In this document: positions 1 to 64,000 of the stretch, one piece after another | Position numbering within the stretch: position 1 is the first letter of the stretch | Layout of the letters: every line of letters starts with the position of its first letter | Virus record (IMG/VR): IMGVR_UViG_3300013132_000025 | Coordinates: 65,641 to 129,640 of that record | Source of the DNA: a virus | Strand: one strand, 5' to 3' | Length of the DNA: 64,000 nt | Program-made: the position numbers and the translations under genes | Notes under the pieces: model-generated | Databases searched by the model: none | Told to the model about the DNA's origin: nothing | Seen by the model: only the letters and a program-made list of their open reading frames with translations

Positions 1-3000
1 TCTGTTGAGAATAGTTTTTTCTCGGCTGATTTCTATCAGCATACATAAATCTTACAGAACTAACCGGAATTCCCGCTTCTTTTGCAGCATTCATCCATAC
101 ATCTTTGTGTCCTTCTGGATTAACTGCCTCTTCTTCAAAAGGATATTCTGGCCTATTGTTTTCTGCAAAATTATACCATTCACCCTCTCCTCCAGTAATT
201 TTATGATATTCCTCTGGAGAAGTCATATGAATAAGATCTTTAGTCTCTGGGTTATATAAGCCGCGCCAATTTGGAAATCCTCCAATATCCCAGTGAGTGT
301 CATTCCATTCTTTTGTTGGCTCATCATCATCTTCGTCATCATAATAAATACGATCAGGATCAGATTGTGCAATTTCCATCTGACCATGCTGGTTGATGAT
401 TGCAGCATTGTATCCCCTTATCCAGTGAGAAGTTTTTACACTTCCAGTTTTAGTATCATAACCCCCATGCTCTCTTTCCCAAGAATTTAAAGGACGTTTT
501 CTTTCATAAATTCTTCTTGCCCTCTGGACTTCTTCTGGCATTTCTAAATCGGCAATATTTAGATCTTCTAAATGACCTGTTTGATTATTGAGAACACGAA
601 TAGAATCTAGTTCTATTCCGGTTTGTTCTGCTAACTGTTTCCAAAATGCTTCCATCCTGTCTCGCTCATCCTGATCCAAACTCTTAAAGTTGTAATCAGT
701 TTCATCCCAAAAGTCTGGATGAGACATATGGATAAAATCTTTTGTTACTGGATTATAAAGGCCTCTTGCTGTATGATGATTATAATAGTGAGTGCGACTA
801 TCTTTATCTGCAACAGATTCTCTCATGGATTTTGTGCCAAGATCGTTTATATATTCAGCAGTAACGCCGCCATGAGTTAGTTTGTCATTGAAGCCCACAT
901 CCATATGCCACACATCTGTTTCTGGGTCTCTAAGAGCGACGGCTGCGTGATATCCATCTACCCAGTAAGATAGTTTAGACATATAATCTAGGGCCATTAC
1001 AACGGCTGCTTTTTCAGAAAACCCACTTTTTATTAAAGATTTTTCTATTTTTTCTTGAAAATCTATTTTTTCTGAAAAAGAACGTTTTTCCGTTAAAAAC
1101 TTAGAATTAGCAAATTTTATTTCGATATCGTCTTCTCCATCCCAATTGTCCCAATCTTTTTGCTTTGGAGAAGAGTTATCAAATAATTGTAATTGTTGCG
1201 GTTTTTCTTTTTCATCAATAAGATTTACAAGTTCTGGATCTATTTTTTCATTAAACATAACAACATCTTTATCTTCAGCATCTTTAGGGTGATACATTAA
1301 TGAAAAACGTTTAATTGGAATTTCAGATTTAGAATTTTTAGCAGCATTTAACCAAGTTTGTTGATGTTCTTCCAACGAGGAATCAAAATTATTTTTTCCT
1401 GTAATATATTCAGGAATAACAATCTTTCCATTTTTTAATCTTTTTGCCCATTCTTTTTTTACTTTTTCATATTCTGATGGGTTTGTCATATGGATTAGAT
1501 GACCTGTTGTTGGATTATAAAGACCACGGTGGGTGTATGGAGCAAAAACATCTCCATGGATAACTCTTTCATTTTTTCCATATTTCATAACCGGATAACC
1601 TAACGGGCTATCATAGATAACAGCAGAATGATATCCATCTAAATAATTAGATTTTTTCTCAGGCAGACCCTTACTACTTTGCCCTTTAACGTATTCACAG
1701 GCTTGGGCGCGAATCATCCCTTCCGGTGGTTCTATTGATCCATTGCAAATGCCTTGCATATAGCGGTACTGCGCTTTACTTCTTGCCGGGGCTTCTTTTT
1801 TTATCCACTTAGATTTTTTATTCCACGGAACGGGATCACTATCTAATACTATTTTGAACCCGGTTGATGGTATTCCACTTTTTTCAATTCCCTCTTTCCA
1901 GTCGTTCATAATTGGTTGAAAATTTTGTTTAATATCATAGTGCCATCCGGTTGATCCAAAGTTATTCCAATCTGGGTGAGTAAGGTGTTCTATTACTCCA
2001 GTTGGAGGATGATATATCCCTCTCATAACGTGGCCTAGATATCCATTACCAAAAATTCCATCGTCGCCCTGCAATTCATCATGTGTCTTTTTTATTTCTG
2101 GATTTTCATCAAGCACTTGTTGCATTAATTGATAATGCTCATACAGATTGCCCTTATCGTCCCACCCACCTTCTCCATTTGCTGTACCATCATCTGTTTT
2201 AGCAATCCACTCTCCCGTTATTGGATCCCTGACATTAACAATTGCAACTTTATCATTCCAATACTCTTCATAATCTTCGTTTTTATTGTTTGCTATTTCC
2301 CATTTAGACTGTTTTAAACTAGGGTCTATGGTGTATCCACCAGTCATTCCGGGGTTCAAACTAGTTAGATTTTGTTGAGGACTTGTGTGATATAATTTAA
2401 TAGAAGAAATTTTCCACTTAGATTCTACAGATGGCAATGGCAATCTTCTTTTTGAACCATGATCTTCATAATATTTATCAATAATAGATTTAACATCTTC
2501 ATCAACATCTTTATTTGCCATAGAAAAGTTAATCCAACGAGGTTTATAGACTGGATCAGATTTTTCAATAAGAGGATATTTTCTCATGAAATCGGCAAAT
2601 TTGTTTGCATCTATTTCCATAGGATGTTCAAGATAGTTTTCTTTAAATTTTCTTTCTACTTCTTCGTCAGAAAGCCCAGAGATATCTGTAGGATCAAAGT
2701 AAGAATCTCTTAACTCTTGTGTAAATCGGCCCTCTTGATCCTGATAGGCATGTTGAAGTTCGTGCCACAGGGCTTCGTTAGCAGACTCAGCAGAGATTAG
2801 GGGATTGATGTGAATACTTCCTGCGTTATTTGAGGTAGCCGCTTCGTGGGTGCCCAAAGGAGTTCTCCTCCAATGTCTCATACTTATGTCATCAGTTGGG
2901 GCACTCTTGGGGTCAACTGTAAAAACATTATATCTTCCCTTGACTGGGAAATCTGGATGATTAAGAACCTTTTCAAGATTTTTGTAATTTAGTTTCCAGC

Positions 3001-5236
3001 GGTGTCCTCTTACCTCTGGGTTCCATTTATATCTTTCTTCTAGATATTCTTGAGTTGGCTCTTCTGATTTTTCATAACCTTTTGCATATTCTTCTGCTTT
3101 TTCTGCTGGAGGAACAGCAATCTTCCATTTAGAAAGCGAAACAAAATCTTGTTTTTGAGCCTTTTCTTTTAACTTTTGATTAATAATATGAGCGTTAATT
3201 GGCTTAGGCAATTCATCTTTTATCCATCTCAACACTGCTAATGAAAGTCTAGGATATCTTTTATTAAAATTATTTACAGTTTCTTGCTTATAACGACTGG
3301 GTGATATTGCGTGACCCTTCTCATCTAAGTGACTTAAATATATCTCTGCACCAGCGTCAAAATAACCATCATATGTATTATCTCTTGGTTCATTATAATG
3401 AATACTATTTAAATATGTTGGATATCTATGTTCTCCATAATCTGCTTCTAAAGATTCTTCTGAATGCCCCGCAATCCTGTCATCGTTTGAATGGTACTCA
3501 AAAGAATTTGGTCCATTAAGAACATATTGCATTCCATACACAATTTGATTAGTTTCTGGATCATAAAAATGAATAGTATGGTAAGTTGTATGGTCAGAGA
3601 AACTATTATGTCCAAAATCTTTAACTTCAGTTAGGGAGCGAGTATCTGAATCGCTCCCCATTCTTGCTATTGGAATAACACCATATCTAGAAAATTCAGG
3701 AACAATATCGTTAATAATTCTGTAATTTTGTGGAATTTTATATTGTTCTATATTTCTTACATCTATAGGTTTTGCTCTTTCTGTTGAAACAATAACCCAA
3801 GACTGTTTTTCCATTTGATTTATTAGTTTAGAGTAGAAACCCCAGCCCCCAATAGGATCTTTATATGTATCTGGTTGAGGGTTGTTCTTACGACGAACTT
3901 TTTTCCATTTCTTGCCGTTAACAATAATCTCTTCATCTTCATGCTCTTGAGATGTATCTTCATTTTGAATAGATTCAAAAATTGTTTCAGCAACGGGAGT
4001 GCCATCTGTGTGTTGGCGATACATCCTATTAGCATCTTGACTTTCTGATATTTTCCATTTTGAATTTGTTAAAAGACCTTTTCTTTTTGCAACTTCTTCT
4101 ATTTTTTTATTTGCAAATTCAGCAGAATATGGAGCAGGAAGATTTTTTTGAATCCATGTAAGGATTCTTCTTCCGGCATTAGGATAAAGATTCTGTATTT
4201 CATACATCCTTTCAAAATCTTCATTTGAAAGGTCATGTTTATCTTTTCCAAACTCATGCAAATAAAAAGAGTCTCCTCTAAAGTAACGTTTTGGTCCTTT
4301 ACTATAACCAATATCTACCATTGCAGGATGATGCATTTTAATTGCATTGATATAGGTGCCACCTTCTTTTACCTCTCCAGAATGGGTTTCTCCGTTTCCA
4401 CCCTTATATTCAAGACTAAATGGGATATCTCCCCTTTCAGGATCCCAAAAAGCAATGATATGTGATGGAGAATTTGTTGACATTGGATTTATTGGTTCAT
4501 TATAAGAAACATCATGAGGAGCATTTATTGTTCTTGTTGCGTTTGCGGAAGCAACTGGAATCAGTCCCGTGCCCTTAAAATGATCTACCATAGAAGAAAT
4601 TACAGCAAAAGATTCTGGAATATCTATATTAGAAATCTTTCGCTTAGATTGCTTAAATGGCCCATAAAGTGCCCTCTGCATCAATTGTGCCTGAGTAGGG
4701 ATTGGCGTATCTTTGTTTGCGGCTGCCAACCCTTCATGCAATCCCGGAATAAACCCAACTCTTTGATCGGTAAATCTTCCACGATGAATAGCATATCCTG
4801 TTTGCCCAAGGCACTCTGTTGCTAGAGCCTTTTGCGCGTGAGGACTTGATAGAGCAAAATGAGTTGAGCAGGCATCATTCTCTCCATGCCAGCCAAAGTC
4901 GCCATCAGTTGCTGCGTGACCAAAAACATCATGAACAATCCTGAAGTTAATATTATCTTGGGGAGTCCAAACTGGATGATCTGCGTTTGCTGTAGAAACA
5001 ACAAAATTTCTGTTGTCTCGGATATCACGAATCATATCCGCAGAAGTATTATAAGGTTCTGGATTATCTGTTTCCGTTATGTTTAGGTGTTGCCTAATAT
5101 AATCAGCATGTTTTTTTGACTCGTCTGCCAATTGTTTCCAAGCGTGAACCGCTTTGGGATCATACTTTGGCAAAGCGTCATATCCAACAGCCACATCTTC
5201 AATATTGTGGCGAGAGTGATCCATATTCCATTGCAT
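1..5236 (-). CDS. Giant modular (polyvalent/polyprotein-like) virion protein, partial; >1745 aa, runs off the left edge
   Basis: Manually translated from ATG at 5236 (MQWNMDHSRHNIEDVAVGYDALPKYDPKAV...) with no stop to position 1; absent from the ORF track because it has no stop in the window. Contains an FRIVHDVFGH module, two similar ~180-aa modules, an HELQH...E zincin motif, a DUF3008-like module and four RGxYNPxT modules. Confidence 0.9.
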   Translation of the reverse strand, partial: MQWNMDHSRHNIEDVAVGYDALPKYDPKAVHAWKQLADESKKHADYIRQHLNITETDNPEPYNTSADMIRDIRDNRNFVVSTANADHPVWTPQDNINFRIVHDVFGHAATDGDFGWHGENDACSTHFALSSPHAQKALATECLGQTGYAIHRGRFTDQRVGFIPGLHEGLAAANKDTPIPTQAQLMQRALYGPFKQSKRKISNIDIPESFAVISSMVDHFKGTGLIPVASANATRTINAPHDVSYNEPINPMSTNSPSHIIAFWDPERGDIPFSLEYKGGNGETHSGEVKEGGTYINAIKMHHPAMVDIGYSKGPKRYFRGDSFYLHEFGKDKHDLSNEDFERMYEIQNLYPNAGRRILTWIQKNLPAPYSAEFANKKIEEVAKRKGLLTNSKWKISESQDANRMYRQHTDGTPVAETIFESIQNEDTSQEHEDEEIIVNGKKWKKVRRKNNPQPDTYKDPIGGWGFYSKLINQMEKQSWVIVSTERAKPIDVRNIEQYKIPQNYRIINDIVPEFSRYGVIPIARMGSDSDTRSLTEVKDFGHNSFSDHTTYHTIHFYDPETNQIVYGMQYVLNGPNSFEYHSNDDRIAGHSEESLEADYGEHRYPTYLNSIHYNEPRDNTYDGYFDAGAEIYLSHLDEKGHAISPSRYKQETVNNFNKRYPRLSLAVLRWIKDELPKPINAHIINQKLKEKAQKQDFVSLSKWKIAVPPAEKAEEYAKGYEKSEEPTQEYLEERYKWNPEVRGHRWKLNYKNLEKVLNHPDFPVKGRYNVFTVDPKSAPTDDISMRHWRRTPLGTHEAATSNNAGSIHINPLISAESANEALWHELQHAYQDQEGRFTQELRDSYFDPTDISGLSDEEVERKFKENYLEHPMEIDANKFADFMRKYPLIEKSDPVYKPRWINFSMANKDVDEDVKSIIDKYYEDHGSKRRLPLPSVESKWKISSIKLYHTSPQQNLTSLNPGMTGGYTIDPSLKQSKWEIANNKNEDYEEYWNDKVAIVNVRDPITGEWIAKTDDGTANGEGGWDDKGNLYEHYQLMQQVLDENPEIKKTHDELQGDDGIFGNGYLGHVMRGIYHPPTGVIEHLTHPDWNNFGSTGWHYDIKQNFQPIMNDWKEGIEKSGIPSTGFKIVLDSDPVPWNKKSKWIKKEAPARSKAQYRYMQGICNGSIEPPEGMIRAQACEYVKGQSSKGLPEKKSNYLDGYHSAVIYDSPLGYPVMKYGKNERVIHGDVFAPYTHRGLYNPTTGHLIHMTNPSEYEKVKKEWAKRLKNGKIVIPEYITGKNNFDSSLEEHQQTWLNAAKNSKSEIPIKRFSLMYHPKDAEDKDVVMFNEKIDPELVNLIDEKEKPQQLQLFDNSSPKQKDWDNWDGEDDIEIKFANSKFLTEKRSFSEKIDFQEKIEKSLIKSGFSEKAAVVMALDYMSKLSYWVDGYHAAVALRDPETDVWHMDVGFNDKLTHGGVTAEYINDLGTKSMRESVADKDSRTHYYNHHTARGLYNPVTKDFIHMSHPDFWDETDYNFKSLDQDERDRMEAFWKQLAEQTGIELDSIRVLNNQTGHLEDLNIADLEMPEEVQRARRIYERKRPLNSWEREHGGYDTKTGSVKTSHWIRGYNAAIINQHGQMEIAQSDPDRIYYDDEDDDEPTKEWNDTHWDIGGFPNWRGLYNPETKDLIHMTSPEEYHKITGGEGEWYNFAENNRPEYPFEEEAVNPEGHKDVWMNAAKEAGIPVSSVRFMYADRNQPRKNYSQQ

Positions 5237-5282
5237 AAACAAAAGCCCCCAGACCTATACATATATTATGGTCTGAGGGCTT
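5237..5282 (-). terminator. Intrinsic terminator-like hairpin abutting the giant ORF start
   Basis: Minus strand AAGCCCTCAGACC-14 nt-GGTCTGGGGGCTT followed by TTGTTT and then ATG. Confidence 0.6.
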
Positions 5283-5289
5283 ATATTTA

Positions 5290-5724
5290 TTAGGCCAAAA
5301 CTAGATCTTGAACAGGCCAAACATATTCCAGATCGTTAGGCGTATCGGGCCAGAACTGACTATAGTAATAAAAGTCCTTGCGGAGCAAATTTGACTTATG
5401 AGAATTGTGGAAGTCGTCATTACCGAGCCACGGAGGGAGTTCTACAATATTGTTGCTTACGCGCTCGCGGAACCACGGTAGTTGTGTGTCGTTATAGCCG
5501 CGCTCAATCCACTCAATGCAGATAACCGCACCATAGTAAGCAAGAGCAGTTTCGTAACCACGCCACATATTAACAGCAGGATGATTGCGCCAACCTTTAG
5601 CCTCATCGCCACGATCAATAGTGAGAAGAACTTGCTTCGCTTCGACACGCTGCTTGCCTAGCCTACGCCAGTCAAGAACTGATGCTGTTTCATAAAAGTC
5701 TGAATATGGAAGGAAAGTTTGCAT
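5290..5724 (-). CDS. Pyrimidine-dimer DNA glycosylase / endonuclease V-like protein (MSMEG_6728-type)
   Basis: MQTFLPY..LDxRRLGKQRVE..W.NHPAV.MWRGYE..LPPWLG..FH.SH.SNLLRKD..YVWP family signature. Confidence 0.85.
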   Translation of the reverse strand: MQTFLPYSDFYETASVLDWRRLGKQRVEAKQVLLTIDRGDEAKGWRNHPAVNMWRGYETALAYYGAVICIEWIERGYNDTQLPWFRERVSNNIVELPPWLGNDDFHNSHKSNLLRKDFYYYSQFWPDTPNDLEYVWPVQDLVLA

Positions 5725-5733
5725 ATATGTATC

Positions 5734-6006
5734 CTACATAAACCTTAGATCTTTGTCAACATCTTGAATAACAATTTGTCTCTTCAGGGCAAGGTTGATC
5801 TGCCTGAGTTGTTTAACCTCAATTGCTAGTTTTGCAATATCAGTAGCGGCATTTTCAAAGAAAATTACATGAGAATTACGCATTGGACGTTCTTTTTCAC
5901 TATTGATATAAATATATCTACTATCTGTAGAGATATCTACGTTCCAATCCGTAGGAGTTACATTTCTCAGACGCTCGCTAATTTCATCTAGATCATTTTC
6001 AATCAC
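5734..6006 (-). CDS. Hypothetical protein
   Basis: 90-aa ORF in a tight minus-strand operon; GGAG RBS. Confidence 0.65.
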   Translation of the reverse strand: MIENDLDEISERLRNVTPTDWNVDISTDSRYIYINSEKERPMRNSHVIFFENAATDIAKLAIEVKQLRQINLALKRQIVIQDVDKDLRFM

Positions 6007-6218
6007 TTATTACTCCCCGCTCTTATATTTGCTCTATTTATCTTATCACCCAGTCTTACCTTTTCAATTTCTCTAAGAGTAAGATCTGATTTAAAGGTTT
6101 TAAGTTCTTTAATAAAATCAATTGCAATATCTAATTGTCTTTGCAAAGATTTATTTTCTTCAGTTACTCCTACTAATTTGTCTGTGAAATTTGCCCACAT
6201 ATCTTCCCAATCAATCAT
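6003..6218 (-). CDS. Hypothetical coiled-coil protein
   Basis: 71 aa, GGAGA RBS, 4-nt overlap with next gene. Confidence 0.65.
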   Translation of the reverse strand: MIDWEDMWANFTDKLVGVTEENKSLQRQLDIAIDFIKELKTFKSDLTLREIEKVRLGDKINRANIRAGSNK

Positions 6219-6233
6219 TGTATATCTCCATAT

Positions 6234-6262
6234 AAAAAGGGGGCGGATTTCCGCTCCCTTTT
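6234..6262. terminator. Bidirectional intrinsic terminator
   Basis: AAAAAGGGGGCGGATTTCCGCTCCCTTTT hairpin with A/T tails. Confidence 0.75.
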
Positions 6263-6265
6263 AAT

Positions 6266-6463
6266 CTAACTTACTACAGGAGCGCTTGACAGAACCTTAT
6301 GCCAAGCAACCTTAATGTCTTCATCCCTCGTTGCCGCATCCTGAACAAGAGCAACAGGATTGGAATTTGGGAAATTATCATCCAGACCGAAGCGAGAAAC
6401 AATCTCAGTTGCTCCAGCGCGAAGGTGGTCGGTATGTGCGGTGCTTACAAGTCCAAAGTGCAT
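6266..6463 (-). CDS. Hypothetical protein
   Basis: 65 aa, GAAAGG RBS. Confidence 0.55.
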   Translation of the reverse strand: MHFGLVSTAHTDHLRAGATEIVSRFGLDDNFPNSNPVALVQDAATRDEDIKVAWHKVLSSAPVVS

Positions 6464-6476
6464 TTTATGCCTTTCG

Positions 6477-6896
6477 TTAGTTTAAGAATGTATTTGGGTC
6501 CAACTCGGGTCCATCATAATTACGAACAAACTCTGCCTCGTCTTCTTCAAGAAAAGTTACATTGAGAGGAATTTCAATTACCTGCAATGTCTCTCCCTTG
6601 GTTTTTTCAAAGATGAAAGACATTTGATCGTAAATGTCAAGGGCATCCTCAACATCAAGAGAAGCATACACAATAGTATGCTCTCTTGCAACTACATAGA
6701 CGGATAATCCATCATCGTCAATCTCTTCGTCGCCGTAGATAAAGAAATTGTTCTCCTTCATACCGTGTACTCGTTTCTGGTTGATATGAAAACTCATAGG
6801 TTTCCATTGCTTTTTCGTATTCCTTTTCAAAGGAAACGTTTTTATTTGAATTAGTCCATCCGTATGCGTACAGATCGTGAAATTCAGACTTCTCAC
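6477..6896 (-). CDS. Hypothetical acidic protein (true start probably MKENNF near 6761; a short upstream ORF 6718-6906 overlaps)
   Basis: The acidic C-terminal part looks coding; start uncertain. Confidence 0.5.
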   Translation of the reverse strand: MRSLNFTICTHTDGLIQIKTFPLKRNTKKQWKPMSFHINQKRVHGMKENNFFIYGDEEIDDDGLSVYVVAREHTIVYASLDVEDALDIYDQMSFIFEKTKGETLQVIEIPLNVTFLEEDEAEFVRNYDGPELDPNTFLN

Positions 6897-6924
6897 TGTT
6901 GTTCATGCCGAATCCTGACTCCAG

Positions 6925-7224
6925 TTAGTTAATAGCATTTTCGATGACTGATGACCCATCTTTGCTTATCAGCCAATCAAGGACGCGATTTTTAACTTCT
7001 TCGGCGTCCATATCTGAATTTGGGGCATCAAACGACGTAATACCTATTGCATAGGGAATGCTAGGCTCATATCCAAAACGGACAGAGATGGCGTTGTCTC
7101 CATTACGGTTTGTTGCCGTTATGTAAATCAAATTACTTTGACTTACCCTGAGTGCAAGATGCACTGAATGTGTAACGCTAACATCAAGTTTTTCTATTCT
7201 TAGTTCTCTCATGGAACTTTTCAT
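6925..7224 (-). CDS. Hypothetical protein
   Basis: 99 aa, AGGAG RBS. Confidence 0.65.
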   Translation of the reverse strand: MKSSMRELRIEKLDVSVTHSVHLALRVSQSNLIYITATNRNGDNAISVRFGYEPSIPYAIGITSFDAPNSDMDAEEVKNRVLDWLISKDGSSVIENAIN

Positions 7225-7265
7225 ACTCCTAACTTAGCATATCTCAACCAAACTTCAAAAGATTC

Positions 7266-7451
7266 TTATTCTTTAGAATCTTTCATTCTGGGATGTGGGG
7301 TAAGCCACCCAAAAACGACAGCAGTTAATGTGGCAATCGCTCCAGCAACTGTATCGGGAACAACAATTCCACACAGACTTAAAACCCAAACCACAATGAC
7401 TCCGACCGCACCACCAATAGCCGCAGTCCCTACTGTTGTATCTGGACTCAT
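7266..7451 (-). CDS. Small two-TM membrane protein, holin-like
   Basis: 61 aa, two hydrophobic helices, charged C-tail (HPRMKDSKE), AAGGAG RBS. Confidence 0.55.
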   Translation of the reverse strand: MSPDTTVGTAAIGGAVGVIVVWVLSLCGIVVPDTVAGAIATLTAVVFGWLTPHPRMKDSKE

Positions 7452-7484
7452 GATATCTCCTTTTCAACTATTATGCTTCGGAGA

Positions 7485-7730
7485 TTATGAATCCTTTATA
7501 ACATCATAGAGTTTTGTTGTCGTCCATCGAATATATGGCCACGCCAAAAATACAACAAAACTGAGGCTCCAGATGGCCATCCACACAGCAATGCATATAT
7601 TGGCTGCGGTCCCGCCGATGAAAAGAATAACTGGAAGCAAAATAACCAGAACAATTGCGCCAACAATAAAAAACCAAACAAAGATTTGCCCCATAACTTC
7701 TTCCAGATAAACTTTATTATTTTTAGTCAC
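7485..7730 (-). CDS. Small membrane protein
   Basis: Two long hydrophobic segments. Confidence 0.55.
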   Translation of the reverse strand: MTKNNKVYLEEVMGQIFVWFFIVGAIVLVILLPVILFIGGTAANICIAVWMAIWSLSFVVFLAWPYIRWTTTKLYDVIKDS

Positions 7731-7837
7731 TTTATTAATCCTATATTAATAGATATCTATATGACTTAAAGGCCTAATTATAACTTTATATAGGTACTAC
7801 TCATTAATCAAGTTAGATATAAAAGTAAAACCAAAAC

Positions 7838-7862
7838 AAAAAGGGGGCCTGCTGGCCCCCTT
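7838..7862 (-). terminator. Intrinsic terminator
   Basis: Minus strand AAGGGGGCCAGCAGGCCCCCTTTTTG just after the 7868 stop. Confidence 0.75.
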
Positions 7863-7867
7863 AATGA

Positions 7868-8134
7868 TTAACATTGAGAGTAAGCACAATCGTAGTCTTT
7901 CTCTCTCCGAGAAAAGAACCGATATGATGAATTTGGTTCAGTCTTTACATCTTGATTCTCAGTAAAGAATCTTTTGATGAGACTTCTGACTTCTTCTGAG
8001 GCAAAAGTCTGACTATTAAAATCCAATCCCCTGAGCGCGGAATAAAGATCCAATAGATCATCTCGGCTCATATTGATGCTTACAGTCTTATCCTTCTCAC
8101 TTAGGACAAGGATATCGCCCTGTTCCTTCTTCAT
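7868..8134 (-). CDS. Hypothetical protein
   Basis: 88 aa, AGGAG RBS, abuts upstream gene. Confidence 0.65.
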   Translation of the reverse strand: MKKEQGDILVLSEKDKTVSINMSRDDLLDLYSALRGLDFNSQTFASEEVRSLIKRFFTENQDVKTEPNSSYRFFSRREKDYDCAYSQC

Positions 8135-8344
8135 TTAGTTCTCCTGACTTAGATTCCAGCCTTTATTATAACAAGTATGATATGCCTCCCAGTACCCGAT
8201 GGCAACATCGCGTGGGCCTACGCCCTCAATGCGATCTAGGGCATCAAGAAACATATAGGAGCGAACGACAAGGGCAAGATCAACCTCCCTCGGCGCAGTT
8301 CGCAAAAAAATACTTTTTCCCGCTATTTCTTTATTTTGGCTCAT
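8135..8344 (-). CDS. Hypothetical protein
   Basis: 69 aa, TGATG coupling with upstream gene. Confidence 0.6.
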   Translation of the reverse strand: MSQNKEIAGKSIFLRTAPREVDLALVVRSYMFLDALDRIEGVGPRDVAIGYWEAYHTCYNKGWNLSQEN

Positions 8345-8535
8345 CAGCCTGTACGACGTAGATTAAAGATCTTGATATCCTGAACATATGCAACATTATT
8401 CAGATCAATAGACCCCTCTGCAATCTTCGTAACAAGATCCTGCTTTGCTGCCTCAATAGCCTCTGGGTCTCCCTGACCCTCGGCCTCTACATTGAGAGTA
8501 AGCACAATCTCTGCCTGAGCAGAATATGTGGCCAT
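8344..8535 (-). CDS. Hypothetical protein
   Basis: 63 aa, GAAAGGA RBS. Confidence 0.65.
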   Translation of the reverse strand: MATYSAQAEIVLTLNVEAEGQGDPEAIEAAKQDLVTKIAEGSIDLNNVAYVQDIKIFNLRRTG

Positions 8536-9073
8536 TTAAATCCTTTCTATTTATAATCCATAAACATTCCTACAAGGATAAGGAAGAACCCTATCCCCAG
8601 AATGCATACCAATAAGAATCCCAATGCATCATGGATTGCCTGCATCAGTCATCATCCTGCCTTTTCTTAACTTCCCAGATCATGAGAAGTATCAGTATGA
8701 GTGGCACTCCCAGCCATACGATATATTGACCAAAGAAATACATACAACTACTCTACCAGAAATGCTCGCAGATTTCAAAGGGCTGGGACTCCTTTGCCAA
8801 TTCATACTTTGCGTTTTAGGGATAGGGGGGGTACCCTCATGAGCGGCAAGCGCTCCCAGCCCAAGCATCTATCGCACGCATCCTTCATGCATAATCCAAC
8901 TTGGGAAAATTGCTTACAGATTTGAGAGGAGGGGGACTCCCTTTGCAGATATGGGTACCCTTATATCGTAAGTGATATGGGGGGAGGGGGTGCTACCCTG
9001 TGTTTATACAGGAGGGCTTTGTAGTCACACTTGTATGTCACAAGTATGTAAGTTACATGGGGCCATGCTTCCC

Positions 9074-9484
9074 TTACTTATCCCATGCGGGGGATACCAG
9101 ATACATAACCAGCATGGTCACAATGCCAATCCATCCCAAGGCCCCGAGGAAGGCTGAGATGATGAGGCCCCCCATCATAGCCAGCAGGATAGCGGCCCCT
9201 ATCAACCCTGCGGAATAAAGCCCTAGGGTATTGGCCTTTCTCCTCACGGGGTTCTGCCTCTCCTTGTCCTTCTTGGCCTTCTCCCATGAGGAATCCCATG
9301 AACCTTTACCCCACCTAGAAACCTGTACGGGCACGCTGTTTACATGGGGAGACACGATAGGCCCACTATTCACCACTTCTCCCCCATCCTCCCCACTTGC
9401 ATCGGATGTGTTATCTATCCCATAACCAAGGGCTATACGACTCCCATCCATGTGGCTATAGTCTGGTGATGTGTGTGACGCCAT
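9074..9484 (-). CDS. Possible membrane protein (uncertain; lies in CCCAT-rich DNA)
   Basis: C-terminal hydrophobic helices; weak RBS. Confidence 0.3.
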   Translation of the reverse strand: MASHTSPDYSHMDGSRIALGYGIDNTSDASGEDGGEVVNSGPIVSPHVNSVPVQVSRWGKGSWDSSWEKAKKDKERQNPVRRKANTLGLYSAGLIGAAILLAMMGGLIISAFLGALGWIGIVTMLVMYLVSPAWDK

Positions 9485-9661
9485 TGTTACGTTACATCCT
9501 TCTGTAGTTGTATGTATGTGACATAAGTTATAGGGCCGCCGAATGGGGTTCCCATGCCGAGGCATAGCCGCCCCCTCTGCTGCGTTCTCCCCCATACTAT
9601 CATATGTGTCAAGGCCTCGCCGTGTGCGTTTGTACCGCCTGTCCTTCTATGGGCCATGAGC

Positions 9662-9945
9662 GTTGGATGAATCCATGAGAGGCTCTGTACGGGCCTCGGA
9701 TGGGCCGACCCATGCTAGGACATAGGCAAGGGGGTCGAAGGCCCGTGTAGGCCCTCCTGTGGCTTCCTGTGCATGGTGTGGTGGATGCCGCTCCCTGTAT
9801 CCGAGGAGGAAGGTGCATCTCTATCGGTCATGGCCGTTGGATGAATCGCTGAGAGGCTTTCTACGGGCCGCGCCTCGGGGTGCCCATGCTAGGACATACC
9901 CCTGCCCCTCGGAGGCCGTCCTGTGCCCTCCTGTGGCCTCTCAGC
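9662..9945. repeat. Two degenerate ~110-bp direct repeats (GTTGGATGAATC..GAGAGGC..TACGGGCC..CCCATGCTAGGACATA)
   Basis: Cores at 9662-9724 and 9836-9898; further degenerate copies at ~12781-12835 and ~13287-13333. Confidence 0.75.
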
Positions 9946-10063
9946 CCCGGTCCCCTGTATCCCGGTCCCCGGTCCTGCTCCCTGTCCGGGTGGATGCTCC
10001 CCGGAACGACGAAGGGCCACCCGAAGGTGGCCCCTGTCTCCCTGCCCGTTTGTACCCGGTGTG

Positions 10064-10261
10064 CTAGGCGGCTCGCTGGCGGGCCAGCGCGTCCTCGGCC
10101 TCAGCGCGAGTCGCGTAAACCGCTGCCCACGGCTCGCCCTTCATCTGCACGCTGACGAAGTAGGCGCTCTCGCCCAACAGCGCGTCACCGAGGTCGGTGT
10201 AAACGCACTCCATGGCGTGAGCCGGTGCGTGCTTGGCGATGAACTCGTCGGTGATACTCAT
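10064..10261 (-). CDS. Small early hypothetical protein
   Basis: MSITDEFIAK..., AAGGAG RBS, own promoter, downstream hairpin at ~10013-10035. Confidence 0.7.
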   Translation of the reverse strand: MSITDEFIAKHAPAHAMECVYTDLGDALLGESAYFVSVQMKGEPWAAVYATRAEAEDALARQRAA

Positions 10262-10301
10262 GGTGATTCTGCTCCTTGGTCGGTTTCGTCTTGCCCCCCT
10301 G

Positions 10302-10330
10302 TTTATACACCCTGCCCCGGATGGTGTCAA
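10302..10330 (-). promoter_or_regulatory. Sigma70-type promoter
   Basis: TTGACA-17-TATAAA. Confidence 0.65.
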
Positions 10331-10391
10331 GCGCCAACGAAAGAGGGGGCCTCGCGGCCCCCTCCCTGTCCAGCCCGACCACGACAGCGGG

Positions 10392-11423
10392 CTAGAACAC
10401 CGTCACCTCCTCCACCTCCTCCTCGGAGAGCAGGCCAGCCTCCACGATGAAGGGCGAGACCCCGGTAGCGTCCTTCCCGTAGATGGAGGTGCTGCTGACG
10501 AACAGGGCGTCCTCGGCGCGGGTCATGGCGACGTAGGCCATCCGGCGCTCCTCCTCCACCTCCTGCGGGGTCTTGGAGAGCCGGTGGGGCATGATGCCAT
10601 CGCTCATGCCAGCGACGAACACCACGGGCCATTCCAGGCCCTTGGAGCGGTGGATGCTCAGGACGGTCACGGCGTCCTTCTCGTTCTCGTCCCGGAGGTC
10701 AGAGGCCTTGGCCGTGATGTTCTCCTGCTCCATCACCCACGCGATGAAGGCCGCGAGGTCCGTGCCGAAGTCGGCCCCGGAAAGGGCTACGTCCTCCACG
10801 ATGGCGATGTTGCCGTCGCCGTTGGTCTCGGGCGTATCGTTGTCCTCCTCGGCTTGGTCACGCAGCCACGCGGCCACCCCGGAGTCCTCGGTGATGCCGC
10901 GCACAATGTCCACCACCGGGGTCGTGCCGACCTGCTCGCGCCACCTGCGAATGAGGGCGATGAACTCGTCCATGTTGGCCTTCTGCTTGCGGCTGATACG
11001 GGCCGAAGGCAGGCCGTGGAACGGGTCGCTCGGGGAGGCAGCGGCAGCCTGCCCAGCGACAGCCTTGCCGAGAAAGCGCGAGGGGGTGGCGAGGGCCGTG
11101 GTGAGGTCGTCGGCGGTGGCCGAACCCACCAGCACCTTCAGGTATGAGGTGATGGCCTGAGTCTGGTACCGCGCCCAAAACGACGGGGCACCGATGATGC
11201 GGAAGGTGAAGCCAGCGCGGATAAACGCGCCCTCCAGCGGGCGGGTCTGACGGTTGGTACGGACCAGCACGGCGATGCTGGCACCGGGCACCCCGGCGTC
11301 CCGGAGAGCCTTCACCTGCGATGCGATGGCGTCGGCCTCCTCGCCCTCGTCGCCGTAGTGCGCGTAGTTTACGGGCGAGAGCGCGGTCTCCGGGCTGATG
11401 GCGATGGTCTCGGTGTTCTCCAT
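10392..11423 (-). CDS. UvrD/PcrA-family helicase, C-terminal half (separate gene)
   Basis: IAVLVRTN, IIGAPSFW, VTVLSIHRSKGLEWPVVFV (motif V), EERRMAYVAMTRA (motif VI); own RBS AAGGAGCATCACC-ATG. Confidence 0.9.
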   Translation of the reverse strand: MENTETIAISPETALSPVNYAHYGDEGEEADAIASQVKALRDAGVPGASIAVLVRTNRQTRPLEGAFIRAGFTFRIIGAPSFWARYQTQAITSYLKVLVGSATADDLTTALATPSRFLGKAVAGQAAAASPSDPFHGLPSARISRKQKANMDEFIALIRRWREQVGTTPVVDIVRGITEDSGVAAWLRDQAEEDNDTPETNGDGNIAIVEDVALSGADFGTDLAAFIAWVMEQENITAKASDLRDENEKDAVTVLSIHRSKGLEWPVVFVAGMSDGIMPHRLSKTPQEVEEERRMAYVAMTRAEDALFVSSTSIYGKDATGVSPFIVEAGLLSEEEVEEVTVF

Positions 11424-11501
11424 GGTGATGCTCCTTCTCGTTGTGTGGGGAGATGGTATCAGAGATAGGGCCGGGGGCACAAGCCCCCGGCCCCTCCCCG
11501 T

Positions 11502-12563
11502 TTATCCGGCGATGAGGTGGGCCACCGGGAAGGCCTCGTCCTCGTCCTTGTTGGCCGTGACAGCCTTGCCCAGCCGCTCCTCGTTGTGAGCGATGAGGCG
11601 GGCCGCAGCGTCCACGATGGGGCGGCGAGAGCGGTAGTTGGTGCCGAGGTTCACCACCGTCACCTTCTCGCCCGTGGCCTGAGCGATGAACTCGGCAGGC
11701 ATCGCACCCCGGAATGAGTAGATGCTCTGGTCGTCGTCCCCGACGTAGGTGATGTTGGCGGTCTGCTCGGAGAGCAGGTTCATCAGGCCGAACTGGACCG
11801 GGTTGCAGTCCTGCGCCTCGTCCACCAGCACCCACTCCACGTTCCCGATAACGGCCTCGCGCACCTCGGGCTTACGGGCAGCGGCCAGCCCCTTGATTCC
11901 CATGCATGAGAAGGTGACGCTAATCTTGCCCGCCCTGCGGCGCTCCCAGCCCTTGCGGCCCCGGTACCAGCCCTCGGCCAGCAGGGTCTCCATCACCTCG
12001 TACACGCGGCCCACGATGGCACCGTCCGTGTCGAACTCGTCCAGCGTGGCGTAGAACTGCGACGGGGTGAGGTTGCAGTCCATGGCGCGAGACACGGCCT
12101 TGGCAATCTTGCCAGCCTTGCGCGGCATCTCCTTGTCCCCGAACTCGCCAGCGAGGTCGCGCCCGAAAGGGCAGTAGGTGGAGGCAGGCTCGATGATGCC
12201 CTTCACCATGCCCGTCACCTGTCCCGGCGTGAGCATGGAGCCACCCTTGGGGCGGGCGTCAATCCGGCGACCCTTCTCGGCCCGGTAGAACTTGTAGCCC
12301 AGCGAGTGCAGGGTGCCGATGTGGGCCAGCCCGTTTACAGCGTCCTCGCCCACCAGCCCGATGAGCCGCTGCTTCATCTCGGCAGCGGCAGCGGTGGTGA
12401 AGGTAGCCACGACGATGCTCTGCGGGGCGACACCATCGGTGATGAGGCGGGCGACTCGGTGAACCAGCACGCGGGTCTTGCCCGACCCCGCACCCGCGTT
12501 GATTACAAGCGGCCCCTCGCCGTGTGCGATGGCCTGCTGCTGCTCGGGACTCATGGTAGCCAT
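11502..12563 (-). CDS. UvrD/PcrA-family helicase, N-terminal half
   Basis: EQQQAI (Q), AGAGSGKT (I), TFTTAAA (Ia), DEAQD (II), VGDDDQSIYSFRGA (III), NYRS (IV); RBS GAGGAGGAG. Confidence 0.92.
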   Translation of the reverse strand: MATMSPEQQQAIAHGEGPLVINAGAGSGKTRVLVHRVARLITDGVAPQSIVVATFTTAAAAEMKQRLIGLVGEDAVNGLAHIGTLHSLGYKFYRAEKGRRIDARPKGGSMLTPGQVTGMVKGIIEPASTYCPFGRDLAGEFGDKEMPRKAGKIAKAVSRAMDCNLTPSQFYATLDEFDTDGAIVGRVYEVMETLLAEGWYRGRKGWERRRAGKISVTFSCMGIKGLAAARKPEVREAVIGNVEWVLVDEAQDCNPVQFGLMNLLSEQTANITYVGDDDQSIYSFRGAMPAEFIAQATGEKVTVVNLGTNYRSRRPIVDAAARLIAHNEERLGKAVTANKDEDEAFPVAHLIAG

Positions 12564-12609
12564 GTGATGCTCCTCCTCGTTCGGCGGGGTCCGTTCCCCG
12601 TGTGCAGGC

Positions 12610-12639
12610 ATCGTAGCACGACTGCCCCCGGATGCACAA
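12610..12639 (-). promoter_or_regulatory. Extended -10 sigma70-type promoter for the helicase
   Basis: TTGTGC-18-TACGAT with TGn; upstream GTACAAACGAGGCC. Confidence 0.6.
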
Positions 12640-12899
12640 GGCCTCGTTTGTACGGGGACCGCGCACCCGCACCTGCGGGCGGCTATCACACCTTGTCCCC
12701 GGATGCAAGTGCCCTCCTCGGGCGATTGTCACAAAGTCCTGTTCACAGTTGTAAAGTGCCTGCTCCGAGCAGGGCTTTCTCTGAGAGGGCTTGTCCGGGC
12801 CTCGGAGGGTGTCCCGAGGGCTACCACACCTAGGATTCAGAAAAGCCCATAGCCAAGCCATTCTTATGCTGTAAGAGACCCCCCTAGAATCTCCTTAGA

Positions 12900-13200
12900 G
12901 CGATTGTGCTGAGACTTTGTGCGAGATTGGCACAAGCGGTGACGGGGTGCTTGTGCGGATTCGGCACAATCTCAGTTGCTTGCAGTCGCAAGTGCTTGAT
13001 TGCACTCGCAACGACTTTGTAGCACTTTGTTACGAGAATCCCTGAAAAGTCTGAGGCTTTGTCGGGAATAAAACCCGGAGACCTCATTGGGATTCTTGTG
13101 CTGATTTCGCACAATCTCGTTGCAGTTGCAAGCACCTTGTCCAGATTTGCACAAGCCTCGCTCATGTAGGTATCCGCACAATGTTATTGCACCAGCAAGC
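12900..13200. repeat. Non-coding cluster of GCACAA/TTGTGC iteron-like motifs
   Basis: At least nine GCACAA/TTGTGC copies in both orientations, including GCACAATCTC twice (~12964, ~13109). Confidence 0.7.
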
Positions 13201-13470
13201 ATCGGCCCACCTCGTTTATACCGGGTGGTGGCCCTTACACGATTGAGAACCAGAAGTCAAGGGCTACGGTCCTCAGATTCGACGCTCTGAGAGGCGATAT
13301 ACGGGCCTCGGAGATGCCACCCCATGCTAGACCCTTCCCGAAGCATCCGAGGCCGTTCTAGGCCCCTTAGAATCGCTCCCAGCCCCTATCCCGGTCCACG
13401 GCCCCACCCCACCATGCAGAAAGGGGGCCTCTCGGCCCCCTCCCCGTTTACACCACCTGTCGCCCTCGGC

Positions 13471-13653
13471 CTAGTAGTCGTCCAGCACCTCCGAAAGAGC
13501 GGCGTGCAGGGCCTCCACCTCATCCCCGGTGAGGGCCACAGTCACCTGTGGGCCGTCCAGCGTGGGGTAGGCATGGAGCGTGATGCGAGCGTCCCCGTCA
13601 CCGAGGTTCTCGGTGAACACCACGGGGCCGTGGTTGGATTCGATGCGAGCCAT
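13471..13653 (-). CDS. Small acidic hypothetical protein
   Basis: 60 aa, high-GC codon usage, followed by a hairpin at ~13420-13443. Confidence 0.65.
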   Translation of the reverse strand: MARIESNHGPVVFTENLGDGDARITLHAYPTLDGPQVTVALTGDEVEALHAALSEVLDDY

Positions 13654-13656
13654 CGT

Positions 13657-14028
13657 TTACACCGCCTTCCGCTCGTCAGCCTCGCGGGCAGCGGCGAGAA
13701 GCGCCTCGGCAATCTCGCGTGCCTGCGCGGCGGTGAACTTGGCGTGAACATAGCCCTTCTCCATGGTGATGTTCCGCCCGTCCGGGTCATGCTCGGAGCC
13801 AGAGCGCCCCAGACCGAGGTCGGCCTTGGTGCCCAGCACCATGACCACGACCTCCCCGTACCTGTCTCCAAAGAGGGTGTCGGTCTGCCGGTGAGTCGTG
13901 AATGAGTCGTTCCGCTCACGGATGAGAGTGTCGTCACCAATGCCGTAGGTGTATGGCCCGGTCCCGACACCCTCCACGTTGTACGTCGCGTACTCGTCGG
14001 TGTCGTAAGTGTCAATACGGATGCTCAA
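13657..14028 (-). CDS. Hypothetical protein (TTG start, LSIRIDTY...)
   Basis: AAGGAG RBS; extended -10 TGCTACACT upstream. Confidence 0.65.
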   Translation of the reverse strand: MSIRIDTYDTDEYATYNVEGVGTGPYTYGIGDDTLIRERNDSFTTHRQTDTLFGDRYGEVVVMVLGTKADLGLGRSGSEHDPDGRNITMEKGYVHAKFTAAQAREIAEALLAAAREADERKAV

Positions 14029-14153
14029 AGGATTCTCCTTGTTTGAGGTTGAGCCGAGTGTAGCACGCCTGTCAAACGGATGCCCTGCCTCGTTTATACG
14101 GACAGGGGAGGTGAGGGGGAGGGGATGGACGGTCCCCTCCCCCTCGGGGAGAC

Positions 14154-14918
14154 CTACGCGCCGTGCGGGGCGGTGGTCTTGGGCCTGCGGGTCTTGCGGG
14201 CGACGACCTGCATACGCTGGTGGCAGCAGGGGCAGTACGGCGTGCCAACGGCTTCCAGCCACTTGGCCGTCATGTTCACGTTGTAAACGTCCTTGCCCTC
14301 ACCGCTGGGGTCGCAGCCACGGGTGCCGTCCTCCTGCTCGGTCTGACAGGCGACCTTGACCAGCCGGGTGGTCTGAGGCTTGTGGTTCACGTTCATGCCC
14401 TTGTGCGGGTACTCGCCCAGCGACTCGCGCAGGCGGGCAGTCAGTTCCACGAAGCGGTCCCCGGCGTAGGTGGCGGTGGGCTTACCGGCGAGGCCGATGG
14501 CGCGAATCATCTCCACGAACGGACCCTTGTGGCCGTTCTTGTTGCCGTCAATCGCGTGGACAATCTCGTGCGCGAGAACGTCCAGCACACCCGGCTCACG
14601 CTCGTCGAATCCGAGGTTGTTCTTGCGGCCCGTCTTGGGGCCGATGGTGTGGGCCAGCGCGGGCGACACGGTGATGTGGCGCACGTTGCCCTCCGGGGAG
14701 TTGGTCTCCGGGTAAGCCATGCCGACGACCGAACCCTTGCCGGTACGCTCGCCCAGCCACGCCCGCTTGTGCGAGAAGGACAGGTGAGCGGCGACGGTGT
14801 AGCCCTCGGGCATGGTGTAGCCAGCCTCGGCGAGAATGTCCAGCAGGCCGGTCGTCGCGGCGAGAATGTAGGACTCAGGCGTGTCGTGAACCTGAGCGTG
14901 AAGCGGTGAGTAACCCAT
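14154..14918 (-). CDS. SprT-like zinc metalloprotease with C-terminal Zn ribbon
   Basis: VLAHEIVHA..GHKGPF motif; C-terminal CQTE..C..CPCC. Confidence 0.8.
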   Translation of the reverse strand: MGYSPLHAQVHDTPESYILAATTGLLDILAEAGYTMPEGYTVAAHLSFSHKRAWLGERTGKGSVVGMAYPETNSPEGNVRHITVSPALAHTIGPKTGRKNNLGFDEREPGVLDVLAHEIVHAIDGNKNGHKGPFVEMIRAIGLAGKPTATYAGDRFVELTARLRESLGEYPHKGMNVNHKPQTTRLVKVACQTEQEDGTRGCDPSGEGKDVYNVNMTAKWLEAVGTPYCPCCHQRMQVVARKTRRPKTTAPHGA

Positions 14919-14951
14919 GATGCTGTCTCCTTGGTCGGTTGCTGCTAGGGC

Positions 14952-14980
14952 AGCGTATCAGTTGAGAGCGGGGAGTGCAA
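14952..14980 (-). promoter_or_regulatory. Sigma70-type promoter
   Basis: TTGCAC-17-TACGCT; a second promoter TTGTAT-17-CATAAT at 15019-15047. Confidence 0.6.
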
Positions 14981-15079
14981 GTGCCCGGTGTGGGCGGCTC
15001 GTTTATCCCTGCCCCGGCATTATGACAGAAGCGCCGGGGAGATACAAGGCCCTCTCGTTTATCCCTTGTTTCCTAGAGA

Positions 15080-15322
15080 TTAGAGGGCCTCTCGCTGGCT
15101 CTCCATGTAGCGGCGAGCCGTGGCCTCGTCCCCATAGACATTCCCTGCGTAGGACTGCCCATCGAAGTTCACGAGGGCAACGCCATACTCGGGCGTGGAC
15201 CCATCCAGCAGGTAGAGAGCGGCGTAACAACCCGCAGGGGCGGTAGGAACGGCCTCTACGAACACCGGGTTCCGCGCCTTCCATCGGGCTGGCGGGGTGA
15301 TGGTGATGGTTGCGATGCTCAT
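15080..15322 (-). CDS. Hypothetical protein
   Basis: MSIATITITPP..., GAGGAG RBS. Confidence 0.65.
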   Translation of the reverse strand: MSIATITITPPARWKARNPVFVEAVPTAPAGCYAALYLLDGSTPEYGVALVNFDGQSYAGNVYGDEATARRYMESQREAL

Positions 15323-15390
15323 TGGTGTCTCCTCGTCGTTGCTCATGGTGGGGAGCATATCACGGATGGAGGGCGGGGCATAGGCCCCGT

Positions 15391-15576
15391 TTATCCCTCC
15401 ACCCATGACCACACCTCGGGGTCGCTAGGATGCTGCTCGGGGAGGGTGGCAAGCCTAGGCCATACCCGCATCCCCTCCTGCTCCATGATGGAGAAGGCAG
15501 CGTTTACACGCGGCGTGATGTTCGTGAACTCACCAGCCCGGAGCCACTCCATGTACCGCTGCTCATCGCTCAACAT
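15391..15576 (-). CDS. Hypothetical protein
   Basis: MLSDEQRYMEW..., overlaps upstream gene end. Confidence 0.5.
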   Translation of the reverse strand: MLSDEQRYMEWLRAGEFTNITPRVNAAFSIMEQEGMRVWPRLATLPEQHPSDPEVWSWVEG

Positions 15577-15748
15577 AACCCAACTTCCTTTGGATAAGCC
15601 ACGCATCCAGAGCGTCCTGAATAAACGTGGTAATGTTCTCCTGCACCGTATCGAAGTCCACGGTGCCCTCCTGCTCGTTCCACTCTCGGATGTTGAGAGA
15701 AACCTCAACATCAATCGGGAGCGTAATCTGTCCATCTATCACAGCCAC
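15563..15748 (-). CDS. Small acidic hypothetical protein
   Basis: AAGGAGGA RBS. Confidence 0.55.
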   Translation of the reverse strand: MAVIDGQITLPIDVEVSLNIREWNEQEGTVDFDTVQENITTFIQDALDAWLIQRKLGYVER

Positions 15749-15906
15749 TCCTCCTTGTGCTTACGCTTGCGCGTGTACGTTGCGGGCACGCTGTAAACGC
15801 GGTCCTTGCGCGTGCGCCTGACCTGAATGCGAGTGCGCTCACGGATGCGGCGTGCCCGCTTAGGCTCAATGAACCTATCCTCGCTCTGCTGCTCCTGCTC
15901 GTACAC
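15739..15906 (-). CDS. 55-aa Arg/Lys-rich peptide (not in ORF track)
   Basis: GTG start with AGGAG RBS; ...RKDRVYSVPATYTRKRKHKEEWL. Confidence 0.6.
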   Translation of the reverse strand: MYEQEQQSEDRFIEPKRARRIRERTRIQVRRTRKDRVYSVPATYTRKRKHKEEWL

Positions 15907-16020
15907 GATTGTCTCCTGTTGGATAACTAACTAACTCGGAACTTTAGCAGATGAATAACTATCTATCTGCTAACCATCTAAACGATGATAAAGTCCATCG
16001 AAGTAACCATCTTGCCCTCA

Positions 16021-16194
16021 TCAGTCGCTCCACTCATCCTCGTCACCGACACACTCAACGCACCAATAGACCTCATGGTACTCGTTTGTACCGGCATCTA
16101 GTATCAGACCGGGGAGGCGGTTAGCCCATAACCCGGAACCGGGAGCCGTGGACTTTCCGCACTCCACACAGTCATCAAACGTCTTGTTACTCAT
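16021..16194 (-). CDS. 57-aa zinc-finger protein (not in ORF track)
   Basis: CVECG..GSG.WANRLP..WCVEC; AAAGGAG RBS; promoter TTGTGT-18-TACGGT at 16226-16255. Confidence 0.65.
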   Translation of the reverse strand: MSNKTFDDCVECGKSTAPGSGLWANRLPGLILDAGTNEYHEVYWCVECVGDEDEWSD

Positions 16195-16267
16195 CTCATC
16201 TCCTTTGTTTGACTAGTGCCCCGGTACCGTATCAGGAAAGTACCGGGGCACACAAGTCCTCGTTTAT

Positions 16268-16477
16268 TTAGTCTGAGATAATCCACTCAAAGCCAGCGTA
16301 CTCAGCGGCCACCTCTGCTTCCAGCAGACCCGCGATGCCAGCCCGACCATGGCCCTCAGCCATCCAGCGAGTCGCCCACTCAACGGCGTCCTGTTCCAGC
16401 AGGAACGGACCAATGACGTTCATCTGGCCTCGGTACGACTCGGTAATGACACTCCACCACAGAACCTCGTCCATCAC
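16268..16477 (-). CDS. Hypothetical protein
   Basis: AAGGAGG RBS, MDEVLWW... Confidence 0.6.
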   Translation of the reverse strand: MMDEVLWWSVITESYRGQMNVIGPFLLEQDAVEWATRWMAEGHGRAGIAGLLEAEVAAEYAGFEWIISD

Positions 16478-16500
16478 AGCCTCCTTTGTAGGCAGTTGGT

Positions 16501-16857
16501 TTAGACGCCCCACTCGGTCAGACGACCGTTGGGCTTCTCCGGGGTGCGAACCTGCACCTCGGGGTAATACACCTCGTCCGTCTTGGTGTCCACGATAGCG
16601 ACGACCATCCACACACCCTGACCATCGGGGTCCACCACAGAGTCGTAGGCGGTCGTTTCGGCGTACCCAGCGGCCTCGTCCCACTCCTCGTAACCGTCGT
16701 ACAATACATCGAAGTCCCCACCCTTGACCACGGCGATGAAGCGATACAGGTCGCGGTCGCCATTGTAGAAGCCAGCGTCAGCGGGACCACGCCGGGGGTC
16801 GCCAAAGGCGTTCGTGATGCGGTCCACAACCTGCTCGGTGTCAATCTCGGTACTCAT
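16501..16857 (-). CDS. Acidic hypothetical protein
   Basis: MSTEIDTEQ..., AAGGAG RBS. Confidence 0.65.
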   Translation of the reverse strand: MSTEIDTEQVVDRITNAFGDPRRGPADAGFYNGDRDLYRFIAVVKGGDFDVLYDGYEEWDEAAGYAETTAYDSVVDPDGQGVWMVVAIVDTKTDEVYYPEVQVRTPEKPNGRLTEWGV

Positions 16858-16888
16858 CAGAATCTCCTTGTTTGATTGGTGCCTAGGC

Positions 16889-16928
16889 AGCATAAAGGGA
16901 TGCTGCGCGAGATACAAGGCCTCGTTTA
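16889..16928 (-). promoter_or_regulatory. Sigma70-type promoter with upstream TAAAC
   Basis: TAAACGAGGCC-TTGTAT-17-TATGCT-GCCTAGGC leader. Confidence 0.65.
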
Positions 16929-17180
16929 GATGGCCTCAGCAAGTCTAGCGAATAGAAGGTGGTTTCCGTAAACACCACTCTCACCATCAAACTGCTGGTG
17001 GTCCTCCATGCCCACAAAGAGGCTCTCTCCATCAGGCTCTACAAACACCGTGTATGAAGCGTCAGTCTCGTACTCGTCCCCATTCTCGTCAAAGTAAACG
17101 ACGGGGAAAGAGATATGGACGTACACTCCCTTATCGTTCTTGACGGTGTAAACGTCGGGGTCAGCAATCTCAGAACTCAT
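16926..17180 (-). CDS. Acidic hypothetical protein
   Basis: MSSEIADPD..., GGGAG RBS. Confidence 0.6.
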   Translation of the reverse strand: MSSEIADPDVYTVKNDKGVYVHISFPVVYFDENGDEYETDASYTVFVEPDGESLFVGMEDHQQFDGESGVYGNHLLFARLAEAI

Positions 17181-17197
17181 GGTATCTCCCTTTCTCT

Positions 17198-17725
17198 TTA
17201 TGCGCGGGTGCGAAGGTATCGCACTCGGTCCCTTGCCCACTTCCGGCGAGCCTCGGTGAACGGATAGCCGTTCTCTATACAATCGTCCAGCATCGTCAGA
17301 ACCTTACTCTCGTCGGACCCCGTTTGTACCGCGAGGTCATGAATCATGGTGCGAGCGATAGAGAGGTCGTTCGCGTTCTGCTCCTTGGCAAGCCTGCGGC
17401 TCTCAACACGCTTCTGCTGCTGCGCCTGCTTGATTAGACGCTTGGCCTCATCCTTGACCTGACCAATAAGGTGCTTGTTTGCACCGAGGAAAGTCTGGAT
17501 GCAGTTTGAGCCTGCGATGAGGTCGCCCCCATTCTCGGAGTCGGACAGGTGGAACTCGTAACGAATCCCACCATGCCCGCACACCTCGCAGGTCGTGTAG
17601 TTGCCGGGGCCACGGTCCACAGCATGAACAAGGTGGAGCCGGTGAGCGTCCTGCTCGTTCTCGGGGACTCCGATGCCCTCAAAGAAGTCCTTGATGCCGC
17701 TTGCCTGTCGCTTGGTGAACTCCAT
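17198..17725 (-). CDS. Zinc-binding hypothetical protein
   Basis: CEVCGH..IRYEF..GSNCI; GAGGAG RBS. Confidence 0.7.
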   Translation of the reverse strand: MEFTKRQASGIKDFFEGIGVPENEQDAHRLHLVHAVDRGPGNYTTCEVCGHGGIRYEFHLSDSENGGDLIAGSNCIQTFLGANKHLIGQVKDEAKRLIKQAQQQKRVESRRLAKEQNANDLSIARTMIHDLAVQTGSDESKVLTMLDDCIENGYPFTEARRKWARDRVRYLRTRA

Positions 17726-17800
17726 GGTATCTCCTCTTTCGTAGATGCCCTAGCATCGTATCACAGAAAGAATGAATAACCAACTAACCGTTTGTACGGC

Positions 17801-18121
17801 CTACTCCTCTACCAGAACCTCAATGCTGATTTCGTGGAGCGTGCCGCTCTTGGTGTTGTAAACGGCATCAGGTCGCCACAGACCTTCCCACATGGACTCA
17901 GCGACAGTCCATTTCACCGAATCTAGCGAGCGATGCATCGTAAACCACACCTCACGTTCTCCCGGCTTAGTCTCCACCAGAAGCCATGGACGCTCCTGTT
18001 GAGTAGCAACATCATTACGAAGGTTATCCCAATCAACATCGTGGAAGTTGTATTCGGAGATAGCGTCCCGAATGACCTCGTTCGTAATCTGAATGTCCTC
18101 GGGGAGAGAACTAATGCTCAT
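17801..18121 (-). CDS. Hypothetical protein
   Basis: 106 aa, GAGGAGG RBS. Confidence 0.65.
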   Translation of the reverse strand: MSISSLPEDIQITNEVIRDAISEYNFHDVDWDNLRNDVATQQERPWLLVETKPGEREVWFTMHRSLDSVKWTVAESMWEGLWRPDAVYNTKSGTLHEISIEVLVEE

Positions 18122-18308
18122 CGGAATCCTCCTCGTTTACACGCAACGTGACATAGCCAGCCTCAATGAGAGCGGCAGCCATGCGACCATAAGAACCTTG
18201 GAGCGACCAAGCCATCCCGGTGTCCACAAGGTACTGAAAGAGGTCAATGATGCCATCCTCATCCAACTCACCCTGCTCATACTCCATAATCGAACTGACG
18301 TAATCCAT
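18111..18308 (-). CDS. Conserved small phage protein (W-x-LQG-x-YGR motif)
   Basis: IMEYEQGELD..LFQYLVDTGMAWSLQGSYGRMAAALIEAG; AGGAGG RBS. Confidence 0.7.
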   Translation of the reverse strand: MDYVSSIMEYEQGELDEDGIIDLFQYLVDTGMAWSLQGSYGRMAAALIEAGYVTLRVNEEDSDEH

Positions 18309-18382
18309 TTCTGCCTCCTTTATCACTTGCCCTGTAAGTGTACCGGGTCTATCCATCTAATACAACTATCTGTTTATTCGAC

Positions 18383-18598
18383 CTACCACTCAAAGCGAGT
18401 GGATAGAATCTTGTGGTCAGGAAACAAACAACGAACCTGCTCAGTAGCGCGGTCCATCATCTCAACGATGATACCCTCGTCACTTAGGTCTGACCAAACG
18501 TAGTCAAGCGTGTCCTCATTCTGCTCGGTCAGCGAAGCCTCATAAACAAACTCGTCAGGCTCACCCGACTCGCTAATCATCTCAACAATAACGAACAT
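18383..18598 (-). CDS. Acidic hypothetical protein
   Basis: 71 aa, abuts upstream gene. Confidence 0.6.
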   Translation of the reverse strand: MFVIVEMISESGEPDEFVYEASLTEQNEDTLDYVWSDLSDEGIIVEMMDRATEQVRCLFPDHKILSTRFEW

Positions 18599-18943
18599 TT
18601 AGATGCGCTCCTCGCTCATAGACTCTCGGTGAACTCGCTCAACTTCCTGCTCAGTCACCCAAGCATAGAAACTCTCTCGGGACTCCTCCTCGGCCTCAGC
18701 CTGAGCAAGAATGTCCTTCCATTCCTCGGAGTCTGTGACATAGGACTCAGCATCAACGTCAGCAGAATACTGTCGCTGTGCAGCCTCGGCCATACCAATG
18801 CGATACTCAGCCCACAGGCTAAGAGCCTCGTCCAGAATAACGAACTGCTCAACGGTCAGGTCGCCGTTTACAGTCAGGTCGTCAAGGCGGTGGTACAGAG
18901 TAGTCGCCTTATCCTGAATCTCTACAGTATCGTCGTGCATCAT
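18599..18943 (-). CDS. Acidic hypothetical protein
   Basis: 114 aa, AAAGGAG RBS; promoter TTGCGC-17-TATGCT at 18974-19002. Confidence 0.65.
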   Translation of the reverse strand: MMHDDTVEIQDKATTLYHRLDDLTVNGDLTVEQFVILDEALSLWAEYRIGMAEAAQRQYSADVDAESYVTDSEEWKDILAQAEAEEESRESFYAWVTEQEVERVHRESMSEERI

Positions 18944-19010
18944 GGTTCTATCTCCTTTCGTGCTTGCTCGTCAAGCATACAGACTTGACTCTCAAAGCGC
19001 AAGTGCCTGT

Positions 19011-19379
19011 TTATACCACTTCCCACTCGTTAGGAAACCAATGCGAGGCAACTTGCATCTCTCGCTTCCACGAACGCTCCTCCTCCACACACTCAGAGAA
19101 TCGCTCAATGATGAGCAGACCCATCGCAATCAAGTCCTTCTCATCTGTATCAATCTGGTTCATGGTGCAGTATGAAGCATCCTCGGCATACTCCCAATCG
19201 CCATTCTCTCGCGTGAGGACCGTAAACCTCAGCAGAGGCTCGTCAGTAGGGTCCGTGGGGTCGAAGTCCCCATACCAACCCTCACCGATGTAATCCCACT
19301 CAACCTTGACAGTCCCATCATCGTTAGTTGCAGTAATGGGAATAAACGACTCAATGTTGTCAGTCCAATCCTTCATCAT
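19011..19379 (-). CDS. Conserved acidic phage protein
   Basis: IGEGWYGDFDPTDPTDEPLLRF..DASYCT motif; AGGAGG RBS. Confidence 0.7.
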   Translation of the reverse strand: MMKDWTDNIESFIPITATNDDGTVKVEWDYIGEGWYGDFDPTDPTDEPLLRFTVLTRENGDWEYAEDASYCTMNQIDTDEKDLIAMGLLIIERFSECVEEERSWKREMQVASHWFPNEWEVV

Positions 19380-20035
19380 TTCCTCCTAATGTCCGTAGTG
19401 GTCGGGGTGACTCATTCGATACTTGGCCTCCTGCTTCATATCTGAGATACAAGTCGCATCACAGCGAATGGGGAAACCCACAGTCACCACCTTATAGATA
19501 AGCACGCTCAGAATGACAGAGAGCGAAGCGTACAGCATAAACTTCCACATCACTTCCCCTTCCATTGGGTATAAGTCCCGGTTATCTCCTCGTAGATATC
19601 GAAAGGCTCGTCAAGTGTGTGCCCCGCATCATCTCGGTAGCCACAGTCGTCGTTGCTTCCAACATCGCAAGCAAGATAACATGCGAGACCTCGGAAGTAG
19701 TAGTCAGGCTCTAGCATGTTTATTCATCTCCCTTCCAGATAGACCATTCCTCGCCCAACTCCCACTCACTACTGGGAGCCTCGCAAGCGAGGTCAAGTGC
19801 CGCATCCTTACTGTCTGCCTCAATCTCAATATACGCATCAGTTCTGATAATGTAAAGGGGCATGTTTATACCTCCTTCACATCAAGGTCGTTGCCATAGA
19901 TGAAGTCAATGATGGAGGCGTCCTCGGTGCCTACGCGACCCTTAGTAAACAACTCCTTGGCCTCATCAGCACTATTCACCTCAACCTGAGTCTGCAACAT
20001 CTGAGTCTCAGTCCAAGTAAGAGTATAAACGGGCA

Positions 20036-20251
20036 TCATGCCACCTCCTCGGGATAGCCAGCCTGAGAACGAATAGAATCAATCATTGACTCTAAACGCT
20101 CAACATGCTTCTTATCGTCAGCGTTGTCATAAACATCGTGGAACGGTGAGTCCAGAATCTCCTGAATATTCTGCCCCAAAGTCCAGAGAATGTAATCCAC
20201 ATCCTCAACGGGACCGCTAATGGTAAGAATGTTCTGGCACCAACTAGACAT
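20036..20251 (-). CDS. Short protein with YubB/Api92-like N-terminus
   Basis: MSSWCQNILTISG resembles the MPNWCxNxLxIxG start. Confidence 0.45.
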   Translation of the reverse strand: MSSWCQNILTISGPVEDVDYILWTLGQNIQEILDSPFHDVYDNADDKKHVERLESMIDSIRSQAGYPEEVA

Positions 20252-20254
20252 TCT

Positions 20255-20581
20255 CTAATCCTCCCACTCGTCGTCGTCCTCGTTGTCCATCTCGTAGTCG
20301 AACTCAACGATGAGGCGAGCCACACGACCATCCCTGTCATACTCAACGTACACAGGATAAACGCCATCGCCCCAGCCGGTGCTAGTGCAGACAGCATCCG
20401 AGAAACGACCATTAGTAGCGAACTGACCAGCACGCTCGTCGTTCAGACTAGCCGCACAGGCGCGACCATAAGGGGAGTCATCGTCCCACTCACCGTCAAG
20501 GACATAGCAGGGGTCCACCACGAACACCTGTCCAGAGTCCACCGGGACAACGCCCACCTTCACTCGGGTATTACTCGTCAT
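20255..20581 (-). CDS. DUF4241-like protein
   Basis: VGVVPVDSGQVFVVDPCY..STGWGDGVYPVY. Confidence 0.65.
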   Translation of the reverse strand: MTSNTRVKVGVVPVDSGQVFVVDPCYVLDGEWDDDSPYGRACAASLNDERAGQFATNGRFSDAVCTSTGWGDGVYPVYVEYDRDGRVARLIVEFDYEMDNEDDDEWED

Positions 20582-20636
20582 TGTTAGCCTCCTTTATTGC
20601 TTGCTCGTCAAGTGTACCAGAACTGATTGTCCAATA

Positions 20637-20834
20637 CTACTGCTCGTTTACACGGTCCCTCTGTGCAACGACGGCTTGGAGAATGTCATACACCTCTCCC
20701 TCGTCATAGACCTCGGAGAGAGCCTGCCTCTGCTCATCTGTCACCTCGTCCTCACCCACAACGATAAGGTCGTCCTCGTCGCAGCCACCCCAACTGCCGT
20801 CTGCTGCGCTCATCCAGATAATCCGACGACCCAT
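20637..20834 (-). CDS. Acidic hypothetical protein
   Basis: GGAGG RBS. Confidence 0.6.
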   Translation of the reverse strand: MGRRIIWMSAADGSWGGCDEDDLIVVGEDEVTDEQRQALSEVYDEGEVYDILQAVVAQRDRVNEQ

Positions 20835-20836
20835 GA

Positions 20837-21097
20837 CTAGGCCTCCCGGATAAACGTAGAGAGCGTGTCAATCAGAGCCTCGCGCTCCTCGGCGGTGTCG
20901 GGAAGGGGAATCACAATCGTTCCCACGTTCGTCTTGGGGCCACCAACGACGTTGGACTCCACGATGATGTTTAGACGACCACCGACGATGGGGAAAACCC
21001 CAACCTCGTAGATACGAACGAAGTCGGTGGTGCCGTGGTCGCGCTCAACCTTATAGGTGTAAGGCTTGGTCTGCTCCTCTGCTGCCTTGCCAATCAT
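20837..21097 (-). CDS. Hypothetical protein
   Basis: AAGGAGG RBS, ATGA overlap. Confidence 0.6.
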   Translation of the reverse strand: MIGKAAEEQTKPYTYKVERDHGTTDFVRIYEVGVFPIVGGRLNIIVESNVVGGPKTNVGTIVIPLPDTAEEREALIDTLSTFIREA

Positions 21098-21537
21098 CTT
21101 GCCTCCTTGTATGTCTCGTTGTAAAAGTCCACCATAATCCCGCGATACTTCCGCTCAATGATGGTGCTTGCAACATCATACACCACCTCAACGAAAGAAT
21201 CGCTAAGGGCGTTTGTACGGTCAAACCAGAACGGAAGGTACTCGTCCATCAGAACGTCCAACAGTTGCGTCGGGAGAGGAAAGAACAGGTCGTAGTAAGG
21301 GCGCTGACCGTCCCAATACTCCCAAGCCGTCTTAGCGAACACACGACCGACATACTCAGGGTCATTTCCATTTCCGTAGATGGCAACCCCATGAATGCTC
21401 TGGTCAAACGGGTCCACATAAGGCGAAAAGTTTATACCAGCATCGCATTCCACGGTCTCCTGTAAGGTCTCGCGGAAGTCCTGCTCTACGAACCTCTCGG
21501 TCTTGATACGCTGCTCGGCATCACACATTAGTCCCAC
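21094..21537 (-). CDS. Hypothetical protein
   Basis: ~147 aa in operon. Confidence 0.6.
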   Translation of the reverse strand: MGLMCDAEQRIKTERFVEQDFRETLQETVECDAGINFSPYVDPFDQSIHGVAIYGNGNDPEYVGRVFAKTAWEYWDGQRPYYDLFFPLPTQLLDVLMDEYLPFWFDRTNALSDSFVEVVYDVASTIIERKYRGIMVDFYNETYKEAR

Positions 21538-21692
21538 CCATTTACACGGGCCGACTGCTTGGCCTGACGGCGCTCGGTGCGACGGCTCTTGTTGCCATGA
21601 ACCTGAGAGCGAGGAACAGCAATCCCTGTGTGACCAGAGATGCCAAGTTCCTGCCTCATGGCTCGGCGTTGCTTGTTGGTAAGGTTTCTCAT
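21528..21692 (-). CDS. 54-aa Arg/Lys-rich peptide (not in ORF track)
   Basis: MRNLTNKQRRAMRQELGISGHTGIAVPRSQVHGNKSRRTERRQAKQSARVNGWD; GGGAG RBS; promoter TTGTTC-17-TATGCT at 21720-21748. Confidence 0.6.
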   Translation of the reverse strand: MRNLTNKQRRAMRQELGISGHTGIAVPRSQVHGNKSRRTERRQAKQSARVNGWD

Positions 21693-21975
21693 CTTATCTC
21701 CCTTGATTGATGCCTAGGCAGCATACATCATAAGACTGACTAGAACAAGTGCCTGTTTATTTGATAAACTCATTCACAAGTTCGTTGAGGTCAATCTCGT
21801 CAATCCAATAACCGTACGAGCCTAGATACTGACCAGCAGCGTCGTAAACAGATGCACTACTGCCACCTCCATCGAACTAAACGAGTTCCAAAACCTGTTG
21901 AGGGTCGTCCTCGGAATGAACGTAAACGTGAGTAGCCTCAAACTCAGAGTAAGTAAAAGCCATTGTCTTTCTCCT

Positions 21976-22452
21976 TTATCCGTACACCACACTACCGAAA
22001 GCGGCAACCTGCACAATGCAGTCAGCCGCATCGCCGTCAATCATGCCGGGGTCGTTCTCCTGCACGGCACGACGAATGTAGCCGGTGATGGTGTTATTTG
22101 CCATATGACTGTTCTCATCCAGAAACTTCTGGATGGCCTCGGTGATGTTGGTGGCGTTGATGGTGTAAACATTGACCTCGCCACTACCCTCATCACGCTC
22201 AACAATGTCGGTGACAGTAACCTGCTGCCAGCGTTCGAAACCATCCGGGGTCTCAGCCTTCTTAGCAACAAGGTTATTCAGTTCCGCCCAATAGTAGCAG
22301 ACACCATAAGAGCCATCGAAAGCACTCACAAGAATGCAATCAACCATAGCCTCGGTGATAGGAAGTTGCGTGGTGACAACGCCAACAACCTTAGAGTTGT
22401 CGTACATCTCAGCCTCGGCTTCCAGCATCTCCCTCACATATGGGTCAGACAT
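21976..22452 (-). CDS. Conserved hypothetical phage protein
   Basis: AFDG..YYWA..IDGDAADCIVQVAAFGSVVYG; AAAGGAG RBS. Confidence 0.7.
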   Translation of the reverse strand: MSDPYVREMLEAEAEMYDNSKVVGVVTTQLPITEAMVDCILVSAFDGSYGVCYYWAELNNLVAKKAETPDGFERWQQVTVTDIVERDEGSGEVNVYTINATNITEAIQKFLDENSHMANNTITGYIRRAVQENDPGMIDGDAADCIVQVAAFGSVVYG

Positions 22453-22529
22453 TGTGTTTCTCCTTTCGTAGTTCATCTGAATAGATGATATCAAACAGAC
22501 CAACTCAGCACAAGAAAGTGTTTATACGA

Positions 22530-22808
22530 CTAGGCGCTAAACATCTGATGGTAATGCTCCTCGGGGGTGAGGATGTTTAGGCCGTAACGAAAATGACCGG
22601 GACCAAACCAGATTGGGTTACGGTACTCATCACTCATACGATGCCGCCGATAGTCATTCCAGATAGTCGCCGGGTGACTCCACAACTCGCAAACGTAATC
22701 CTCAATGTCATGGTAGTTTACACTATCCATAGAGATGATGTATTCCTCTACGAAATCCCAGAACAACTCATCAGACCTACCATCATATCCGCCAGCAACG
22801 TAAGCCAC
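22530..22808 (-). CDS. Hypothetical protein
   Basis: GAGGAGAG RBS, GTG start. Confidence 0.55.
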   Translation of the reverse strand: MAYVAGGYDGRSDELFWDFVEEYIISMDSVNYHDIEDYVCELWSHPATIWNDYRRHRMSDEYRNPIWFGPGHFRYGLNILTPEEHYHQMFSA

Positions 22809-22842
22809 AATCTCTCCTCTCCTATAAACTTGTTGATAAAAG

Positions 22843-22942
22843 CACCCCTAGCGGGAGTCGAACCCGCGATAAACCTCCGCATAAACATCACAAGCGTCCT
22901 TGTGAATGTCCCGGCGTCGTTGCCATCTAGACCATTAGGGGC
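22843..22942 (-). ncRNA. tRNA-like element with the anticodon arm replaced by a long hairpin
   Basis: Acceptor GCCCCTA/TAGGGGT, D-arm GTC-TAGATGGCAAC-GAC, T-arm GCGGG-TTCGACT-CCCGC; anticodon region CCG..ACATTCACAAG-GACG-CTTGTGATGT..CGG; no encoded CCA. Confidence 0.7.
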
Positions 22943-23244
22943 CACATTATAGACGGTTCCACACAGGGGCTTGATGCTCCTAAAAACAATGCCTCTGCCG
23001 TCACCGACAACCGAACCCTTAGTTAGTTTATACACAGATGGCCCCGAGCGACGGCTAGTTCTTAGATGGTGCCGAATAACACCACGCTCATCTATGTATG
23101 TTTAGACTGCTTATCATTTATGGCTCTCGCGCTCATCGTCCCACAATGGTTGATGAGATTTCCCGACCTACCAATCGGTTTCTTACGGAGATTCCTCCAC
23201 CCCACTAGGTCAAAGGTGGTAGCCCTCGCCTAGTCGGTCGTGAA
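22943..23244 (-). ncRNA. ~300-nt structured non-coding RNA between the hammerhead and the tRNA-like element
   Basis: No credible ORF. Stems ATACATAGATG/CATCTGTGTAT, GAGCG/CGCTC, TGGTG/CACCA, CTCATC/GATGAG, GACGG/CCGTC; possible pseudoknot ACTAGG/CCTAGT plus CCACC/GGTGG. Confidence 0.5.
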
Positions 23245-23296
23245 AGCCGTTGATGCCCGTAGGCATTTCGTCCTCTAAGGACTCATCAGAACGGCT
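23245..23296 (-). ncRNA. Type I hammerhead ribozyme
   Basis: AGCCGTT-CTGATGA-GTCCT TAG AGGAC-GAAA-TGCC TACG GGCA-TC-AACGGCT; intact core, AUC cleavage triplet, predicted cut between 23252 and 23251. Confidence 0.9.
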
Positions 23297-23301
23297 AAAA
23301 A

Positions 23302-23451
23302 CTACAGTTCTATCGTGGAAGCACCATCAGTCTGCAACTCCATGACCCACCCCTCACGCCACTCATTTATAGCACAAGCCTCACCAAAAGACGCATAAGG
23401 ACCGAAAGCGGTATATCCATCTGAAAGATTACCAGCGAGAAAGACAAACAT
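23302..23451 (-). CDS. 49-aa hypothetical protein (not in ORF track)
   Basis: MFVFLAGNLSDGYTAFGPYASF..., AGGAG RBS; stop 5 nt before the hammerhead. Confidence 0.55.
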   Translation of the reverse strand: MFVFLAGNLSDGYTAFGPYASFGEACAINEWREGWVMELQTDGASTIEL

Positions 23452-23503
23452 TCTTACTCCTCTCTTTGATTACTCTACGAGAATACCACCTCGGCTCAGA
23501 AAG

Positions 23504-23755
23504 TCAAGAGCCTGAATAAACGTAGGATATCTGAGCCTCTACCTCATCAGCATGACGCTCATCAAGAAACCGATTGTCCGGTGCGCCCCATATGCTCTGC
23601 CCCATGATGTTAGAAGCCGCAGCCTTGGAAGCATCCAGAAGCGAAGTCACTAGAGACATAGCATCCTTTGGGTCCATACGAAGTATAAACCCGTTACGTT
23701 CGTTACCTGAATGGATAACTACTTCATCTTTGTAAACCGCAACAAACAAACTCAT
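23504..23755 (-). CDS. Hypothetical protein
   Basis: GAGG RBS; promoter TTGACA-17-TAGTAT at 23792-23820. Confidence 0.6.
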   Translation of the reverse strand: MSLFVAVYKDEVVIHSGNERNGFILRMDPKDAMSLVTSLLDASKAAASNIMGQSIWGAPDNRFLDERHADEVEAQISYVYSGS

Positions 23756-23838
23756 ACCGTTGCCTCGTCTATCTGCTTGCCACACACCTAGATACTACAG
23801 GCCCCCTCCCCCAATGTCAAGGGAAGGGGGCAAGGTGT

Positions 23839-24336
23839 TTAGATGGCAGCGCCCATGAAGTCCTCATTCGGCACCTCAACAACACCACCGACAATCTCCA
23901 CCTCCACAAAGGCGGGGACAGGCTCGGAAAAAGAAGCGGTGGTAGCCTCGCCGGTCAGCACCTTAGCAACCTTGTCCAGCCTGTCACGAAGGGCCTTGTT
24001 CTCAGCCTCCACAGCCTCTAGACGCTGAATAAACGAGATGCTAACAGTCTCATCATCCATAGACTCGCTAATCTTGCCCTCAATAATCCACTCAACGCGA
24101 GTGTCGAAGTCCTCAATGTCGTCGGACTCAAAGGTGCGCCAACGCAGCGCCTCCTCAATCTGGTCTGAGATATCAAGGTTGTTGTCAAGGTATTCCTGAA
24201 CACGACCGTCAATATCTGCCTCATCAACGACATTCTCAGCAACATCTCGGATAAACGACTCGTTGTTGTAAACCGCATCGGCGGCCTTCTCATCAACGAG
24301 GGTCTCAATGTCAGCGGGCCAATCCTCAAAACTCAT
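23839..24336 (-). CDS. Highly acidic helical/coiled-coil protein
   Basis: Very D/E-rich, periodic; AAAGGAG RBS. Confidence 0.7.
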   Translation of the reverse strand: MSFEDWPADIETLVDEKAADAVYNNESFIRDVAENVVDEADIDGRVQEYLDNNLDISDQIEEALRWRTFESDDIEDFDTRVEWIIEGKISESMDDETVSISFIQRLEAVEAENKALRDRLDKVAKVLTGEATTASFSEPVPAFVEVEIVGGVVEVPNEDFMGAAI

Positions 24337-24400
24337 GGTATCTCCTTTAGTTGATTGCTTCCTGAGAAGCATAGCATGGGGTGTTGCAGAAAAGCAACTG

Positions 24401-24805
24401 CTAGTGTAAACGCTCAGGCTCGTCCAAAGACTCCTCTAGGGAGAGGCGAGCGGTAGTGAGAGCCGGTGGCTCGTAATCAGTCCCGTAGCCGCTTACGCTA
24501 AGAGTAGCGTTGATAAGAGCGCGAATCTCGTCCTCGTACAGATAGAAAGGAACCTGCCCCTCATCCAAAACTTCCTCCCACTCCTCACTAATGAGCGACA
24601 AAGACACTATCTGCTCAATGTTGAGCATTACCTCATACTCAGGAGCAGAACGGATAAACGTCTTTCGTGCTTTGATAGTCTGCAACGAAGTAACGTGATT
24701 GGCGAAGTCCCTCAATCTATGCGCGCCATTCTTGTCGTTGCCCCAACCACTATAAAGAGTCTGTCCATCAGTTGTGCGAATCTGAATGTAACTCGTCTTG
24801 CTCAT
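24401..24805 (-). CDS. Hypothetical protein
   Basis: GGAGG RBS. Confidence 0.6.
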   Translation of the reverse strand: MSKTSYIQIRTTDGQTLYSGWGNDKNGAHRLRDFANHVTSLQTIKARKTFIRSAPEYEVMLNIEQIVSLSLISEEWEEVLDEGQVPFYLYEDEIRALINATLSVSGYGTDYEPPALTTARLSLEESLDEPERLH

Positions 24806-24973
24806 CTAAACCTCCACCTCAATGTTGTTAGCCGCACCACGAACATCCCATCCGTAGTACCCCTCAATCATAGAAGCGGCCTCATCAATAATGTCATCTC
24901 GCTCTCCCGAAGGGGGCGTGATGATTGCAGTAGAAAGAACAAAGTAGTCTCCCACAAAGGTAACAGTAGTCAT

Positions 24974-25252
24974 TTACTTGTCCTCCTCTCGGACCCAAAA
25001 AAAGTATTCCTCAATCTCCACAAGGTTGTCTGTTCCACAGTATAGGTCGTAAATCGCAAGATTCCTTGCTTCCAGATTGTCAGCCGCCGATGCAGGGCTG
25101 TCGTCATACTCCTTGAGAAACAAATCAAGCGCAAACAAACGCGCTTGCTTCCAGATATAATCACGAGCATCCATCTCGTTATCAAAAGAACGGACTCCCC
25201 AATCATCCTCAGAATGAGGAACTGCTCCGATATAGTTCCATCCTGCCAGCAT
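24974..25252 (-). CDS. Acidic hypothetical protein
   Basis: AAGGAGG RBS; promoter TTGTGC-17-TAGTCT at 25286-25314. Confidence 0.6.
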   Translation of the reverse strand: MLAGWNYIGAVPHSEDDWGVRSFDNEMDARDYIWKQARLFALDLFLKEYDDSPASAADNLEARNLAIYDLYCGTDNLVEIEEYFFWVREEDK

Positions 25253-25322
25253 TCCGCCTCCTTTGGTCAATCAACTTACACGAACAGACTATCAGACTGC
25301 CTTGGACAGCACAAGTCCCTGT

Positions 25323-25670
25323 TTAGTCGTCGTAGTCGCAGGGAAAAGACTCCTTCTCCAAGTGATAAAGGTAGTCTCCACGGTCTGCTAGGTAGTCGTC
25401 ATAGTCAGCCTCAGCCATCTCACAACAGGTATCAAAAGTGAGTTCCATAGGAGTCCAGAAGTCTCCATCCTCCTTCTCCCCATGCACCTCGGTAATCATG
25501 CGGTATTCCTCCATGACCTCTTGCTCGGTGCCGATGAAGTATGGGATTTCATAGTCCTTGACTATCTTGCCTGTCTCCGGGTCTGTCTCGTACAAACCCC
25601 ACAGGCCCTTATCCGAGATTTCCTCGGCCTGCTTCTGGAAAGCGTACTCAGGCGGGTCATACCATGACAT
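25323..25670 (-). CDS. Acidic hypothetical protein
   Basis: MSWYDPPEY..., GGGGAG RBS. Confidence 0.6.
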   Translation of the reverse strand: MSWYDPPEYAFQKQAEEISDKGLWGLYETDPETGKIVKDYEIPYFIGTEQEVMEEYRMITEVHGEKEDGDFWTPMELTFDTCCEMAEADYDDYLADRGDYLYHLEKESFPCDYDD

Positions 25671-25868
25671 TACAGATTCTCCCTTGGAACGGGTACACAC
25701 TTGGGGCAAAATGGAAGCCCCCCGGCCCAAGTTATTGCCTTGGTTGCTGGGTTGATAAACACCACATTATCCTCATTTACGATGTGACCACACATACACT
25801 TGATTGTGTCAGTTGCGGTATCTTTACTTATATTATCCATCATCTAACTCTCCTCTCCTTACCTTATC

Positions 25869-25988
25869 TTACCGGGCGTGCCAAAAGTTAGGCTTAGGCA
25901 CGTTGGTCTTGTGAGGCTTGCTTACCCCCATCTTGGTAGCGCGAACCTTGCGGCGCCTGTTAGTAACCGAACGACGAACTTTCTTCAT
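25869..25988 (-). CDS. 39-aa basic peptide (not in ORF track)
   Basis: MKKVRRSVTNRRRKVRATKMGVSKPHKTNVPKPNFWHAR; AAAGGAG RBS; promoter TTGACT-17-TAGAGT at 26029-26057. Confidence 0.55.
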   Translation of the reverse strand: MKKVRRSVTNRRRKVRATKMGVSKPHKTNVPKPNFWHAR

Positions 25989-26048
25989 GTTGTCTCCTTT
26001 GATTGGTGTCTATCTTACTTACCGTGTAACTCTACCACCTAACTCACA

Positions 26049-26231
26049 TCAAGTCAAATCATCGTCGTCATATTCATCTATAACTATAAACTCTCGGACA
26101 AACATAAGCAATATCCCTGAAACAATAGCCCACAAACCCGCGTTCCAATCTCCCGAGAAAAAGTAATAGGCCCCGAAAAAGAAACACACAAGACCAACAA
26201 ACAGGGATAGGATTCTAACTAACTCAGTCAC
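26049..26231 (-). CDS. Small two-TM membrane protein
   Basis: Two hydrophobic helices, acidic tail. Confidence 0.55.
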   Translation of the reverse strand: MTELVRILSLFVGLVCFFFGAYYFFSGDWNAGLWAIVSGILLMFVREFIVIDEYDDDDLT

Positions 26232-26550
26232 TCTTGACTATCTCTTTCCATACAAGATATGCTGCTTTGCTTGCGTTGTCCAGACGAGACCACCTTTCCC
26301 TATAGAACCTTACCTTTGTCTGAATAGCATGGTAAGACTCCATTTGTACCTCTACCCGGAGAACATCTTTACTACCGGGGAAGTCAGGAACCTTGGGCTT
26401 TCGGATGATGCTTGCAACATCCTTTGCCACAAGGTATTCCCGGTGAGCCTCATTGGAACGACGAGAGATTACCTTCCACGCCCTATAGAACAGTTCTGCA
26501 TTCTTTGGGCTAGGCTCGGACATAACGAGTACCTCGGCGCTCTCCCTCAA
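26224..26550 (-). CDS. Hypothetical protein
   Basis: Basic, helical, in operon. Confidence 0.5.
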   Translation of the reverse strand: MRESAEVLVMSEPSPKNAELFYRAWKVISRRSNEAHREYLVAKDVASIIRKPKVPDFPGSKDVLRVEVQMESYHAIQTKVRFYRERWSRLDNASKAAYLVWKEIVKSD

Positions 26551-27355
26551 TGTTTACACGCTCATCATTCTGTAGGACGTAACGAACACTCGTCCACTCG
26601 GTAGTTGAGAGGCCGAAATGCAAGATGAGTTCGGCCTTAGAAGTCGGCCCATTGTCCTCAATAAACTGCACAATGACATTCATCACTTCTGTATCAACAG
26701 TCGGCGTCTTGTCCTCAATAACCACTTCATAAGTTCGGCCCGGAACTGTGTAGTTGGTCCCACGCTTAGTCCCGTTCTTTACTACCTTACCAGACTCAAC
26801 AGCGGCATTGATTACATCTGAATAAATAGACGCGGGGATAAGGTCTCCAATAGCCTTCTTGGTTACAGGCTGGTCTGCCTCCTCAACAAAGCGAATAAAC
26901 TCGTCACGCACCTCGGAGATACGCTCGGCCTTCTCATCGCTCTGCCTACGACCGGGCTTGTAACGAAGCACACGGCCATACTCATCAACAGGTGCCCCGC
27001 GTGCAATCGCGGCTTGGTCTGCACGCTCCTGACACTTAGAAATCCACCCCTCCAAATAATCCTCACGGTGCTGCACAGCCTCGTCCTTGGGGAGAGAACG
27101 AAGCAACTCCATACGATTGTCGTGAACCTCGTTTAGTTCACCGAAGGGTAGAGTAATCCTGTCGTTGTCGGATGTAAGAATAGTTGCTTCCTTATCCTGC
27201 GCTGCAAGAACAAGAGCGTATCTAAATCCACCCTCGCTGCTCCAAAAACTGATTGTATCGCCACGAACCGGCGCTTCTTTAGTCTGCATATCATCTCCCT
27301 CCTTTGGCTGAATATTACGCTTGCTCAGTTTGCTGCTTGCTCGCTTCTTACCCAT
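26510..27355 (-). CDS. DNA-binding protein with two C-terminal winged-HTH repeats
   Basis: Wings GTKRGTNY and GERRGTRY; alternative start at 27289. Confidence 0.6.
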   Translation of the reverse strand: MGKKRASSKLSKRNIQPKEGDDMQTKEAPVRGDTISFWSSEGGFRYALVLAAQDKEATILTSDNDRITLPFGELNEVHDNRMELLRSLPKDEAVQHREDYLEGWISKCQERADQAAIARGAPVDEYGRVLRYKPGRRQSDEKAERISEVRDEFIRFVEEADQPVTKKAIGDLIPASIYSDVINAAVESGKVVKNGTKRGTNYTVPGRTYEVVIEDKTPTVDTEVMNVIVQFIEDNGPTSKAELILHFGLSTTEWTSVRYVLQNDERVNIEGERRGTRYVRA

Positions 27356-27368
27356 ATAAGTTACCTAC

Positions 27369-27593
27369 CTAACTATTCGTTGTCAAGGCCTCATCGAAAA
27401 TCGCGTTTAGACTGTCTGCGATAATATCGCGCTCCTTGGTCAGACACGGCGAACATTGAGCCTTGGGGTTATACCGAGAGAGGCGGGCATCGCATCGGGT
27501 ACAATGCCGCGCCTCCGCAGGCTTATCATCTACAAAGTCGAAGGGCACCATATCACCCATCATGTTTGCAGGAATAATCTCATCAAATCGCAT
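27369..27593 (-). CDS. Small zinc-finger protein
   Basis: CTRCDARLSRYN...CSPC. Confidence 0.6.
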   Translation of the reverse strand: MRFDEIIPANMMGDMVPFDFVDDKPAEARHCTRCDARLSRYNPKAQCSPCLTKERDIIADSLNAIFDEALTTNS

Positions 27594-27602
27594 AATGGCT
27601 CC

Positions 27603-27860
27603 TTAGAAAGACTCGGGGTACCAAGTCGAAAGAACCGAGATAATCTGGTTGAGAGAGAAAGAACCGAACTGATGGTCGGTAAATGCCTCAGTCTCAGTAA
27701 TGTCCTCAACCTTCCAATCCTGCTTACGCCCACGCTTACCCGTACCGTGGATACGAAAGCGCCCGTCCTTGGACTCATAGAGTCCCGGCTGGACACGATG
27801 AATAGCGCGAGTACGCGGGCGACCCCGGCCCTTCTTAGTCTCAACAGTTGCAGTAGTCAT
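27603..27860 (-). CDS. AT-hook-containing small protein
   Basis: KKGRGRPRT; AAAGGAG RBS; promoter TTGCAT-17-TAAGTT at 27899-27927. Confidence 0.6.
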   Translation of the reverse strand: MTTATVETKKGRGRPRTRAIHRVQPGLYESKDGRFRIHGTGKRGRKQDWKVEDITETEAFTDHQFGSFSLNQIISVLSTWYPESF

Positions 27861-27954
27861 ATGCATCTCCTTTAGGTCGTATTGACGTTGTACCAAGTAA
27901 CTTATCACAGGTACTATAGAGATGCAAGTGTATATGTAATATTATTGCGGGGGA

Positions 27955-28010
27955 GTATAAACGCTGACAGCATATAAATCCCGACATAATGGGGGCGTAT
28001 AAACGCTGAC
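27955..28010. repeat. Direct repeat GTATAAACGCTGAC x2 (42-bp period)
   Basis: Copies at 27955-27968 and 27997-28010. Confidence 0.8.
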
Positions 28011-28445
28011 CTACGAAAGTTCATCGTCAAGAGGCGGGGCGTCGGGGATAGAGCGGATAAACTCCTCAACCAACGCTTCTTCTTGCTCACCGACCTTTTC
28101 ATCCACGCGCTTTTTAAACTCACTTACCCGTGACTGATATTCCTCGGGGAAAAGCGACTGCATCTGCTCAATAGAAATAATAATAGTCGCCATGGCGCTG
28201 GCAAAGTCAGAAAGAGATGATACAACGGTGCGCCCATTTGGCGTTTCCACAATCTCTGCCAACTCATCTGGGGGAATCTTTGACATTCTTACGTCCACCT
28301 CTGAACCAAGGGCGCTAAGGAGGTTGTGAATACCCTCAATGACCACAATCGCCATATCTTCCATGGTCATTTCTTTGGCGATTTCCCAATTTGCATTGAC
28401 AATCATTCTTAGTTTGTCAGGCATATCATTGTTTTTATTATGCAT
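28011..28445 (-). CDS. Hypothetical protein
   Basis: 144 aa. Confidence 0.6.
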   Translation of the reverse strand: MHNKNNDMPDKLRMIVNANWEIAKEMTMEDMAIVVIEGIHNLLSALGSEVDVRMSKIPPDELAEIVETPNGRTVVSSLSDFASAMATIIISIEQMQSLFPEEYQSRVSEFKKRVDEKVGEQEEALVEEFIRSIPDAPPLDDELS

Positions 28446-28492
28446 AATTAACTAACTAACTTTCTAATAGAGAATTTATCTAACTAACTAAC

Positions 28493-28669
28493 TTAAATCA
28501 TACCCATTTTACGGAACGGAGATGGGCAACCTACAGGGCAAAACCCGTCCATTTCTATACGCTCACCGTGAGGGCAGATAAGAAAGAAGTCATATGGGTC
28601 AGAGCCTTCTATTTCCCAACCATCAGGCAAAATATCTTGCAAAATATCTATCAAACTATCTTCACTCAT
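28493..28669 (-). CDS. 58-aa Cys-rich protein (not in ORF track)
   Basis: ...LICPHGERIEMDGFCPVGCPSPFRKMGMI. Confidence 0.6.
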   Translation of the reverse strand: MSEDSLIDILQDILPDGWEIEGSDPYDFFLICPHGERIEMDGFCPVGCPSPFRKMGMI

Positions 28670-28940
28670 CTTCGCCTTCCTGCAAAGAAATTAACAAACT
28701 ATCTATCTGACTATTTACTGCTGCAAGATTATCCATCATTGCTTTCTTAATCTTATCAGAACGGGCTTCATGAAACAACTGCATAAGTTCGTCCCTTTCC
28801 AGAAATAGATCAATTAACTTATTTGATAGATATAACTTTTGTTCCGCTATTTCTTTCTCTTCAAGCGCCTCTGCCATCTTTTTCCATAGATGTTCTGCTT
28901 GATAAAAGCGCCACGGGTCTTTTTCTTCTTTTTCACTCAC
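28662..28940 (-). CDS. Hypothetical coiled-coil protein
   Basis: 92 aa in coupled operon. Confidence 0.6.
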   Translation of the reverse strand: MSEKEEKDPWRFYQAEHLWKKMAEALEEKEIAEQKLYLSNKLIDLFLERDELMQLFHEARSDKIKKAMMDNLAAVNSQIDSLLISLQEGEDE

Positions 28941-29199
28941 TTCTCAGGTTTTCGTTCTTTTCATTAGAAAGAGCCTTGTCTTGTGCAGAACGAGAGGCAA
29001 GGCGAAATAAATCCCCATCTGCCTCTGCGGAAGCCCAGATTGAGAGTCCACGCTTTTTGGTTTTTGCAATAACATGCAACTTATCTCCAGAGATGTGGCA
29101 TTTACCCGGAGTGTGAGTCTCTGCGTCTTGCCATACCTTCTTGGACTTCCATCCTTTAATTTCTTCAGATGGATTGCGTCCTTCTCCCAAGGGGTCCAC
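28933..29199 (-). CDS. Hypothetical protein (GTG start after thyX)
   Basis: 3' part of the track ORF 28933-29514; GGAAGGA RBS. Confidence 0.5.
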   Translation of the reverse strand: MDPLGEGRNPSEEIKGWKSKKVWQDAETHTPGKCHISGDKLHVIAKTKKRGLSIWASAEADGDLFRLASRSAQDKALSNEKNENLRSE

Positions 29200-29203
29200 T
29201 TGT

Positions 29204-30088
29204 TTATCCTTCCTGCGTGTTGAATACGTTTGGCGCGACTCTTTGAAGTTGTATACGGACAAGTTTTGCAACTTCTTGGAACATTGCATCTGCTTCTGGG
29301 GTGTCGCGTTTTTGTAGATATTCATACCAAGACCTAAGATTCCCTGTGATAACCATTTTTGTCTCTGTGCATTCTGGTAGGATTGCTCTCGCCGCCTCTC
29401 GGCTCTGCTTCTTAAGCGCAAAAGATTCCTCCCCAATACTATTGTAAAGATCACTAAGGTTATCAAAATACTTTTCTCCAACCTCTTCGCCATATTCCAA
29501 AAACTCCTTCTCAATATTTTTCTCTCTCCACAAAGCGGGAGGAATAACTAACTCAACCTTATCTGGAACAAAAAATCTTTGAGAAAGTTGCGAGTAGTTA
29601 AAATGACGGTGCCTGACTTGTTCATGGCTCCAATAACGAGGAACTCTATCAACATAAATTGAAACATGAGTATGTTCAAGAATTGAATAATGACCAACGT
29701 CCATAATATGTTCAAGATATTCAGAAGCGGTTTTTCTGCCTGACTTATCTCCAAAAGACTGATAACAGACTCTTCCAGCAAAAATCGGCACTTGCTCTTC
29801 CAAAGAAGCATCTTCTTCAATCTGATGATTAAAGATTTCTGATAATTCTCTGAAAGGCGATGGGTATTTAAATGAATCCCAAAGTGGGCGAGTTGATTGA
29901 ATTGCAACTACTCGGGGTTTTCCGAAGAAAACGCGGGAATATTTACCCTCAAACACAAGACGGGAAACGTCGCCCCAGACTCCTGTAAAAGTATCTTTTT
30001 CAACGTATTCTTTAATAGGTGTCCTTCTATCTGATCTAAATAGACTTAAAAAAGATTTCATAACTAAAAGGGCCTTCTCATTCCACAT
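29204..30088 (-). CDS. thyX: FAD-dependent thymidylate synthase
   Basis: AGRVCYQS, GHYSILEH, RYWSHEQVRHRHFNYSQLSQRF, REAARAILP, GNLRSW. Confidence 0.95.
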   Translation of the reverse strand: MWNEKALLVMKSFLSLFRSDRRTPIKEYVEKDTFTGVWGDVSRLVFEGKYSRVFFGKPRVVAIQSTRPLWDSFKYPSPFRELSEIFNHQIEEDASLEEQVPIFAGRVCYQSFGDKSGRKTASEYLEHIMDVGHYSILEHTHVSIYVDRVPRYWSHEQVRHRHFNYSQLSQRFFVPDKVELVIPPALWREKNIEKEFLEYGEEVGEKYFDNLSDLYNSIGEESFALKKQSREAARAILPECTETKMVITGNLRSWYEYLQKRDTPEADAMFQEVAKLVRIQLQRVAPNVFNTQEG

Positions 30089-30345
30089 TCAGAACATCTT
30101 GTTAGATAATGACGATGCGGGCCTGAACAATTTGGATCATCGCATCCCCATTCTTGTTTTGGCAGAGGAGCCTTACCAAAATTTCTTGGAGCAACATTAG
30201 AAGAGAACTTACCTTCAAGAATCTTACGCGAATGCATATCTGTTCCAAGATACTTAAGTGGGCCTGTGGTGGTACCCTCTGGGATACCATCTCTTACGGG
30301 GTCCATTACCTTAACTTTGATTGGCTTATCTTTTTTATCGCTCAT
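30064..30345 (-). CDS. Hypothetical protein with C-terminal Zn ribbon
   Basis: WGCDDPNC...RCSECG. Confidence 0.6.
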   Translation of the reverse strand: MSDKKDKPIKVKVMDPVRDGIPEGTTTGPLKYLGTDMHSRKILEGKFSSNVAPRNFGKAPLPKQEWGCDDPNCSGPHRHYLTRCSECGMRRPF

Positions 30346-30359
30346 CTAACTAACTCTCC

Positions 30360-30641
30360 TTATGGTGTAATCAGAGAACCGCCACCGGCTCCTGCGCCTG
30401 CTGCACCCTGCATCATACCAGCCAACTGTCCGAGAACAAATGCTAGATTCGCAATGCTATTAAATCTTCCTGCAAAGTTGATAGCCTCATCAACATTTAG
30501 AAAAAGTTCACTTTTGTTACCATTAATGTCGGTAACGAGCAACTTTACTCCAAGACCATAAAGGGGATGCTCACTAATTCCTACAGAGATTCCCTTGTTG
30601 TTTGAAGCCGTTGGCTCTTCTGTGTTTTGCTCTTCTGACAT
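30360..30641 (-). CDS. Hypothetical protein
   Basis: 93 aa in operon. Confidence 0.6.
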   Translation of the reverse strand: MSEEQNTEEPTASNNKGISVGISEHPLYGLGVKLLVTDINGNKSELFLNVDEAINFAGRFNSIANLAFVLGQLAGMMQGAAGAGAGGGSLITP

Positions 30642-30880
30642 TATTTATCTTTCTCCATTTTCCATGGTTTACTATCAAACAAACTTAATTGATTGACAAA
30701 GTTATCAATCTTTTGCATTTCTACTGGAGATACCTCGTTGCTTAGTTCAAGCGGCTCTCCATCTGAACGAACCGATATTCCCATATCGTCTATTACAACA
30801 GATATTCTATCAGTTGCATTGACCTTTGTTTCAAACGGCACTTCGTTATCCTTATTAATGCGGATTCTAATTGTCTTCAT
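30641..30880 (-). CDS. Hypothetical protein
   Basis: 79 aa, coupled. Confidence 0.6.
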   Translation of the reverse strand: MKTIRIRINKDNEVPFETKVNATDRISVVIDDMGISVRSDGEPLELSNEVSPVEMQKIDNFVNQLSLFDSKPWKMEKDK

Positions 30881-31247
30881 CAGCCTCTCTCCAAAATCTA
30901 AACACGGGGCTAATAAGCCCAGCGCGAATTGCCGCAGCGACGGCAGATGGGGGAATTCCCATGTTCATGTATTCTTCTATTTCCCGGGTTATAATCGCTT
31001 CTACTCTTTGCTCTACTTCAAAATTCCGGGTTAATTGCACATATATAACTTCCGAGTCGGGTTCTCTAAAATACTTCACACCCTGTTCAGCAAAAGATTG
31101 AGACAACTCAAAAAACCACTTTTGGTAAGGATCTTGGTTAATTCTTTCTTGTTGATTCTTGATGTGCAATTTGTTAAATTGAGCGCGAAACTCTTCCACC
31201 AGTTCGGGGTCGAAAAGATCATCGAACTCATCTTTATTCATTGTCAT
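30867..31247 (-). CDS. Hypothetical protein
   Basis: 126 aa. Confidence 0.6.
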   Translation of the reverse strand: MTMNKDEFDDLFDPELVEEFRAQFNKLHIKNQQERINQDPYQKWFFELSQSFAEQGVKYFREPDSEVIYVQLTRNFEVEQRVEAIITREIEEYMNMGIPPSAVAAAIRAGLISPVFRFWREADEDN

Positions 31248-31253
31248 GACATT

Positions 31254-31817
31254 TTATGAGGAAATAAACAACTGATTAACTACCTCAAGCACCCTTTCTT
31301 TAAATTGATCTAAAGAACTATTATTATCTATTATATATGAAAAAAACTCGTCAGGCAAACGTTCTTCTGAAATATGCAAATCATTATATTGTAGATCTGG
31401 CCTGTTTACACAGATAATATGACCACCAAGACTTTTTATTCTTTCGGCTTCGTTGTGAAATCTTACATCAGTAATAATCCACAATTCACCTTGGGGAATA
31501 GCAGAAGCCTCTTTAGGTAAAATCATATCTACCCAAAAGTCTTCTCCAAAAATATCTCTATGCGCTTCGGTGCCATACCTTTGAGCAAAACTCCTCCAAG
31601 TATAAGAATGCTCAAAACTCTGGCTTTCTATCTTGAAAACCCCACGCTCTTCTTTGAGTGTATTGATTTCTCTTATTGAAACACCAAAGAGAGCCGCTAG
31701 GCTCTCTTTGATTTTGTCAGCAAATGCCAACCTTTGAGCATGGGGATACATGGACTGTATAAACTTGTAAGCCGTATCTTTCCCCGCTCGCTTACTTCCA
31801 TGTAATCCGATAATCAT
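31254..31817 (-). CDS. Deoxynucleoside monophosphate kinase (T4 gp1-like)
   Basis: IIGLHGSKRAGKDT, AFADKIK, QRYGTE..RDIFGEDFWV, ITDVRFHNE. Confidence 0.9.
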   Translation of the reverse strand: MIIGLHGSKRAGKDTAYKFIQSMYPHAQRLAFADKIKESLAALFGVSIREINTLKEERGVFKIESQSFEHSYTWRSFAQRYGTEAHRDIFGEDFWVDMILPKEASAIPQGELWIITDVRFHNEAERIKSLGGHIICVNRPDLQYNDLHISEERLPDEFFSYIIDNNSSLDQFKERVLEVVNQLFISS

Positions 31818-31819
31818 AT

Positions 31820-32089
31820 TTAAGTAGACTGCTCTCCAGTCATATTCTCGTAAAAGTCGTCAATCTCTTGCTGAATTGAATCTTCTGCATGACGCCGAAG
31901 TTCATCTTCAATTTCAGCACGACGAGTTCTCACATACTCATCATAAGCCGCCTGCTCCTCTTCAGTATCTGGACGAGGCGCAAGAGGCTCTTCATGAGCA
32001 AATGAACGAGAAAAAACAACATTCTCATACTGATTTCTAGGATTTGTTACCTTAGAAGTGAGACCAACACTAACTTTAATAACTGTCAT
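31820..32089 (-). CDS. Hypothetical protein
   Basis: 89 aa. Confidence 0.6.
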   Translation of the reverse strand: MTVIKVSVGLTSKVTNPRNQYENVVFSRSFAHEEPLAPRPDTEEEQAAYDEYVRTRRAEIEDELRRHAEDSIQQEIDDFYENMTGEQST

Positions 32090-32091
32090 AA

Positions 32092-32316
32092 CTACCCCTT
32101 GTTTACAGCAATAGCAAGAGTATTAAGATTACTCTTCTTAACAGACTCCTCAACCTGAGAAACTACGCGCTTTACAATATCATCAGAAATTGGCGAACCC
32201 TGCATATCATAAACCGTAATACAGACCGAGCGTGGATAATGCTTGTAAGCCGTCCAATTGTTATTGTGCTTACGTCGCTTATTGTTGTTATTTTTGTTGT
32301 TGCCCTGACTAGACAA
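32092..32316 (-). CDS. Hypothetical protein
   Basis: 74 aa, AGGAG RBS. Confidence 0.6.
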   Translation of the reverse strand: MSSQGNNKNNNNKRRKHNNNWTAYKHYPRSVCITVYDMQGSPISDDIVKRVVSQVEESVKKSNLNTLAIAVNKG

Positions 32317-32324
32317 TTTAACTC

Positions 32325-33626
32325 CTATTGAATTGATCCGAGATTAATACGTTCAAAAGATGTGATACCGTGCTTGCGATTCATGGTAATAAGAGCCTGC
32401 TGCGCCTCATCTCCTGCGTGCATTGTATCAAATGCATACTCATCTGGTCCCTTGATAGAACCATTCACTACAAGATCACACCCGCGACCGGGCCACCAAA
32501 GTAACTGGTGGAAGTGACCCATTACAAGCATATCAACCGAGGGCATTCCAAGACTCTTTAAACCTTCCTGAAAAGCCGCTCTTTTCTTTGCAAGACCATA
32601 AAATGGGATTCCTGCAAAACTTGAAGACTTATATCCATCTCCGTGAGTCATGCCGACGCGGTGGCCTGCAATGTCGTGAATATAAATCAAATCCTTTGGA
32701 ACAATAACTTTGACACTTTTAATTGGCTCAACGATAGCCTTCACCATCATGCCCATCATGTATTCAAGGTTATCATATTTATTCTTGTGGCGTGGCTTGT
32801 GATGAATACGAGGATGATTACCGGGCATAATGACAACTTCAACCTCCGGGAAGACCTCAGACATTGAGCCGATCATATCTACCATAAGATGCGCCATACG
32901 AACAAACTGGTCTGAAACAGGAGTTTCATTGCTCTCAGCAAGTTCTTCATGAATGTTTCCACTAATCATATCGCCAAGGAAGGCGAGGACCAACTTATTA
33001 ACGGGATAATCATTACTCTTAATTTCATAAAAACGAGTGATCTTCTGAGCAAGAAACTCCATACGACGATCACAGATATCCATATTATATCTAATATCAA
33101 ACATATCTACAGTCTCGCCATAGTGTGCGTCTGAAATAAGAGCGAACATGGTGTGCGGATCATCTCCAATTGCAGGATTTGGACCCACACGGAAAACCGG
33201 CTCATACGGATTTGATTCAATTGCCTGAACAATACGATCTGAAATACGATCCTTATCATCAACAATCTTTTCATATTCCTTGATTAACTTAAGAGTATGA
33301 CGCTTATCTGCGTTTAGGCGAACAATCTCTTTATTGGCCGCAAGCAGTTCATCGTGCATACGATCCTCTTCGGTCTCTTCCTCTTCAAGACGACGCTTCG
33401 CTCGCTTAATGGGAGACTTATCTCCGTCAAAAGAAAAGATTTCATTATCCCAGCGATCAATCGCACGGCGCACAGAACGCTCTGAAGTAGCAAGATCGTA
33501 GCGATCTGAAAGAAAGCGGGAAATTGCCCCAGCAGTCATTCCATCTACATAACAATCAATAATTATGTCTTTATACTCGTCTAGCGGTGAGGCTGACGAT
33601 TTGCCATCTGGGGTATTAGTACCCAT
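32325..33626 (-). CDS. Calcineurin-like metallophosphoesterase with N-terminal HTH and coiled coil
   Basis: SDAHYGE, LGDMISG, PGNH, THGD, MGHFH. Confidence 0.85.
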   Translation of the reverse strand: MGTNTPDGKSSASPLDEYKDIIIDCYVDGMTAGAISRFLSDRYDLATSERSVRRAIDRWDNEIFSFDGDKSPIKRAKRRLEEEETEEDRMHDELLAANKEIVRLNADKRHTLKLIKEYEKIVDDKDRISDRIVQAIESNPYEPVFRVGPNPAIGDDPHTMFALISDAHYGETVDMFDIRYNMDICDRRMEFLAQKITRFYEIKSNDYPVNKLVLAFLGDMISGNIHEELAESNETPVSDQFVRMAHLMVDMIGSMSEVFPEVEVVIMPGNHPRIHHKPRHKNKYDNLEYMMGMMVKAIVEPIKSVKVIVPKDLIYIHDIAGHRVGMTHGDGYKSSSFAGIPFYGLAKKRAAFQEGLKSLGMPSVDMLVMGHFHQLLWWPGRGCDLVVNGSIKGPDEYAFDTMHAGDEAQQALITMNRKHGITSFERINLGSIQ

Positions 33627-33653
33627 TAAGTAACTCCTTGATTAGAGAATTAA

Positions 33654-35783
33654 CTATTCTTTTTCATCTTCACTAGAGATGTTATCATCTTCTTCCTCAT
33701 CAGGAAGTATATCATCTCTGATTAATGAAATCTTTTTAGCATTCTTTGGGCGATTTATTCTTTCCACAAGTCTTCCGTCCTCTTCATCAAGGACTTTACT
33801 CATGCTAGATCTTCCGCCCGGAGGTTGAATAGGAGTTCTTTCATTAGATACCTCTGGCATACCGCCCGGAGTGGGGCTTACTGGCTGTGCCGCTGGAGTA
33901 GTCCCGCCCGGTTCTGGTGGGATAAGAATACCACCGGGTACTTGCTCCGGTGCGCCCTCATCTCCCTCTGCTGGGGGCACCATTCCGCCACCCGGAACCA
34001 TACCATCGTCCATAGCAGGGAACTGACTTGGATCAAGACCCGCATTGGGGTCTAGGCCAGATGCCATTATCTCTTGCAGGAGGGCGGGAGGAATAGGTAA
34101 GTTTTGAGCCTTAAGTAGACGGTAAATCTTAACCTTTGCCTCTTGTTGTGCAACAGTCTTTTGGATTGCCTCTTCTTCAAATCTTTCAAGTTCTTCCTTG
34201 AATGTGTATGGAAGTCCAACCATAAAGGTCTGATCTGAAATTGGAACTCCCGAAGCCTTGAGTTGAGCGAGGAACTGACGCTGAGTAGCCTCATCACGAA
34301 GGTCAAGCACCTTCATGTTAATCTCTGGAATAAGTAACTTGTGGCGCTCAACGACCATGATGTTACCTTCTTCATCATATTCAATATGTTCTTCCATGAT
34401 CGGCACGCGAGTATCGCCACGCTGCTCGTAGTCATAGTGTTCATTTGCTTCTGCGACTACGCGGGCACGCTCCATAAAGTGTCTCTTAAGGAAGTTCTGG
34501 TAAGTACGCAGAATTTGATTAAGGAATTCAGCCTGCAACGCTGATGATGCATATGGTTGTGCATTGGAGCCAGCGGATAGAAGGCTTGGATTAACTCCAA
34601 ACAGTTGCATTAAGCGACGTTCAATTCTATCAAAGTCGTCCCCAAGGTTGGGCATTTGTTCGCGTCCAAATACGTTCTGAATATCTACACCAAAATGGTG
34701 AACGAGTACGCGGAAGTCAGACGCGAGAGCAATATCAATGTCGTCGCGGAATGCCTCACACTCGTCAGGACCGGGCATCCATGGTACACCGTCGCCAATG
34801 TCTTGCACACCCAACTTAGCAAGAATGAGTGGAGAGTACAAACGCTCTGCGATAGCATCTTGTGATGCAAGCAACTTCTCTTCGTGCATTAGGGTACGAA
34901 GACCTCTAAGCAGAAGTGGAGTCCCGTGAATGTCCCAGTCATTAATCTTGAACGCAACCTGCTTCATAAGAACATTAGACACAGGAATGTTTTCGTTCTT
35001 AATCAGGTACGGGATAAGTTCAGGCCAGTCTTGCTGAAGAGTATTGTAATCCGTAACCGGACTCTTCTTTGCAGCAAGTTCTTTAAGAAACTCTGGGGGC
35101 TTAATTTCAAACTGTTGAGTTCCGAGAAGTGGGTACTGCTTTAGTACCACATCTTCTGGGTTGATAAGTTCTTCTCTTTCCCAAATGCCCAGAGTTTCGT
35201 TAAATGAACCTAGTGGGAATGCCTGCCCAACAGTCCAGTATTCACGACCAAGGCGCACAAGAAACTCTTGGTAGTCCAACCTATCGAAGAATAAGTCCTC
35301 ATACCATTGGGTGAGTTTTGGATCTTTTGATGAAAGTTCCATTCCCACCAGAGGAAAACGAGTGAAAATATCAATCAAAATAGGGACGAGATAGTGCGTC
35401 ATGTAATACAAACGCAGCCATTGATACAACTTCTGACGGTGTGTATCATTCTGGATATTCCACGGAATGCCAGAAAGTTCCCAATATTCAACAGGGTCGT
35501 AGAAACGAGGGATAGCGGCAATATAGTCGCCACCACCGGCTGCTGTCTTATTAATAGAAGAGACTCTACGGTTTCTAGAGAATTCAGACGCGAGGGCACG
35601 GTTGGCTCTCATATCTTTAATTGTATTCTCTAGGCTATCAGGGCCATTAGGATCGCTAGTGGCTAGATTGTAAGATTCCCAAGCGGCAATTTTCTTACGA
35701 AGTTCGTGCTTGGGAAGCGTACCACCCATTTCCTGAATTGCTTTAACCTTCTGATCTGATGAAAGATTAGGAAATTCTGGCAT
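33654..35783 (-). CDS. Portal protein (Bxz1-like)
   Basis: LYYMTHYLVPILIDIFTRFPL, LGREYWTVG, AQDAIAERLYSPLILAKLG-like motif, ASSALQAEF; near TerL; Pro/Gly-rich tail. Confidence 0.8.
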   Translation of the reverse strand: MPEFPNLSSDQKVKAIQEMGGTLPKHELRKKIAAWESYNLATSDPNGPDSLENTIKDMRANRALASEFSRNRRVSSINKTAAGGGDYIAAIPRFYDPVEYWELSGIPWNIQNDTHRQKLYQWLRLYYMTHYLVPILIDIFTRFPLVGMELSSKDPKLTQWYEDLFFDRLDYQEFLVRLGREYWTVGQAFPLGSFNETLGIWEREELINPEDVVLKQYPLLGTQQFEIKPPEFLKELAAKKSPVTDYNTLQQDWPELIPYLIKNENIPVSNVLMKQVAFKINDWDIHGTPLLLRGLRTLMHEEKLLASQDAIAERLYSPLILAKLGVQDIGDGVPWMPGPDECEAFRDDIDIALASDFRVLVHHFGVDIQNVFGREQMPNLGDDFDRIERRLMQLFGVNPSLLSAGSNAQPYASSALQAEFLNQILRTYQNFLKRHFMERARVVAEANEHYDYEQRGDTRVPIMEEHIEYDEEGNIMVVERHKLLIPEINMKVLDLRDEATQRQFLAQLKASGVPISDQTFMVGLPYTFKEELERFEEEAIQKTVAQQEAKVKIYRLLKAQNLPIPPALLQEIMASGLDPNAGLDPSQFPAMDDGMVPGGGMVPPAEGDEGAPEQVPGGILIPPEPGGTTPAAQPVSPTPGGMPEVSNERTPIQPPGGRSSMSKVLDEEDGRLVERINRPKNAKKISLIRDDILPDEEEDDNISSEDEKE

Positions 35784-35836
35784 TTATATTATATCCAAAC
35801 TGTTATTAGTATAACATATCACATGATATGAAGTAT

Positions 35837-38800
35837 TTAAAGGAACTCTCCCCCAGAAAACGGTGGAGGTCCAACTTCTTCTGGCTCTGAATAGTTATTA
35901 ATTAAATATTTTATCGCATCGTGTTCGTTGGTAAAATTCTTATAATTAGATCCATTATCAGCCATCCAACCATCAGGGCCTTCCATAATTTCTCCGATAT
36001 CTTTTTTACCATCACCTACAAGCATTTTAACTGAAGAGAAATTCCCATGATTATGAATTTCAATTTTGTGGACTCCATCTTCGTCATGTACTAAAGTCTC
36101 CATAACATCATCTTCATCGTTCCACAATCCGGGTGATAGGCCATTGCTTTTTTTAGTTGAAGATGCTTTAGACCCACCCCAACCTTCAGGCTCATTAGTT
36201 TCATTATACACACCCAAAGATTGTACTGCCTGCTCGGGAGTCATACCCTCAGACATAAGTTTTTCTACTTCACCATCTATCATATCAAAGTTTAATGGAG
36301 TAGATTTCTTCTTAGCATTTTCCATTTGCTTAACCTTAGAGGCTGCCCAAGTGCGACCAGCATCTCCACCCCAAGCAAGCCATGCAACATCCCAAGGAGT
36401 AATCTCTCCTTGTTTTGCTTTTTGCGAACGGCCTCCAGCGTGGCGCTCAAAGAAAGAGTGCATACGCTTTACATGCTCAGGAGTCAATTCTTGACCTTCG
36501 GCAATTTTGTGAGCGCGGGTTAGAGTTGCAGATTCAAACCCATCTCCAGCCTTGCCTTCTGAGTGATATTTAATTCCTCGTCTAGCAGCACTACGAACAC
36601 CTTCTGGTGGAACCAAATTTACCGAATTGCTTGATCCGTGAACGCGATATGAATTCGGATAGTCAACCATATCTTTTATTTCTTTAGCAAAATTTTTTAA
36701 ATAAAGGCGATGGGCATAATCTTTTGCTTGTTGAAGAGAATCATCTCCTCTAAAAGTTTCTTGAATTTCTCCATCTAAGATTACTTGTGCCTTAGTACCT
36801 GCTGTATTTTTTTTAATTTCAATTCTGTCGTCATAATTTTCTTTTTGTGTTTTACGAGATTTTTTATTTTTAGAAGTTTCTTTTCTTGAAGATTCATAAG
36901 ATTGAATACCATCTTCTTCATATCCTAAATTTTTTGGAGAGATAGCCTCCTTGACAGAGGCACTAGATTTTTTTGAGTCACTGCCAAAGACTGGATCTTT
37001 TTTGTTTCTTTGCTGTTCTAATGCAAGATCAGAAGCAAACCTTTCGGCGTCGGTATGAGCAGTCTCTCCATGGAAATCTTTTATCTTTCGGGGTAGATAT
37101 CCAGAACGTATTTCAAGGACCATTGCCTTCATTCCATCTCCAGTTGACGCATGATAAAAATCGCCTATCTTCCCATTAACTTTCATTGCGGGTTCATCGA
37201 ATGTACTAGATTTTTTTGGAGCATTATCTTCTTGCTTAACACCCTTACCATCCATCTTAGAACGGTCGGCTTTGCCCTTATATTTATCTTTATTGTTTTC
37301 AGTACGTTCGTCATTATCAGAATATGGCGCTTCTCCACCGGGCTGAACAAATTCACGAACGGGGTCTCCGAAGTCGGTAAATTCTTGTGAATCTATTCCA
37401 ATAGCCTTTGAGGTTTCTTCAACATCAATATTACGGTATTTATCTTCTTCAGAACCACCGATTTCCTTATCAATATTTACATTATCTGGATCAGTAGCCG
37501 ATACTGGAAGTCCCGGTTCGTTCTGTTGAAGTTGAGCAAGTTCCCCAACCGCCTCAACAAGAATAGAAGCGGTCTTCTCTGGCATACCTTGAGCAACGTA
37601 AAAGTCTTCAAGAGCCTGAACACTTGCCCCGCGTAGATATTCATAACGGTGCTTACCTCTTGTTTTATACTCAGGCTCAGTCTCAAACATTTCTTGTCTC
37701 TTGCGAGCGTTTTCTTTCATCTTCTCTTCTGCTCTTGACTGATCTTCAATCATATCTTCATATTCACTTACGCCAGAAGGCGCTAAAAGTTCAACAGTTG
37801 GTTGCTCTTGCGCTTCTAGATCTTTTTGCATTCTTCTTGCTCTTGCGGGAAGTGGGTTTTTCTTACTAGACCAATCTGCTGCGCCCATTGGGTCAAACAA
37901 CTGATTGCGGTTCATAAACCCACGAAGCATCTCTCTCCATCCAGCGTTCTTCTGAATCCACTCTGGAACAAGATCTTCTGCGTTTTCTAGAATAAATGCA
38001 GCCTTCTTCTTTTCTCTGTCTGTATCACACTTTTCACAAGAACCGGGAGAGCAAGGCTTGGTTCCGGGAACGCGCTTATAGCCTTCCCAACAATTGCAGT
38101 CTTTAGATTCTCTTACTGAAGATTCTTTCCTCTCTTCTTCTTCATCTTCGTGTTCTTTTTCTTCTTCTGTTTGCAGAGGCAAGCGATTTTTGTAATAAGA
38201 TTCAGACTTTTCGTATTCTTCCGATTCCTCTGATTTAATATTACGGTCTTTATCTTCTTCCTGCTTGGTTCTGTACTCTTTAGTCCAAGGCTTATCCCAC
38301 TCTGCTTTTTTATTAGAAGATTCTCTTATGTCCGAATCCAAACCAAATTCTTGGCTTTCTAAGATATCTGAAAATTGATAGGAATTTTTAATTAGAAATT
38401 CTAAGGCTGCTTCTTGATTGTTAAAACGTTGGCCTTGTCCCATTTCTGGTTGTGCATAAAAACCTCTTCCGCGAGGGTCTTGATTAAGTTCCCCAATTGG
38501 TTCGCTACTTCCATCTAATTCAATAGTAACAGTTTCATTATCCCAAATAGTTACATCAACAGGAATACCGTCAACATTAATAGTTTCTGGATAACCACCC
38601 ATATTTTCTGCCTTTTTTACAGCAGCCTCTTTTAAATGAGTTACTGTTGCTTCATAAATAGTTTCAGAAGGAATGTCATATTCTGCGGCATATTTATCCG
38701 CAACTAAGCGAATGTCATCAGAAAGAAAGTCAACTCTTTCTGGGTTTCTAGTAACAAAACTTTCAAAACGTTTTTCACATTCCAATTGTGAGGCCATGAT

Positions 38801-38884
38801 TGCCTTTGTTGGATTAACTCTTTCGGCCTCTTCCCTCATATTGACGTCTAGGCTCTCAAACATATCGCTCATTATAGTAACCAT
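35837..38884 (-). CDS. Large modular head-associated protein
   Basis: Modules CNCWEGYKRVPG..CEKC and PPEGVRSAARRG..VKRMHSFFERH..AWLAWGGDAG, both typical of phage head proteins; many K-x-[AS] linkers. Confidence 0.65.
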   Translation of the reverse strand: MVTIMSDMFESLDVNMREEAERVNPTKAIMASQLECEKRFESFVTRNPERVDFLSDDIRLVADKYAAEYDIPSETIYEATVTHLKEAAVKKAENMGGYPETINVDGIPVDVTIWDNETVTIELDGSSEPIGELNQDPRGRGFYAQPEMGQGQRFNNQEAALEFLIKNSYQFSDILESQEFGLDSDIRESSNKKAEWDKPWTKEYRTKQEEDKDRNIKSEESEEYEKSESYYKNRLPLQTEEEKEHEDEEEERKESSVRESKDCNCWEGYKRVPGTKPCSPGSCEKCDTDREKKKAAFILENAEDLVPEWIQKNAGWREMLRGFMNRNQLFDPMGAADWSSKKNPLPARARRMQKDLEAQEQPTVELLAPSGVSEYEDMIEDQSRAEEKMKENARKRQEMFETEPEYKTRGKHRYEYLRGASVQALEDFYVAQGMPEKTASILVEAVGELAQLQQNEPGLPVSATDPDNVNIDKEIGGSEEDKYRNIDVEETSKAIGIDSQEFTDFGDPVREFVQPGGEAPYSDNDERTENNKDKYKGKADRSKMDGKGVKQEDNAPKKSSTFDEPAMKVNGKIGDFYHASTGDGMKAMVLEIRSGYLPRKIKDFHGETAHTDAERFASDLALEQQRNKKDPVFGSDSKKSSASVKEAISPKNLGYEEDGIQSYESSRKETSKNKKSRKTQKENYDDRIEIKKNTAGTKAQVILDGEIQETFRGDDSLQQAKDYAHRLYLKNFAKEIKDMVDYPNSYRVHGSSNSVNLVPPEGVRSAARRGIKYHSEGKAGDGFESATLTRAHKIAEGQELTPEHVKRMHSFFERHAGGRSQKAKQGEITPWDVAWLAWGGDAGRTWAASKVKQMENAKKKSTPLNFDMIDGEVEKLMSEGMTPEQAVQSLGVYNETNEPEGWGGSKASSTKKSNGLSPGLWNDEDDVMETLVHDEDGVHKIEIHNHGNFSSVKMLVGDGKKDIGEIMEGPDGWMADNGSNYKNFTNEHDAIKYLINNYSEPEEVGPPPFSGGEFL

Positions 38885-41800
38885 CCTTCATCTGAATTAT
38901 CTTCTTTAGTTTTAGCAGTACGCCACTTGTCTTCCCACATATCTTCTGTGAAAGATTTTTTATTTGATGCATTACTTCCTCGTAATCCTCGGAGTCCTTG
39001 TAAAAGAGATTCCCCAAGCATATCTCCAACACGGCCAGCCCCTTGATTCATTTGTAACTGCTGCCCAAGAGGAGATTCTTCAATAGTAGAACTTGCATAA
39101 TCAAGAATATCTGTTGTATCTCCATGTGTGTTGAATCTAGAATTTATATTAAGATTGTCTAGAACATATTCCCAAAAATCGTGTTCTATTTGATTTTTAA
39201 TATCAATTTCGGAATAGTTATTTAATTTAGTTCCGTACAAGTCTTCATTATTTTTAACTGCTTCTAATCCTTGTTGAATTAGTTGATTTAAATAATTATC
39301 AGCATCAACCCTCTCTTCTAGAGAAAGACCGCCTAAACCCGGCCAGTCGGGGAGATTTTCATACACAGAAGTTCTCATTTGAGCAACAAAAGAGCGGCGC
39401 ACTTTTTCTACATTCGCAAGGAAATCATTTGCGACTTCAAGTGCCTTCTCTGAAGAAAGCATTGATACCTTGGGTGAAATGTAAGTTGTTGCTAATCTTG
39501 CAACTTCTTGTGCATCACCAATAAGATTAGGAGAAACCTCTGAAACAAATTCAACGGAGGCAATGCGAGCGAATTCATTCCAATTAGTTGCTTCTAGTTC
39601 TTCTTCCATTTCAGCCGCGATAAGGAAGATTGATTCTCCACCACCGGGGCCAAAGTCATATCCACCAGCCGCTTCTTTGCCAAACTCATACTTAGGTAGG
39701 CTGTTTACATACTCATCTTCTCCAACGAAATCTGCGCTAGCGAGGCGTGTCTGACAAAAAGTAATTTCGTTAGCAAGAGCGACCTTAGCCTCTCCAAGAA
39801 GCCCCATCTCACCAACATCTTTTGTTGTTGAAATTCGGTTGTGTACTTCTCTTTGTAGTTGTGTCGCAGCCTTGATTCTTTCTGAATATGTGTTACGATA
39901 ATCTTCAGGCAGAGCATCAAGAGCGTCATACCAATCACCGCTAAGGTGAGCAGCAATCTTATCTAGAAGTTCATCCCTAGTAGATGCCAATTTATCTTGT
40001 TGTACTTTTTCAAGATCTTCAATTGGGAATTCATATTCCCCACCATTTTCTAATTGCACACTTGCCATTTTGCCATAGAGAGTGTCCCAAATTCCTGTTA
40101 CCTCTCCTGTGTTACCACTGGCTCTGACAATAGTGCCGGGACTGATCGCAGGATCGTCCTCTAGTTCTAGATTCTCAGCCACTTGATTTGCCTCCTCCTC
40201 GCTAGCGCCTTCATTTTGCAGAATCTGTACTAAGTCAGTTTTAGTCATCTGTGGATCGTTGGAAACAAAATCTTGACCTCTGCTTCCCCAATATCCAACA
40301 TCTTGATCAGAACCCATCTCTGGAGCCTGACCAGAATCTTGTCCTTCTGTAAAGTATTGTCCATCCTCAGTATCGTCTGGACCACCAATGAAGCCACCAC
40401 CTGTGGCATCAAAATCATTTGGGCCGGGGGCACCTTCTAGAGAATCATTGATTCCACCGGGGCCTTCTTCGTCGCCCATTCCGGCACTATATGGGAAATC
40501 TCCACTTGGACCCATATCTAAATCTTCTGGGGCATCACTCTCTGGGCCAACGCCAGAGAGGTCAGCAGCGGGATATCCTTCTTCACCTTGATCTGGGGCA
40601 CCCTGCTCTCTTGGCAAGGATGCTGCGTGGGCTTCTTCATCAGAAGCACCGGCACGCTTTAATTCTTTAATAATTTGATCTTGTGAAATTCCCTTATCTT
40701 GCAAGGTAAGTCCGAGTTCTCTCCATGAAAGTTCTACTGAATTTTTTTCAATTGAAGATGTAAGAGCAAATTGTTTAGGAACTAGAGAAAAATCAGGATT
40801 ATCCCAAAGATAGGGTTTTCTATCTTTTCTATATGCGGGATGATTTTTATATATTGGGGCCACGGTTAGTTTTCTTTTCTTTTTACCTAATGCATATTCG
40901 TAAAGGCGATCATATTCTTGTTCGCCCCTTTCTTCTCCCAAAGTTTCTATTAATCTATCTCTTATTTTTTCTTTCAACTCTTCTAGCCAATCTTGCCAAG
41001 CGGGATTATGCATATTTCTAACATATTGAAATTCATCTATTGCTCTTTTTATATCTCCAAGGCCTAACGCATTAGCCGTGGCTCTTACGGGAGCAAAGTT
41101 GGGAGGTAGATTTCTAGCAAAAGCATTAGCAGGAGAATGAAAAGGTAGTACAATGTGTTCTTTATATACACCTTCTCTTCCACCATATTCCTGCCACTCA
41201 GTATCTGGGTTAAACCACGTTTTATTTAACTCATCTTCAAAATCTTTTACTTTTTCTCCAGTTTCAGGAATAGTTTCCGGTTCTTCCAAAACTTTTTCCG
41301 CTTTTGAATTCTCTTTATTTTTTTTAGGTTTATCGTAAAAATCATCTTCAATAACGACTCTTCTTAAGGCTGAAGTTTTGCTACCAAATAATTCGTTAAT
41401 TAATTGTTGAATTGATTGAGGGGAAACATTATATTTTTCTAGCATAGTTCTAATAAAAGAAGAATCTATTTGATCACGATCAGATTCTGCGTGATCTACT
41501 AGTTCTTGTAGTGCTTGAGGGGGTACATCATCGTATTTATATCCGGGATCGGCATAATCCGCAAAGGCGTCGTCATCACCCTCTGGAATATCGGTATGTT
41601 GTGTTATTGACTGAGAACCTTCATCTGTATTAAGCATATCAATAGCATTCGAGGCATCTTCTCTTGTATATCCCATCTCCAACAAAGCATCAAGAATCTG
41701 ACCAAGATCAATGTTTGCACTAAACATAACCTTAGCCGCTTGGAGAGCATTAACTCCAGAAGACTTTAGATAAGATACTTCAGAACCATCCTGAAATACC

Positions 41801-41964
41801 ATCATTACTGCCATTTTTGCTGTTTTTGGGTCAAAACCCATTTGAGTAAGTTCTCTAACAATATTGCCGATATTGCTGTATTTTACATCTGGTCTCTGCT
41901 TAACCAGAGTAAGAGCAGCAGAGAGGTCGGTTTTTGCCATAAGATTATCCTTTAGTAAATGCAT
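38872..41964 (-). CDS. Large acidic head-associated/scaffold-like protein
   Basis: 1030 aa between TerL and portal; repeated LxxxGxxxxxA helical units; K/R-x-[AS] linkers. Confidence 0.55.
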   Translation of the reverse strand: MHLLKDNLMAKTDLSAALTLVKQRPDVKYSNIGNIVRELTQMGFDPKTAKMAVMMVFQDGSEVSYLKSSGVNALQAAKVMFSANIDLGQILDALLEMGYTREDASNAIDMLNTDEGSQSITQHTDIPEGDDDAFADYADPGYKYDDVPPQALQELVDHAESDRDQIDSSFIRTMLEKYNVSPQSIQQLINELFGSKTSALRRVVIEDDFYDKPKKNKENSKAEKVLEEPETIPETGEKVKDFEDELNKTWFNPDTEWQEYGGREGVYKEHIVLPFHSPANAFARNLPPNFAPVRATANALGLGDIKRAIDEFQYVRNMHNPAWQDWLEELKEKIRDRLIETLGEERGEQEYDRLYEYALGKKKRKLTVAPIYKNHPAYRKDRKPYLWDNPDFSLVPKQFALTSSIEKNSVELSWRELGLTLQDKGISQDQIIKELKRAGASDEEAHAASLPREQGAPDQGEEGYPAADLSGVGPESDAPEDLDMGPSGDFPYSAGMGDEEGPGGINDSLEGAPGPNDFDATGGGFIGGPDDTEDGQYFTEGQDSGQAPEMGSDQDVGYWGSRGQDFVSNDPQMTKTDLVQILQNEGASEEEANQVAENLELEDDPAISPGTIVRASGNTGEVTGIWDTLYGKMASVQLENGGEYEFPIEDLEKVQQDKLASTRDELLDKIAAHLSGDWYDALDALPEDYRNTYSERIKAATQLQREVHNRISTTKDVGEMGLLGEAKVALANEITFCQTRLASADFVGEDEYVNSLPKYEFGKEAAGGYDFGPGGGESIFLIAAEMEEELEATNWNEFARIASVEFVSEVSPNLIGDAQEVARLATTYISPKVSMLSSEKALEVANDFLANVEKVRRSFVAQMRTSVYENLPDWPGLGGLSLEERVDADNYLNQLIQQGLEAVKNNEDLYGTKLNNYSEIDIKNQIEHDFWEYVLDNLNINSRFNTHGDTTDILDYASSTIEESPLGQQLQMNQGAGRVGDMLGESLLQGLRGLRGSNASNKKSFTEDMWEDKWRTAKTKEDNSDEGWLL

Positions 41965-41974
41965 TTACTACCAA

Positions 41975-43906
41975 TTATAGGGTCGGGCGGCGGGTTTTAT
42001 TATAAGTATATTGCTTTGGAACTCTTTTTGCACTACGAACACGCATCGGTTCTGGGCGTTTGTCATAAAAATGCGAAAAAGATTCTGGAGTTTCTCCCTT
42101 GGGGCGCCGACCATATCCTCCGGGCGCACCCATTGTCAAACCGTCAGAATATGGCTCTAATTGGACAAAATCCCCCACAAGAGAGTCCACGACTTCCATA
42201 ATACAGTCTGCAATATCCTTTGTCGTAACCGGGCCAACCTGCTGTTTTACCACGCGATTGCCCTTTTGCTGAAGAAACTTGAGTTCATTTTTGGCTAATT
42301 CAAGTAACGGGAAATCAGCAGGAGCATGAACTAATCCTAGATTTAATGCAGTTTTAAACCTATCTGCTCGGGCAAAGTTAAGTTTTTCAGTTGCAGTAAC
42401 CTCTCTGATCATTGTTTCTCCAGCGCCTTTTCTTCGACTTTCCTTTCTCAGCCATTGGATAAGACCTTTTGATTGAAACTGGTCGAAAGTAAACTCTTTT
42501 GGCCTAAAAAGAAGAATCTTTTCTAAAATTTCGTCCTGAACATCAAGGTAGTTAATAGTATGATCCGGGAAGTCAGAAGGAATCCATGCGTGAATACGAT
42601 CAAAAATTACATGAGGAATTTCTCTACCTTGACTATCTTCGTGATATTCTACATGGCCCATGGCTAGACCAAAGTTAGCAGTCGTTGTTGAGGGGTCGCA
42701 ATGTCCCTTAAATACCACTCCGGGGCCATAACCGGCACGGTCCCTTGTTGTTTTAAGAATGCGACCATTCCAAGGCTTAAACATATCGTCAACCTTGTTT
42801 GGGTCCAAGAAGCCGTCAACAACTTCAGCAAACTTAGAACGACGCTCTACAGAAAACTTCTCTGGATTACGTTCTTCTTCCAAGGCCATTGCTTCGTCTA
42901 ATCTTGGAGAAAGCACGATAGCGTTTTTAAACCTTCGTTCTGGGTCTTTTTCCCAATCTTTATACAATTCCCAAGAGGGGAATTGAAAGCCCATCATTCG
43001 ATAGTCAAGAATCTCGCTTGAAAGTTGCTCTTGATCTGGTATAATATCCATTGCAACAAGGTAATTGTTATAAAACTTTCCTACCTTGGTATATGGAGAT
43101 GAGTTTTCAAAGATAAGAGCATCCTCTTTAAACTGGTCAAGAGCGGGGCGAGCGGCTTCTAGGATCTCATCTGCGCTAGATTTACTGTTTACCCCCTCCA
43201 TCATGTGAGCCATCTCGTCCATGATTAGAACCATCGTTGCCTCTCCACGAACGGTGGCAGCATTAGCAGCAGAAGGCTTAATGCGAATAGAGGCTAAGTC
43301 TCTTTCAGACTTGAATGCACTTCCGACTTTAAGTTTGTTTGCCTTCTCAATATCTGCTGGAGTCATTAGACTGATTTCTTTTTCAAGAAACTTTGACCAA
43401 TATGGTTTAAATGCTTCACATGACGTTACGGCACCATTAATATCTGCAAATTGATAGCGCTTTGCTTGATCTTCTGAAGCAGCAATTGCTGTCACCCAGA
43501 TTGCTTTGTCACGGTCAATACCATACTTGTCTTGTGGGTTCCCCATGTTGATAAGATCATAAATTTTTTTAGCAACAGCAATGCCAGTTATGTGGCCTTT
43601 TGAAGAACGACGACCTCCGATCAACATTACTTCTTTAAAGTGCTGATAGCCTTTGTCTCTCAACAACTGGATTCTTTCACGAATCTTTGGCGAAAGCATA
43701 ACCTCACCGGATTTGTTGTGAATCCACTCATCTAGAACATCCTCTTCATAGCCTGTCAACTCTTCAAGGAAGATAAGTTTGAGCAGGAGTCTTTGACGCG
43801 GGTATAGGGGTTTATTACAGAAATCGCTTGACTCTGCAAATTCCACAATTGAAATATTTTTATCTCTAAGATTATTTGTAAAAAAATCTAGAAGATCAGT
43901 CCCCAT
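41975..43906 (-). CDS. terL: Terminase large subunit
   Basis: LYPRQ, GGRRSSKG (Walker A), LIMDEMAH (Walker B), nuclease HCDPS..FDQFQS..KDIADC. Confidence 0.9.
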   Translation of the reverse strand: MGTDLLDFFTNNLRDKNISIVEFAESSDFCNKPLYPRQRLLLKLIFLEELTGYEEDVLDEWIHNKSGEVMLSPKIRERIQLLRDKGYQHFKEVMLIGGRRSSKGHITGIAVAKKIYDLINMGNPQDKYGIDRDKAIWVTAIAASEDQAKRYQFADINGAVTSCEAFKPYWSKFLEKEISLMTPADIEKANKLKVGSAFKSERDLASIRIKPSAANAATVRGEATMVLIMDEMAHMMEGVNSKSSADEILEAARPALDQFKEDALIFENSSPYTKVGKFYNNYLVAMDIIPDQEQLSSEILDYRMMGFQFPSWELYKDWEKDPERRFKNAIVLSPRLDEAMALEEERNPEKFSVERRSKFAEVVDGFLDPNKVDDMFKPWNGRILKTTRDRAGYGPGVVFKGHCDPSTTTANFGLAMGHVEYHEDSQGREIPHVIFDRIHAWIPSDFPDHTINYLDVQDEILEKILLFRPKEFTFDQFQSKGLIQWLRKESRRKGAGETMIREVTATEKLNFARADRFKTALNLGLVHAPADFPLLELAKNELKFLQQKGNRVVKQQVGPVTTKDIADCIMEVVDSLVGDFVQLEPYSDGLTMGAPGGYGRRPKGETPESFSHFYDKRPEPMRVRSAKRVPKQYTYNKTRRPTL

Positions 43907-44232
43907 TATTCAATTTCCTCAATATCCTCATTCAATTCTCTAGCCTTCTTAACTTCATACTGCTTCTTCTCATGGTCGAAGCCAGAGATAGCATCTACAC
44001 GATCAATGATGGTAACAACCAGTTCCGGCAATTCTGTCTCTCCGTTGATTTGCCAGTCGGCATCGGCTTCAAACCCATTATCATATAAACGACCTTCTAA
44101 CTCTGCAATCATATTCCACATCGTATCAAAGTCACCTTTTGCGTCTTTATACTTGTACTCAATGCGGCCAACAACCTCTTTTATTTTTATAATTTCTTCA
44201 TCATATAGATTGATCTGACTGTTCTCCATCAT
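43906..44232 (-). CDS. Hypothetical protein
   Basis: 108 aa coupled to terL. Confidence 0.65.
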   Translation of the reverse strand: MMENSQINLYDEEIIKIKEVVGRIEYKYKDAKGDFDTMWNMIAELEGRLYDNGFEADADWQINGETELPELVVTIIDRVDAISGFDHEKKQYEVKKARELNEDIEEIE

Positions 44233-44242
44233 AACCGCCTTT

Positions 44243-44947
44243 CTATTCGTCTATTGTTACAATCTCTGCGTAGTCACCAAGGTCTGCGGGGGACTCTGGC
44301 TCCCCGGCTGTTGCTTTTAACCCAGACTCTAGGCTTAACGCTTCTCCCTGTGCAATCTCCTTAGCACGCGCCGCAATCTCTGCGTGCAAATCAGGCGGAA
44401 CAATTTCTCTAATGGCTTGAACCATAGATTTTACCTGAAGCATCATTTTTTCTTCCAGAACTGAGTAGCCACCGCTCATTAGTTCTTCACGCAATTCAAT
44501 TGCTTTAATAATATCTTTTGGATCAAGATTAAGATCTTCATAGATCAGTTGATCCCATCCTTTTTGGATAAATACATCTAGGTACGCCTTACCAGATATG
44601 ATTCTAATTTCATTCTCAGCGTTAGCCTTCTCGTACTCTTCTGCGTGCTTATCAATAATTGCACGATACGCTGACTTCTCCAGATTAAGGTGAGATTCCT
44701 TATGCCTTTGGACAGAACGATAACTAATGTCCTCTCCCGCGTTTTGCAAAGACTCAGCAATCTTGCGAACACTAAACCCACGAATGAGCATCATATCTAC
44801 ATTAGGACGCCATTTAGATTGGCATACTTTGCAACGACTAGAAGAAACAACCTCAAATAGATCATTATCACCAGCAGCGGGGAGTCTATTTGACTTCTCC
44901 TTCTTCTTTCCATTATCTTTTTCTGGCTGTTCTGGCAACTTAGGCAT
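44243..44947 (-). CDS. Probable terminase small subunit
   Basis: CKVC + HTH (GFSVRKIA..ISYRSVQRHKESH), helical body, two genes upstream of terL. Confidence 0.55.
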   Translation of the reverse strand: MPKLPEQPEKDNGKKKEKSNRLPAAGDNDLFEVVSSSRCKVCQSKWRPNVDMMLIRGFSVRKIAESLQNAGEDISYRSVQRHKESHLNLEKSAYRAIIDKHAEEYEKANAENEIRIISGKAYLDVFIQKGWDQLIYEDLNLDPKDIIKAIELREELMSGGYSVLEEKMMLQVKSMVQAIREIVPPDLHAEIAARAKEIAQGEALSLESGLKATAGEPESPADLGDYAEIVTIDE

Positions 44948-44955
44948 CTATTTCC

Positions 44956-45315
44956 TTACCTGTAGAAACTTGCGCCGTTAATCTTGCGCTGATATTCACT
45001 ATTCACTTTACGCCCATCTGGGTGAGTCCTATTGTAATACCCCTGTTGAATAGAGGGGTCGGGAATTCCAACTTTAGTATAAATTTCTCTTTTATACCGA
45101 GTTCTCATATGTTCTTTAAATAGAATAGGGTTCTTGTGATGAATTCTATTACCGGCACGAACATCGGCTTTTAAAATCATATCCGTAATGTAATCTAACT
45201 GAGCGGGAGTTAAGTCTGGATCATTAATATCAAACTCATAAAACTCCTCTTCCATTGTTAGATCTTCATATTTGTTATTTATCTCTTTGCTCATTCTCAT
45301 CTCCAAAATAAACAT
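44956..45315 (-). CDS. Hypothetical protein
   Basis: ~115 aa. Confidence 0.6.
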   Translation of the reverse strand: MFILEMRMSKEINNKYEDLTMEEEFYEFDINDPDLTPAQLDYITDMILKADVRAGNRIHHKNPILFKEHMRTRYKREIYTKVGIPDPSIQQGYYNRTHPDGRKVNSEYQRKINGASFYR

Positions 45316-45625
45316 CTGCTAACTGACGAGATGCGCTCTCAACGTACTGACCGACAGAAACTGTTGTAATCCCCATAATTTCAGCAACATCTTTTTGTTT
45401 TTTATCTAAGATGACATTTAGATAAAATGCCTCTTTCTTCCGTGGGCTTAAGTCTTCAAGGCCCACTCCAAGATCGTGAAAAGAAATAGTAAGGCCGCGA
45501 TGTGTTATTGCGTGTTTTCCTGTAGCACGAACATATTCTTGAAACTGCATATAGTTTCTATATAACTCACGCATAACTTTGTGCTTTTGAAGAGTTTCGG
45601 CCTCTTTCTTTTTCTTCTTGGGCAT
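45275..45625 (-). CDS. Sigma-70 region 4 HTH protein
   Basis: LSPRKKEAFYL..KKQKDVAEIMGITTVSVGQYVESA. Confidence 0.75.
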   Translation of the reverse strand: MPKKKKKEAETLQKHKVMRELYRNYMQFQEYVRATGKHAITHRGLTISFHDLGVGLEDLSPRKKEAFYLNVILDKKQKDVAEIMGITTVSVGQYVESASRQLADVYFGDENEQRDK

Positions 45626-46158
45626 TACTCCTCTTCCTTGACATAATGAAGTTCTGGGAAATAACTCATACCTATTGCAATAGCGTCGGTTTCGTCAAAA
45701 GGTATATCACTTAACTTCCGTTCTTGCTGAATTTCAGGGTATTCTGCAAGAACAGCCCTACGAATAACGGCTTTGCTGGCAGACGAATCTCCCACAATCA
45801 TAGTCTTAACAGATCGTGCTGATATGTCTTTCCACTCTATTTCATCTTCATATGCCATGATCTTACACACAGCAATAACTGAGATAACAAGCGGTAATTG
45901 GGGAGATATCCCAAAGTTCCCTTTGTTAGAAATAGGAGGGATAATCTCAGCAATAATGTGAGTAACCTTAAAATCTTCAACTAATTGGTCAAACCAGTGA
46001 TACATATCATACAGACCAGTATTTAGATATGCCTGATACTTCTCATCTTTTCCGCGCTCTCTTGGCGATCTTACTTCGTGAGTAATTAACTCGGCATTTT
46101 CATCAAAGATTGCATATCCAAATCTTTTGAAGCCGGGATCAATTGCTAGTAACCTCAT
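45625..46158 (-). CDS. ruvC: Holliday junction resolvase RuvC
   Basis: LLAIDPG..GYA, IIAE, SVKTMIVG..ASK, DETDAIAIG. Confidence 0.85.
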   Translation of the reverse strand: MRLLAIDPGFKRFGYAIFDENAELITHEVRSPRERGKDEKYQAYLNTGLYDMYHWFDQLVEDFKVTHIIAEIIPPISNKGNFGISPQLPLVISVIAVCKIMAYEDEIEWKDISARSVKTMIVGDSSASKAVIRRAVLAEYPEIQQERKLSDIPFDETDAIAIGMSYFPELHYVKEEE

Positions 46159-46853
46159 TTAACCTCCGGTGGGGTTTCGTTTTGAACGCAATCCCAAACA
46201 TAAGACCACTTTTTATAGATATCTTGTATAAGATTTTCATCATATTCAATTGCAATTTCTCTAAGATCGTGAGCAGGAAGACCACCCTTTCCGGGGGAGC
46301 CTCCCTTTCTAATGCAAAGAATAAACGCTTTTCTAATTCCAGTCCAATCCATGTAGCAATTAACTTGGGCCGTCCATTTAGCAAGAGTTTGAGGGAAAGG
46401 CCCCGTATCAAACTCATTATCATTCATGGTCTTAAGATCAACAATATAATCTCCAACCTTCGGGAAGTTTACAATAAGGTCAAGAGTTCCCTTACCTGTC
46501 CAACCATCAGGATGTTCATACTTATATGATCTTTCTACATTTTCTGGTTTAGCATATCCCATCTCTACAATAATGCTTTGATAGTAAGCGTGCCAAAAAT
46601 GACCACAATCAAAAACGCGCCTAAGACCGGCAGATACTCTCTTGTTCTCTTGTCCGGTCAGACGCTTATATAATTCCATTGGAGATATTAAACAATCTCC
46701 TGATGGGTGAAAAAATTGATCTGGAGACCGTCTAAAATTTTCAATTTCAACAGTCCATTTGTCGGGGAACTCACCTTTGTTTTGATATTGGTCAATATAT
46801 GGGACCAGCAAGTTTCCCGTAGATAGTTTCTTTAATAAAGTTTTATTTAGCAT
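46155..46853 (-). CDS. Cas4-like PD-(D/E)xK exonuclease
   Basis: FHPS..C, FDCGHFWH, GTLD, VDLKT, QVNCYM. Confidence 0.75.
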   Translation of the reverse strand: MLNKTLLKKLSTGNLLVPYIDQYQNKGEFPDKWTVEIENFRRSPDQFFHPSGDCLISPMELYKRLTGQENKRVSAGLRRVFDCGHFWHAYYQSIIVEMGYAKPENVERSYKYEHPDGWTGKGTLDLIVNFPKVGDYIVDLKTMNDNEFDTGPFPQTLAKWTAQVNCYMDWTGIRKAFILCIRKGGSPGKGGLPAHDLREIAIEYDENLIQDIYKKWSYVWDCVQNETPPEVK

Positions 46854-47194
46854 TCTTCAAGCAATTCCAAGTCGTCGTGAATTGATCTAACAACAAGATC
46901 AATTGATTCTCCAGTCTCTAACTGGAAACGAATAAACATTGTTGGTCTGCGATTCTGTTCTTGCGCTTCTTCAACAATCTTTTGCCATGTTTCTAACTTA
47001 ATTGAGTAAGACTTCTTTTCTGTTGCCTTACACTCTGCGGTAAAGTCAAAGTTGTCTCCAACTTCAAACCTAACATCACCTCGGTCTGACCAAGAGGCTC
47101 CTGAAGATGCTGACCTTCTGCCCCCATACATTCTGGCTATATATCCTTCATGCCTTTGGGCTAGTGCAGTTGTTGTTTTTGCTCTACTTTGCAT
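46847..47194 (-). CDS. Hjc-like PD-(D/E)xK resolvase/endonuclease
   Basis: E..IA..GGRR..SGA..GDV..AECK. Confidence 0.7.
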   Translation of the reverse strand: MQSRAKTTTALAQRHEGYIARMYGGRRSASSGASWSDRGDVRFEVGDNFDFTAECKATEKKSYSIKLETWQKIVEEAQEQNRRPTMFIRFQLETGESIDLVVRSIHDDLELLEEC

Positions 47195-47217
47195 TTAAAC
47201 CTCTTATAGTAAATATA

Positions 47218-47421
47218 TCATAAAATCGAACCACCGTCGTCTTCCCAACGATTTATTTGTTCATCATATTCTTCAAACCAATACTTAAACATCTTTAAGT
47301 ATTCTTCGTTGGGCATATCTCTATATTCCCAAGCCAGCCTAATCATGTTTATAATTTTAGGATCTTTAGACAGTGAGTTCGACTGAAACATCTCTAAACA
47401 TTTCTTTTCTGAGTTTGTCAA
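47218..47421 (-). CDS. Small hypothetical protein ending WEDDGG
   Basis: Start uncertain; overlaps recA end. Confidence 0.4.
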   Translation of the reverse strand: MTNSEKKCLEMFQSNSLSKDPKIINMIRLAWEYRDMPNEEYLKMFKYWFEEYDEQINRWEDDGGSIL

Positions 47422-48385
47422 TATTATCAGGATCTGATTTCAGGAAATCAACAAGGGCTGTCCGTCCTTGATAACTTTCATCCCAAAGATCGTACCATGA
47501 ACCTCTTTGCTTTACCAGACCCATACGCAAAGCAACACCAACGGTAGATTCAACGATATCAATACCAACATCATTGTTCTCCGTCTTCGTGTGATACAAG
47601 TCCCATTCAGCATTACGCTTAGGAGGACTGACCTTTGATTTATTTATAGTTGCTACTGGACGAAAACCGATTTCAACAGGATCGGTTTCTCCGGGGACCG
47701 TAGCCTTCTTGATTCCAGCAGCGTTGCCTTTCTTGACCTGAATAATAACAGCACAAGCATGATGAAGCGCATGACCACCCGGAGCATGGACAATAGGAAG
47801 GCCTTGGCGATTCGCAGTATCACGCACTTGATTAAGCAACAGGAATGCTTGCTTTGTTTTTGCAATGCGAGGAAGAAGTTGCTTAACCATCTGAGTAATA
47901 ATTCCAGATTGTCCGTATGCTTGCTTCTTGCCATCTTCGTCTAGTTCTCGCTCAGAAGCCATCGCTCCAATTGAATCTACAACGACTATCCCCAACGCAT
48001 CTTCTTGAGCAAAGTGTACAGCATGTTTAGATGTGTCTTCTGCCGACTCTGGAGTGGTGACAATCAGACGATCAACGTCAACGCCAAAACTCTTAGCAAA
48101 CTCTGGGTCAAAAGAACCCTCAAGGTCTACATAAGCGGCATATTCTCCATTCTTCTGTGCTTCAGCAACGGCCAAATAAGCCATCACCGATTTGCCGACA
48201 CTCTCTGGCCCGAAAACCATAGTGATGCCACCTTTGGGATATCCACCAATACCTAAAGCATAATCAAGGGAAGGGATACCTGATGAAGATGCTTCTACTT
48301 TCACCGTTTCGCTCGCAATTCTAACATTATCAGAACCAAACTCTTTCGCGGCCTTCTTCATAATATCGTCTACTGCTACTGTCAT
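47366..48385 (-). CDS. recA: RecA-family recombinase
   Basis: SSGIPSLDYALGIGGYPKG, FGPESVGKS, VVVDSIGAM, LNQVRD, PGGHAL. Confidence 0.93.
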   Translation of the reverse strand: MTVAVDDIMKKAAKEFGSDNVRIASETVKVEASSSGIPSLDYALGIGGYPKGGITMVFGPESVGKSVMAYLAVAEAQKNGEYAAYVDLEGSFDPEFAKSFGVDVDRLIVTTPESAEDTSKHAVHFAQEDALGIVVVDSIGAMASERELDEDGKKQAYGQSGIITQMVKQLLPRIAKTKQAFLLLNQVRDTANRQGLPIVHAPGGHALHHACAVIIQVKKGNAAGIKKATVPGETDPVEIGFRPVATINKSKVSPPKRNAEWDLYHTKTENNDVGIDIVESTVGVALRMGLVKQRGSWYDLWDESYQGRTALVDFLKSDPDNIDKLRKEMFRDVSVELTV

Positions 48386-51300
48386 GTAAGTTCCTCCATG
48401 CTAACAAGATTGACTCCACGATTGGTTGTTTTTAACATCGCCAAGACTGGAGTGCATTCTTCCATTATACCAGAGAACGCCATAAGTTGTTGTTCAAAAG
48501 CAGCAAACTCTACTGTCTGATCACCATACTCCATTGTCAACCATGCCATATCCTGACCTTTCTTTGTCTTCGTCTTTCTGACTGATTTAATTTCTCCAGC
48601 AATCATATACTTACCATTTGAAGAACGTAGTTCGGAATAGTCTGCACATTCCTCTTCGATAACTTCTCTATACTTATCTAGAATTTTAGGAGCGTCGTTG
48701 GTAAGAATAATTCCTAGCAATTCTTTTTCAAATTCGCGTCTTTCTCTCTTTGATATGGCGCGATCTTCAAAGGCGTCAAATGCACCAGCGTTATAAAGAG
48801 CCTTAGCCTTGTTTGCTCCTAACCTTTGCTTTGGAGAGGGGCCATCAACATCCCCCTCTTTCTTTTTCTTCAAGAACTCTTTATTTTGTTCTTCAAGAAC
48901 TTCGATCATGTGATCAAAACTGTCAAAGGGTCTGTTTTCAATAACCCATTCAGCACCCTTTGAAACTCCCTTGATATCTTTTAGGCCAAGGTAGATTTCT
49001 CCATCAATAATGTCGGTCTCGTAAAGAGACTTGTTAATATCTGGTGGATTTACCTTGATACCCATTCTCTGAGCCTCAGCAATAAACCTAGGAACGTCTT
49101 CTCTCTTGTCTTCCTTACGAATACATGCAAGGAGGTATTCTGCTGGGTAGAAATACTTAGTCCACAAAGTCCATAGGGTAATGATGCCATAGGCTACCGA
49201 GTGAGCCTTATTAAACGCATACTTAGAGAACCCCAACAATTCTTGCCACAGTTCGTTTGCGCTCTTTTCATCCATATGATCAGTTGCCCGTTCCATGTAG
49301 CGGGGATAGAAGTCTTCCATCTCTCTCACCTTCTTCTTACCCATAATGCGGCGAACATCATCAGCCTCTTCCAGTGAGAAACCCATTTTGGTAAACAAAG
49401 AAATAACTTGCTCTTGGTAAACAAAAACGCCATATGTATCTTTAACAATATCCTCAATGAAGGGGTGAAGAACTTGGTACTCTGCTCCCTCACGGCGGTC
49501 TAGATACATATCAACATATCCCGCCCTGAGTGGACCCGGACGGTTAAGAGCGACAAGAACGGCAAGGTCTTCTACGTTTCTACACTTCATACGAGATGCG
49601 ATCTTCTTAGCAATTCCGCCATCTTCTACCTGAAATACACCAACAGTTAAACCGCGATCTAGAAGATCCCAGAATTCTTTGTCGTCAATATCTTTATCAT
49701 GATGCAACTTCTTAAAATCCCAATCAACGCCGTAATCTCTTTCAATAAGGAGATTTGCTTCCTTTAGGATAGAAAGATTCTTCAAGGCAAGGAAATCCAA
49801 CTTCATAAAGCCAAGGCTTTCTACTTCATGCATATCAAACTGAGTGGCGATTTCGCCTTCTTTTCTTCCCGCACTCTTGTCTACTCGCAGGGGGCAAATC
49901 GCAGCCAAAGGCTCGTCACCAACGACAAATCCACTAGCATGAATACTACTAGCAAAGATCCGGCCATGGAGGTCTCCTGCTAACTCAAACAAATCGGGGT
50001 ACTTTGCCATCCAGCCCTGAAGTTCACCAACTTCAATAATATCGTCCCAATCCGCCATTAGGCCAGCGTCTGTTGTGGTATCAATAATGGTCTTTATGTC
50101 TTCAATATCACGCATTGGAATTTCTAGATACTTACCGACACGCTCAATAGCAGATTTGCCGTGCAACTTCATAACAGTTCCAATGTGAGTTACACAATCG
50201 TCGCCAAAAGTGTCGCGCATGAATTGCTTGATCTTATCACGGTCTTCAATAGCAAAGTCTGTATCAATATCGGGAAGACCACCCCTCTCACGACCCTTGT
50301 TATAGAACCTCTCAAAAATAAGTCCATATTCAACGGGATCAATGTCGGTAATGCCTAGCAGATACGCCACCAGACTTCCTCCGACCGAACCACGACCCGG
50401 GCCGCGAACAATGTCATTATTATCTGCATGTTCGTTTACAAGATGCTCAATCAAAAAGAAGTCAACAAGATCTGCTTCAAATATAGTTGCCATCTCTTTT
50501 TCAACGCGCTCCATATAGCGGCCATCATCGTCTAAATGAGCAACCTTGTCAAAGTATCCCTTTTCAACAAAAGAAACAAATCGGTCATTACCCTCGGTAC
50601 CCCAAGTTGGGATACGCTTCCTCTTTGTGGGAAGTTCCACTTCACTCATCTCTGCGATGGTGTGAGTATTGCTAATAGCCTCGTCAACCGCACTCTTAGG
50701 CAGGTAACTAAGCGCATCTCGGATTCCTTGCTCATCCAAAATCCATAGCGAAGGTGGGTGATTTCTTTCGGCCTCAGAGGCCTTCTTACGCATTGACATA
50801 TTTACAAATGCTTCGTGATTATGATACTGCTCTCCACATGCGTAGTGCGCGTCCGTTGCATAAACGAATGGAACACCCTTCTTCTGCCCGAGCCTAACCA
50901 ACTCAGCATTTACATTACGCTGAGTGTCGCTATCATAGGTGTGAAGTTCAAGATAAAATCTATCGCCAAAGATATTTAGGTACTGATCAAGAACACTCTC
51001 TGGATCTTGCTCTTTCATGATTGCTGAAGCAACCTTGCCAGCGAGGCAGGCTGAAGTGAGAATAAGACCCTCGTTATGCTCTTCAAGAATTTCCCAATCA
51101 ACGCGAGGCTTATGGTAAAAGCCTTCTAGATATGCTCTTGTAGAAAGCGTCCACAGATTGTTTAGACCTTTCTGATTATAGGCAATAATGATCAGATGGC
51201 TTCTATCATTCTCAGGCCGATTGCCTTTGAGGTCTGACTTGTGGTGAGTCTTTCGATCATCTCTTGCTTGATAAGACTCAATCCCGAGAATAGGCTTAAT

Positions 51301-51471
51301 ACCTTGTTCGGTTGCTTTTCTGTAAAACTCAACGTGACCAGCAACGGTCCCGTGATCTGTCAGAGCAACCGCATCTGAACCAATCTCTTTTACGCGATCT
51401 AGAATTTCATCAATGGTAGCATAGCCATCAAAAATGGAATAATGACTGTGTTGATGAAGTGGAACTGCCAA
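48382..51471 (-). CDS. dnaE: DNA polymerase III alpha subunit
   Basis: LHQHSHYSIFDG, ALTDHG, GPGRGSVGGSLVAY, PDIDTDF, KLDFLAL, YAFNKAHS; no intein apparent. Confidence 0.96.
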   Translation of the reverse strand: MAVPLHQHSHYSIFDGYATIDEILDRVKEIGSDAVALTDHGTVAGHVEFYRKATEQGIKPILGIESYQARDDRKTHHKSDLKGNRPENDRSHLIIIAYNQKGLNNLWTLSTRAYLEGFYHKPRVDWEILEEHNEGLILTSACLAGKVASAIMKEQDPESVLDQYLNIFGDRFYLELHTYDSDTQRNVNAELVRLGQKKGVPFVYATDAHYACGEQYHNHEAFVNMSMRKKASEAERNHPPSLWILDEQGIRDALSYLPKSAVDEAISNTHTIAEMSEVELPTKRKRIPTWGTEGNDRFVSFVEKGYFDKVAHLDDDGRYMERVEKEMATIFEADLVDFFLIEHLVNEHADNNDIVRGPGRGSVGGSLVAYLLGITDIDPVEYGLIFERFYNKGRERGGLPDIDTDFAIEDRDKIKQFMRDTFGDDCVTHIGTVMKLHGKSAIERVGKYLEIPMRDIEDIKTIIDTTTDAGLMADWDDIIEVGELQGWMAKYPDLFELAGDLHGRIFASSIHASGFVVGDEPLAAICPLRVDKSAGRKEGEIATQFDMHEVESLGFMKLDFLALKNLSILKEANLLIERDYGVDWDFKKLHHDKDIDDKEFWDLLDRGLTVGVFQVEDGGIAKKIASRMKCRNVEDLAVLVALNRPGPLRAGYVDMYLDRREGAEYQVLHPFIEDIVKDTYGVFVYQEQVISLFTKMGFSLEEADDVRRIMGKKKVREMEDFYPRYMERATDHMDEKSANELWQELLGFSKYAFNKAHSVAYGIITLWTLWTKYFYPAEYLLACIRKEDKREDVPRFIAEAQRMGIKVNPPDINKSLYETDIIDGEIYLGLKDIKGVSKGAEWVIENRPFDSFDHMIEVLEEQNKEFLKKKKEGDVDGPSPKQRLGANKAKALYNAGAFDAFEDRAISKRERREFEKELLGIILTNDAPKILDKYREVIEEECADYSELRSSNGKYMIAGEIKSVRKTKTKKGQDMAWLTMEYGDQTVEFAAFEQQLMAFSGIMEECTPVLAMLKTTNRGVNLVSMEELT

Positions 51472-51482
51472 CTTAACTTCTC

Positions 51483-52028
51483 CTAAATTTCATAATGTAT
51501 TTGGCCTTTGCCTTTAGTAACACGAGCCTCTTTAGCGAGTTTATCACAATATTCATTGAACTTATCACCACTATGCGCCTTAACTTTAATGCACTCTACT
51601 GGATTAAATTTAAGCAGGTATGTCAACTCTCTCCAGTAAGCGGAGTTAGGAGTTGGGATTCCATTCTTTTTAACCCAACCGTTTTTTTCCCAATCTTTCC
51701 ACCATCCATGACGCAGAGTGTTAATCATGTAAGCAGAATCTGAATATAAATTGATTTGACATTTTTGAGGAGCGAGATGCCAAATACCCTCAATGGCTGC
51801 TTTCAACTCCATACTATTATTTGTGGCGATGGGTTCATACCCATAATCTTGGGTGAGAAAACCTTCTTCTGAGTATATCACATAAGCCCAACCGCCTTCG
51901 TGAGTTATGTGAGAAGAAGAACCATCTGTATATAAATGATAGAGGGGGAGGTCTTGCCTCCCCCTCTTTTTGCTTTTAGGACCGCTCTGCTGCCTGTCGC
52001 TTAATGCGCTGGAAAGCAGTTTCTGCAT
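51483..52028 (-). CDS. rnhA: Ribonuclease HI (start uncertain)
   Basis: LYTDGS, TNNSMELKAA, YSDSAY, KVKAHSG..NEYCDKLA. Confidence 0.9.
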   Translation of the reverse strand: MQKLLSSALSDRQQSGPKSKKRGRQDLPLYHLYTDGSSSHITHEGGWAYVIYSEEGFLTQDYGYEPIATNNSMELKAAIEGIWHLAPQKCQINLYSDSAYMINTLRHGWWKDWEKNGWVKKNGIPTPNSAYWRELTYLLKFNPVECIKVKAHSGDKFNEYCDKLAKEARVTKGKGQIHYEI

Positions 52029-52842
52029 CCTCTTCTGCTTCTGAGTCTTCCGTCCTGCGACGGGGGACTTCTGTGCCACTATTGCTCTCTTCCTTGTTTA
52101 CAAACTTCTGGTGCTGCTTCTGCCACAACTCTGGATTGCCAAAGTAGGTGTCATAGCGCTCCTTAGATCCAAGATTCTCTAGAACTTCATGAATCGTTGG
52201 AATCTTCATGTTAGAGTAGTCAACATCTTCCGCCTTATCTACTTCATACCCATGATAAATAGTTGACTGATCGTTACCTTCACGAATGATCTTCCACGGG
52301 TTAGCGGTGATTGGGCCAATCTGGTCATTATGGCTAGCGAACTGCTGCCAAAAATTCTGAGCAGCCTGAAAAACAACAACAACTTCAGGATAGAAAATAG
52401 TAGTTCCATCCTTAGTCGTATATTCATTTCCCTTAACTTCAAAAGAAGAAATATCTGAGATACGGCTGCTCTTTGCTGAAGAATCAAAAACTGGCTCTAG
52501 GCCAACCGCTACCGCAGCAAAGTTTTCCTTGGGAACGTGCCCAAGTTCATCACAGATAACACACTTGCCATCAGCATCATCCCAAGCATCCATCTTGCGA
52601 CAGGCAAAGTCGCGGTAGCCTTTTCCAAGACTACCATCATCCTTTTCCCACGCAACCTGAACGAAACGGTGCAGGCTAACAAGAGGCACATCTTCAATAT
52701 CAGTAAAAAACTGAATGTACGACTCCTGACCATCCTTTAGAGAAAAGAACGGCATAAAGTCAGTAGGCTTTGAGCGAGCGGTTCCTCCACCGCCCTGACT
52801 CTTCTGCTTGATTAGATTACTTCCACCCTTAAATGTCGGCAT
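51976..52842 (-). CDS. Single-stranded DNA-binding protein (gp32-like)
   Basis: FFSLKDG..IQF, H..C..C..C, acidic C-tail; in replication block. Confidence 0.65.
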   Translation of the reverse strand: MPTFKGGSNLIKQKSQGGGGTARSKPTDFMPFFSLKDGQESYIQFFTDIEDVPLVSLHRFVQVAWEKDDGSLGKGYRDFACRKMDAWDDADGKCVICDELGHVPKENFAAVAVGLEPVFDSSAKSSRISDISSFEVKGNEYTTKDGTTIFYPEVVVVFQAAQNFWQQFASHNDQIGPITANPWKIIREGNDQSTIYHGYEVDKAEDVDYSNMKIPTIHEVLENLGSKERYDTYFGNPELWQKQHQKFVNKEESNSGTEVPRRRTEDSEAEEDAETAFQRIKRQAAERS

Positions 52843-52903
52843 TTTGTCTCACCTTTCTCTGTGTTAATGACTTGCCTTTATAGGTTTACTATAGCATATC
52901 AAG

Positions 52904-53107
52904 TTATTTAGTTTTATTCAACTCTTGGTTAAGTTCTTCTCTTTCTTCTTTGGTTAACTGATCGTAAACAACTTTGCCTACTCTTTTAAAGTAATTTTGT
53001 ACGATTTCAGTTTCAACCTGAATAGATTCAGAACTGGTAAATTTGGTAAAAGCCACTATTTCCTCCAATGGATATAGTATTGTGCTTTGTTTAGATACCC
53101 CTCCCAT
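52904..53107 (-). CDS. Small hypothetical protein
   Basis: Start uncertain (likely ~53056). Confidence 0.4.
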   Translation of the reverse strand: MGGVSKQSTILYPLEEIVAFTKFTSSESIQVETEIVQNYFKRVGKVVYDQLTKEEREELNQELNKTK

Positions 53108-54030
53108 TCCTCAAAAGGAACATCGGCAGGATCGCCTTTTGGAACATCTACGGGAGGGACAATGTAAACTTCACAATGATCCTTCAATAAATTAAGGGCC
53201 GTGCGAGTCGCTTTTGCTCCTGCCTCATCATTATCAAACCATAAGAAAACATTGTCATATTTCCATAACATTCTCATTTGATCTTGGTTTATTGATGCCC
53301 CAAAAGTGGCGACAACATTATGATAACCAACACCCCACATGATAGCCGCAGTCTTTGGAGACTCCACAACGATGACATAATTAGAGTCTTGATGACAATC
53401 ACAATCTCCGTGATATAAGGTCTCGCTTTTAGGAAATTCTGGAGTATTGAGATACTTGGCTTTTTTCTCTCCAGTTAAATCTCTGATTTGCCACCCGACA
53501 ACCTTACCTGAGACAAAGTGAGGAAAAATTATCCCCTCTCTTTCTCTGTCGTATGAGATTCTAAAATGTTCTATTGCTTCATCATTTAGCCCTTGCTTAT
53601 ACATCCAAGGATGCTTGTTTGGCACATCAGATATTTCATAGTTTGGAAATTCCTTCTCCAAAAGCGAGGTTGGGAGAGGTTCGGTATCGTCTATTCGCTT
53701 AAGAAATTCTTCTTTATCCCACTCATCATCAATATCGTTTAGATACTTATCTTCTATCCATCGCTCGGCCTCTTCATAAGAATCAAAACCTTTAATCTGA
53801 TGAACAAAATTGACAATATTACCACCCCCGCAGGCAAAGCAATGGTAAAGCCCATACTTAAGAGATGTGGGATTTATATTTATGCTAAAACTGGGATTTC
53901 TATCATTATGAAAGGGACAGGGACACCACAACTCGCCGCGTGAATCCTCAAAGAATTCAGCGTCGTGGGTGTCCTTGACAATTTGTTCTATCGGAAGTTT
54001 ATTCCGACGCTCTTGAAACAATCGGCCCAT
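53056..54030 (-). CDS. dnaG: DNA primase (CHC2 Zn finger + TOPRIM)
   Basis: CPFHNDRNPSF..YHCFAC, KYLN, VVES, FDNDEAG. Confidence 0.9.
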   Translation of the reverse strand: MGRLFQERRNKLPIEQIVKDTHDAEFFEDSRGELWCPCPFHNDRNPSFSININPTSLKYGLYHCFACGGGNIVNFVHQIKGFDSYEEAERWIEDKYLNDIDDEWDKEEFLKRIDDTEPLPTSLLEKEFPNYEISDVPNKHPWMYKQGLNDEAIEHFRISYDREREGIIFPHFVSGKVVGWQIRDLTGEKKAKYLNTPEFPKSETLYHGDCDCHQDSNYVIVVESPKTAAIMWGVGYHNVVATFGASINQDQMRMLWKYDNVFLWFDNDEAGAKATRTALNLLKDHCEVYIVPPVDVPKGDPADVPFEEWEGYLNKAQYYIHWRK

Positions 54031-55234
54031 TGAATGTAAACTGTGTCTTGTTTTGTAGGTTTACTTTAATGCCCCAAGTAGCGTTGCTCTTACAGTAACG
54101 CCCTTCTAGGATCCTCATTCTCACGATGTTAAGATCTGCCTCATCTTCGTTCCTATGAAGCGCAACAAGTAGATCGGCAGTTTCCTCAATTGATCGTGAT
54201 AGACCAATCTTATCAGCCCCAGCAAGATCTTCCAACTGTGCTGCCTCACGATTAAATTGGCAGACACAGATATAAGGAATCTCTTGCTTAGTAGCCGCAA
54301 CCTTCATTGCGTGAACAATTGTTTTTGTATTCTCGTCTGCGCGTCCAACATTTTTCTCTGGATGCACAAAAGAAAGTTGATCAACGAGAACAACATCAGC
54401 ATTTACTTTTTCTGATTCAAGAACAAAACTAGACACCTTCCGATCCTCAAATCCGGGGTGAATAATATACGCGGGTCCAAGAGAGTTGAACTCGACCATC
54501 GCTTCTTCAATCTGCTTCCACTCAGACGGCATAAGTGAGTTTTTTACCATTCGGGTGTAACTAACTCCACTTACCAAGCACATCAAACGCTTATACATAT
54601 CCTTTTCTGTGAGTTCCAGAGTAAAGAGAACGGGCACTAGTCCTTGACGCCTCTGCTCTACAAAAGCATTAAGCAAAAACCACGACTTAAACCTCTTTGG
54701 ACGAGCAACAAAGAATGTCAAGTGACCGGGACCAGCCCCACCAGTATGTTCATCAACATCTGGAAAGCCATAAGTTGCTCCCTGCTCATTCTTCTCTGCA
54801 TAAATCTTAAACTCTTCAATAAGTTCCTTGTAATCCTCAGAGGCAAGGATATGCTTTTTACTGCTTACCTGAGACCACACCTCGTGGGCGCGGGAGATAA
54901 GAGCGTCAACAAAATCATTAGGATCCTTAGTATCAGCAAGTTCTTCAATGATTTCCTTGTGCTTAGAACGCACATAGCGCATCTTAAGTTTGTCAGCAAG
55001 GAACTGAGGATCAACTGTTGTTCCAGTACGAACAATTTCCCATTCACTATCAATCGTCGCCTCATTTGGCGGCTTGCCATAGTCGTGGAGATAGTCAAAG
55101 ATAAACTGCACAAGAGGGCGCAGTTTAGAATCCTTGATCATATTGGGGCCAACACCTGCGGCCTTAAGTTCGACTAGATTTTCAGGTACGAGAGCCTGCT
55201 GAACAAATTCATTATCAAGATCAAGTACACTCAT
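53999..55234 (-). CDS. dnaB: DnaB-like replicative helicase
   Basis: VARPKRFKS, FTLEL, VLVDQL, QFNR, SRSIEETAD. Confidence 0.85.
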   Translation of the reverse strand: MSVLDLDNEFVQQALVPENLVELKAAGVGPNMIKDSKLRPLVQFIFDYLHDYGKPPNEATIDSEWEIVRTGTTVDPQFLADKLKMRYVRSKHKEIIEELADTKDPNDFVDALISRAHEVWSQVSSKKHILASEDYKELIEEFKIYAEKNEQGATYGFPDVDEHTGGAGPGHLTFFVARPKRFKSWFLLNAFVEQRRQGLVPVLFTLELTEKDMYKRLMCLVSGVSYTRMVKNSLMPSEWKQIEEAMVEFNSLGPAYIIHPGFEDRKVSSFVLESEKVNADVVLVDQLSFVHPEKNVGRADENTKTIVHAMKVAATKQEIPYICVCQFNREAAQLEDLAGADKIGLSRSIEETADLLVALHRNEDEADLNIVRMRILEGRYCKSNATWGIKVNLQNKTQFTFNGPIVSRASE

Positions 55235-56007
55235 CTGATTGGTCGGACTTCCTTGTTAGAAATTAGCATATTAACAACATCTTTTGCGGTAGACGCACGA
55301 ACGTCTGTACCAGATACTAGCACAGGAATCTGAACCATGTTGAGAAGACTCCAAACTCTAGGATAAAGTTTTTCATGTTCTTCTGAAGATAGGTTCGTTC
55401 CAATTAGCGTAGGTAAACTATTTTCTACACGGTAACGAATGACTGCCTCATAAACATCTGAAAAAAATTCATGCTGCCTTACAGACATTGGCTCAATAAC
55501 CTCGTCAAGTGCAAATATCTCTGATGAACGAACTGCTTCCATTAAAGCAACTTTGTTTTCACCATTACTATAGCGATCAACAATGCTAGTAAAAGATTCA
55601 AACCACGCCTTATAACCATTCTTCACCAACTCCTTAAGAATAAGGATTTGAGCAAAAGTTTTTCCTGTCCCAAGCGGGCCATAAAACGTTAGCCCTCTGC
55701 CGTAACGAGAATTAAACTCAAAGTTATTAATATAATCCTCAAGGAAGATTCTTAGTTCATCTTTTTCTTCATAGAGGTCATCAAATGAAAGAGAGTGATA
55801 GCGGATACCAATATTTGCATATAGATAATGCCTACGAAGACCTTTTTGAATATCACAATCACATTCATTTTCCTTACTATTAAAGAAATAAATTCCTGAA
55901 TCGTTGCATGTTGGGCAAACACTTGCTTTTGCTCTAAGAGTTGGGAATCTTTTCCATAAGTTTTCATATTCCGTGCTTGGAATGCTTCTCCACACGATAT
56001 CAGTCAA
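55231..56007 (-). CDS. DnaC/IstB-like helicase loader ATPase
   Basis: CPTC..CDC, YGPLGTGKT, ALDEV, R..NSLPTLIGTN. Confidence 0.85.
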   Translation of the reverse strand: MTDIVWRSIPSTEYENLWKRFPTLRAKASVCPTCNDSGIYFFNSKENECDCDIQKGLRRHYLYANIGIRYHSLSFDDLYEEKDELRIFLEDYINNFEFNSRYGRGLTFYGPLGTGKTFAQILILKELVKNGYKAWFESFTSIVDRYSNGENKVALMEAVRSSEIFALDEVIEPMSVRQHEFFSDVYEAVIRYRVENSLPTLIGTNLSSEEHEKLYPRVWSLLNMVQIPVLVSGTDVRASTAKDVVNMLISNKEVRPIR

Positions 56008-56476
56008 CTTTTATTATCCTATCATTAATTTTTTGATCGAAGAAAACTTGCCTAATCGCTTTATCAATTTGTTGATTAATCTCATCTTTTCCTTGGTATG
56101 GCAAGTAGTATATTTCATCATACCACAATGAGTCATTGATTATCTGGTTAAGTAGAGCGCTTGGCCATAGAAGTCTCATCATCTTGTCTTCATCATTACC
56201 TACAAAATTTGCTTTGAAAACAAAGTGGGCTAAAGTGTAAAGCGGGCTTGAAGTAATAACATACCCCTCTTCTTTATACTTATATTCATTTTCTAGAATA
56301 TTGCCCACGAACATCATATCAACACGATAATCTGACAGGTGGCCAAGGGCGAGACCAGTTTTCTTTATATATTTTTGCGGAAGATTGTCAACTAATTGCA
56401 AACTTTTATCAGTTGCAATTTTTTTAGCAAATTTTGTTTTACCTGATTTTGACGCTCCAATTACGCAGACCTTCAC
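56000..56476 (-). CDS. P-loop kinase/AAA (NadR-like) protein
   Basis: VIGASKSGKTK, YDEIYYLP. Confidence 0.6.
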   Translation of the reverse strand: MKVCVIGASKSGKTKFAKKIATDKSLQLVDNLPQKYIKKTGLALGHLSDYRVDMMFVGNILENEYKYKEEGYVITSSPLYTLAHFVFKANFVGNDEDKMMRLLWPSALLNQIINDSLWYDEIYYLPYQGKDEINQQIDKAIRQVFFDQKINDRIIKVD

Positions 56477-56991
56477 TATTCCTCCGTTGGTTTTGTCGCA
56501 ACAAGAGCAACTGAAGGCCTTGTCATTTGAAGAACTTCTTCTACTACTCGTAGAAAATCAGGATCATTTTCTAATTTTTTGTTTAGTTTATATTCATCAA
56601 TCTCTGGAACAAGAGTAACTATCTCTTCAAAATAGGAAGGATAATTATCTTTTAGTAATTCAAGATTAATTGTAGGCTTGCCATGTGAAATTCTTCTATA
56701 GAATTGGGCGCCATTCTCAAATATAATCTTTTTAGGAACATAAGACTCTTTTTCTTGAATCTTTACTGTTCTTCCTGATACAGATACAATGTCAAACGTG
56801 GGATATCTTTGCTGAACATATTCTTCGATATCTTCAACGTATTCTGGAACATCAAATATTTTTACTTCAGCCTGACGCTCAGGAACAATTTCACTATCAA
56901 GCATATTCTTATACTTCTTAATATCTGCCTCAACAGAATCTTTTAAATCCTGAAGTTCTCTAATTTTCTCGTAAATGTCTGTCGTATTCAT
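56476..56991 (-). CDS. Hypothetical protein
   Basis: 171 aa. Confidence 0.65.
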   Translation of the reverse strand: MNTTDIYEKIRELQDLKDSVEADIKKYKNMLDSEIVPERQAEVKIFDVPEYVEDIEEYVQQRYPTFDIVSVSGRTVKIQEKESYVPKKIIFENGAQFYRRISHGKPTINLELLKDNYPSYFEEIVTLVPEIDEYKLNKKLENDPDFLRVVEEVLQMTRPSVALVATKPTEE

Positions 56992-57160
56992 AACTTTTCC
57001 TTATTTCTTGAACATGAGAACAATCTCCCCTAAATGAAAACCCTCGGCAATCACAAAAAGGGTCGCAAAGAGGATATCCTATTCCAACAACAGTATACAC
57101 CTTTCCGCGAGGTGAAACTTTAACAATCGAATTAGGAAAATCTTTTTTAATTGGCTTCAT
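56960..57160 (-). CDS. SWIM zinc-finger protein
   Basis: YTV..CDCRGFSFRGDCSH. Confidence 0.65.
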   Translation of the reverse strand: MKPIKKDFPNSIVKVSPRGKVYTVVGIGYPLCDPFCDCRGFSFRGDCSHVQEIRKSYEYDRHLREN

Positions 57161-57521
57161 CTTCTAGGGGTTCTTCATTGTATGGAACATTAACATGATT
57201 TAAAAATTCTTTCATCATATCAATAAGCCTAAAACAAACGACTTGTGCCAAAATATCGTGGAGAACATATTCTCCTCCTGCTTCAAAAACAAGGGAATCA
57301 AAAGTAAATTCCTTATGCTCAAAGAATACTTCTGTAAGTTCAACTTCTCCAGAAGATTGGGCATCAGTAAGGGCACCAATTGCCAACTCAAGCATAGTGT
57401 CAAGTTGAACAGGAACTGAAATTTCTTGTTTTTTGAGAAGATTTTCTAGCGCAACTAAAACCCTTTTTGAAAGCCTGATAAAAGGGTCATTTTCAATAAC
57501 AAGATTTTCAGTATTACTCAT
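57147..57521 (-). CDS. Hypothetical protein
   Basis: 124 aa. Confidence 0.6.
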   Translation of the reverse strand: MSNTENLVIENDPFIRLSKRVLVALENLLKKQEISVPVQLDTMLELAIGALTDAQSSGEVELTEVFFEHKEFTFDSLVFEAGGEYVLHDILAQVVCFRLIDMMKEFLNHVNVPYNEEPLEDEAN

Positions 57522-57628
57522 CGCTCTCTTCTGTTAGTGACCAAAAGTAGTTTTCCAGCGGGCAATCTACCCGATTACAATCTGTTGGATTTATCTTACC
57601 ACAAAGTTTACAACTTACATTATAATCA

Positions 57629-57922
57629 TCAGTCATTTTCTGCCAACTTATGTCCGTATGCAAAACTATCACACTCATTGCATAGAGTAATAAATTTTTT
57701 ATTGAAGTCTATGGCCCAATATAATTTTTTATGGGGGCAATCCTGACTCTCTTCCCCGGGCCAAACTTTCTTGATTTTATTATCTGTTACGATAACCCGC
57801 CAGATATAAATATCATCATCTTGGGGGTCGGTTTTTAGTCTCATTAAATGATCCCCAACATAGGGTTGAAATAATGGGATTTTTTCTTGCTCTAGGTCTT
57901 CTTCTGAATCAAAAGAATCCAT
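57629..57922 (-). CDS. Hypothetical protein
   Basis: CPH..CNEC; AAAGGA RBS. Confidence 0.6.
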   Translation of the reverse strand: MDSFDSEEDLEQEKIPLFQPYVGDHLMRLKTDPQDDDIYIWRVIVTDNKIKKVWPGEESQDCPHKKLYWAIDFNKKFITLCNECDSFAYGHKLAEND

Positions 57923-57933
57923 AGTTATCCTTT

Positions 57934-60900
57934 TTACATAAACAGATCTTGATCTTCAAGTGGAAGTTCGTATGTTTCTTCTTCTATTGTAGCAGTCTGT
58001 TCAAAATTTGCAAGTTCAGGATAATGTGTTCCTTCTAAATTAAGACGGTCTAGATTTCTTGCGACACCCTGTTCATCAATTAATTCTCTTTGTTGAGAAG
58101 TTGACAAATTGGCAGTTTTATTTATTGGTTTCCATTTAGCAGCGCGATTCCAATATTCAATTTCTTGTTTAGTTTTACCCTTTTGCCAAGGCTCGTCTTC
58201 TAGCCAGTGGCCTCTTGTTGGGTCGTTATCGCGTCGGATTGCTCTCATTGCTTTTTGCCTTTCTTCCCAAGGTAGTTCTGAATATTCAATATCTTTTGCT
58301 CCAACAGATCCTTCAGATTCTTCTTCGCCGTAAATATTATAGCCGGAAAGAGGCAGATCAGCATTTTGCATCTCTTGTGACCAAAAATCTTTTAACTCTT
58401 TTTTTTGACTGTCGTTCATTTTCTCCGGTAGATGTGGGTGACTTAAATGGACAAGATGTTTAGTTTGCGGATTATAAATTCCTCGGACAGTGTAATCGCT
58501 ATAAATATTTCCACTTTCCATACGGTTATTAGCCTTTGCAACAGTCTTGTTGTTTTTTAATAATTGATTAAACAAAACGTCTATGTGACCTAAACGATCA
58601 TTTGGCGCAACTTCTGTGTGCCAATCTCCAGTTTCTGGATTTTGTGTAGAAATAATTGCGTGATACCCGGGAAGATAATAGGCCTCTTTTTCTAAAGAAG
58701 CAGTTTTCATCGGTTCAAACTTATATTTAGAAGTTCTCATCTTTTCTTCATCAAGAGAAAGATCAATGCCCGCTTCACTCAAACGAACTTGCAATTTTTT
58801 TGGCCCGTTATTAATTACACGGATAACGTCAGGGATTGGATACTCGGGGGAAGTCATCTTGTAGATCTTCCCCCTTTCTAATAAATTTCCTTGCGTATCC
58901 TTCCAAGCGGCGATTTTTGCAGTTGTGGCTGAGGGAAGTTTTGCCGCAGATGGGGCGGCGATTTCTCCCGCACTTGATGCAATATCTGGTTGATTACCTA
59001 AACCCGTGGGGTGTCCTTGGGGTTGTTGTTTTTGGGAATTAAGCCAATTTTTTGCCATTTGAGGAGGAACATTTGGATACATCTGAGAAAGTTGCATTAA
59101 CTCTTGTTGTTGTTTTTGTGCTTCAGTCAATTGCAATGGATTTGGAGGTAATCCCACATTTTGTGCCCCCATACCTGTTGTTGGCATATTTAAATTTGTT
59201 GCTGAAGGAACTCCAGCATTGGGCATGGCAGTATAATCATAAGCCCATTTTTCCTGTTGAGGAGTTATTAGGTTAGAGTCGGCTTGTTGATTGATTTTTG
59301 TATCTTCGTTAGCACCCGAATTGGAAAGAGTTGTTGGACCGCTATATTCATAATCATCTTGTAGATGCTGCTTAAGAGAATCAATTTTATCTTGTAGTTC
59401 ATCTTGAGAAATGGTGTCTTGGCCATATTCAGAAATATATTCATCATATGCTTCGTGGAGACTCGTCAGGTCGTGTGGGGGTTCTTCTGATTCTGGATGC
59501 ATTTCATAAAAAATTTCATTCTCTGCGACCATGGTTAAAAAACTCTCTTTTGCATCATATTTATATTTTGAACTATTTTCATCAATATTGAAATCGGACA
59601 TAGGCATGTTTTTTGTTTCTTCCCACGCCTCATCAAGAAGATTATCAACATCTAGATTATCTTCTGAATTTTCCCAATTAATTCCTAATTTTGCAACTGC
59701 TAGATCAACTAAAGGGTCATTGTTTGCCACCCTCTTTGCTTGATCAATAGCCCATAGGGTTCTTTCAAGCCCAAAAGATGGATTTAATTCTTCTACAATC
59801 TGTTCTTCGTGTGCCCCAGCGTCTAGATATTTAGCAACCTTGGCTAAAACTGGACGATCTTCTTCAGCATAATCTTCAAAAACAGACTCATCAACTGATG
59901 CAAAAATAGGTTTAATTTTAAGATTATCGTGAGAAGCCATTGCTCCCGGAATTAAACCTTGGCCTTGAGGAAGTTTTTGTGGAGTTCCCGCTCCATCAAT
60001 TGGAACAGGGCTAGGAGCAGCATCTTGATTTGCAATAGAAGCGCTTCCTTCGGCAGGGTCAGTAACGTCAGGAAGGCCACTGTCGCCAGAATTGGGAACT
60101 TCACCTAGAGGTAGCGGGCTAGTCATTACGGCATTGTGATATTCAGAGGGAACAGCAGTTAGAATTGTTTGCAATTCTGCAATAGTGCTGGCTTCGTGAG
60201 CGTAACTAAAATATACCCACCATTCCGCTCTGTTTTCTGCTTCGCCAGAGTCGGCCCAAGCCTTAAGAGCGGCAATAACCTGCGCTCTAAGCGTTTCGAT
60301 ATCTTCATTACGCTTTTTGGGGCCGGGAGAGGTAGCGGCCTCAAACATAAGATTGTCTGTAACGTGCTGATATGGCATTTCGTAGCGATTATTTGAATAA
60401 GTAGGTTGTGGACCTTTTAGATCCCAATCTGTTGTTTGGATAGGAGCGCCAGCAGCCCCGCCTCCATCACCGCCGCCAAGCATATCTCCAACAATTGGAA
60501 CATTTTGAAGCGCTTGTCCAAGGCCAACTGCTTGCAATCCTTTGCCGACATACGGCATCAATTTTGGAGCAAGTGTCGCCCCAGCAGCAATTAATGCTGG
60601 AATAATAGCCTCTTTTTGAAAACTTCCAAAAGTGCTAATTCCATTTTTATTGTCATTTGTTGCAAAAAGATCTACAATTGTTCTTGTGCCCGGAAGATCT
60701 TCTGGTCCCAAGTTTGCATCGGAACAGGTGTGTAAAAAGTCCATCATTGCTGACTGAAACCCATCAATTTCATCTAGATTTTCTGGGCCTAGGTCTTTAT
60801 GTCTTTTGCAAGAATTAACTTCTTGAAAGAATTTTTGCACAGCAGCCTCTGGATGTTCAAGAGGATCTGGGTATTCTGTTGCTTCAGGGTCATAATCAAT

Positions 60901-60975
60901 ATCTGCGGGGCTAACCATCTCTCCAATGGCTAATTTCCTGTCCAAACTGGACATTCTGAATGCGAAATCGGACAC
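57934..60975 (-). CDS. Large modular virion protein sharing the RGxYNPxT module with the giant ORF
   Basis: KEA|YYLPGYHAII..LGHID..RGIYNPQTKHLVHLSHP; K-x-[AS] linkers. Confidence 0.7.
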   Translation of the reverse strand: MSDFAFRMSSLDRKLAIGEMVSPADIDYDPEATEYPDPLEHPEAAVQKFFQEVNSCKRHKDLGPENLDEIDGFQSAMMDFLHTCSDANLGPEDLPGTRTIVDLFATNDNKNGISTFGSFQKEAIIPALIAAGATLAPKLMPYVGKGLQAVGLGQALQNVPIVGDMLGGGDGGGAAGAPIQTTDWDLKGPQPTYSNNRYEMPYQHVTDNLMFEAATSPGPKKRNEDIETLRAQVIAALKAWADSGEAENRAEWWVYFSYAHEASTIAELQTILTAVPSEYHNAVMTSPLPLGEVPNSGDSGLPDVTDPAEGSASIANQDAAPSPVPIDGAGTPQKLPQGQGLIPGAMASHDNLKIKPIFASVDESVFEDYAEEDRPVLAKVAKYLDAGAHEEQIVEELNPSFGLERTLWAIDQAKRVANNDPLVDLAVAKLGINWENSEDNLDVDNLLDEAWEETKNMPMSDFNIDENSSKYKYDAKESFLTMVAENEIFYEMHPESEEPPHDLTSLHEAYDEYISEYGQDTISQDELQDKIDSLKQHLQDDYEYSGPTTLSNSGANEDTKINQQADSNLITPQQEKWAYDYTAMPNAGVPSATNLNMPTTGMGAQNVGLPPNPLQLTEAQKQQQELMQLSQMYPNVPPQMAKNWLNSQKQQPQGHPTGLGNQPDIASSAGEIAAPSAAKLPSATTAKIAAWKDTQGNLLERGKIYKMTSPEYPIPDVIRVINNGPKKLQVRLSEAGIDLSLDEEKMRTSKYKFEPMKTASLEKEAYYLPGYHAIISTQNPETGDWHTEVAPNDRLGHIDVLFNQLLKNNKTVAKANNRMESGNIYSDYTVRGIYNPQTKHLVHLSHPHLPEKMNDSQKKELKDFWSQEMQNADLPLSGYNIYGEEESEGSVGAKDIEYSELPWEERQKAMRAIRRDNDPTRGHWLEDEPWQKGKTKQEIEYWNRAAKWKPINKTANLSTSQQRELIDEQGVARNLDRLNLEGTHYPELANFEQTATIEEETYELPLEDQDLFM

Positions 60976-61018
60976 TTTAACTCCTTGTTATGAAGATCTA
61001 ACCTTTATTATCAGGAAA

Positions 61019-62485
61019 CTACAACAATACAGGTTCCGTGCCGCCTATAGATATGCTAATTATATCTCCAGTTACTGTCCCGTGAACAGTTGGGTTATCA
61101 TTTATATTTAATGTAATTGGAGCCGATTGCCTTATGCCTATTTTTTCTTTAAATGTAATCAATTGGAGGCCCTGCAAGGCTATACTACTGGTTAATTCAG
61201 TAACAGCAAATGTTTCTTCGGCGGTCTTAAGAACAGAGGCGTTTCCTATCTCAGAAATTAAGAATAAATAATCTAATCTTGCATAATCTGCATGATAGAA
61301 CGGCGTTTCTATAAGATTACCTAATTGTTTTCCTATAAGGCCAACCGATTTGTCTCGTTCTGTTATTGATGCAGAGTCTGTCTTAGCAACACTTGCGTTG
61401 ATTTCTGCAAAATCAGAAAATATTATTGAATCTGCTTGTGTTAGAGAAATTATTGTGTTTTCTACAAAGTCAAGCGAATCTGATTGAGTCAAAACATTAG
61501 ACACAATCTCCGTAAGATTGCCCGAGTCAATAACTGATACTGTAATAGAGACATTTTCTCCGAATGTTATGTTTTGAGTGCCGAGCGCATTTACGTCTAG
61601 ATCTTTTGCATCTGATACCGTGACACTATCTGTAACATTTGTATCTGTTGTTAACTCAAACAATTCTTGATAGACAAACTCATCTTGAGAACTAACAGAG
61701 ATAGTAAGAGATTTGAGTGCGTCTGTTATTGTCAGATTGTCACTTTCAACAAGTGAAAGAGAAGCGAATTCAGATACGCTTATAGACTCTACTAATAGAA
61801 TCTCAATGTTTGGAGTTGCTTCTAAAAGAATTGGATCGTCAGAACTTGACAACGTAGTTGCAATGAACTGATAATCAAACTCATCGTTCCAATGCATATG
61901 ATCAAAGCCGGGAGGATTTGCCGTGACAAATCCGCTGAAGTCTATGTAGGTTTGATCAAGATCAAATGTATTTACAAAAGTAGATAGAGTAGTAAGAACA
62001 TCAGTTGCCTGTGCTTGATCTGTTTGAGCAAAAGCAATATCATTTATAAATTCTGAGGCGGTAATTGAGTCTTCAATAAAGACTCCAATTATTACAGCAT
62101 CTTCAACAGAAGCGGAGTCTGATGCATTAAGCGCGGCGCTGACTGTTTCTCCAACATAAACATGATCATGTGGGCCAAGGATTGATATAGGCCCGATTGA
62201 ATCAGCAAAGGTTGCAGCATCAAACTGCTCAAATGTTATTGATTCAAACTTATCTGTTGCAGTTGCAGAATCAAATAGAGTTAAATCAACAGATAGTGTT
62301 ATTGCTTCTGCAAAAGTAAGGCTATCGGTTCTTGGCTCAAATACAAACGGAGCAATTGATTCAGAAAGAGTTGCAGAGTCTGAAGACTCAACATTCTTAA
62401 ATGGAATAGTTACAGCATCATCAATGAAAGTAAATTGAGGAATAAAGACAATAGAGTTTTCATCCGTCGTTACAATAACGCTCAC
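61019..62485 (-). CDS. Acidic Ser/Thr/Asp-rich repetitive structural protein
   Basis: Recurrent xDSxTx[ST][DE] units about every 20 aa. Confidence 0.6.
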   Translation of the reverse strand: MSVIVTTDENSIVFIPQFTFIDDAVTIPFKNVESSDSATLSESIAPFVFEPRTDSLTFAEAITLSVDLTLFDSATATDKFESITFEQFDAATFADSIGPISILGPHDHVYVGETVSAALNASDSASVEDAVIIGVFIEDSITASEFINDIAFAQTDQAQATDVLTTLSTFVNTFDLDQTYIDFSGFVTANPPGFDHMHWNDEFDYQFIATTLSSSDDPILLEATPNIEILLVESISVSEFASLSLVESDNLTITDALKSLTISVSSQDEFVYQELFELTTDTNVTDSVTVSDAKDLDVNALGTQNITFGENVSITVSVIDSGNLTEIVSNVLTQSDSLDFVENTIISLTQADSIIFSDFAEINASVAKTDSASITERDKSVGLIGKQLGNLIETPFYHADYARLDYLFLISEIGNASVLKTAEETFAVTELTSSIALQGLQLITFKEKIGIRQSAPITLNINDNPTVHGTVTGDIISISIGGTEPVLL

Positions 62486-62527
62486 GCCATCTCCTATTAT
62501 TCATTAATTAAACCTTCGTAGAAACAC

Positions 62528-62552
62528 AAAAACCCGCCGAAGCGGGTCTTTG
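62528..62552 (-). terminator. Intrinsic terminator
   Basis: Minus strand GACCCGC-TTCG-GCGGGTT-TTT. Confidence 0.8.
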
Positions 62553-62573
62553 ATTTACATTAGTCTAAATAAA

Positions 62574-63149
62574 TTATGCTAATGAAAGTGATACTGAGAA
62601 TGTCCAAGTAGAAGCGGAAGTCTTTGAACCAAGGTCTTCTTGCTTGCGGTTAAGCATTCTTCCACCAGATACACCATTAAATACACCCCACTCATACCAA
62701 TGGAAGTTTGCATCTGCGGTTCCATAGGTTGAGCGAAATGTAATTGTTCCGGCTCCTGCGCCAGTTCCATCTGTGTGTGATGGGTAAGTAGCATCCATAG
62801 CCTTGCGGATTTGGTTAGCGGTACCAGCCGAGGCTTGAAGGTCGTTCTGAGTTGCGGCTGCGGCTATGGTTCCATTACCTACTCCAATGTGTGCATTTGA
62901 GTTGTTAAAGTAAGTAAGAGTTTGACCGCTTGAAGCATTACCATTGCCGATAAGAGTTTGCCAAATGCAAGAGGCTCCACCGTGCATGAGAAGATTGCCT
63001 TCTTTTTCGATGACTTCATATGGAGTGCCATCAATACTATCGCCGTGAAACTTCTCTACTTTCCACTTGGCTTTCCATTGAATGGGCTGATGAGTTTCGT
63101 AATTAGCACCAATTACGCTTGCCTCTCCCATTTTTACTGATTCTTTCAT
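62574..63149 (-). CDS. Virion structural (tail/baseplate-associated) protein
   Basis: IGVGNG..DL..FRSTYG..ANFHWYEWGVFN..MLNRK..LGSKT..W. Confidence 0.65.
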   Translation of the reverse strand: MKESVKMGEASVIGANYETHQPIQWKAKWKVEKFHGDSIDGTPYEVIEKEGNLLMHGGASCIWQTLIGNGNASSGQTLTYFNNSNAHIGVGNGTIAAAATQNDLQASAGTANQIRKAMDATYPSHTDGTGAGAGTITFRSTYGTADANFHWYEWGVFNGVSGGRMLNRKQEDLGSKTSASTWTFSVSLSLA

Positions 63150-63232
63150 TTAAAATACCTTTCTTTTTACGCGCATAAAAAGAGTTAATTCTTTCTTATA
63201 TTAGAATAAGGAAAAGTTTGTAATAAAGGGAC

Positions 63233-64000
63233 TTAGAACAAGTCTCCAATAAGTCCCCACTCGTCTGTGTCTAATTTAATAACCGAAACTGCTGAATATT
63301 GTGTTCTTATTATAGCCGATGGCGTTGCTCTTAGTGCAACCGTTCCCGCTGTTCCTGCTGAACCTGCTGCAAAAGTTACGGTTCCCGCTGCCATTTGCAT
63401 AAAATCTACTTTTTGTCCGACTGGAAAAGCAACAGAACCGTTTGGGGGCAAAGTAATTGTTATTGCTGTTGCAGAAGTTGTTTTTATTAGTTTGTTTGCA
63501 TCTGCGGTGCCTAAAACATGATTTGAACTTATTGTTCCAAAGGGTTGAGTAACAATATTGGCTACTGTTCCAGCAACAGAACCAATAGCGGAAGTATTAG
63601 TTGATATAGTTCCAAGGGCCGATCCTAATGATGCATTGATTCCTGCAACAGAACCTAAAGTTGCGTTATCTGTATAAACAAGGTTGGCAGTGTTAGTTAT
63701 TCCGTGAACAGAAGCAGTTGCAGAAACGTGGGAACTTACAGAACCTTGCGTGGAATTGACAGAACCTTGAGTGTTGGTTACTGAACCTTGAATTGCAGTA
63801 ACAGTTGGGGAAGTAATGGACCCGGCTGTACTTACGGACATAACTGTACTGCCGGAAGAGTTTTGCCACTCTGCCATATTGGAACTAAGGGCCGTTCCTG
63901 CTTTAATTGTCAGAGGAACATCATCACCATATGTTTCCAGATAAGATTGTTGAGGATGATTGGCATAGTATCTGGAAGTAGATGTTCCAGAAGAAGAGGC
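63233..64000 (-). CDS. Tail fibre-like protein, C-terminal part (starts beyond right edge)
   Basis: Frame is open to 64000; C-terminal ITLPPN.SVAFPVG..Q..AG.VT..RTQYS...KLDTDEW.LIGDL domain. Confidence 0.7.
   Translation of the reverse strand, partial: ASSSGTSTSRYYANHPQQSYLETYGDDVPLTIKAGTALSSNMAEWQNSSGSTVMSVSTAGSITSPTVTAIQGSVTNTQGSVNSTQGSVSSHVSATASVHGITNTANLVYTDNATLGSVAGINASLGSALGTISTNTSAIGSVAGTVANIVTQPFGTISSNHVLGTADANKLIKTTSATAITITLPPNGSVAFPVGQKVDFMQMAAGTVTFAAGSAGTAGTVALRATPSAIIRTQYSAVSVIKLDTDEWGLIGDLF

Follow-up and report, generated by a model that had tools for sequence, protein, structure and literature searches.

A 20-kb block without GATC and other short words in an uncultured lake phage genome: a candidate first-exposed DNA domain

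The window analysed here is a stretch of 64,000 nucleotides (positions 65,641 to 129,640) of the 129,640-bp record IMGVR_UViG_3300013132_000025, and positions are those of the window unless marked as genome positions. The genome, called G000, is that of an uncultured lake phage of about 130 kb whose DNA is present, at the contig level, in 24 public sequencing runs, and it was compared with three related contigs (G001, G002 and G003). In the window, GATC occurs at 8678 and next at 28808, with no site between them. This gap of 20,130 bp, compared with 2,042 bp for the second-largest gap in the window, is the single long gap among the 396 GATC sites of the whole record (gap statistic, log10 p about -24). 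For the GATC-free domain (8679..28807, 20.1 kb, GC 0.54; hereafter the block), 76.7 sites are expected from base composition and 83.7 from a Markov model. When synonymous codons were shuffled within each of the 47 ORFs of the block, about 58.2 +/- 5.6 sites were expected and none of 500 shuffles gave fewer than 36, while the observed number was 0. The first-pass annotation had described the interval as free of GATC between frequent sites in both flanks and had expected roughly 80; both statements were borne out (58-84 expected), the observed count being far below all three expectations. The GC shift that it reported was also confirmed, with a GC content of 0.544 in the block (2-kb maximum, 0.667) against 0.35-0.42 in the flanks and 40% for the phage outside the block.

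All 47 ORFs of the block lie on the minus strand. They cover 81% of its length and have a median of 98 amino acids, in agreement with the dozens of tiny ORFs noted earlier. Their predicted products are often acidic, with a pI below 4.5 for 24 of 47 against 15 of 117 elsewhere. A UvrD-like helicase (10392..12689, minus strand; Pfam UvrD-helicase, 1.1e-50; UvrD_C, 6.4e-38; GC3 0.86-0.89) is split into two ORFs (11502-12689 and 10392-11480) that share one frame and are separated by one stop. The split is conserved in nine homologues of 349-362 amino acids with 71-94% identity, and identity drops from 71% inside the family to 39% outside it, with no close cellular or foreign source. Thirty of the 47 ORFs, all but the 17 shortest, were profiled against PHROGs and 20 of these also against Pfam. 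The split helicase and DUF4241 were the only named matches among these 30, the matches of nine further ORFs were to unnamed or weak PHROG families only, and neither an anti-restriction family nor a nuclease domain was found. For the proposal that the segment encodes protective inhibitors, no known anti-restriction family appeared in the 30 ORFs profiled, although many of the products are acidic. For one acidic protein of 165 residues (23839-24372), the predicted structure was too poor to be useful in a fold search (13-sequence alignment; mean pLDDT 52.9, pTM 0.23).

To the right of the block, the first recognisable gene encodes a ThyX-type thymidylate synthase (29204..30088, minus strand; Pfam Thy1, 7.4e-41), and a dNMP kinase gene lies at 31254..31817 (minus strand; Pfam DNMK, 5e-23; tblastn against T5, 27% identity, 7e-10). 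In the left flank is a conserved 144-amino-acid protein (5290..5724, minus strand; 88% identical in G001 and 72% in G003), which may resemble a pyrimidine-dimer glycosylase; it has 540 relatives in viral contigs and was used as an anchor for other phages. A search of the record, which CheckV rates as 82% complete, found no DNA methyltransferase of the families PF02086 (Dam-type), PF01555 (N6/N4) or PF00145 (C5).

The interval had also been called rich in host promoters. In a generic sigma-70 scan the block has 17 sites where shuffled sequence has 13.2 +/- 3.5, and so shows no enrichment; the flank (44 against 43.2) is not enriched either, and generic terminator scans gave no enrichment in block or flank. 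What does support the claim in part is a block-specific promoter family, TAAAC-RRGSMCTTG-N17-TAYGMT, with 10 of its 16 loose matches in the genome falling in the block, all on the gene (minus) strand. One match (12609..12650) has an upstream TAAACGAGG box, five have a TAAAC box (16225..16266, 16887..16928, 18972..19013, 21718..21759 and 25284..25325), three are matches to the family pattern (14950..14991, 27356..27397 and 27897..27938), and one (23790..23831, TTGACA-17-TAGTAT) was also found in the sigma-70 scan. With a TTG-type -35 and a TAnnnT -10 element, these promoters appear to be host-type (sigma-A-like) and would presumably be used by the host polymerase.

At the left boundary of the block is a conserved non-coding element (8770..9040, no strand assigned) with two copies of GGGACTCC and two of GATA[TG]GGGGG. 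The element aligns across G000, G001 and G003, although the G003 block beyond it has no nucleotide similarity, and it is a candidate cis site for a terminus, packaging or entry. Two G003-like contigs stop within 133 bp of each other at the element; when the motif was searched as a pattern, three contigs matched and none ended at it. Contigs of run X2 break between 8695 and 8756, but they also break about seven other times in 20 kb, so the break is uninformative. Near the right boundary, 12-nt repeats (28608-28714) lie inside an ORF and are not conserved in G001. The 10-mer CAAACTATCT, which is restricted to the right boundary (two copies in G000, one each in G003 and G002), was treated as chance, being coding, not retained in G001 and of search E = 0.35. 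Chi-like oriented oligomers were likewise rejected, as only codon-driven asymmetries such as that of CTCGTC were seen. An Rfam search of 8000-30000 returned only an 18-nt match to the tmRNA T-arm (18.5 bits against a cut-off of 47).

Within the ORFs of the block, GATC is avoided at the level of codons. After a codon ending in G, isoleucine is encoded by ATT 53 times, by ATA 18 times and never by ATC, compared with 146 ATC in 241 codons in other contexts; the switch from ATC to ATT after G, first seen by eye, thus holds in the counts. Aspartate before a codon starting with C is GAC in 61 cases and GAT in none, and NGA-TCN codon pairs number 0 in the block against 52 in the remaining genome. The block also differs in its general codon usage, with a GC3 of 0.65 against 0.30 elsewhere. 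The codons AAA, GAA, CAA and AGA, which are read by the phage's 11 tRNAs, are avoided in the block, where they make up 0.10, 0.12, 0.18 and 0.07 of their own codon families against 0.62, 0.73, 0.74 and 0.43 elsewhere. Two codon regimes are very clearly present within this single phage genome. Starting from the conserved non-coding element, GC3 falls from 0.67-0.77 to 0.51 in G000 and from 0.61 to 0.44 in G003, so that the gradient is anchored at the element in both despite their opposite gene strands.

GATC is not the only word missing from the block. TTAA, which is spaced by 153 bp on average genome-wide, is absent from 8668..28113 (genome gap 74307-93754), AATT from 8909..28387 (74548-94028), TTCAA/TTGAA from 8775..28859 (74414-94500) and GAAGA/TCTTC from 8584..25981 (74223-91622, then 91622-93718). 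The zero-zones of four words have left edges within 325 bp and right edges within about 0.75 kb of one another. The GAAGA/TCTTC zone shares the left edge and, apart from two sites (25982 and 28078) near the right end of the block, the right edge too, with normal density resuming after it. Compared with synonymous shuffles of the ORFs, the block contains 0 GATC (58.8 expected), 1 TTAA (24.7), 2 AATT (22.9), 2 GAAGA (23.8) and 2 ACTGG (20.0; ACTGG/CCAGT is nearly gone from the block), whereas counts outside it are 749 TTAA (774), 924 AATT (955) and 588 GAAGA (477). GATC, TTAA, AATT, GAAGA and ACTGG occur at 0.89-1.23 of expectation in the non-block ORFs, and the block has the control words CATG, CTAG, TGCA, GCGC, CGCG, TATA and ATAT as often as expected. 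On the coding strand of the block ORFs, TTCAA and TTGAA were both avoided (0 against 5.7 and 1 against 6.7 expected), as were GAAGA and TCTTC (2 against 14.1 and 0 against 9.5). Because these non-palindromic words are avoided in both orientations, the target is double-stranded DNA and not RNA. AGCT and CCWGG are found nowhere in the genome, and their avoidance is continuous across the block and flanks. The earlier idea of a purge directed at a GATC-specific target was therefore correct as to the loss of GATC and too narrow as to specificity, since at least five further words are missing from the block only. In a gap scan of about 640 words, log10 p was below -8 for 35 words in G000, 34 in G001 and 18 in G003, and for no word in T5, Rhodococcus phage E3 (0 of 553) or Bxz1 (0 of 605).

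The relatives carry a block at the same place in the genome with different missing words. G001, whose portal protein is 96% identical to that of G000, has 39 of the 47 block ORFs and a block of 68-88% nucleotide identity, in which it keeps 36 GATC sites (101 expected) and has 20-24-kb zones without AATT, TTCAA and ACTGG. When the G001 GATC sites were aligned to G000, 12 of 27 were removed by synonymous change alone. Thus, the purge took place in situ and varies between lineages. In G003 and G002, GATC and TTAA are absent over 10 kb, and GAAGA and TTCAA are not absent. The block genes of G000 and G001 are minus-strand genes; their homologues in G003 are on the plus strand and reach 4 kb past the word-free zone there; the zone is thus positional and not simply a transcription unit. 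G001 is syntenic with G000 across both boundaries and G003 spans both ends of the block, its match to the block being at the protein level only, which excludes the chimeric assembly that had been raised as a possible source of the pattern. A 105-kb Logan contig of run X1, possibly the source of this DNA, also covers 1-20000. Megablast against 50,697 phage records found no match for 8000-30000 or 35000-55000, and ThyX as an anchor yielded two G001-type contigs only.

On balance, we think it probable that the block, at about 8.7-28.8 kb, serves as a pre-early 'leading' domain, the part of the chromosome whose survival and expression in a naive host are indispensable. The remaining 110 kb would be either still outside the cell or protected by functions encoded in the block. 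Any restriction site in the block would then be lethal, and selection would strip targets codon by codon, the targets removed being those of the restriction enzymes met by the lineage. Being read by unmodified host machinery, the block would have host-type promoters and G/C-ending codons, while the rest of the genome would have A/T-ending codons read by the 11 tRNAs that the phage encodes; if the reading holds, the early genes are written for host tRNAs and the rest of the genome for phage tRNAs. The DNA would enter in order or by two-step transfer, as T5 DNA does, and restriction may be disarmed by some of the numerous small acidic products. An encounter of this segment with host restriction ahead of any protection of the remaining genome had been suggested at first pass, and we infer the same as the best-supported reading.

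The block resembles the first-step-transfer DNA of T5 and BF23 (Tequintavirus) in being a discrete block of small genes with host-type promoters that adjoins genes for a dNMP kinase and nucleotide metabolism. Published experiments show that T5-like and T7-like phages are restricted only via sites in the first-entering region (PMC10644984; PMC12455610), and for T5 and related phages the first-step-transfer region holds the only sites through which restriction, CRISPR and related nucleases act (PMC10644984; 10.1101/866236). Site avoidance confined to one region is seen in both phages: the first-step region of T5 has 0 GAATTC against 6 in the unique part, and at least five words are absent only from the block. 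Small genes behind what would be host-polymerase promoters are likewise present (47 ORFs, median 98 amino acids). The differences are considerable. In tblastn against T5 bases 1-50,000, only 1 of 160 G000 ORFs (the dNMP kinase) had a match, and none was a homologue of the pre-early A1, A2 or dmp. The T5 region is a terminal repeat, while the contig depth here leans against one. Neither GC (0.40 against 0.39) nor codon use shifts in the T5 region. It also has normal counts of 4-bp palindromes and no word-free zone, whereas the purge of 4-bp and 5-bp words here is complete over 20 kb. At its inner boundary the T5 region has a non-coding injection-stop region with repeats, to which the left-boundary element with its paired motifs may or may not correspond, the 12-nt repeats near the right boundary being coding. 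Since the T5 region is not purged of 4-bp or 5-bp words, the analogy with T5 is one of principle and not of magnitude. In T7-like Autographiviridae such as Murciavirus, only motifs in the early-injected, highly variable region set sensitivity to restriction-modification, and selection is argued to concentrate on the leading segment (PMC12455610). That study deals with a single Type I motif in 40-kb podoviruses with transcription-driven entry, unlike this 130-kb phage with many Type II-like words. Furthermore, the block genes point to the conserved left boundary in G000 and away from it in G003, so that no more than one of the two is compatible with simple entry of the T7 type, in which RNA polymerase pulls the DNA in.

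In the Bacillus phage SPO1, the terminal redundancy carries a host-takeover module of many small early genes with strong host-type promoters, an arrangement that the block resembles; SPO1 DNA contains hydroxymethyluracil throughout. The nearest cultured relatives are Bxz1 (cluster C), Rhodococcus phage E3 and Gordonia phage Skog (portal, 40-45% identity; TerL, 35-38%), with genomes of a similar size (130-156 kb). Bxz1-type phages carry tRNA clusters. Bxz1 and E3 have 65-67% GC throughout and no word-free zone, in contrast to the 40% GC outside the block here. The relation to the cluster C actinophages is a distant one and not membership of their subfamily. As a counterpoint, E3 and Bxz1, which by terminase and portal are at 35-45% identity, are circularly permuted headful packagers, and a headful mode would make the DNA that enters first a random portion of the genome and so undercut the first-exposed reading. 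However, the packaging mode cannot be transferred from E3 or Bxz1 at 35-38% TerL identity.

Alternatively, the block could be a mosaic import of cassettes that are passed around among phages and stem from GC-rich donors that avoid the words genome-wide, its composition recording history and not present exposure. G003 has the modules in another order and orientation, a relative in run X3 matches the block at 90-99% while its left flank is barely covered (depth 0-2.4 against 3.7-8.9), the cultured relatives E3 and Bxz1 are GC-rich, and an unrelated 134-kb phage group has tiled zones that each lack different words. Nevertheless, we consider an import unlikely: the orthologous blocks of G000 and G001 lack different words with 12 of 27 GATC losses purely synonymous, AGCT and CCWGG are avoided continuously inside and outside the block, the helicase lacks a close source outside its family, and import alone would not align the zone boundaries of four or five unrelated words.

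Somewhat less likely still, the assembler could have collapsed a long direct terminal repeat of the T5 or SPO1 kind, with the block boundaries as the physical genome ends. The block edges are sharp on both sides, G001 joins the ends of the G000 contig so that the assembled map closes into a circle, and in the T5 annotation the first-step-transfer DNA is the 10.2-kb terminal repeat. The first-pass annotation had suggested such a repeat with doubled coverage. However, word depths in run X2 were 8.22, 5.18, 6.31 and 7.37 inside and 7.36, 8.01, 6.31 and 7.19 outside, a ratio of about 0.94 and not 2, which is moderate evidence only, because each depth is one figure per contig and GC bias is possible.

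The words missing only from the block could also be the targets of the phage's own early nucleases that destroy host DNA at a time when the block alone has entered, an explanation that still requires ordered entry and that we regard as very unlikely. It follows the proposal of Davison for T5 A1 (bioRxiv 10.1101/866236). The ORF at 16926-17282 is present in the GATC-free G000 and G003 and has no match in the GATC-keeping G001, but this is a single correlation over three lineages, no nuclease domain was found in the 30 ORFs profiled, and several enzymes would be required to account for at least five specificities. Least likely of all is that the whole genome enters at once, the rest being shielded by modification or co-injected proteins that spare the block or outside cuts being repaired by phage recombination; a phage-encoded RecA, exonuclease, ThyX homologue and dNMP kinase do adjoin the block, but methyltransferases of the three families were not found in the record, a remainder with 396 GATC and 846 TTAA would be shredded, and no modification of phage DNA is known to leave a single continuous 20-kb region untouched.

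Returning to the reading of the block as first-exposed DNA, we put forward, as a possibility that we ourselves hold to be doubtful, that a lineage unrelated to T5, probably without a long terminal repeat, has independently evolved a physically delimited first-exposed segment (20 kb long in G000 and also in G001, but 10 kb in G003) that would be legible from sequence: its edges from the coinciding zero-zones, its polarity from the GC3 gradient and the restriction specificities of each lineage's uncultured hosts from the missing words. The same architecture may exist in the unrelated 134-kb group, and if so it would be a common, unrecognised organisation of large freshwater phage genomes. If the reading holds, sequence alone is enough to map how far the first-exposed DNA extends in an uncultured phage, with neither termini nor cultures, and the lineage-specific lists of missing words (GATC, TTAA, AATT, GAAGA, ACTGG and TTCAA; genome-wide, AGCT and CCWGG) would predict the restriction enzymes active in ungrown hosts. 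The block would then be a shortlist of about 47 small proteins, mostly acidic, for new anti-restriction and host-takeover functions.

GATC occurs at 8678 and at 28808 but nowhere in between, a gap of 20,130 bp in a genome (G000, the whole virus record) in which the next largest gap is 2,042 bp. For this segment of 47 minus-strand ORFs, hereafter the block, 76.7 sites are expected from base composition and 83.7 from a Markov model, and synonymous shuffling within genes gave 58.2 ± 5.6 sites for the 47 ORFs, with a minimum of 36 over 500 shuffles. The first-pass annotation, which had reported no GATC over about 20 kb, was right and understated the case; none is found against 58-84 expected under three nulls. 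Its codon rule for isoleucine proved exact: after a G-ending codon, Ile in the block is ATT 53 times, ATA 18 times and never ATC, whereas ATC is used in 146 of 241 other contexts. Asp preceding a C-starting codon is GAC 61 times and never GAT, and NGA-TCN is absent from the block versus 52 occurrences in the remaining genome.

We applied the synonymous-shuffle null to all 4-6-mers in the block ORFs and in the other ORFs, and found two classes of avoided words. Avoided genome-wide are AGCT (observed/expected 0/35.0 in block ORFs and 0/349 in other ORFs), CCWGG (1/43.8 and 0/121), CTCGA (1/39.7 and 4/64.6), TCGA (18/71.0 and 59/208) and ACGT (0.67 and 0.52 of expectation). The words avoided only in the block are GATC (0/58.8 and 374/420), TTAA (1/24.7 and 749/774), AATT (2/22.9 and 924/955), GAAGA (2/23.8 and 588/477), ACTGG (2/20.0 and 201/200) and TTCAA (1/12.3 in the shuffle; 531/565 elsewhere under a Markov null). 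The control palindromes CATG, CTAG, TGCA, GCGC, CGCG, TATA and ATAT were at expectation in the block. A purge specific for GATC, as had been proposed, is therefore not what we observed, since at least five further words are avoided in the block only and AGCT and CCWGG throughout the genome. On the coding strand of the block, GAAGA (2/14.1) and TCTTC (0/9.5), as well as ACTGG (0/10.8) and CCAGT (2/8.7), are all depleted. Because these non-palindromic words are avoided in both orientations, the constraint acts at the level of double-stranded DNA, in the manner of a restriction enzyme, rather than at that of mRNA or codons. The density of 6-bp palindromes is 3.4 per kb inside the block versus 11.5 per kb outside it, and the block lacks 43 of the 64.

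In the 129.6-kb genome as a whole, AGCT is absent (about 290-390 expected), as it is from every relative read, namely the contigs G001, G002 and G003 and the loci L002, L003 and L005, and TCGA and ACGT are reduced to 0.25-0.67 of expectation. Outside the block, GAGATC/GATCTC was found 3 times versus 38.4 expected with GATC itself not depleted, which may point to a genome-wide 6-bp specificity.

The zero-zones of several words coincide: GATC at 8678-28808, TTAA at 8667-28114, AATT at 8908-28388, TTCAA/TTGAA at 8774-28860 and GAAGA/TCTTC at 8583-25982, the last followed by sites at 25982 and 28078 and then by normal density. Outside the block these words recur every 130-330 bp, and the block is thus a sharply bounded domain. 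A gap statistic on 641 words flagged 35 in G000 at log10 p < -8, all over the block region; many flagged words are A/T-rich and confounded by the GC shift, so that the synonymous shuffle is the composition-free test. The left boundary carries a non-coding element common to the G000, G001 and G003 lineages, with paired GGGACTCC and GATA[TG]GGGGG motifs. At this element, two independent G003-like contigs (99.3-99.6% identical to G003) end from opposite sides at most 133 bp apart, at G003 16555-16688, homologous to about 8.75-8.95 kb of the window. Five other assemblies cross the element (G000, G001, G003, a 105-kb Logan contig and a further contig), and an A/T-rich low-complexity run adjoins the contig break, so that the contig ends point only weakly to a physical end.

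G000 is a single contig of 129,640 bp, of which the window is bases 65,641-129,640, with 127 of 160 ORFs (greedy ORF set) on the minus strand. Recognisable genes include those for portal, large terminase, DNA polymerase, DnaB-type helicase, exonuclease, RecA, primase, ThyX and dNMP kinase, and the portal (40-45% identity) and terminase (35-38%) are related to those of cluster C mycobacteriophages, Rhodococcus phage E3 and Gordonia phages. Positions 8000-30000 and 35000-55000 of the window had no nucleotide-level match among 50,697 phage records. Near-identical DNA is present in two lake-water runs, one of them possibly the source, and a wastewater run contains a relative with about 95% identity. 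A portal 85-96% identical to that of G000 is encoded by eight viral contigs, of which we read three long ones from end to end. G001, with a portal identity of 96%, keeps synteny with G000 throughout, at 67-88% nucleotide identity and through the block as well; 39 of the 47 block ORFs were recovered there. Since G001 bridges both contig ends of G000, the G000 map is circular and its contig ends are not termini. These ends lie in a tandem array of four paralogous ORFs (328-374 aa; G000 genome 38-4270, at the contig start), which probably caused the assembly to stop. About 3.5 kb to the left of the block lies an ORF of 3,216 aa (G000 genome 61232-70882; window 2-5242 encodes its N-terminus), the sole match of which is N-terminal, to PHROG 3170 of unknown function; no Pfam domain was found in the 1,747 aa searched.

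G001 has the same block GC as G000 (0.546) and zones of 16-24 kb without AATT, TTCAA, GAAGA and ACTGG; it retains 36 GATC sites versus 101 expected, and TTAA is kept. G003 and G002 (portal 86% identical) have zero nucleotide similarity to the G000 block, with similarity returning precisely at both block edges, and encode protein-level homologues of 16 of the 47 block ORFs, 15 of these on the opposite strand and in changed module order. Their word-free zone spans just 10 kb (GATC 16192-26381 and TTAA 16574-26122 in G003 coordinates) and begins at the homologous left boundary; GAAGA and TTCAA are not among its missing words. Because the plus-strand early genes of G003 reach about 30.8 kb, 4 kb past the word-free zone, the zone follows position and not the transcription unit.

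With the 144-aa protein of the left flank (ORF 5290-5724, minus strand) as an anchor, 80 loci were gathered. Among them a phage group, G005-G009 (loci L107-L124), includes a complete 134-kb genome with just 9 of 160 ORFs common to G000. These phages carry domains of 17-19 kb that lack several palindromes, tiled in sub-zones and adjoining the homologue of the anchor protein; for example, TTAA is absent from 16130-34980 of G006, TGCA from 21277-38405 of G007 and GTAC from 72749-90045 of G009, where ATAT, TTAA and TGCA zones are nested (72.5-90 kb). GAAGA is also among the missing words in G006-G009. Since these domains have little GC shift, site avoidance and GC shift are separable.

The block also differs in expression signals. 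The annotated richness in host promoters did not extend to generic sigma-70 sites, for which a scan found no enrichment in the block, but a block-specific promoter family is present, with an upstream TAAAC-RRG box, an SMCTTG -35, a 17-nt spacer and a TAYGMT -10; the block contains 10 of its 16 loose matches in G000, each on the gene strand, and 9 of 16 in G001. The TAnnnT -10 and AGGAGG ribosome sites resemble Gram-positive and actinobacterial signals. The 11 phage tRNAs, all encoded outside the window, read AAA, GAA, CAA, AGA, GGA, GTA, TTA, TTG, ATA, AAY and ATG. Codon-family shares in the block versus elsewhere are 0.10 versus 0.62 for AAA, 0.12 versus 0.73 for GAA, 0.18 versus 0.74 for CAA, 0.07 versus 0.43 for AGA and 0.03 versus 0.25 for TTA. 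GC3 is 0.65 in the block and 0.30 elsewhere. In G000 it declines from 0.67-0.77 in the left 7.5 kb to 0.51 by the right edge, and in G003 from 0.61 to 0.44, so that the maximum is at the left boundary in both despite opposite gene orientation. Block proteins are short, with a median length of 98 aa, and acidic, 24 of 47 having a pI < 4.5 versus 15 of 117 elsewhere.

Several other features were noted in and beside the block. TAAACG forms the upstream box of the block promoters. The 20-kb block has 40 copies of this word, 17 of them on the gene strand and 23 on the opposite strand, versus 43 in the remaining 109.5 kb; inside block ORFs there are 27 versus 7.7 expected, and stop codons often overlap the word. 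A UvrD-like helicase (10392-12689, minus strand) is split into two same-frame ORFs by one stop with a linker of about 40 aa, and the split is kept in the family, with nine homologues of 349-362 aa; the next best matches have only 37-39% identity. A 118-aa ORF (16926-17282, minus strand) has a homologue in G003 (41% identity) and no match in G001, being found in both GATC-free lineages and missing where GATC is kept, which among three lineages may be chance. A tRNA-like element with a GGTTCGACTCCCGC T-arm (22829-22912, minus strand) lies within a 493-nt gap (22809-23301); Rfam gave only an 18-nt tmRNA match (18.5 bits versus a cut-off of 47), and ARAGORN reported a 'tRNA-Cys(aca)' of 96-98 nt at the corresponding position of G001, G002 and G003 and none in G000. 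The element and its G003 counterpart are 76-95% identical in tblastx translations. Four intergenic copies of a non-coding, GC-rich repeat about 80-100 nt long (TAGCATGGG ... CCGAGGCCCGTA ... GCCTCTCA) lie at the high-GC end of the block (two in 9596-10063, one each in 12690-12883 and 13166-13470); the repeat has no Rfam match. Runs of the GTTAGTTAGTTAG type, each with stop codons in all three frames, recur directly upstream of ribosome-binding sites (15907-16020, 17726-17800, 28446-28500 and upstream of 30064-30345).

The lack of cuttable sites, the host-type promoters and the codons independent of phage tRNAs together fit a domain for a naive host. Because a cut anywhere would kill the phage, purging the block alone can pay only if the other 110 kb are not exposed simultaneously. 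Ordered or two-step DNA entry would keep them from exposure; alternatively, block products might rapidly protect them. The nearest cultured relatives are headful packagers, and if this phage packages in the same way, a first-exposed block would fail as an explanation.

Mosaic import of the block would account for the shuffled modules of G003 and for the wastewater relative in sequencing run X3, which fits the block better than the flank. Over window 1-20000, the X3 relative has 90-99% identity and a depth of 3.7-8.9 in the block versus a depth of 0-2.4 in the left flank, and it lacks 506 bp at 12808-13315 and has 13670-14091 replaced by 480 letters. These data are evidence for movement of block cassettes between genomic backgrounds. 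However, of 27 G001 GATC sites aligned to G000 genes, 12 were lost in G000 by synonymous change alone (14 involve an amino-acid change and 1 lies in a gap). Such in-place, synonymous and lineage-specific loss between orthologous blocks argues that selection acts at the present location of the block. A collapsed 20-kb terminal repeat, the other variant in the first-pass annotation, is disfavoured, as mean word depth in run X2 is 6.8 inside versus 7.2 outside the block with no doubling, by a coarse measure on separate contigs.

A first-exposed region is the best available reading, with an entry mechanism that we infer from the sequence signature. It agrees with a known principle: experiments on T5-like phages show sensitivity to Type I, II and III systems and to CRISPR only through sites in the first-step-transfer region (PMC10644984; 10.1101/866236), and one Type I system shows the same dependence on a site in the leading region of a T7-like Murciavirus (PMC12455610). 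Unlike the block, the T5 first-step region has no zone without 4-bp or 5-bp words under the same scan, and its 6-bp palindromes are normal (14.6 versus 13.7 per kb), with GAATTC at 0 versus 6; E3 and Bxz1, unlike G000, also have no word-free zone. The purge of the block is far more extreme than that of T5, the model system. On balance, we lean slightly towards the view that the block is a domain whose survival and expression in a naive host are essential.

Follow-up and report, generated by a model that had tools for sequence, protein, structure and literature searches.

A block of about 20 kb in the genome of an uncultured freshwater phage is devoid of GATC and of several other short words that are present in the remaining genome, and with a probability of roughly 0.6 we attribute this to restriction avoidance confined to first-exposed DNA, as in the first-step-transfer (FST) region of T5 or the leading region of T7-like phages. 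The analyzed window of 64,000 nucleotides covers the final 64 kb of a phage contig of 129,640 bp (G000), which originates from lake metagenomes and belongs to a widespread lineage of ~130-kb phages of the myovirus type. G000 was compared with G001, G004, G005 and further metagenome contigs. ORF sets were picked mechanically, without a gene caller; the codon-aware null came from 37-38 block ORFs whose synonymous codons were shuffled (500 shuffles for GATC), and 22 flank genes served as control set for the codon nulls and the codon context. A literature search yielded no report of this phage lineage, nor of a codon- or GC-recoded, site-free early block.

Evidence for selection against GATC

The GATC desert noticed in an initial annotation of this DNA is real, and its extent was understated there.

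8679..28807, unstranded: GATC-free interval, 0 sites in 20,126-20,129 nt, flanking sites at 8678 and 28808

Our recount reproduced the absence of GATC between 8678 and 28808 exactly. The gap measures 20,130 bp, compared with 2,042 bp for the next-largest gap among the 185 GATC of the window, and with 396 GATC genome-wide the block is the only large gap. Base composition predicts 76.7 sites for the block and a Markov model 83.7, in line with the ~80 estimated initially, while the codon-shuffle null predicts 57, with a minimum of 39 in 500 shuffles. The flanks, in which GATC had been described as common, contain 185 sites against 155.5 (base composition) or 217.4 (Markov) expected, and the observed/expected counting of GATC and palindromes that had been proposed as a check gives zero GATC for the block and values near expectation for the flanks.

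Codon choice in the block depends on whether a neighboring codon would complete the tetramer. Isoleucine following a G-ending codon is encoded 0 times by ATC, 50 times by ATT and 15 times by ATA, and elsewhere by 133 ATC, 70 ATT and 10 ATA (Fisher p = 6e-23), which bears out the switch from ATC to ATT after G that had been read from the sequence. Likewise, aspartate preceding a C-starting codon is never GAT and 59 times GAC, compared to 123 GAT and 171 GAC elsewhere (p = 6e-13). Neither dependence is present in the 22 flank genes. Regarding orthologous genes in G001, none of 26 GATC sites within the block is common to G000, and 12 of the 26 differ only synonymously; in flank orthologues 28 of 57 sites are common to both. 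Together, the codon-shuffle depletion, the codon-context tests and the lack of common sites support the conclusion that the block was purged by selection, and not by composition or ancestry. The earlier proposal of a block purged of a GATC-specific target therefore stands as to the selected depletion, but was too narrow, as the targets are not GATC alone.

Block-specific and genome-wide absence of further words

Deserts of AATT, TTAA, TTSAA and GAAGA/TCTTC, as well as a genome-wide avoidance of AGCT, CTGCAG and CCWGG, had been missed in the initial annotation.

8668..28113, unstranded: TTAA-free interval, gap 19,447 nt, 846 sites genome-wide, 0 observed against 22.5 in the codon shuffle
8909..28387, unstranded: AATT-free interval, gap 19,480 nt, 1,001 sites genome-wide, 0 observed against 16.6 in the codon shuffle
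8775..28859, unstranded: TTSAA-free interval, gap 20,086 nt, 532 sites genome-wide
8584..25981, unstranded: GAAGA/TCTTC-free interval, gap 17,399 nt, 635 sites genome-wide, 0 in ORFs against 19.5
7163..36978, unstranded: CASTG-free interval, none of the 57 genome-wide sites, overrunning the block to the right

The GAAGA/TCTTC desert shares its left anchor with the other deserts and ends ~2-3 kb earlier on the right. For CASTG, 0 sites were counted right of the block where 5.3 are expected, and 2 of 300 shuffles were equally low. Outside the block (~110 kb) there are 396 GATC, 995 AATT and 841 TTAA, and in the 22 flank genes observed and null values are close to each other (GATC 130/138, AATT 223/238, TTAA 166/181). 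The words missing from the block are thus present in the remaining genome, which is the restriction-site pattern of T5-type transfer. A second set of words is avoided everywhere: AGCT and CTGCAG have no site in the whole genome and CCWGG a single one, at 10634. Relative to the codon null AGCT amounts to 0/31 in the block and 0/119 in the 22 flank genes, and TCGA to 17/63 and 16/76, respectively. Avoidance is two-tiered, with a block-only tier over a genome-wide one, bound to position, variable between lineages and anchored at a conserved element.

One could ask whether the deserts are a mere by-product of another cause, namely avoidance of AT-rich or bendable words in order to escape silencing by nucleoid proteins or to match host codons. 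GC in the block is indeed 10-25 points higher, a stretch of 7.9 kb has no AAAA/TTTT, and codons with A or T in third position are rare. However, GATC is not AT-rich, and other AT-only tetramers reach 50-130% of the codon-shuffle null in the block (ATAT 20/29, TATA 22/27, ATAA 89/91; TAAA also lies close to its expected count), but not one copy of the palindromes TTAA and AATT is present. When 136 tetramers are ranked by depletion, the top five include GATC, TCGA, AGCT, TTAA and AATT, all of them palindromes; palindromes are depleted against the codon-aware null and non-palindromes of like composition are unaffected, as in avoidance of Type II-style targets. Since moreover the motif set switches among relatives that share the GC shift, a non-restriction cause is already largely refuted by motif switching and codon-null counts, and we regard it as highly improbable.

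A conserved element at the left border

8537..9073, unstranded: left border, non-coding, repeat-rich
8769..8792, plus strand: conserved non-coding boundary element, copy 1, CAGATTTCAAAGGGCTGGGACTCC
8917..8940, plus strand: conserved boundary element, copy 2, followed by GATATGGGGGGAGGGGG at 8973-8990
9596..10391, unstranded: second non-coding stretch with two tandem GC-rich repeats spaced by 174 nt (9646-9766, 9820-9940)

In G000, G001 and G004 the boundary element (8769-8940) is found only at the block border and always on the plus strand. Over the three lineages the left edges of the deserts lie between -478 and +240 nt from the element, i.e. within ~0.5 kb, and the left edge of the TTSAA desert in G000 is a site inside the element itself, while the right edges are spread between +9.5 and +28 kb, depending on motif and lineage. 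The switch in site content at the element is seen again in three further metagenome contigs. Eight contigs carry all or part of it, and G005, L088 and L094 end at most 55 nt away, at G-runs, where the contig ends may be assembly drop-outs. The 43-nt cores of the GC-rich repeats recur at 12782-12824 and 13288-13330. RNA folds of the second non-coding stretch are not unusually stable (z -1.8 to +0.6), and an Rfam scan of 7500-30000 gave no convincing match; its sole hit, an 18-nt tmRNA fragment at 22851-22868, scored 18.5 bits and was rejected, the gathering score being 47. In form, 8537-9073 and 9596-10391 resemble the long non-coding, repeat-rich border of T5-like phages.

Gene content, composition and promoters of the block

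10392..11480, minus strand: UvrD-like helicase, C-terminal ORF, divided by an in-frame stop from the N-terminal ORF
11502..12689, minus strand: UvrD-like helicase, N-terminal ORF, GC 0.67, GC3 ~0.9
12884..28445, minus strand: early-type array of ~35 small ORFs, mostly acidic (pI 4.1-4.9), function unknown
14952..14980, minus strand: sigma-A-type promoter, same type as 24368..24397, -10 TACGCT
16889..16917, minus strand: sigma-A-type promoter, same type
18974..19002, minus strand: sigma-A-type promoter, same type
21720..21748, minus strand: sigma-A-type promoter, same type
24368..24397, minus strand: sigma-A-type promoter TTGNNN-18-TATGCT, followed by an RBS and ATG
28446..28492, minus strand: right, diffuse border, AT-rich and intergenic, with two copies of GTTAGTTAGTTA, upstream of the first ORF entering the desert

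The GC content is 0.36-0.42 in the flanks, reaches 0.667 at 10-12 kb and falls to ~0.48 at 27 kb, in agreement with the GC shift noted initially. Codons decoded by the 11 phage tRNAs occur 2-11 times less often in the block; raised GC and scarcity of these codons fit genes that are translated before phage tRNAs exist. The dozens of tiny ORFs reported earlier are likewise present, as ~40 small and mostly acidic ORFs with sigma-A-like promoters, and the block is supported as early-type. Pfam matches were obtained for 5 of 42 block ORFs and PHROG matches for 12 of 42, nearly all of unknown function. The helicase, whose C-terminal ORF contains the only CCWGG of the genome, has best full-length homologues of 33-37% identity, and its division by the in-frame stop is kept in G001. 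On the coding strand of the block we found five well-formed TTGNNN-17/18-TA[TC]GCT promoters, and a promoter-like match lies at 28466-28437 in the right border region. A generic sigma-70 scan yielded 18 sites in the block compared to 11.6 +/- 3.4 in shuffles (flank 44 vs 43.9), so that the description of the block as rich in host promoters holds as a modest excess together with these five promoters.

In T5 the pre-early proteins A1 and A2 are needed for second-step transfer, and the non-coding border is the site of the injection-stop signal. Among the 42 block ORFs no Pfam or PHROG match is annotated as A1 or A2, and no sequence match to anti-restriction proteins (Ocr, ArdA or similar) was obtained in Pfam, PHROG or PDB. 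Pfam revealed no DNA methyltransferase among 128 ORFs across the genome, in keeping with avoidance in first-exposed DNA. The high acidity of many block proteins is only suggestive of an anti-restriction role.

Deserts in related lineages

G000, G001 and G004, whose proteins have diverged to 40-90% identity, carry two-tier deserts whose map position is the same but whose sets of block-only motifs differ. In G001 (68-85% nucleotide identity) the AATT desert spans 20.2 kb and the TTSAA desert 21.1 kb, while GATC is partly depleted (32/71) and TTAA near neutral (25/32). In G004/G005 (portal 86% identical) a GATC desert of 10.2 kb and a TTAA desert of 9.5 kb are found. In all lineages AGCT and CTGCAG are absent, CCWGG is absent or nearly so (the one site in G000) and TCGA is depleted. 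Such block-restricted, motif-switching deserts fit an arms race with restriction systems over one sub-genomic region. The homologous early genes of G004 lie on the opposite strand in shuffled order; those at 26.4-30.7 kb are unpurged (GATC 11/13.6, AATT 21/19.9), and only the 10 kb proximal to the element are purged (GATC 0/24.6). Purging hence tracks position and not gene identity. All three genomes run through both borders, and since three independent assemblies are colinear across them and AGCT is absent on either side, a chimeric assembly is excluded.

The block might also have been imported by recombination from a phage of higher GC content living under other restriction systems, in which case the deserts would record history and not function. 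The compositional shift is indeed sharp and the block is plastic, with inversion and shuffling and no helicase in G004 and internal indels and rearrangements in the freshwater strains. Against such an import, AGCT, CCWGG and CTGCAG are equally absent inside and outside the block, which implies one long-term regime for both parts; the pattern is kept in three diverged lineages with differing block-only motifs; G004 homologues beyond the element-proximal 10 kb have normal site numbers; and the gene of highest GC has no close donor, its best match being 37% identical. We therefore consider mosaic import quite unlikely.

Entry order as the probable cause

If the block is the first-exposed DNA, it would meet host restriction endonucleases before phage counter-measures act, and selection would therefore have removed all targets of several restriction systems from it, while targets that the phage cannot neutralize (AGCT, CTGCAG, CCWGG, most TCGA) would be purged genome-wide. 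The simplest physical cause would be a polar, staged entry of the genome, beginning at the conserved non-coding element of the left border or close to it. Host RNA polymerase would then transcribe the small early genes via the sigma-A-type promoters, and products among the many acidic proteins would protect the remaining ~110 kb. We infer the order of entry, the position of the genome end and the presence of inhibitors; the end would be either fixed or that of a pac-anchored headful series. The early genes of G000/G001 (minus strand) are oriented towards the left border and those of G004 (plus strand) away from it. Should the left border lead, transcription of the early genes in G000/G001 runs opposite to entry, and a T7-style entry driven by transcription is then ruled out there.

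The virion genes are of the myovirus type (baseplate J), and portal and terminase have their relatives in actinobacteriophage cluster C; the terminase shares ~36% identity with its counterparts in cluster C mycobacteriophages and Rhodococcus phage E3, which we take to be circularly permuted headful packagers. Such presumed packaging speaks against staged entry, as random ends would void avoidance in a leading region. G001 bridges the contig ends of G000, from which it follows that the map is circular or terminally redundant.

Alternatively, the whole genome might enter in a single step; intact templates would then be needed only for the earliest genes, until the phage has produced inhibitors and repair functions (RecA, exonucleases, helicase), and breaks elsewhere would be mended. 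In favor of this, the phage encodes RecA, two exonucleases and the UvrD-like helicase, the block has promoters of its own and forms an early transcription unit, and the terminase relatives may package by headful. This kinetic race appears unlikely to us, as cleavage would be equally fast at the ~2,200 GATC, AATT and TTAA sites beyond the block, avoidance tracks the distance from the non-coding element and not early-gene membership, and experiments on T5 and Autographiviridae link the effect to entry order.

As an addition to first entry, the block could be a collapsed long direct terminal repeat carrying a host-takeover module as in T5 or SPO1, an option already raised in the initial annotation. 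The FST DNA of T5/BF23 is a terminal repeat of 9.7-10 kb, the block is rich in small early ORFs and promoters, and CheckV rates the 110-kb G001 as 70% complete, implying an expected genome size above 129.6 kb. A twofold repeat, however, predicts ~0.7 times the inside depth for a right-border contig, whereas in a comparison of assembled contigs (~7x depth), not raw reads, the contig of run X2 across that border (62% outside the block) has a depth of 7.74 compared to 7.37-8.27 for contigs wholly inside (7.37 for one of 8.2 kb). In addition, no contig breaks coincide with both borders, and block length differs twofold between lineages. The terminal repeat is thus weakly disfavored, and we hold it to be improbable.

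Returning to staged entry of first-exposed DNA, a more specific reading, which we put forward tentatively and as somewhat doubtful, is that the nested, left-anchored deserts form a ruler, legible from letters alone, of polar genome entry in ~130-kb freshwater myovirus-type phages. The G-rich element CAGATTT-N-GGGACTCC with its G-run would mark the leading end or the start of packaging, and the first 10-20 kb would be a recoded "vanguard" block, higher in GC, independent of the phage tRNAs and free of every target of the Type II enzymes of local hosts. Inversion and reshuffling of the block would be tolerated while it adjoins the element, and the right limits (GAAGA < TTAA, AATT, GATC, TTSAA < CASTG) would record the time at which each enzyme is neutralized. 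If so, metagenomic phage genomes could directly reveal first-injected regions as well as the restriction repertoire of uncultured hosts. If the first-exposed reading is true, leading regions could be mapped in metagenomic phage genomes, host restriction specificities could be deduced, including which ones a phage can or cannot neutralize, and the ~35 small acidic early proteins would be a concentrated screening set for new anti-restriction activities.

Comparison with known systems

That restriction acts mainly on first-injected DNA is already known from experiments, on T5-like phages and, in 2025, on Autographiviridae. New here is that the positional effect is seen from sequence alone and in extreme form, with 5-7 words missing over 10-20 kb, and that close relatives of an uncultured freshwater phage differ in the missing words. 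According to a passage in PMC12455610 (2025), bioinformatic studies of site avoidance have so far ignored the location of sites.

As described in parts of PMC10644984, T5 and BF23 are restricted only if sites fall in the FST repeat, whose border is a long non-coding, repeat-rich region, and the protective factor is called unknown. Similar to our phage, sites matter there in a leading block of small early genes (8-10%) and are tolerated elsewhere, the genomes are of like size (122 kb in T5, 130 kb here) and both contain tRNA genes. In contrast to T5/BF23, homology to T5 pre-early proteins is not detectable here, a terminal repeat is weakly disfavored, the block makes up 15% of the genome (~8% in G004), at least 5 words of 4-5 bp are wholly absent instead of only a few sites of 6 bp, the block comes with a strong shift in GC and codons, and the virion genes are of the myovirus type with cluster C-related portal and terminase.

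For Autographiviridae, such as Murciavirus and T7, sections of PMC12455610 report that sensitivity is set only by motifs in the first-injected region, that this leading region is variable and carries anti-defense genes, and that random headful ends would make its avoidance irrelevant. As in T7, the early genes of G004 are directed away from the candidate leading end, but those of G000/G001 point towards it. The published case moreover concerns podoviruses of 40 kb, whose ends are fixed and known, and a Type I motif, while ours concerns Type II-like palindromes in a ~130-kb genome with a candidate end only. The block has small ORFs and promoters as expected of a host-takeover module of the SPO1 type, but that cluster, with its strong early promoters, sits in a terminal repeat, which is weakly disfavored here. 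Leading regions of conjugative plasmids have few restriction targets and many anti-defense genes (cited in a passage of PMC12455610). These are however a different kind of element and enter the cell as single-stranded DNA. Genome-wide avoidance of Type II palindromes is familiar from Staphylococcus phage K, which is GATC-free. Our lineages resemble it in that AGCT, CTGCAG and CCWGG are absent or nearly so and TCGA is depleted in all of them, but differ in carrying a second tier, restricted to one block, on top of the genome-wide one.

Sequence deserts in the early-gene block

The 129,640-bp virus contig stems from lake-water metagenomes, and the window comprises its bases 65,641-129,640 (positions below refer to the window unless marked as genome). 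We counted 185 GATC sites in the window and 396 in the whole genome. As proposed in the initial annotation, GATC is missing between the sites at 8678 and 28808, where 77-84 occurrences would be expected from composition, and this desert is the sole gap >2.1 kb in the genome. The GC content shifts in the same interval, again as proposed, from ~0.40 to 0.667 and then gradually falls back, with GC3 values of up to ~0.9 in the helicase genes. The switch of Ile codons after G in the GC-rich genes was found to be correct and strong: in the block, Ile is encoded by ATC in 0 of 65 cases following a G-ending codon vs 133 of 213 in other contexts, and Asp preceding C is encoded by GAT in 0/59 vs 123/294 cases. 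Neither codon-context dependence is present in the flank genes. In the block, codons read by the 11 tRNAs of the phage are less frequent by a factor of 2-11. A high GC content by itself does not eliminate GATC, for which a second GC-rich island (GC 0.52) in the distant relatives G004 (L062, ~66,000-69,000) and G005 (~24,000-30,000) serves as a natural control, as it retains 7 GATC in 3 kb.

A purge specific for GATC had been suggested; the absence stands, but GATC is not the only word concerned, with AATT, TTAA, TTSAA and others purged as well. A largest-gap scan over every 4-mer gave coincident deserts for GATC (20,130 nt), AATT (19,480 nt) and TTAA (19,447 nt). The TTSAA gap measures 20,086 nt, the GAAGA/TCTTC gap of 17,399 nt has its left edge in common with the other deserts, and CASTG is missing across 29.8 kb. 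AGCT and CTGCAG are absent from the entire genome, and CCWGG is down to one site genome-wide, located at 10634 within the C-terminal helicase ORF. For comparison we used a codon-aware null, in which the protein and the codon usage of each ORF are preserved.

Observed/expected word counts under the codon-aware null
GATC: block 0/57; 22 flank genes 130/138
TTAA: block 0/22.5; 22 flank genes 166/181
AATT: block 0/16.6; 22 flank genes 223/238
AGCT: block 0/31; 22 flank genes 0/119
TCGA: block 17/63; 22 flank genes 16/76

Comparing block and flanks, restriction-type avoidance therefore exists at two levels, over the whole genome for some words and within the block alone for others. The 4-mers with the strongest depletion are palindromic. 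A tendency to avoid AT-rich words in general does not explain the pattern, since GATC is avoided as well and the remaining AT-only 4-mers in the block are close to expectation, with ATAT, TATA and ATAA counts near normal. Enzymes that presumably match the avoided words are MboI/DpnII, MluCI, MseI, AluI, TaqI, EcoRII/BstNI, PstI, AgsI, MboII and TspRI.

Gene content of the block and of the phage genome

The block holds ~40 ORFs, in line with the dozens of tiny ORFs noted initially; among 42 tested, 5 had a Pfam and 12 a PHROG match. The encoded proteins are mostly small and very acidic, with net charges down to -29 and the ORFs at 23839-24372 and 25323-25730 among the most acidic, and only two functions could be named, a UvrD-like helicase and a weak methyltransferase-like match of 29 residues. 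PDB sequence searches with three block proteins gave nothing usable, and the sole Rfam hit in a scan of 7500-30000 was a sub-threshold 18-nt piece of tmRNA. Regarding the proposed richness in host promoters, the coding strand carries five sigma-A-type promoters with an RBS and ATG downstream of each, but a generic promoter scan gave only modest enrichment. Features of the block and its surroundings are:

10392-12689 (L047:2076-4361), minus strand: UvrD-like helicase, split into N-terminal and C-terminal ORFs by an in-frame stop
9646-9766, 9820-9940, 12782-12824 and 13288-13330: GC-rich repeat with a 43-nt core (plus-strand sequence TGAGAGGC...CCCATGCTAG)
2-5242 (full span genome 61232-70882, L071:7232-16882), minus strand: 3,216-aa ORF just past the left flank of the block
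genome 17835-22926 (L068/L069, outside the window), plus strand: eleven tRNA genes, located in the only plus-strand gene cluster

The helicase split is conserved and not an error, as stops are found at the same junction in G001, a related lineage. The four copies of the GC-rich repeat share one orientation, two being in tandem, and lie where the GC content of the block peaks; they have no Rfam match and fold no better than shuffles. The only recognisable features of the 3,216-aa ORF are a ParB_N-like domain (residues 2484-2559) and an N-terminal PHROG of unknown function; its G001 counterpart is only 37% identical, and the product may belong to the virion or be injected.

Nearly all genes are carried on the minus strand. 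The window encodes portal, large terminase, DNA polymerase III alpha, RecA, DnaB/DnaG/DnaC-like proteins, ThyX and dNMP kinase, while baseplate J, tail-collar fibres, ribonucleotide reductase (RNR) and the tRNAs are found outside it. The portal (~40% identity) and terminase (~36%) are related to those of cluster C mycobacteriophages, Gordonia phages and Rhodococcus phage E3. With the exception of one Met tRNA, the tRNAs read A/U-ending codons (Asn, Gly-UCC, Arg-UCU, Val-UAC, Leu-CAA, Ile-UAU, Leu-UAA, Glu, Gln, Lys), and they share the cluster with RNR, dUTPase, dCMP deaminase, SpoU methylase and UDP-galactopyranose mutase (Glf) genes. Two glycosyltransferase-like genes lie amid structural genes at genome 50506-52450 (L070:14506-16450), and, along with the Glf gene, these may indicate that virion proteins or DNA are modified with glycans. 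Pfam revealed no DNA methyltransferase among 128 ORFs scanned genome-wide. Neither Glf (50-55% identity to assorted Firmicutes and Fusobacteria) nor the helicase (no close cellular relative) was informative about the host; a higher-GC bacterium is an idea based on the tRNA set and the codon usage of the block.

Related lineages and the left border

Three related lineages were found in IMG/VR. G001 (110 kb) is colinear with our phage, G000, at 68-85% nucleotide identity, joins the two ends of the G000 contig and has the GC-rich block and the genome-wide word absences in common with it. Its block-only deserts comprise AATT (20,216 nt) and TTSAA (21,081 nt), with GATC only half depleted (32/71) and TTAA approximately neutral (25/32). 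Across 32 pairs of orthologous block genes, G000 shares none of the 26 G001 GATC sites, 12 of them differing synonymously only, while in the flanks 28/57 are common; for control words in the block the figures are 16/44 (CATG) and 4/18 (CTAG). G004/G005 have an 86% identical portal, a backbone GC of 0.31-0.40, a block GC of ~0.50 and deserts of 10.2 kb for GATC and 9.5 kb for TTAA. Strains diverged by 3-10% were noted in wastewater, river and freshwater metagenome runs (X3-X5), the lineage being abundant in X5 (contig depth ~200); at 15080-23200 strain variants show replacements, deletions and back-joins within the block, e.g. 16486-16906 and 15080-15309.

In G004 the flanks keep order and strand, and the homologues of block ORFs are found on the other strand with their order shuffled. 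The purge is limited to the 10 kb closest to the left border (GATC 0/24.6, CASTG 0/10.9) and spares early-gene homologues at 26.4-30.7 kb (GATC 11/13.6, AATT 21/19.9). Position, not gene identity, sets which DNA is purged. A transfer of the block from some other phage is difficult to square with this positional rule, with word absences common to block and rest of the genome, with the lineage-by-lineage turnover of block-only words and with the lack of a close donor. Megablast against the phage collection matched neither the block nor a flank.

The left border is non-coding, and its conserved element, CAGATTT-N-GGGACTCC, precedes a G-run. Two copies are present in G000 (8769 and 8917), two in G001 and one in G004, always on the plus strand and nowhere else in these genomes. 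Left edges of the deserts lie -478 to +240 nt from the element in three lineages, and those of the sparse words CASTG and ACTGG within 2.3 kb. Right edges, measured from the element, vary by word and lineage: in G000 they lie at +17.2 kb (GAAGA), +19.3 to +20.1 kb (TTAA, AATT, GATC, TTSAA) and +28.2 kb (CASTG), in G004 at +9.5 kb (TTAA) and +9.7 kb (GATC). A left edge fixed at a conserved non-coding element, combined with variable right edges, suggests that exposure to restriction would begin at this element.

Searching IMG/VR for the element returned nothing beyond contigs already known. A looser metagenome search gave 10 loci, namely G004 itself, three true relatives with the same switch at the element (L088, L090, L094) and six high-GC contigs, which contain AGCT and CCWGG and were treated as chance matches. 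On an unrelated contig (L092:81-104, GC 0.64) a look-alike with a 29-nt match and a similar downstream G-run lies 80 nt from the contig start; it may be a coincidence or belong to a broader family of these elements. Repeat pairs flanking the block (D7, I4, I9) are within chance for 22.5 kb. At the right border, four overlapping, 12-nt-spaced GCAAAATATCT-like repeats (28623-28716) lie inside small ORFs, just upstream of the AT-rich intergenic region 28446-28492.

Genome ends and assembly

A chimeric assembly is excluded by the colinearity of independent assemblies, and every long contig continues through both block borders. Regarding the suggested terminal repeat, contig depth in run X2 is equal inside the block and across the right border, which argues weakly against a collapsed repeat; depth was taken from assembled contigs in all runs over 8400-28399, a stretch that barely includes the flanks. 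G005, L088 and L094 end or start ≤55 nt from the element, at G-runs, and L088 and L094 belong to one assembly with a ~100-nt overlap typical of a graph break. These contig ends may be assembly artefacts and were not counted as physical termini. The element might represent a fixed genome end or, alternatively, a pac site from which a short headful series starts. The phages with related terminases are described as circularly permuted.

Comparison with known systems

The GATC-free block is confirmed and extended, and the interpretation proposed for it is partly supported. Restriction systems would act on the DNA arriving first, and early functions would then shield sites elsewhere. A race without staged genome entry seems improbable to us; it would need repair of cuts at ~2,200 exposed sites. 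In T5/BF23 (PMC10644984) and in Autographiviridae (PMC12455610), restriction hits the first-arriving DNA, and early functions shield the remaining sites. Judged by sequence analysis, the pattern matches what these experiments would predict. We assign the phenomenon to a known kind, leading-region restriction avoidance, here in a new and unusually stark form: several complete deserts occur together with a recoded early block of high GC and a conserved border element, the block is inverted between lineages, and the avoided words change between close relatives.

What the first reader, a model, noticed from the sequence alone, without database searches (positions are those of the whole stretch)
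22843..23296. Hammerhead ribozyme - ~300-nt structured RNA - anticodon-less tRNA mimic: candidate self-processing phage ncRNA cassette
Seen: 5 nt after a small ORF stop lies an intact type I hammerhead (CUGAUGA/GAAA core, AUC triplet), then ~300 nt of ORF-free multi-stem sequence, then a tRNA-shaped element, all on the transcribed strand. Known: hammerheads cut leaving a 5'-OH; RNase P and RNase Z cut at tRNA-like acceptor/T-arm elbows (MALAT1/mascRNA logic); phage tRNAs are processed by HDV-like theta ribozymes. Inference: the ribozyme sets the 5' end and RNase P the 3' end of a discrete ~310-nt early RNA (23251-22943) of unknown function, possibly anti-defence or a protein sponge, and also releases the tRNA mimic.
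Basis: partly seen in the sequence, partly recalled or inferred. Interest (0 to 1): 0.88.

Follow-up and report, generated by a model that had tools for sequence, protein, structure and literature searches.

The report
Hammerhead-released phage RNA beside pseudo-tRNA
A phage carries a self-cutting RNA followed by a compact folded RNA of unknown family and a tRNA look-alike with no anticodon, kept together in related phages, and the folded RNA turns up in environmental RNA samples, so it may show what a phage hammerhead ribozyme is for.

Summary
On the minus strand, 5 nt after a 49-aa ORF, lies a canonical type I hammerhead (23296-23245, cut 23252/23251). It is the only descriptor hit in the 129.6-kb phage record and got 0 hits in 200 shuffles. 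A 309-nt non-coding spacer follows, then a tRNA-Glu-like element without an anticodon loop (22942-22843). The three parts stay linked in all 4 distinct versions found, in two different gene neighbourhoods. Three hammerhead pairs show compensatory changes.

The spacer is not one conserved RNA. Its first 132 nt (23251-23120) form a closed four-hairpin domain (z -5.3). Of 14 differences from a relative, 10 lie in paired positions and none breaks a pair. Its closing helix reuses 4 nt of hammerhead stem I. A third lineage carries a different folded RNA in the same slot.

Short contigs in 3 metatranscriptome runs (2 studies) cover only 23043-23234. This suggests a ~220-nt RNA that starts at the ribozyme cut and ends about 90 nt before the tRNA mimic. 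Between them, relatives have an 11/12 sigma-70-like promoter whose predicted start is nucleotide 1 of the mimic.

So a ribozyme-made 5' end is supported, and an RNase P-made 3' end at 22943 is doubtful. No Rfam family matches the RNA. Function is unknown.

The parts
23480..23507 (-). Sigma-70-like promoter (TTGACT, 16 nt, TATTCT, with TG before the second hexamer) upstream of the 49-aa ORF. It is the likely source of the transcript that runs into the hammerhead.
   Evidence: 9 of 12 matches. This is a consensus match only. The scan of 22300-23900 found 2 promoter-like sites against a mean of 2.0 in shuffles, so it is not significant by itself.
23302..23451 (-). 49-aa ORF of unknown family. Its stop codon lies 5 nt before the hammerhead.
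   Evidence: A homologue stands in the same position in L040, 4 nt before that hammerhead. No Pfam family at E <= 0.01.
23245..23296 (-). Type I hammerhead ribozyme, 52 nt. Predicted self-cleavage falls between 23252 and 23251, leaving a 2',3'-cyclic phosphate upstream and a 5'-OH downstream.
   Evidence: Sequence read. Descriptor search: 1 hit against 0 in 200 shuffles. Rfam Hammerhead_1 matches full length but below threshold in relatives. 3 pairs changed on both sides, 2 in stem I and 1 in stem III, across 4 distinct versions. Cleavage itself is inferred, not shown.
23120..23251 (-). Cargo RNA, domain 1 (type A core), 132 nt. A closing helix P1 (23248-23242 with 23128-23122) encloses four hairpins. 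P1 shares 4 nt (23248-23245) with the 3' strand of hammerhead stem I.
   Evidence: MFE -56.6 kcal/mol, z -5.27, 0 of 200 shuffles fold as well. 41 pairs are 100% paired in 3 versions, 3 pairs changed on both sides; 21 of 500 shuffles reach these values. Of 14 differences between the window and G001, 10 are in paired positions and none breaks a pair. No Rfam match at E <= 10.
23030..23100 (-). Cargo RNA, domain 2, closed by an 11-bp helix. It is present in this phage and in the phage behind the RNA contigs, and absent from G001 and L040.
   Evidence: Fold of 23030-23251: MFE -83 kcal/mol, z -4.32. The alignment shows it as an insertion relative to G001 and L040. RNA contigs cover most of it. 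This is a single-sequence prediction with no covariation.
23043..23234 (.). Stretch covered by short whole contigs (175-186 nt, about 90% identity) in 3 metatranscriptome runs from 2 studies. The hammerhead, the block, the tRNA mimic and the flanking genes within 22500-23800 have no cover.
   Evidence: Contigs show no strand and no exact ends, and DNA carry-over cannot be excluded.
22943..23028 (-). Conserved block between cargo and tRNA mimic. It holds two stretches that are identical in all 4 versions (17 nt at 23014-22998 and 18 nt at 22963-22946) and a TATAAT at 22951-22946.
   Evidence: Both stretches are unique in the genome. In L016 and L017 the scan reads TTGACT, 16 nt, TATAAT (11 of 12 matches), with the mimic's G1 as the 7th nt after the hexamer. 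In the window the first hexamer is lost and only 3 nt separate TATAAT from G1.
22843..22942 (-). tRNA-Glu-like element without an anticodon loop. It has a 7-bp acceptor stem, a D-like region, a 12-bp hairpin with an invariant tip, a 9-nt variable region, a T arm and a discriminator G. No CCA is encoded.
   Evidence: Identity between versions is 92-95%. Among the phage's 11 tRNAs it scores closest to tRNA-Glu, 58.9 against 56.7 for tRNA-Ile, a narrow margin. The helices are almost invariant, so covariation says little. The lower stem of the long hairpin differs between versions yet still folds in each.
22530..22808 (-). Next gene (92 aa, GTG start, ribosome-binding site GGAGAGGAGAG), starting 34 nt after the discriminator of the mimic (33 nt after the 22842 end used).
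   Evidence: No Pfam family. L040 lacks this gene; there the homologue of the window's 175-aa ORF follows the mimic.

Best explanation
This is a portable non-coding module of a group of ~130-kb tailed phages. Their portal protein is about 40% identical to those of Gordonia and Mycobacterium myoviruses. The module has two functional halves.

Half 1: hammerhead plus cargo RNA.
- Transcription enters the hammerhead from the promoter of the 49-aa gene. In the G002 lineage it enters from a promoter-like site right in front of the ribozyme.
- The ribozyme cuts itself between 23252 and 23251.
- The downstream product starts with a 5'-OH. Its first nucleotides, freed from stem I, pair with 23128-23122 to form helix P1.
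- P1 closes a compact four-hairpin domain. In this phage a second domain follows.
- The result is a stable RNA of about 220 nt, roughly 23251 to 23030. Its 3' end lies at the foot of the last domain, probably by trimming.

Half 2: conserved block plus a pseudo-tRNA-Glu with no anticodon loop.
- It works as a tRNA-shaped processing and boundary element in front of the next gene.
- RNase P and RNase Z would cut it out of read-through transcripts.
- In the relatives it is also transcribed from its own promoter, starting at its first nucleotide.

Shown: the anatomy, the linkage of the parts, structure-preserving substitutions, and the presence of the cargo in RNA libraries.
Inferred: self-cleavage, the switch from stem I to P1, the exact RNA ends, and RNase P/Z action.
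Unknown: what the cargo RNA and the mimic do for the phage.
For: Hammerhead:
- All core positions are intact.
- The descriptor gives 1 hit against 0 in 200 shuffles.
- Rfam type I matches full length at 28.5-30.2 bits against a cut-off of 34 in 3 relatives.
- 3 pairs are changed on both sides across 4 distinct versions.

Linkage:
- The module was found in 4 of 5 related phage records searched.
- 3 of the 23 loci from the metagenome scan carry it, giving 4 distinct versions.
- In G002 the flanking genes are different ones than in the window.

Cargo:
- z -5.27 for the 132-nt core.
- 10 of 14 substitutions fall in pairs and 0 break a pair, with 3 double changes in one helix.
- The unrelated cargo of G002 is also predicted to be closed by a helix that uses the freed 5' end (z -3.77).
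- G002 has TTGAAA, 17 nt, TATGAT ending 13 nt before the hammerhead. There the ribozyme would remove only a short leader.

Expression: whole contigs of 175-186 nt in 3 RNA runs from 2 studies cover 23043-23234 and nothing else in 22500-23800.

Block and mimic:
- An 11/12 promoter match puts +1 on G1 of the mimic in L016 and L017.
- No terminator-like site was found in those two loci.
- The mimic stands 24-70 nt before the next ORF in the three type A versions. In G002 the next convincing ORF is 140 nt away.
- In an unrelated phage contig (L037/L046) a hammerhead and a tRNA-like minihelix occupy consecutive intergenic gaps. Each is followed by the same 22-nt leader, as if the two were interchangeable cutters.

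Background: phage and prophage hammerheads that flank genes and cleave in vitro are described in passages of PMC3088659. Passages of PMC11143913 state that RNase P cuts non-tRNA phage RNAs.
Against: - No cleavage assay was done, and there are no raw reads. Contigs cannot show ends, strand or abundance, and DNA carry-over in RNA libraries cannot be excluded.
- Only 4 distinct versions exist, and only 2 well-separated lineages carry the type A cargo. In the shuffle control, 21 of 500 shuffles reached the observed covariation. The structure was derived from one of these sequences.
- Rfam gathering scores are not met for any hammerhead model.
- The window's own copy of the promoter-like site lacks the first hexamer and has the wrong distance to the mimic. 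The conserved block may therefore be RNA rather than a promoter.
- The same conserved 9-mer can pair with three places in the block and with the freed 5' end, which is unexplained.
- The helices of the mimic are nearly invariant and so give no covariation support.
- The P1/stem I switch is an inference from overlapping pairings.
Confidence: 0.55

Rival explanations
1. One discrete early RNA of about 310 nt runs from the hammerhead cut (23251) to an RNase P cut at the 5' end of the tRNA mimic (22943). RNase P also releases the mimic, in the manner of MALAT1-mascRNA.
For: The mimic has the acceptor and T-arm shape that RNase P recognises. No terminator-like site lies between cargo and mimic in the relatives, so read-through transcripts should exist. 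The block just before the mimic is conserved in all 4 versions, and its 3' part can pair with the block's 5' part. That pairing could protect a 3' end. RNase P cuts other phage small RNAs (passages of PMC11143913).
Against: RNA contigs of all 3 runs end at 23043-23052 with no loose end on that side. That is 100 nt or more short of 22943, while on the other side they end only 17-29 nt from the ribozyme cut. The conserved block goes with the mimic and not with the cargo, because G002 keeps the block but has another cargo. The block reads as an 11/12 promoter with +1 on the mimic's first nucleotide in 2 relatives scanned.
Confidence: 0.2
2. Plain punctuation of a polycistronic early transcript. 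The hammerhead and the tRNA-shaped element only separate mRNAs. The spacer is structured filler or a decaying remnant, and the mimic is a dying tRNA-Glu gene with no role of its own.
For: Phage hammerheads commonly sit between genes, often in tandem around single genes (passages of PMC3088659). In L037/L046 a hammerhead and a tRNA-like minihelix precede the same leader. The cargo differs between lineages.
Against: The substitutions in the 132-nt core preserve structure: 0 of 10 changes in paired positions break a pair. The fold is strongly non-random. RNA-library contigs cover only the cargo. The mimic is the most conserved part, at 92-95%, while neighbouring genes are swapped. That is not what a decaying pseudogene shows. 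In G002 a promoter-like site sits directly before the hammerhead, so no upstream mRNA would need to be cut off.
Confidence: 0.15
3. The conserved core encodes a small protein on the opposite (+) strand. It would be 55 aa at 23066-23233 in the window and 37 aa in G001 and L040. The RNA contigs would be its mRNA.
For: The antisense frame is open over the core in all 3 type A versions and has an ATG in each. The ORF 23066-23233 nearly coincides with the contig cover 23043-23234. Contigs show no strand.
Against: I saw no Shine-Dalgarno-like sequence before either ATG (read). All credible genes here are on the minus strand. Within the ORF, 10 nucleotide changes between the window and G001 give 6 amino-acid changes in 37 residues. 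Six of those changes form mirror-image pairs in one hairpin, which is an RNA signature and not a coding one. G002 has no counterpart.
Confidence: 0.04
4. A DNA-level element. The tRNA-like sequence would be an attachment site for integration into a host tRNA-Glu gene, or the block would be a protein-binding or replication site.
For: Partial tRNA sequences in viruses can be attP sites; one passage of PMC7230728 describes this for HF1-group haloviruses. The block contains short direct and inverted repeats.
Against: No tyrosine integrase and no serine recombinase were found in the 82%-complete record. The element keeps both halves of the acceptor stem and a rebuilt central hairpin, not just a tRNA 3' part. 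The TLS pattern had 0 hits in 185,579 species genomes.
Confidence: 0.03

Closest known systems
Intergenic hammerhead ribozymes of phages and prophages (Perreault et al. 2011, PMC3088659; passages seen)
   Same: A consensus-core hammerhead between genes of a phage transcription unit, on the transcribed strand. Close look-alikes with the same stem II and stem III sequences occur in 4 other viral contigs. In 2 of these a second hammerhead lies just beyond a short ORF.
   Different: Here the ribozyme is followed not by a gene but by a conserved folded RNA whose closing helix reuses the stem I strand. It is also kept linked to a tRNA mimic. The passages I saw propose mRNA processing and report no such partner.
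tRNA-like 3'-end processing signals: MALAT1-mascRNA and the tRNA-like/miRNA units of murine gammaherpesvirus 68 (recalled from my own knowledge; no call)
   Same: A tRNA-shaped element without decoding function stands directly after or before a non-coding RNA, so that tRNA-processing enzymes could set its ends.
   Different: Those are eukaryotic systems. Here about 90 nt of conserved promoter-like block separate the RNA seen in libraries from the mimic. No end at the mimic is shown, and no triple-helix type end protection was looked for or seen.
Theta (HDV-like) ribozymes next to phage tRNAs (Kienbeck et al. 2024, PMC10879173; abstract start and 3 passages seen)
   Same: A small self-cleaving ribozyme genetically coupled to a tRNA-type gene in tailed phages.
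   Different: In the passages seen, theta ribozymes are proposed to cleave tRNA 3' trailers of real (suppressor) tRNAs in gut phages. That they directly abut the tRNA is my recollection. Here the ribozyme is a hammerhead about 300 nt upstream, the partner cannot decode, and Rfam gave no HDV-like match.
Phage small RNAs matured by RNase P, such as C4 RNA of P1/P7 and M3 RNA (listed in PMC11143913; passage seen)
   Same: Phage non-coding RNAs whose ends depend on a tRNA-processing enzyme.
   Different: No sequence or family relation is known. There RNase P makes the functional RNA's 5' end. Here the 5' end would be made by a ribozyme.
tRNA-Glu (the phage's own copy in its 11-tRNA cluster, and tRNA-Glu genes among the metagenome hits)
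   Same: The acceptor, D-region and T-arm sequences resemble tRNA-Glu. It is the best global alignment score among the phage's 11 tRNAs, by a narrow margin. The D-loop/D-stem motif is shared with metagenomic genes that I read by eye as tRNA-Glu.
   Different: There is no 5-bp anticodon stem with a 7-nt loop. A 12-bp hairpin stands there instead, and the variable region is 9 nt. ARAGORN (default) and Rfam's tRNA model do not accept it.
tmRNA and bacterial Y RNA (YrlA), the known tRNA-mimicking stable RNAs (the YrlA description is recalled)
   Same: A tRNA-like T arm and acceptor combined with other structured RNA. The relatives of this phage group among isolated phages are large actinophages.
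   Different: The tmRNA model matches only the T arm (18.5 bits against 47), and ARAGORN finds no tmRNA. The acceptor strands are only about 90 nt apart, so the cargo is not enclosed as in tmRNA. No Ro/TROVE protein and no RtcB are in the record.

Membership tests
Hammerhead ribozyme, type I | Conserved core: C3 U4 G5 A6 N7 G8 A9, G12 A13 A14, the A15.1-U16.1 pair, and H17 not G | tested here: met
   All positions are present at 23289-23252. G001 has C at the free position N7. The core is invariant elsewhere in the 4 versions.
Hammerhead ribozyme, type I | Three helices around the core, with stem I open and stems II and III closed by loops | tested here: met
   Stem I has 7 bp, stem II 4 bp and stem III 5 bp. 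99.3% of cells are paired, and 3 pairs are changed on both sides. G002 has a 2-nt bulge in stem I.
Hammerhead ribozyme, type I | Score at or above Rfam's gathering threshold | tested here: not met
   Window: Hammerhead_3 at 21.9 bits against 48.5. Relatives: Hammerhead_1 at 28.5-30.2 bits against 34, full model length, E 2.5e-4 to 9e-4. I treat this as a limit of the model, because the defining core and helices are met.
Hammerhead ribozyme, type I | Self-cleavage giving a 2',3'-cyclic phosphate and a 5'-OH | not testable with these tools
   The RNA contigs begin 17-29 nt after the predicted cut. That is compatible with cleavage but does not prove it.
tRNA | 7-bp acceptor stem, and a 5-bp T stem with a 7-nt T loop of the UUCRANY type | tested here: met
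   The acceptor has 7 bp (G1-U72, or G1-C72 in G002). The T arm reads GCGGG/CCCGC with loop UUCGACU.
tRNA | Anticodon arm: a 5-bp stem with a 7-nt loop carrying an anticodon | tested here: not met
   Replaced by an 11-15-bp irregular hairpin with a 4-nt loop in all versions. ARAGORN in default mode finds no gene. There is no Rfam tRNA match at E <= 10. The intron model of ARAGORN -i is forced.
tRNA | Aminoacylation and CCA end | not testable with these tools
   No CCA is encoded. The phage's 11 real tRNAs do not encode CCA either, so this tells nothing.
tmRNA | tRNA-like domain formed by the 5' and 3' ends, enclosing pseudoknots and a tag reading frame | tested here: not met
   Only the T arm matches the model (18.5 bits against 47). 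ARAGORN finds no tmRNA. Both acceptor strands lie within 100 nt downstream of the cargo.
RNase P-delimited non-coding RNA (MALAT1-mascRNA logic) | The 3' end of the upstream RNA coincides with the 5' end of the tRNA-like element | tested here: inconclusive
   Contigs of 3 RNA runs stop at 23043-23052, not at 22943. Contigs cannot show true ends.
Theta / HDV-like ribozyme-tRNA units | An HDV-like ribozyme associated with a tRNA and placed to cut its 3' trailer | tested here: not met
   No HDV-like match. The ribozyme is a hammerhead 309 nt upstream of the element.
Y RNA (YrlA) / Ro system | Ro60 (TROVE) protein encoded alongside, and an Rfam Y RNA match | tested here: not met
   PF05731 is absent from the 82%-complete record. 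No Rfam match.
Any curated RNA family, for the cargo 23251-23030 | A match to an Rfam 15 covariance model | tested here: not met
   0 matches at gathering over the whole window. At E <= 10 in 22700-23450, only the hammerhead, a T-arm fragment and a chance plastid hit appear.

The most novel reading that the evidence does not exclude
The hammerhead is a dedicated 5'-end maker for a new family of phage non-coding RNAs. Cleavage frees the stem I strand, which zips into the closing helix of the RNA. This refolding makes cleavage irreversible. It leaves a 5'-OH end tucked into a helix, which would be a poor substrate for 5'-end-dependent decay.

The cargo slot is swappable: two unrelated folded RNAs occupy it in sister lineages. 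The slot travels with a promoter-fused pseudo-tRNA-Glu that cannot decode. That mimic could act as a decoy for host factors that recognise the tRNA acceptor or elbow, for example tRNA-directed defence enzymes.

Together they would be a two-RNA host-takeover or anti-defence module.
Probability: 0.2. Interest if true: 0.8.

Novelty: new variant of a known kind. Interest (0 to 1): 0.6.

Why it matters
Thousands of hammerheads are known in bacteria and phages, yet their biological purpose is mostly unsettled. The review passages I saw (PMC6765202) say that additional work is needed to define it.

This locus offers a concrete, testable case. The ribozyme sits not in front of a gene but in front of a conserved folded RNA that appears in environmental RNA. 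The ribozyme's own helix strand becomes part of the product's fold.

The locus also adds a natural bacterial-virus example of the 'ribozyme - RNA - tRNA' layout that engineers use to make RNAs with exact ends. And it adds a new structured RNA with no family assignment.

If the tRNA mimic proves to be a decoy or a leader element, it widens the known uses of tRNA shape in phages.

Tried and rejected
- GenBank phages: blastn of 22780-23460 gave no match.
- Neighbouring small proteins as handles: the 92-aa and 175-aa ORFs found no relatives in viral contigs. The portal protein did, with 8 loci.
- Pattern scans of viral contigs for the D-arm, the cargo 23-mer and the hammerhead stems returned only the 4 contigs already known, or a subset of them.
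- The 17-nt block also hit 4 unrelated contigs inside what look like coding regions. I take these as chance matches.
- Prokaryote genomes: 0 hits for the mimic pattern and 0 for the cargo 23-mer. A host copy or a prophage was therefore not found.
- A covariance model of the type A core found only its 3 training sequences among 26 sources (288,738 bases). It did not find the G002 cargo.
- Ideas dropped:
  - A Ro/Y-RNA system or RtcB-based ligation. PF05731 and PF01139 are absent.
  - Circularisation by a phage RNA ligase. PF09414 is absent. The PF09511 search rang in no control genome, so it says nothing.
  - An attP site. No integrase or resolvase was found.
  - The block as a repeated phage promoter. 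It is unique in the genome.
  - A conserved small ORF starting at the TTG inside the block. It is open for 14-28 codons, with different ends in each version (read).
  - The ARAGORN intron model of a tRNA-Val.
- An H-type pseudoknot just after the hammerhead is possible in the window (5 bp) and in G002 (8 bp). It competes with nested helices, and I could not decide between them.
- RNA runs: the absence of cover over the hammerhead, the block, the mimic and the flanking genes is not evidence that they are not transcribed.
- Literature searches listed no title or abstract start describing a hammerhead - RNA - tRNA-mimic cassette in a phage. I judged this from listings and abstract starts only, and subscription journals are not covered. 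Supplementary files were not opened. Figures S1-S3 and S6 of PMC3088659 show phage hammerhead contexts and could hold a similar case.
Full report
**What the window is.**
- The window is the right half of a 129,640-bp viral record: 42% G+C, an estimated 82% complete, and linear.
- It is a tailed phage. PHROG profiles name a portal, a large terminase, a DNA polymerase, an exonuclease and a thymidylate synthase.
- The portal is 40-42% identical over 75-81% of its length to portals of Gordonia and Mycobacterium phages of about 150 kb.
- The finding lies in a run of small minus-strand genes. The 8 of them I scanned have no Pfam family.
- The phage's 11 real tRNA genes lie elsewhere, at 17.8-22.9 kb of the record on the plus strand.

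**The observation.**
- Read on the minus strand, the 49-aa ORF ends at 23302 and a hammerhead starts 5 nt later.
- Stem I (23296-23290 with 23251-23245) has 7 pairs and is open, so the ribozyme is type I.
- The core CUGAUGA, stem II (4 bp, 5-nt loop), GAAA, stem III (A-U plus 4 bp, tetraloop) and the triplet AUC all fit the consensus. The cut is predicted between 23252 and 23251.
- A descriptor search of my own finds this one site in the whole record and none in 200 dinucleotide-preserving shuffles.
- Rfam does not accept it at gathering scores. In three relatives the type I model aligns over its full length at 28.5-30.2 bits against a cut-off of 34.
- A tRNA-shaped element lies at 22942-22843. 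It has an acceptor stem, a T arm and a D-like region, with a long hairpin where the anticodon arm should be.
- ARAGORN finds nothing there in default mode.
- The 309 nt in between carry no credible gene.

**Relatives.**
- Neighbouring small proteins gave no handles.
- The portal found 8 viral loci.
- A DNA search of the 5 longest records found the module in 4 of them. The fifth is a 29.8-kb fragment.
- G001 and G004 are identical over the module, and so are G002 and G003.
- One metagenome scan with a pattern from the mimic returned 23 loci. Three of them carry the module: L032 and L035, of the G002 type, and L040, a new version.
- By my reading, 6 of the other 20 are real tRNA-Glu genes that share the D-loop/D-stem motif. 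The rest are a mix of other tRNAs, tRNA-like elements and chance matches.
- There are therefore 4 distinct versions: the window, G001, L040 and G002.
- Further pattern scans found no more. Two scans of 185,579 species genomes found nothing.

**Linkage and conservation.**
- All 4 versions have the hammerhead, a spacer of 250-309 nt, a conserved block and the mimic, in that order.
- Identity between the window and the others is 78-80% for the hammerhead and 92-93% for the mimic. For the first 132 nt of the spacer it is about 90% against G001 and L040, but only 44% against G002, which is no real alignment.
- The hammerhead differences are in loops or are compensated. Across the 4 versions, 2 pairs of stem I and 1 pair of stem III are changed on both sides.
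- The gene neighbourhood is not fixed. In the window and L040 the module follows the 49-aa gene.
- In G002 it follows a homologue of the window's 175-aa gene, which in the window lies downstream. It precedes a homologue of a gene that in the window lies about 2 kb upstream.
- The parts thus travel together while genes around them change. This is the best evidence that they form one module.

**The cargo RNA.**
- After the cut, the first 132 nt (23251-23120) fold into a closing helix P1 (23248-23242 with 23128-23122) and four hairpins.
- The MFE is -56.6 kcal/mol, z is -5.27, and the MFE structure takes 17% of the ensemble.
- Between the window and G001 there are 14 differences. Ten lie in predicted pairs and none breaks a pair. 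Six of them make three double changes in one 6-bp helix, and four are G-U/G-C type changes in P1 and the second helix.
- The controls are modest, because only 3 sequences exist. In the shuffle control 21 of 500 shuffles reach the observed values. Sliding the partners by 1-3 columns drops pairing from 100% to 36-53%.
- P1 uses 4 of the 7 nucleotides of the 3' strand of hammerhead stem I. The ribozyme fold and the product fold therefore exclude each other.
- In the fold of the full uncleaved stretch, stem I forms and P1 does not. In the cleaved product, P1 forms.
- I infer a cleavage-coupled refolding. This step is not shown.
- The window has a second domain (23100-23030) closed by an 11-bp helix. 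G001 and L040 lack it.
- G002 carries a different RNA in the slot. The covariance model built from the type A core does not find it at E <= 10.
- The G002 cargo also folds (z -3.77) into a multi-hairpin domain closed by a helix that uses the freed 5' end.
- No Rfam family matches any of this.

**Expression.**
- A search of public runs found 3 metatranscriptome runs from 2 studies holding a small share of the words.
- Laid on 22500-23800, each run gives one short contig (185, 175 and 186 nt) at about 90% identity. They cover 23043-23222, 23052-23222 and 23048-23234 and nothing else.
- The contigs are whole, meaning they do not run on into unlike sequence, apart from 8 letters at one end.
- They match both cargo domains, less 17-29 nt at the 5' side and about 13-22 nt at the 3' side.
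- The stretch 23120-23222 is identical to the window. The differences cluster in the linker and in a hairpin loop of domain 2.
- This fits a stable RNA of about 220 nt from a related phage, beginning at the ribozyme cut and ending at the foot of domain 2.
- Contigs show neither strand nor true ends, and DNA carry-over cannot be excluded. I count it as a hint, strengthened by the fact that two studies agree.

**The block and the mimic.**
- Between cargo and mimic, two stretches of 17 and 18 nt are identical in all 4 versions. Both are unique in the genome.
- In G001 and G002 the scan tool reads TTGACT, 16 nt, TATAAT there, 11 of 12 matches. Six nucleotides separate the second hexamer from G1 of the mimic, so the expected start is G1 itself. 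By my reading of the alignment, L040 has the same two hexamers.
- The window keeps TATAAT (22951-22946), but it has lost the first hexamer and has only 3 nt before G1.
- The conserved 9-mer inside the promoter spacer can also pair with three places in the upstream block and with the freed 5' end of the cargo.
- I cannot decide whether the block is a promoter, an RNA structure or both.
- The mimic resembles tRNA-Glu. Among the phage's 11 tRNAs, its own tRNA-Glu gives the best alignment score, by a narrow margin.
- The mimic has no anticodon loop. The lower stem of the replacing hairpin differs between versions yet still folds, and its tip is invariant.
- Its other helices never vary, which says nothing for or against the fold.
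- It stands 24-70 nt before the next ORF in the three type A versions, and 140 nt before the next convincing ORF in G002.
- No terminator-like site follows it in the relatives.

**A useful parallel.**
- In an unrelated phage contig (L037, and the same sequence in L046), a type I hammerhead fills one intergenic gap and a tRNA-like minihelix (acceptor plus T arm only) fills the next.
- Each is followed by the same 22-nt leader and ribosome-binding site.
- This suggests that phages use hammerheads and tRNA shapes as interchangeable cutters. The passages I saw from PMC3088659 mention only the hammerhead part of that idea.

**Verdict.**
- The hammerhead, the mimic and their linkage are real.
- The best reading has two halves:
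  - a ribozyme-released, self-closing non-coding RNA of a new family, with a swappable cargo slot;
  - a tRNA-shaped boundary element that in most versions has its own promoter.
- Rivals, with my odds:
  - pure mRNA punctuation, 0.15;
  - an antisense peptide, 0.04;
  - a DNA-level site, 0.03.
- Function remains unknown. The record lacks Ro, RtcB, an RNA ligase of family PF09414, integrase and resolvase.
- Phage hammerheads and tRNA-like processing signals are each known. The combination, the reuse of the stem I strand and the RNA itself are new as far as my five literature searches show.

Noticed in passing
L037 (same sequence in L046), oriented as: A phage contig has a type I hammerhead in one intergenic gap and a tRNA-like minihelix (acceptor plus T arm, no D or anticodon arm) in the next. 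Each is followed by the same 22-nt leader and ribosome-binding site.
   Followed up: partly
L036 (also L031, L048), about 60 nt before and after the pattern match: An intergenic tRNA-like element lies between two genes. Its central 8-bp hairpin carries the same tip (CAAG-GACG-CUUG) as the mimic of the window, and it has a long extra arm. It may belong to a wider class of non-decoding phage tRNA look-alikes.
   Followed up: no
L043 (also L042): Inside a phage tRNA array, one tRNA-shaped gene has normal acceptor, D and T arms and an encoded CCA. It carries about 50 extra nt in the anticodon region.
   Followed up: no
L003 and L004: In each contig, a type I hammerhead with the same stem II/III sequences as the window's has a second hammerhead just beyond a short ORF. 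This is the arrangement described for prophages in PMC3088659. The hits in L005 and L006 show one hammerhead each in the stretch I read.
   Followed up: partly
L017 1988-1960 (minus strand): In the G002 lineage a promoter-like site (TTGAAA, 17 nt, TATGAT, 10 of 12 matches) ends 13 nt before the hammerhead. There the ribozyme would remove only a short leader rather than an upstream mRNA.
   Followed up: partly
window 20612 and 18975 (minus strand): The same 13-nt hairpin-forming sequence (CTTGACGAGCAAG) stands a few nt before the ribosome-binding sites of two early genes.
   Followed up: no
window 25323, 21757 and 19011 (minus strand): A repeated 12-nt motif (AAACAGGCACTTG type) is followed about 17 nt later by a TA...T hexamer. 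It may be a set of early promoters of this phage.
   Followed up: no
L040, the two gaps before the small genes upstream of the module: A ~45-nt sequence is repeated almost exactly before two consecutive small genes. It is probably a promoter or regulatory site of that phage.
   Followed up: no
window 1-5236 (ORF runs from genome 61232 to 70876, minus strand): A single 3,214-aa ORF, by far the largest in the record. It was not examined.
   Followed up: no
window 23066-23233 (plus strand): An antisense ORF of 55 aa (37 aa in G001 and L040) stays open over the conserved core and nearly coincides with the RNA-contig cover. I judge it spurious: it has no ribosome-binding site, and the changes compensate for RNA pairing.
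   Followed up: yes
genome 17835-22926 (outside the window, plus strand): A cluster of 11 tRNA genes, none with an encoded CCA end. It lies on the strand opposite to nearly all protein genes.
   Followed up: partly
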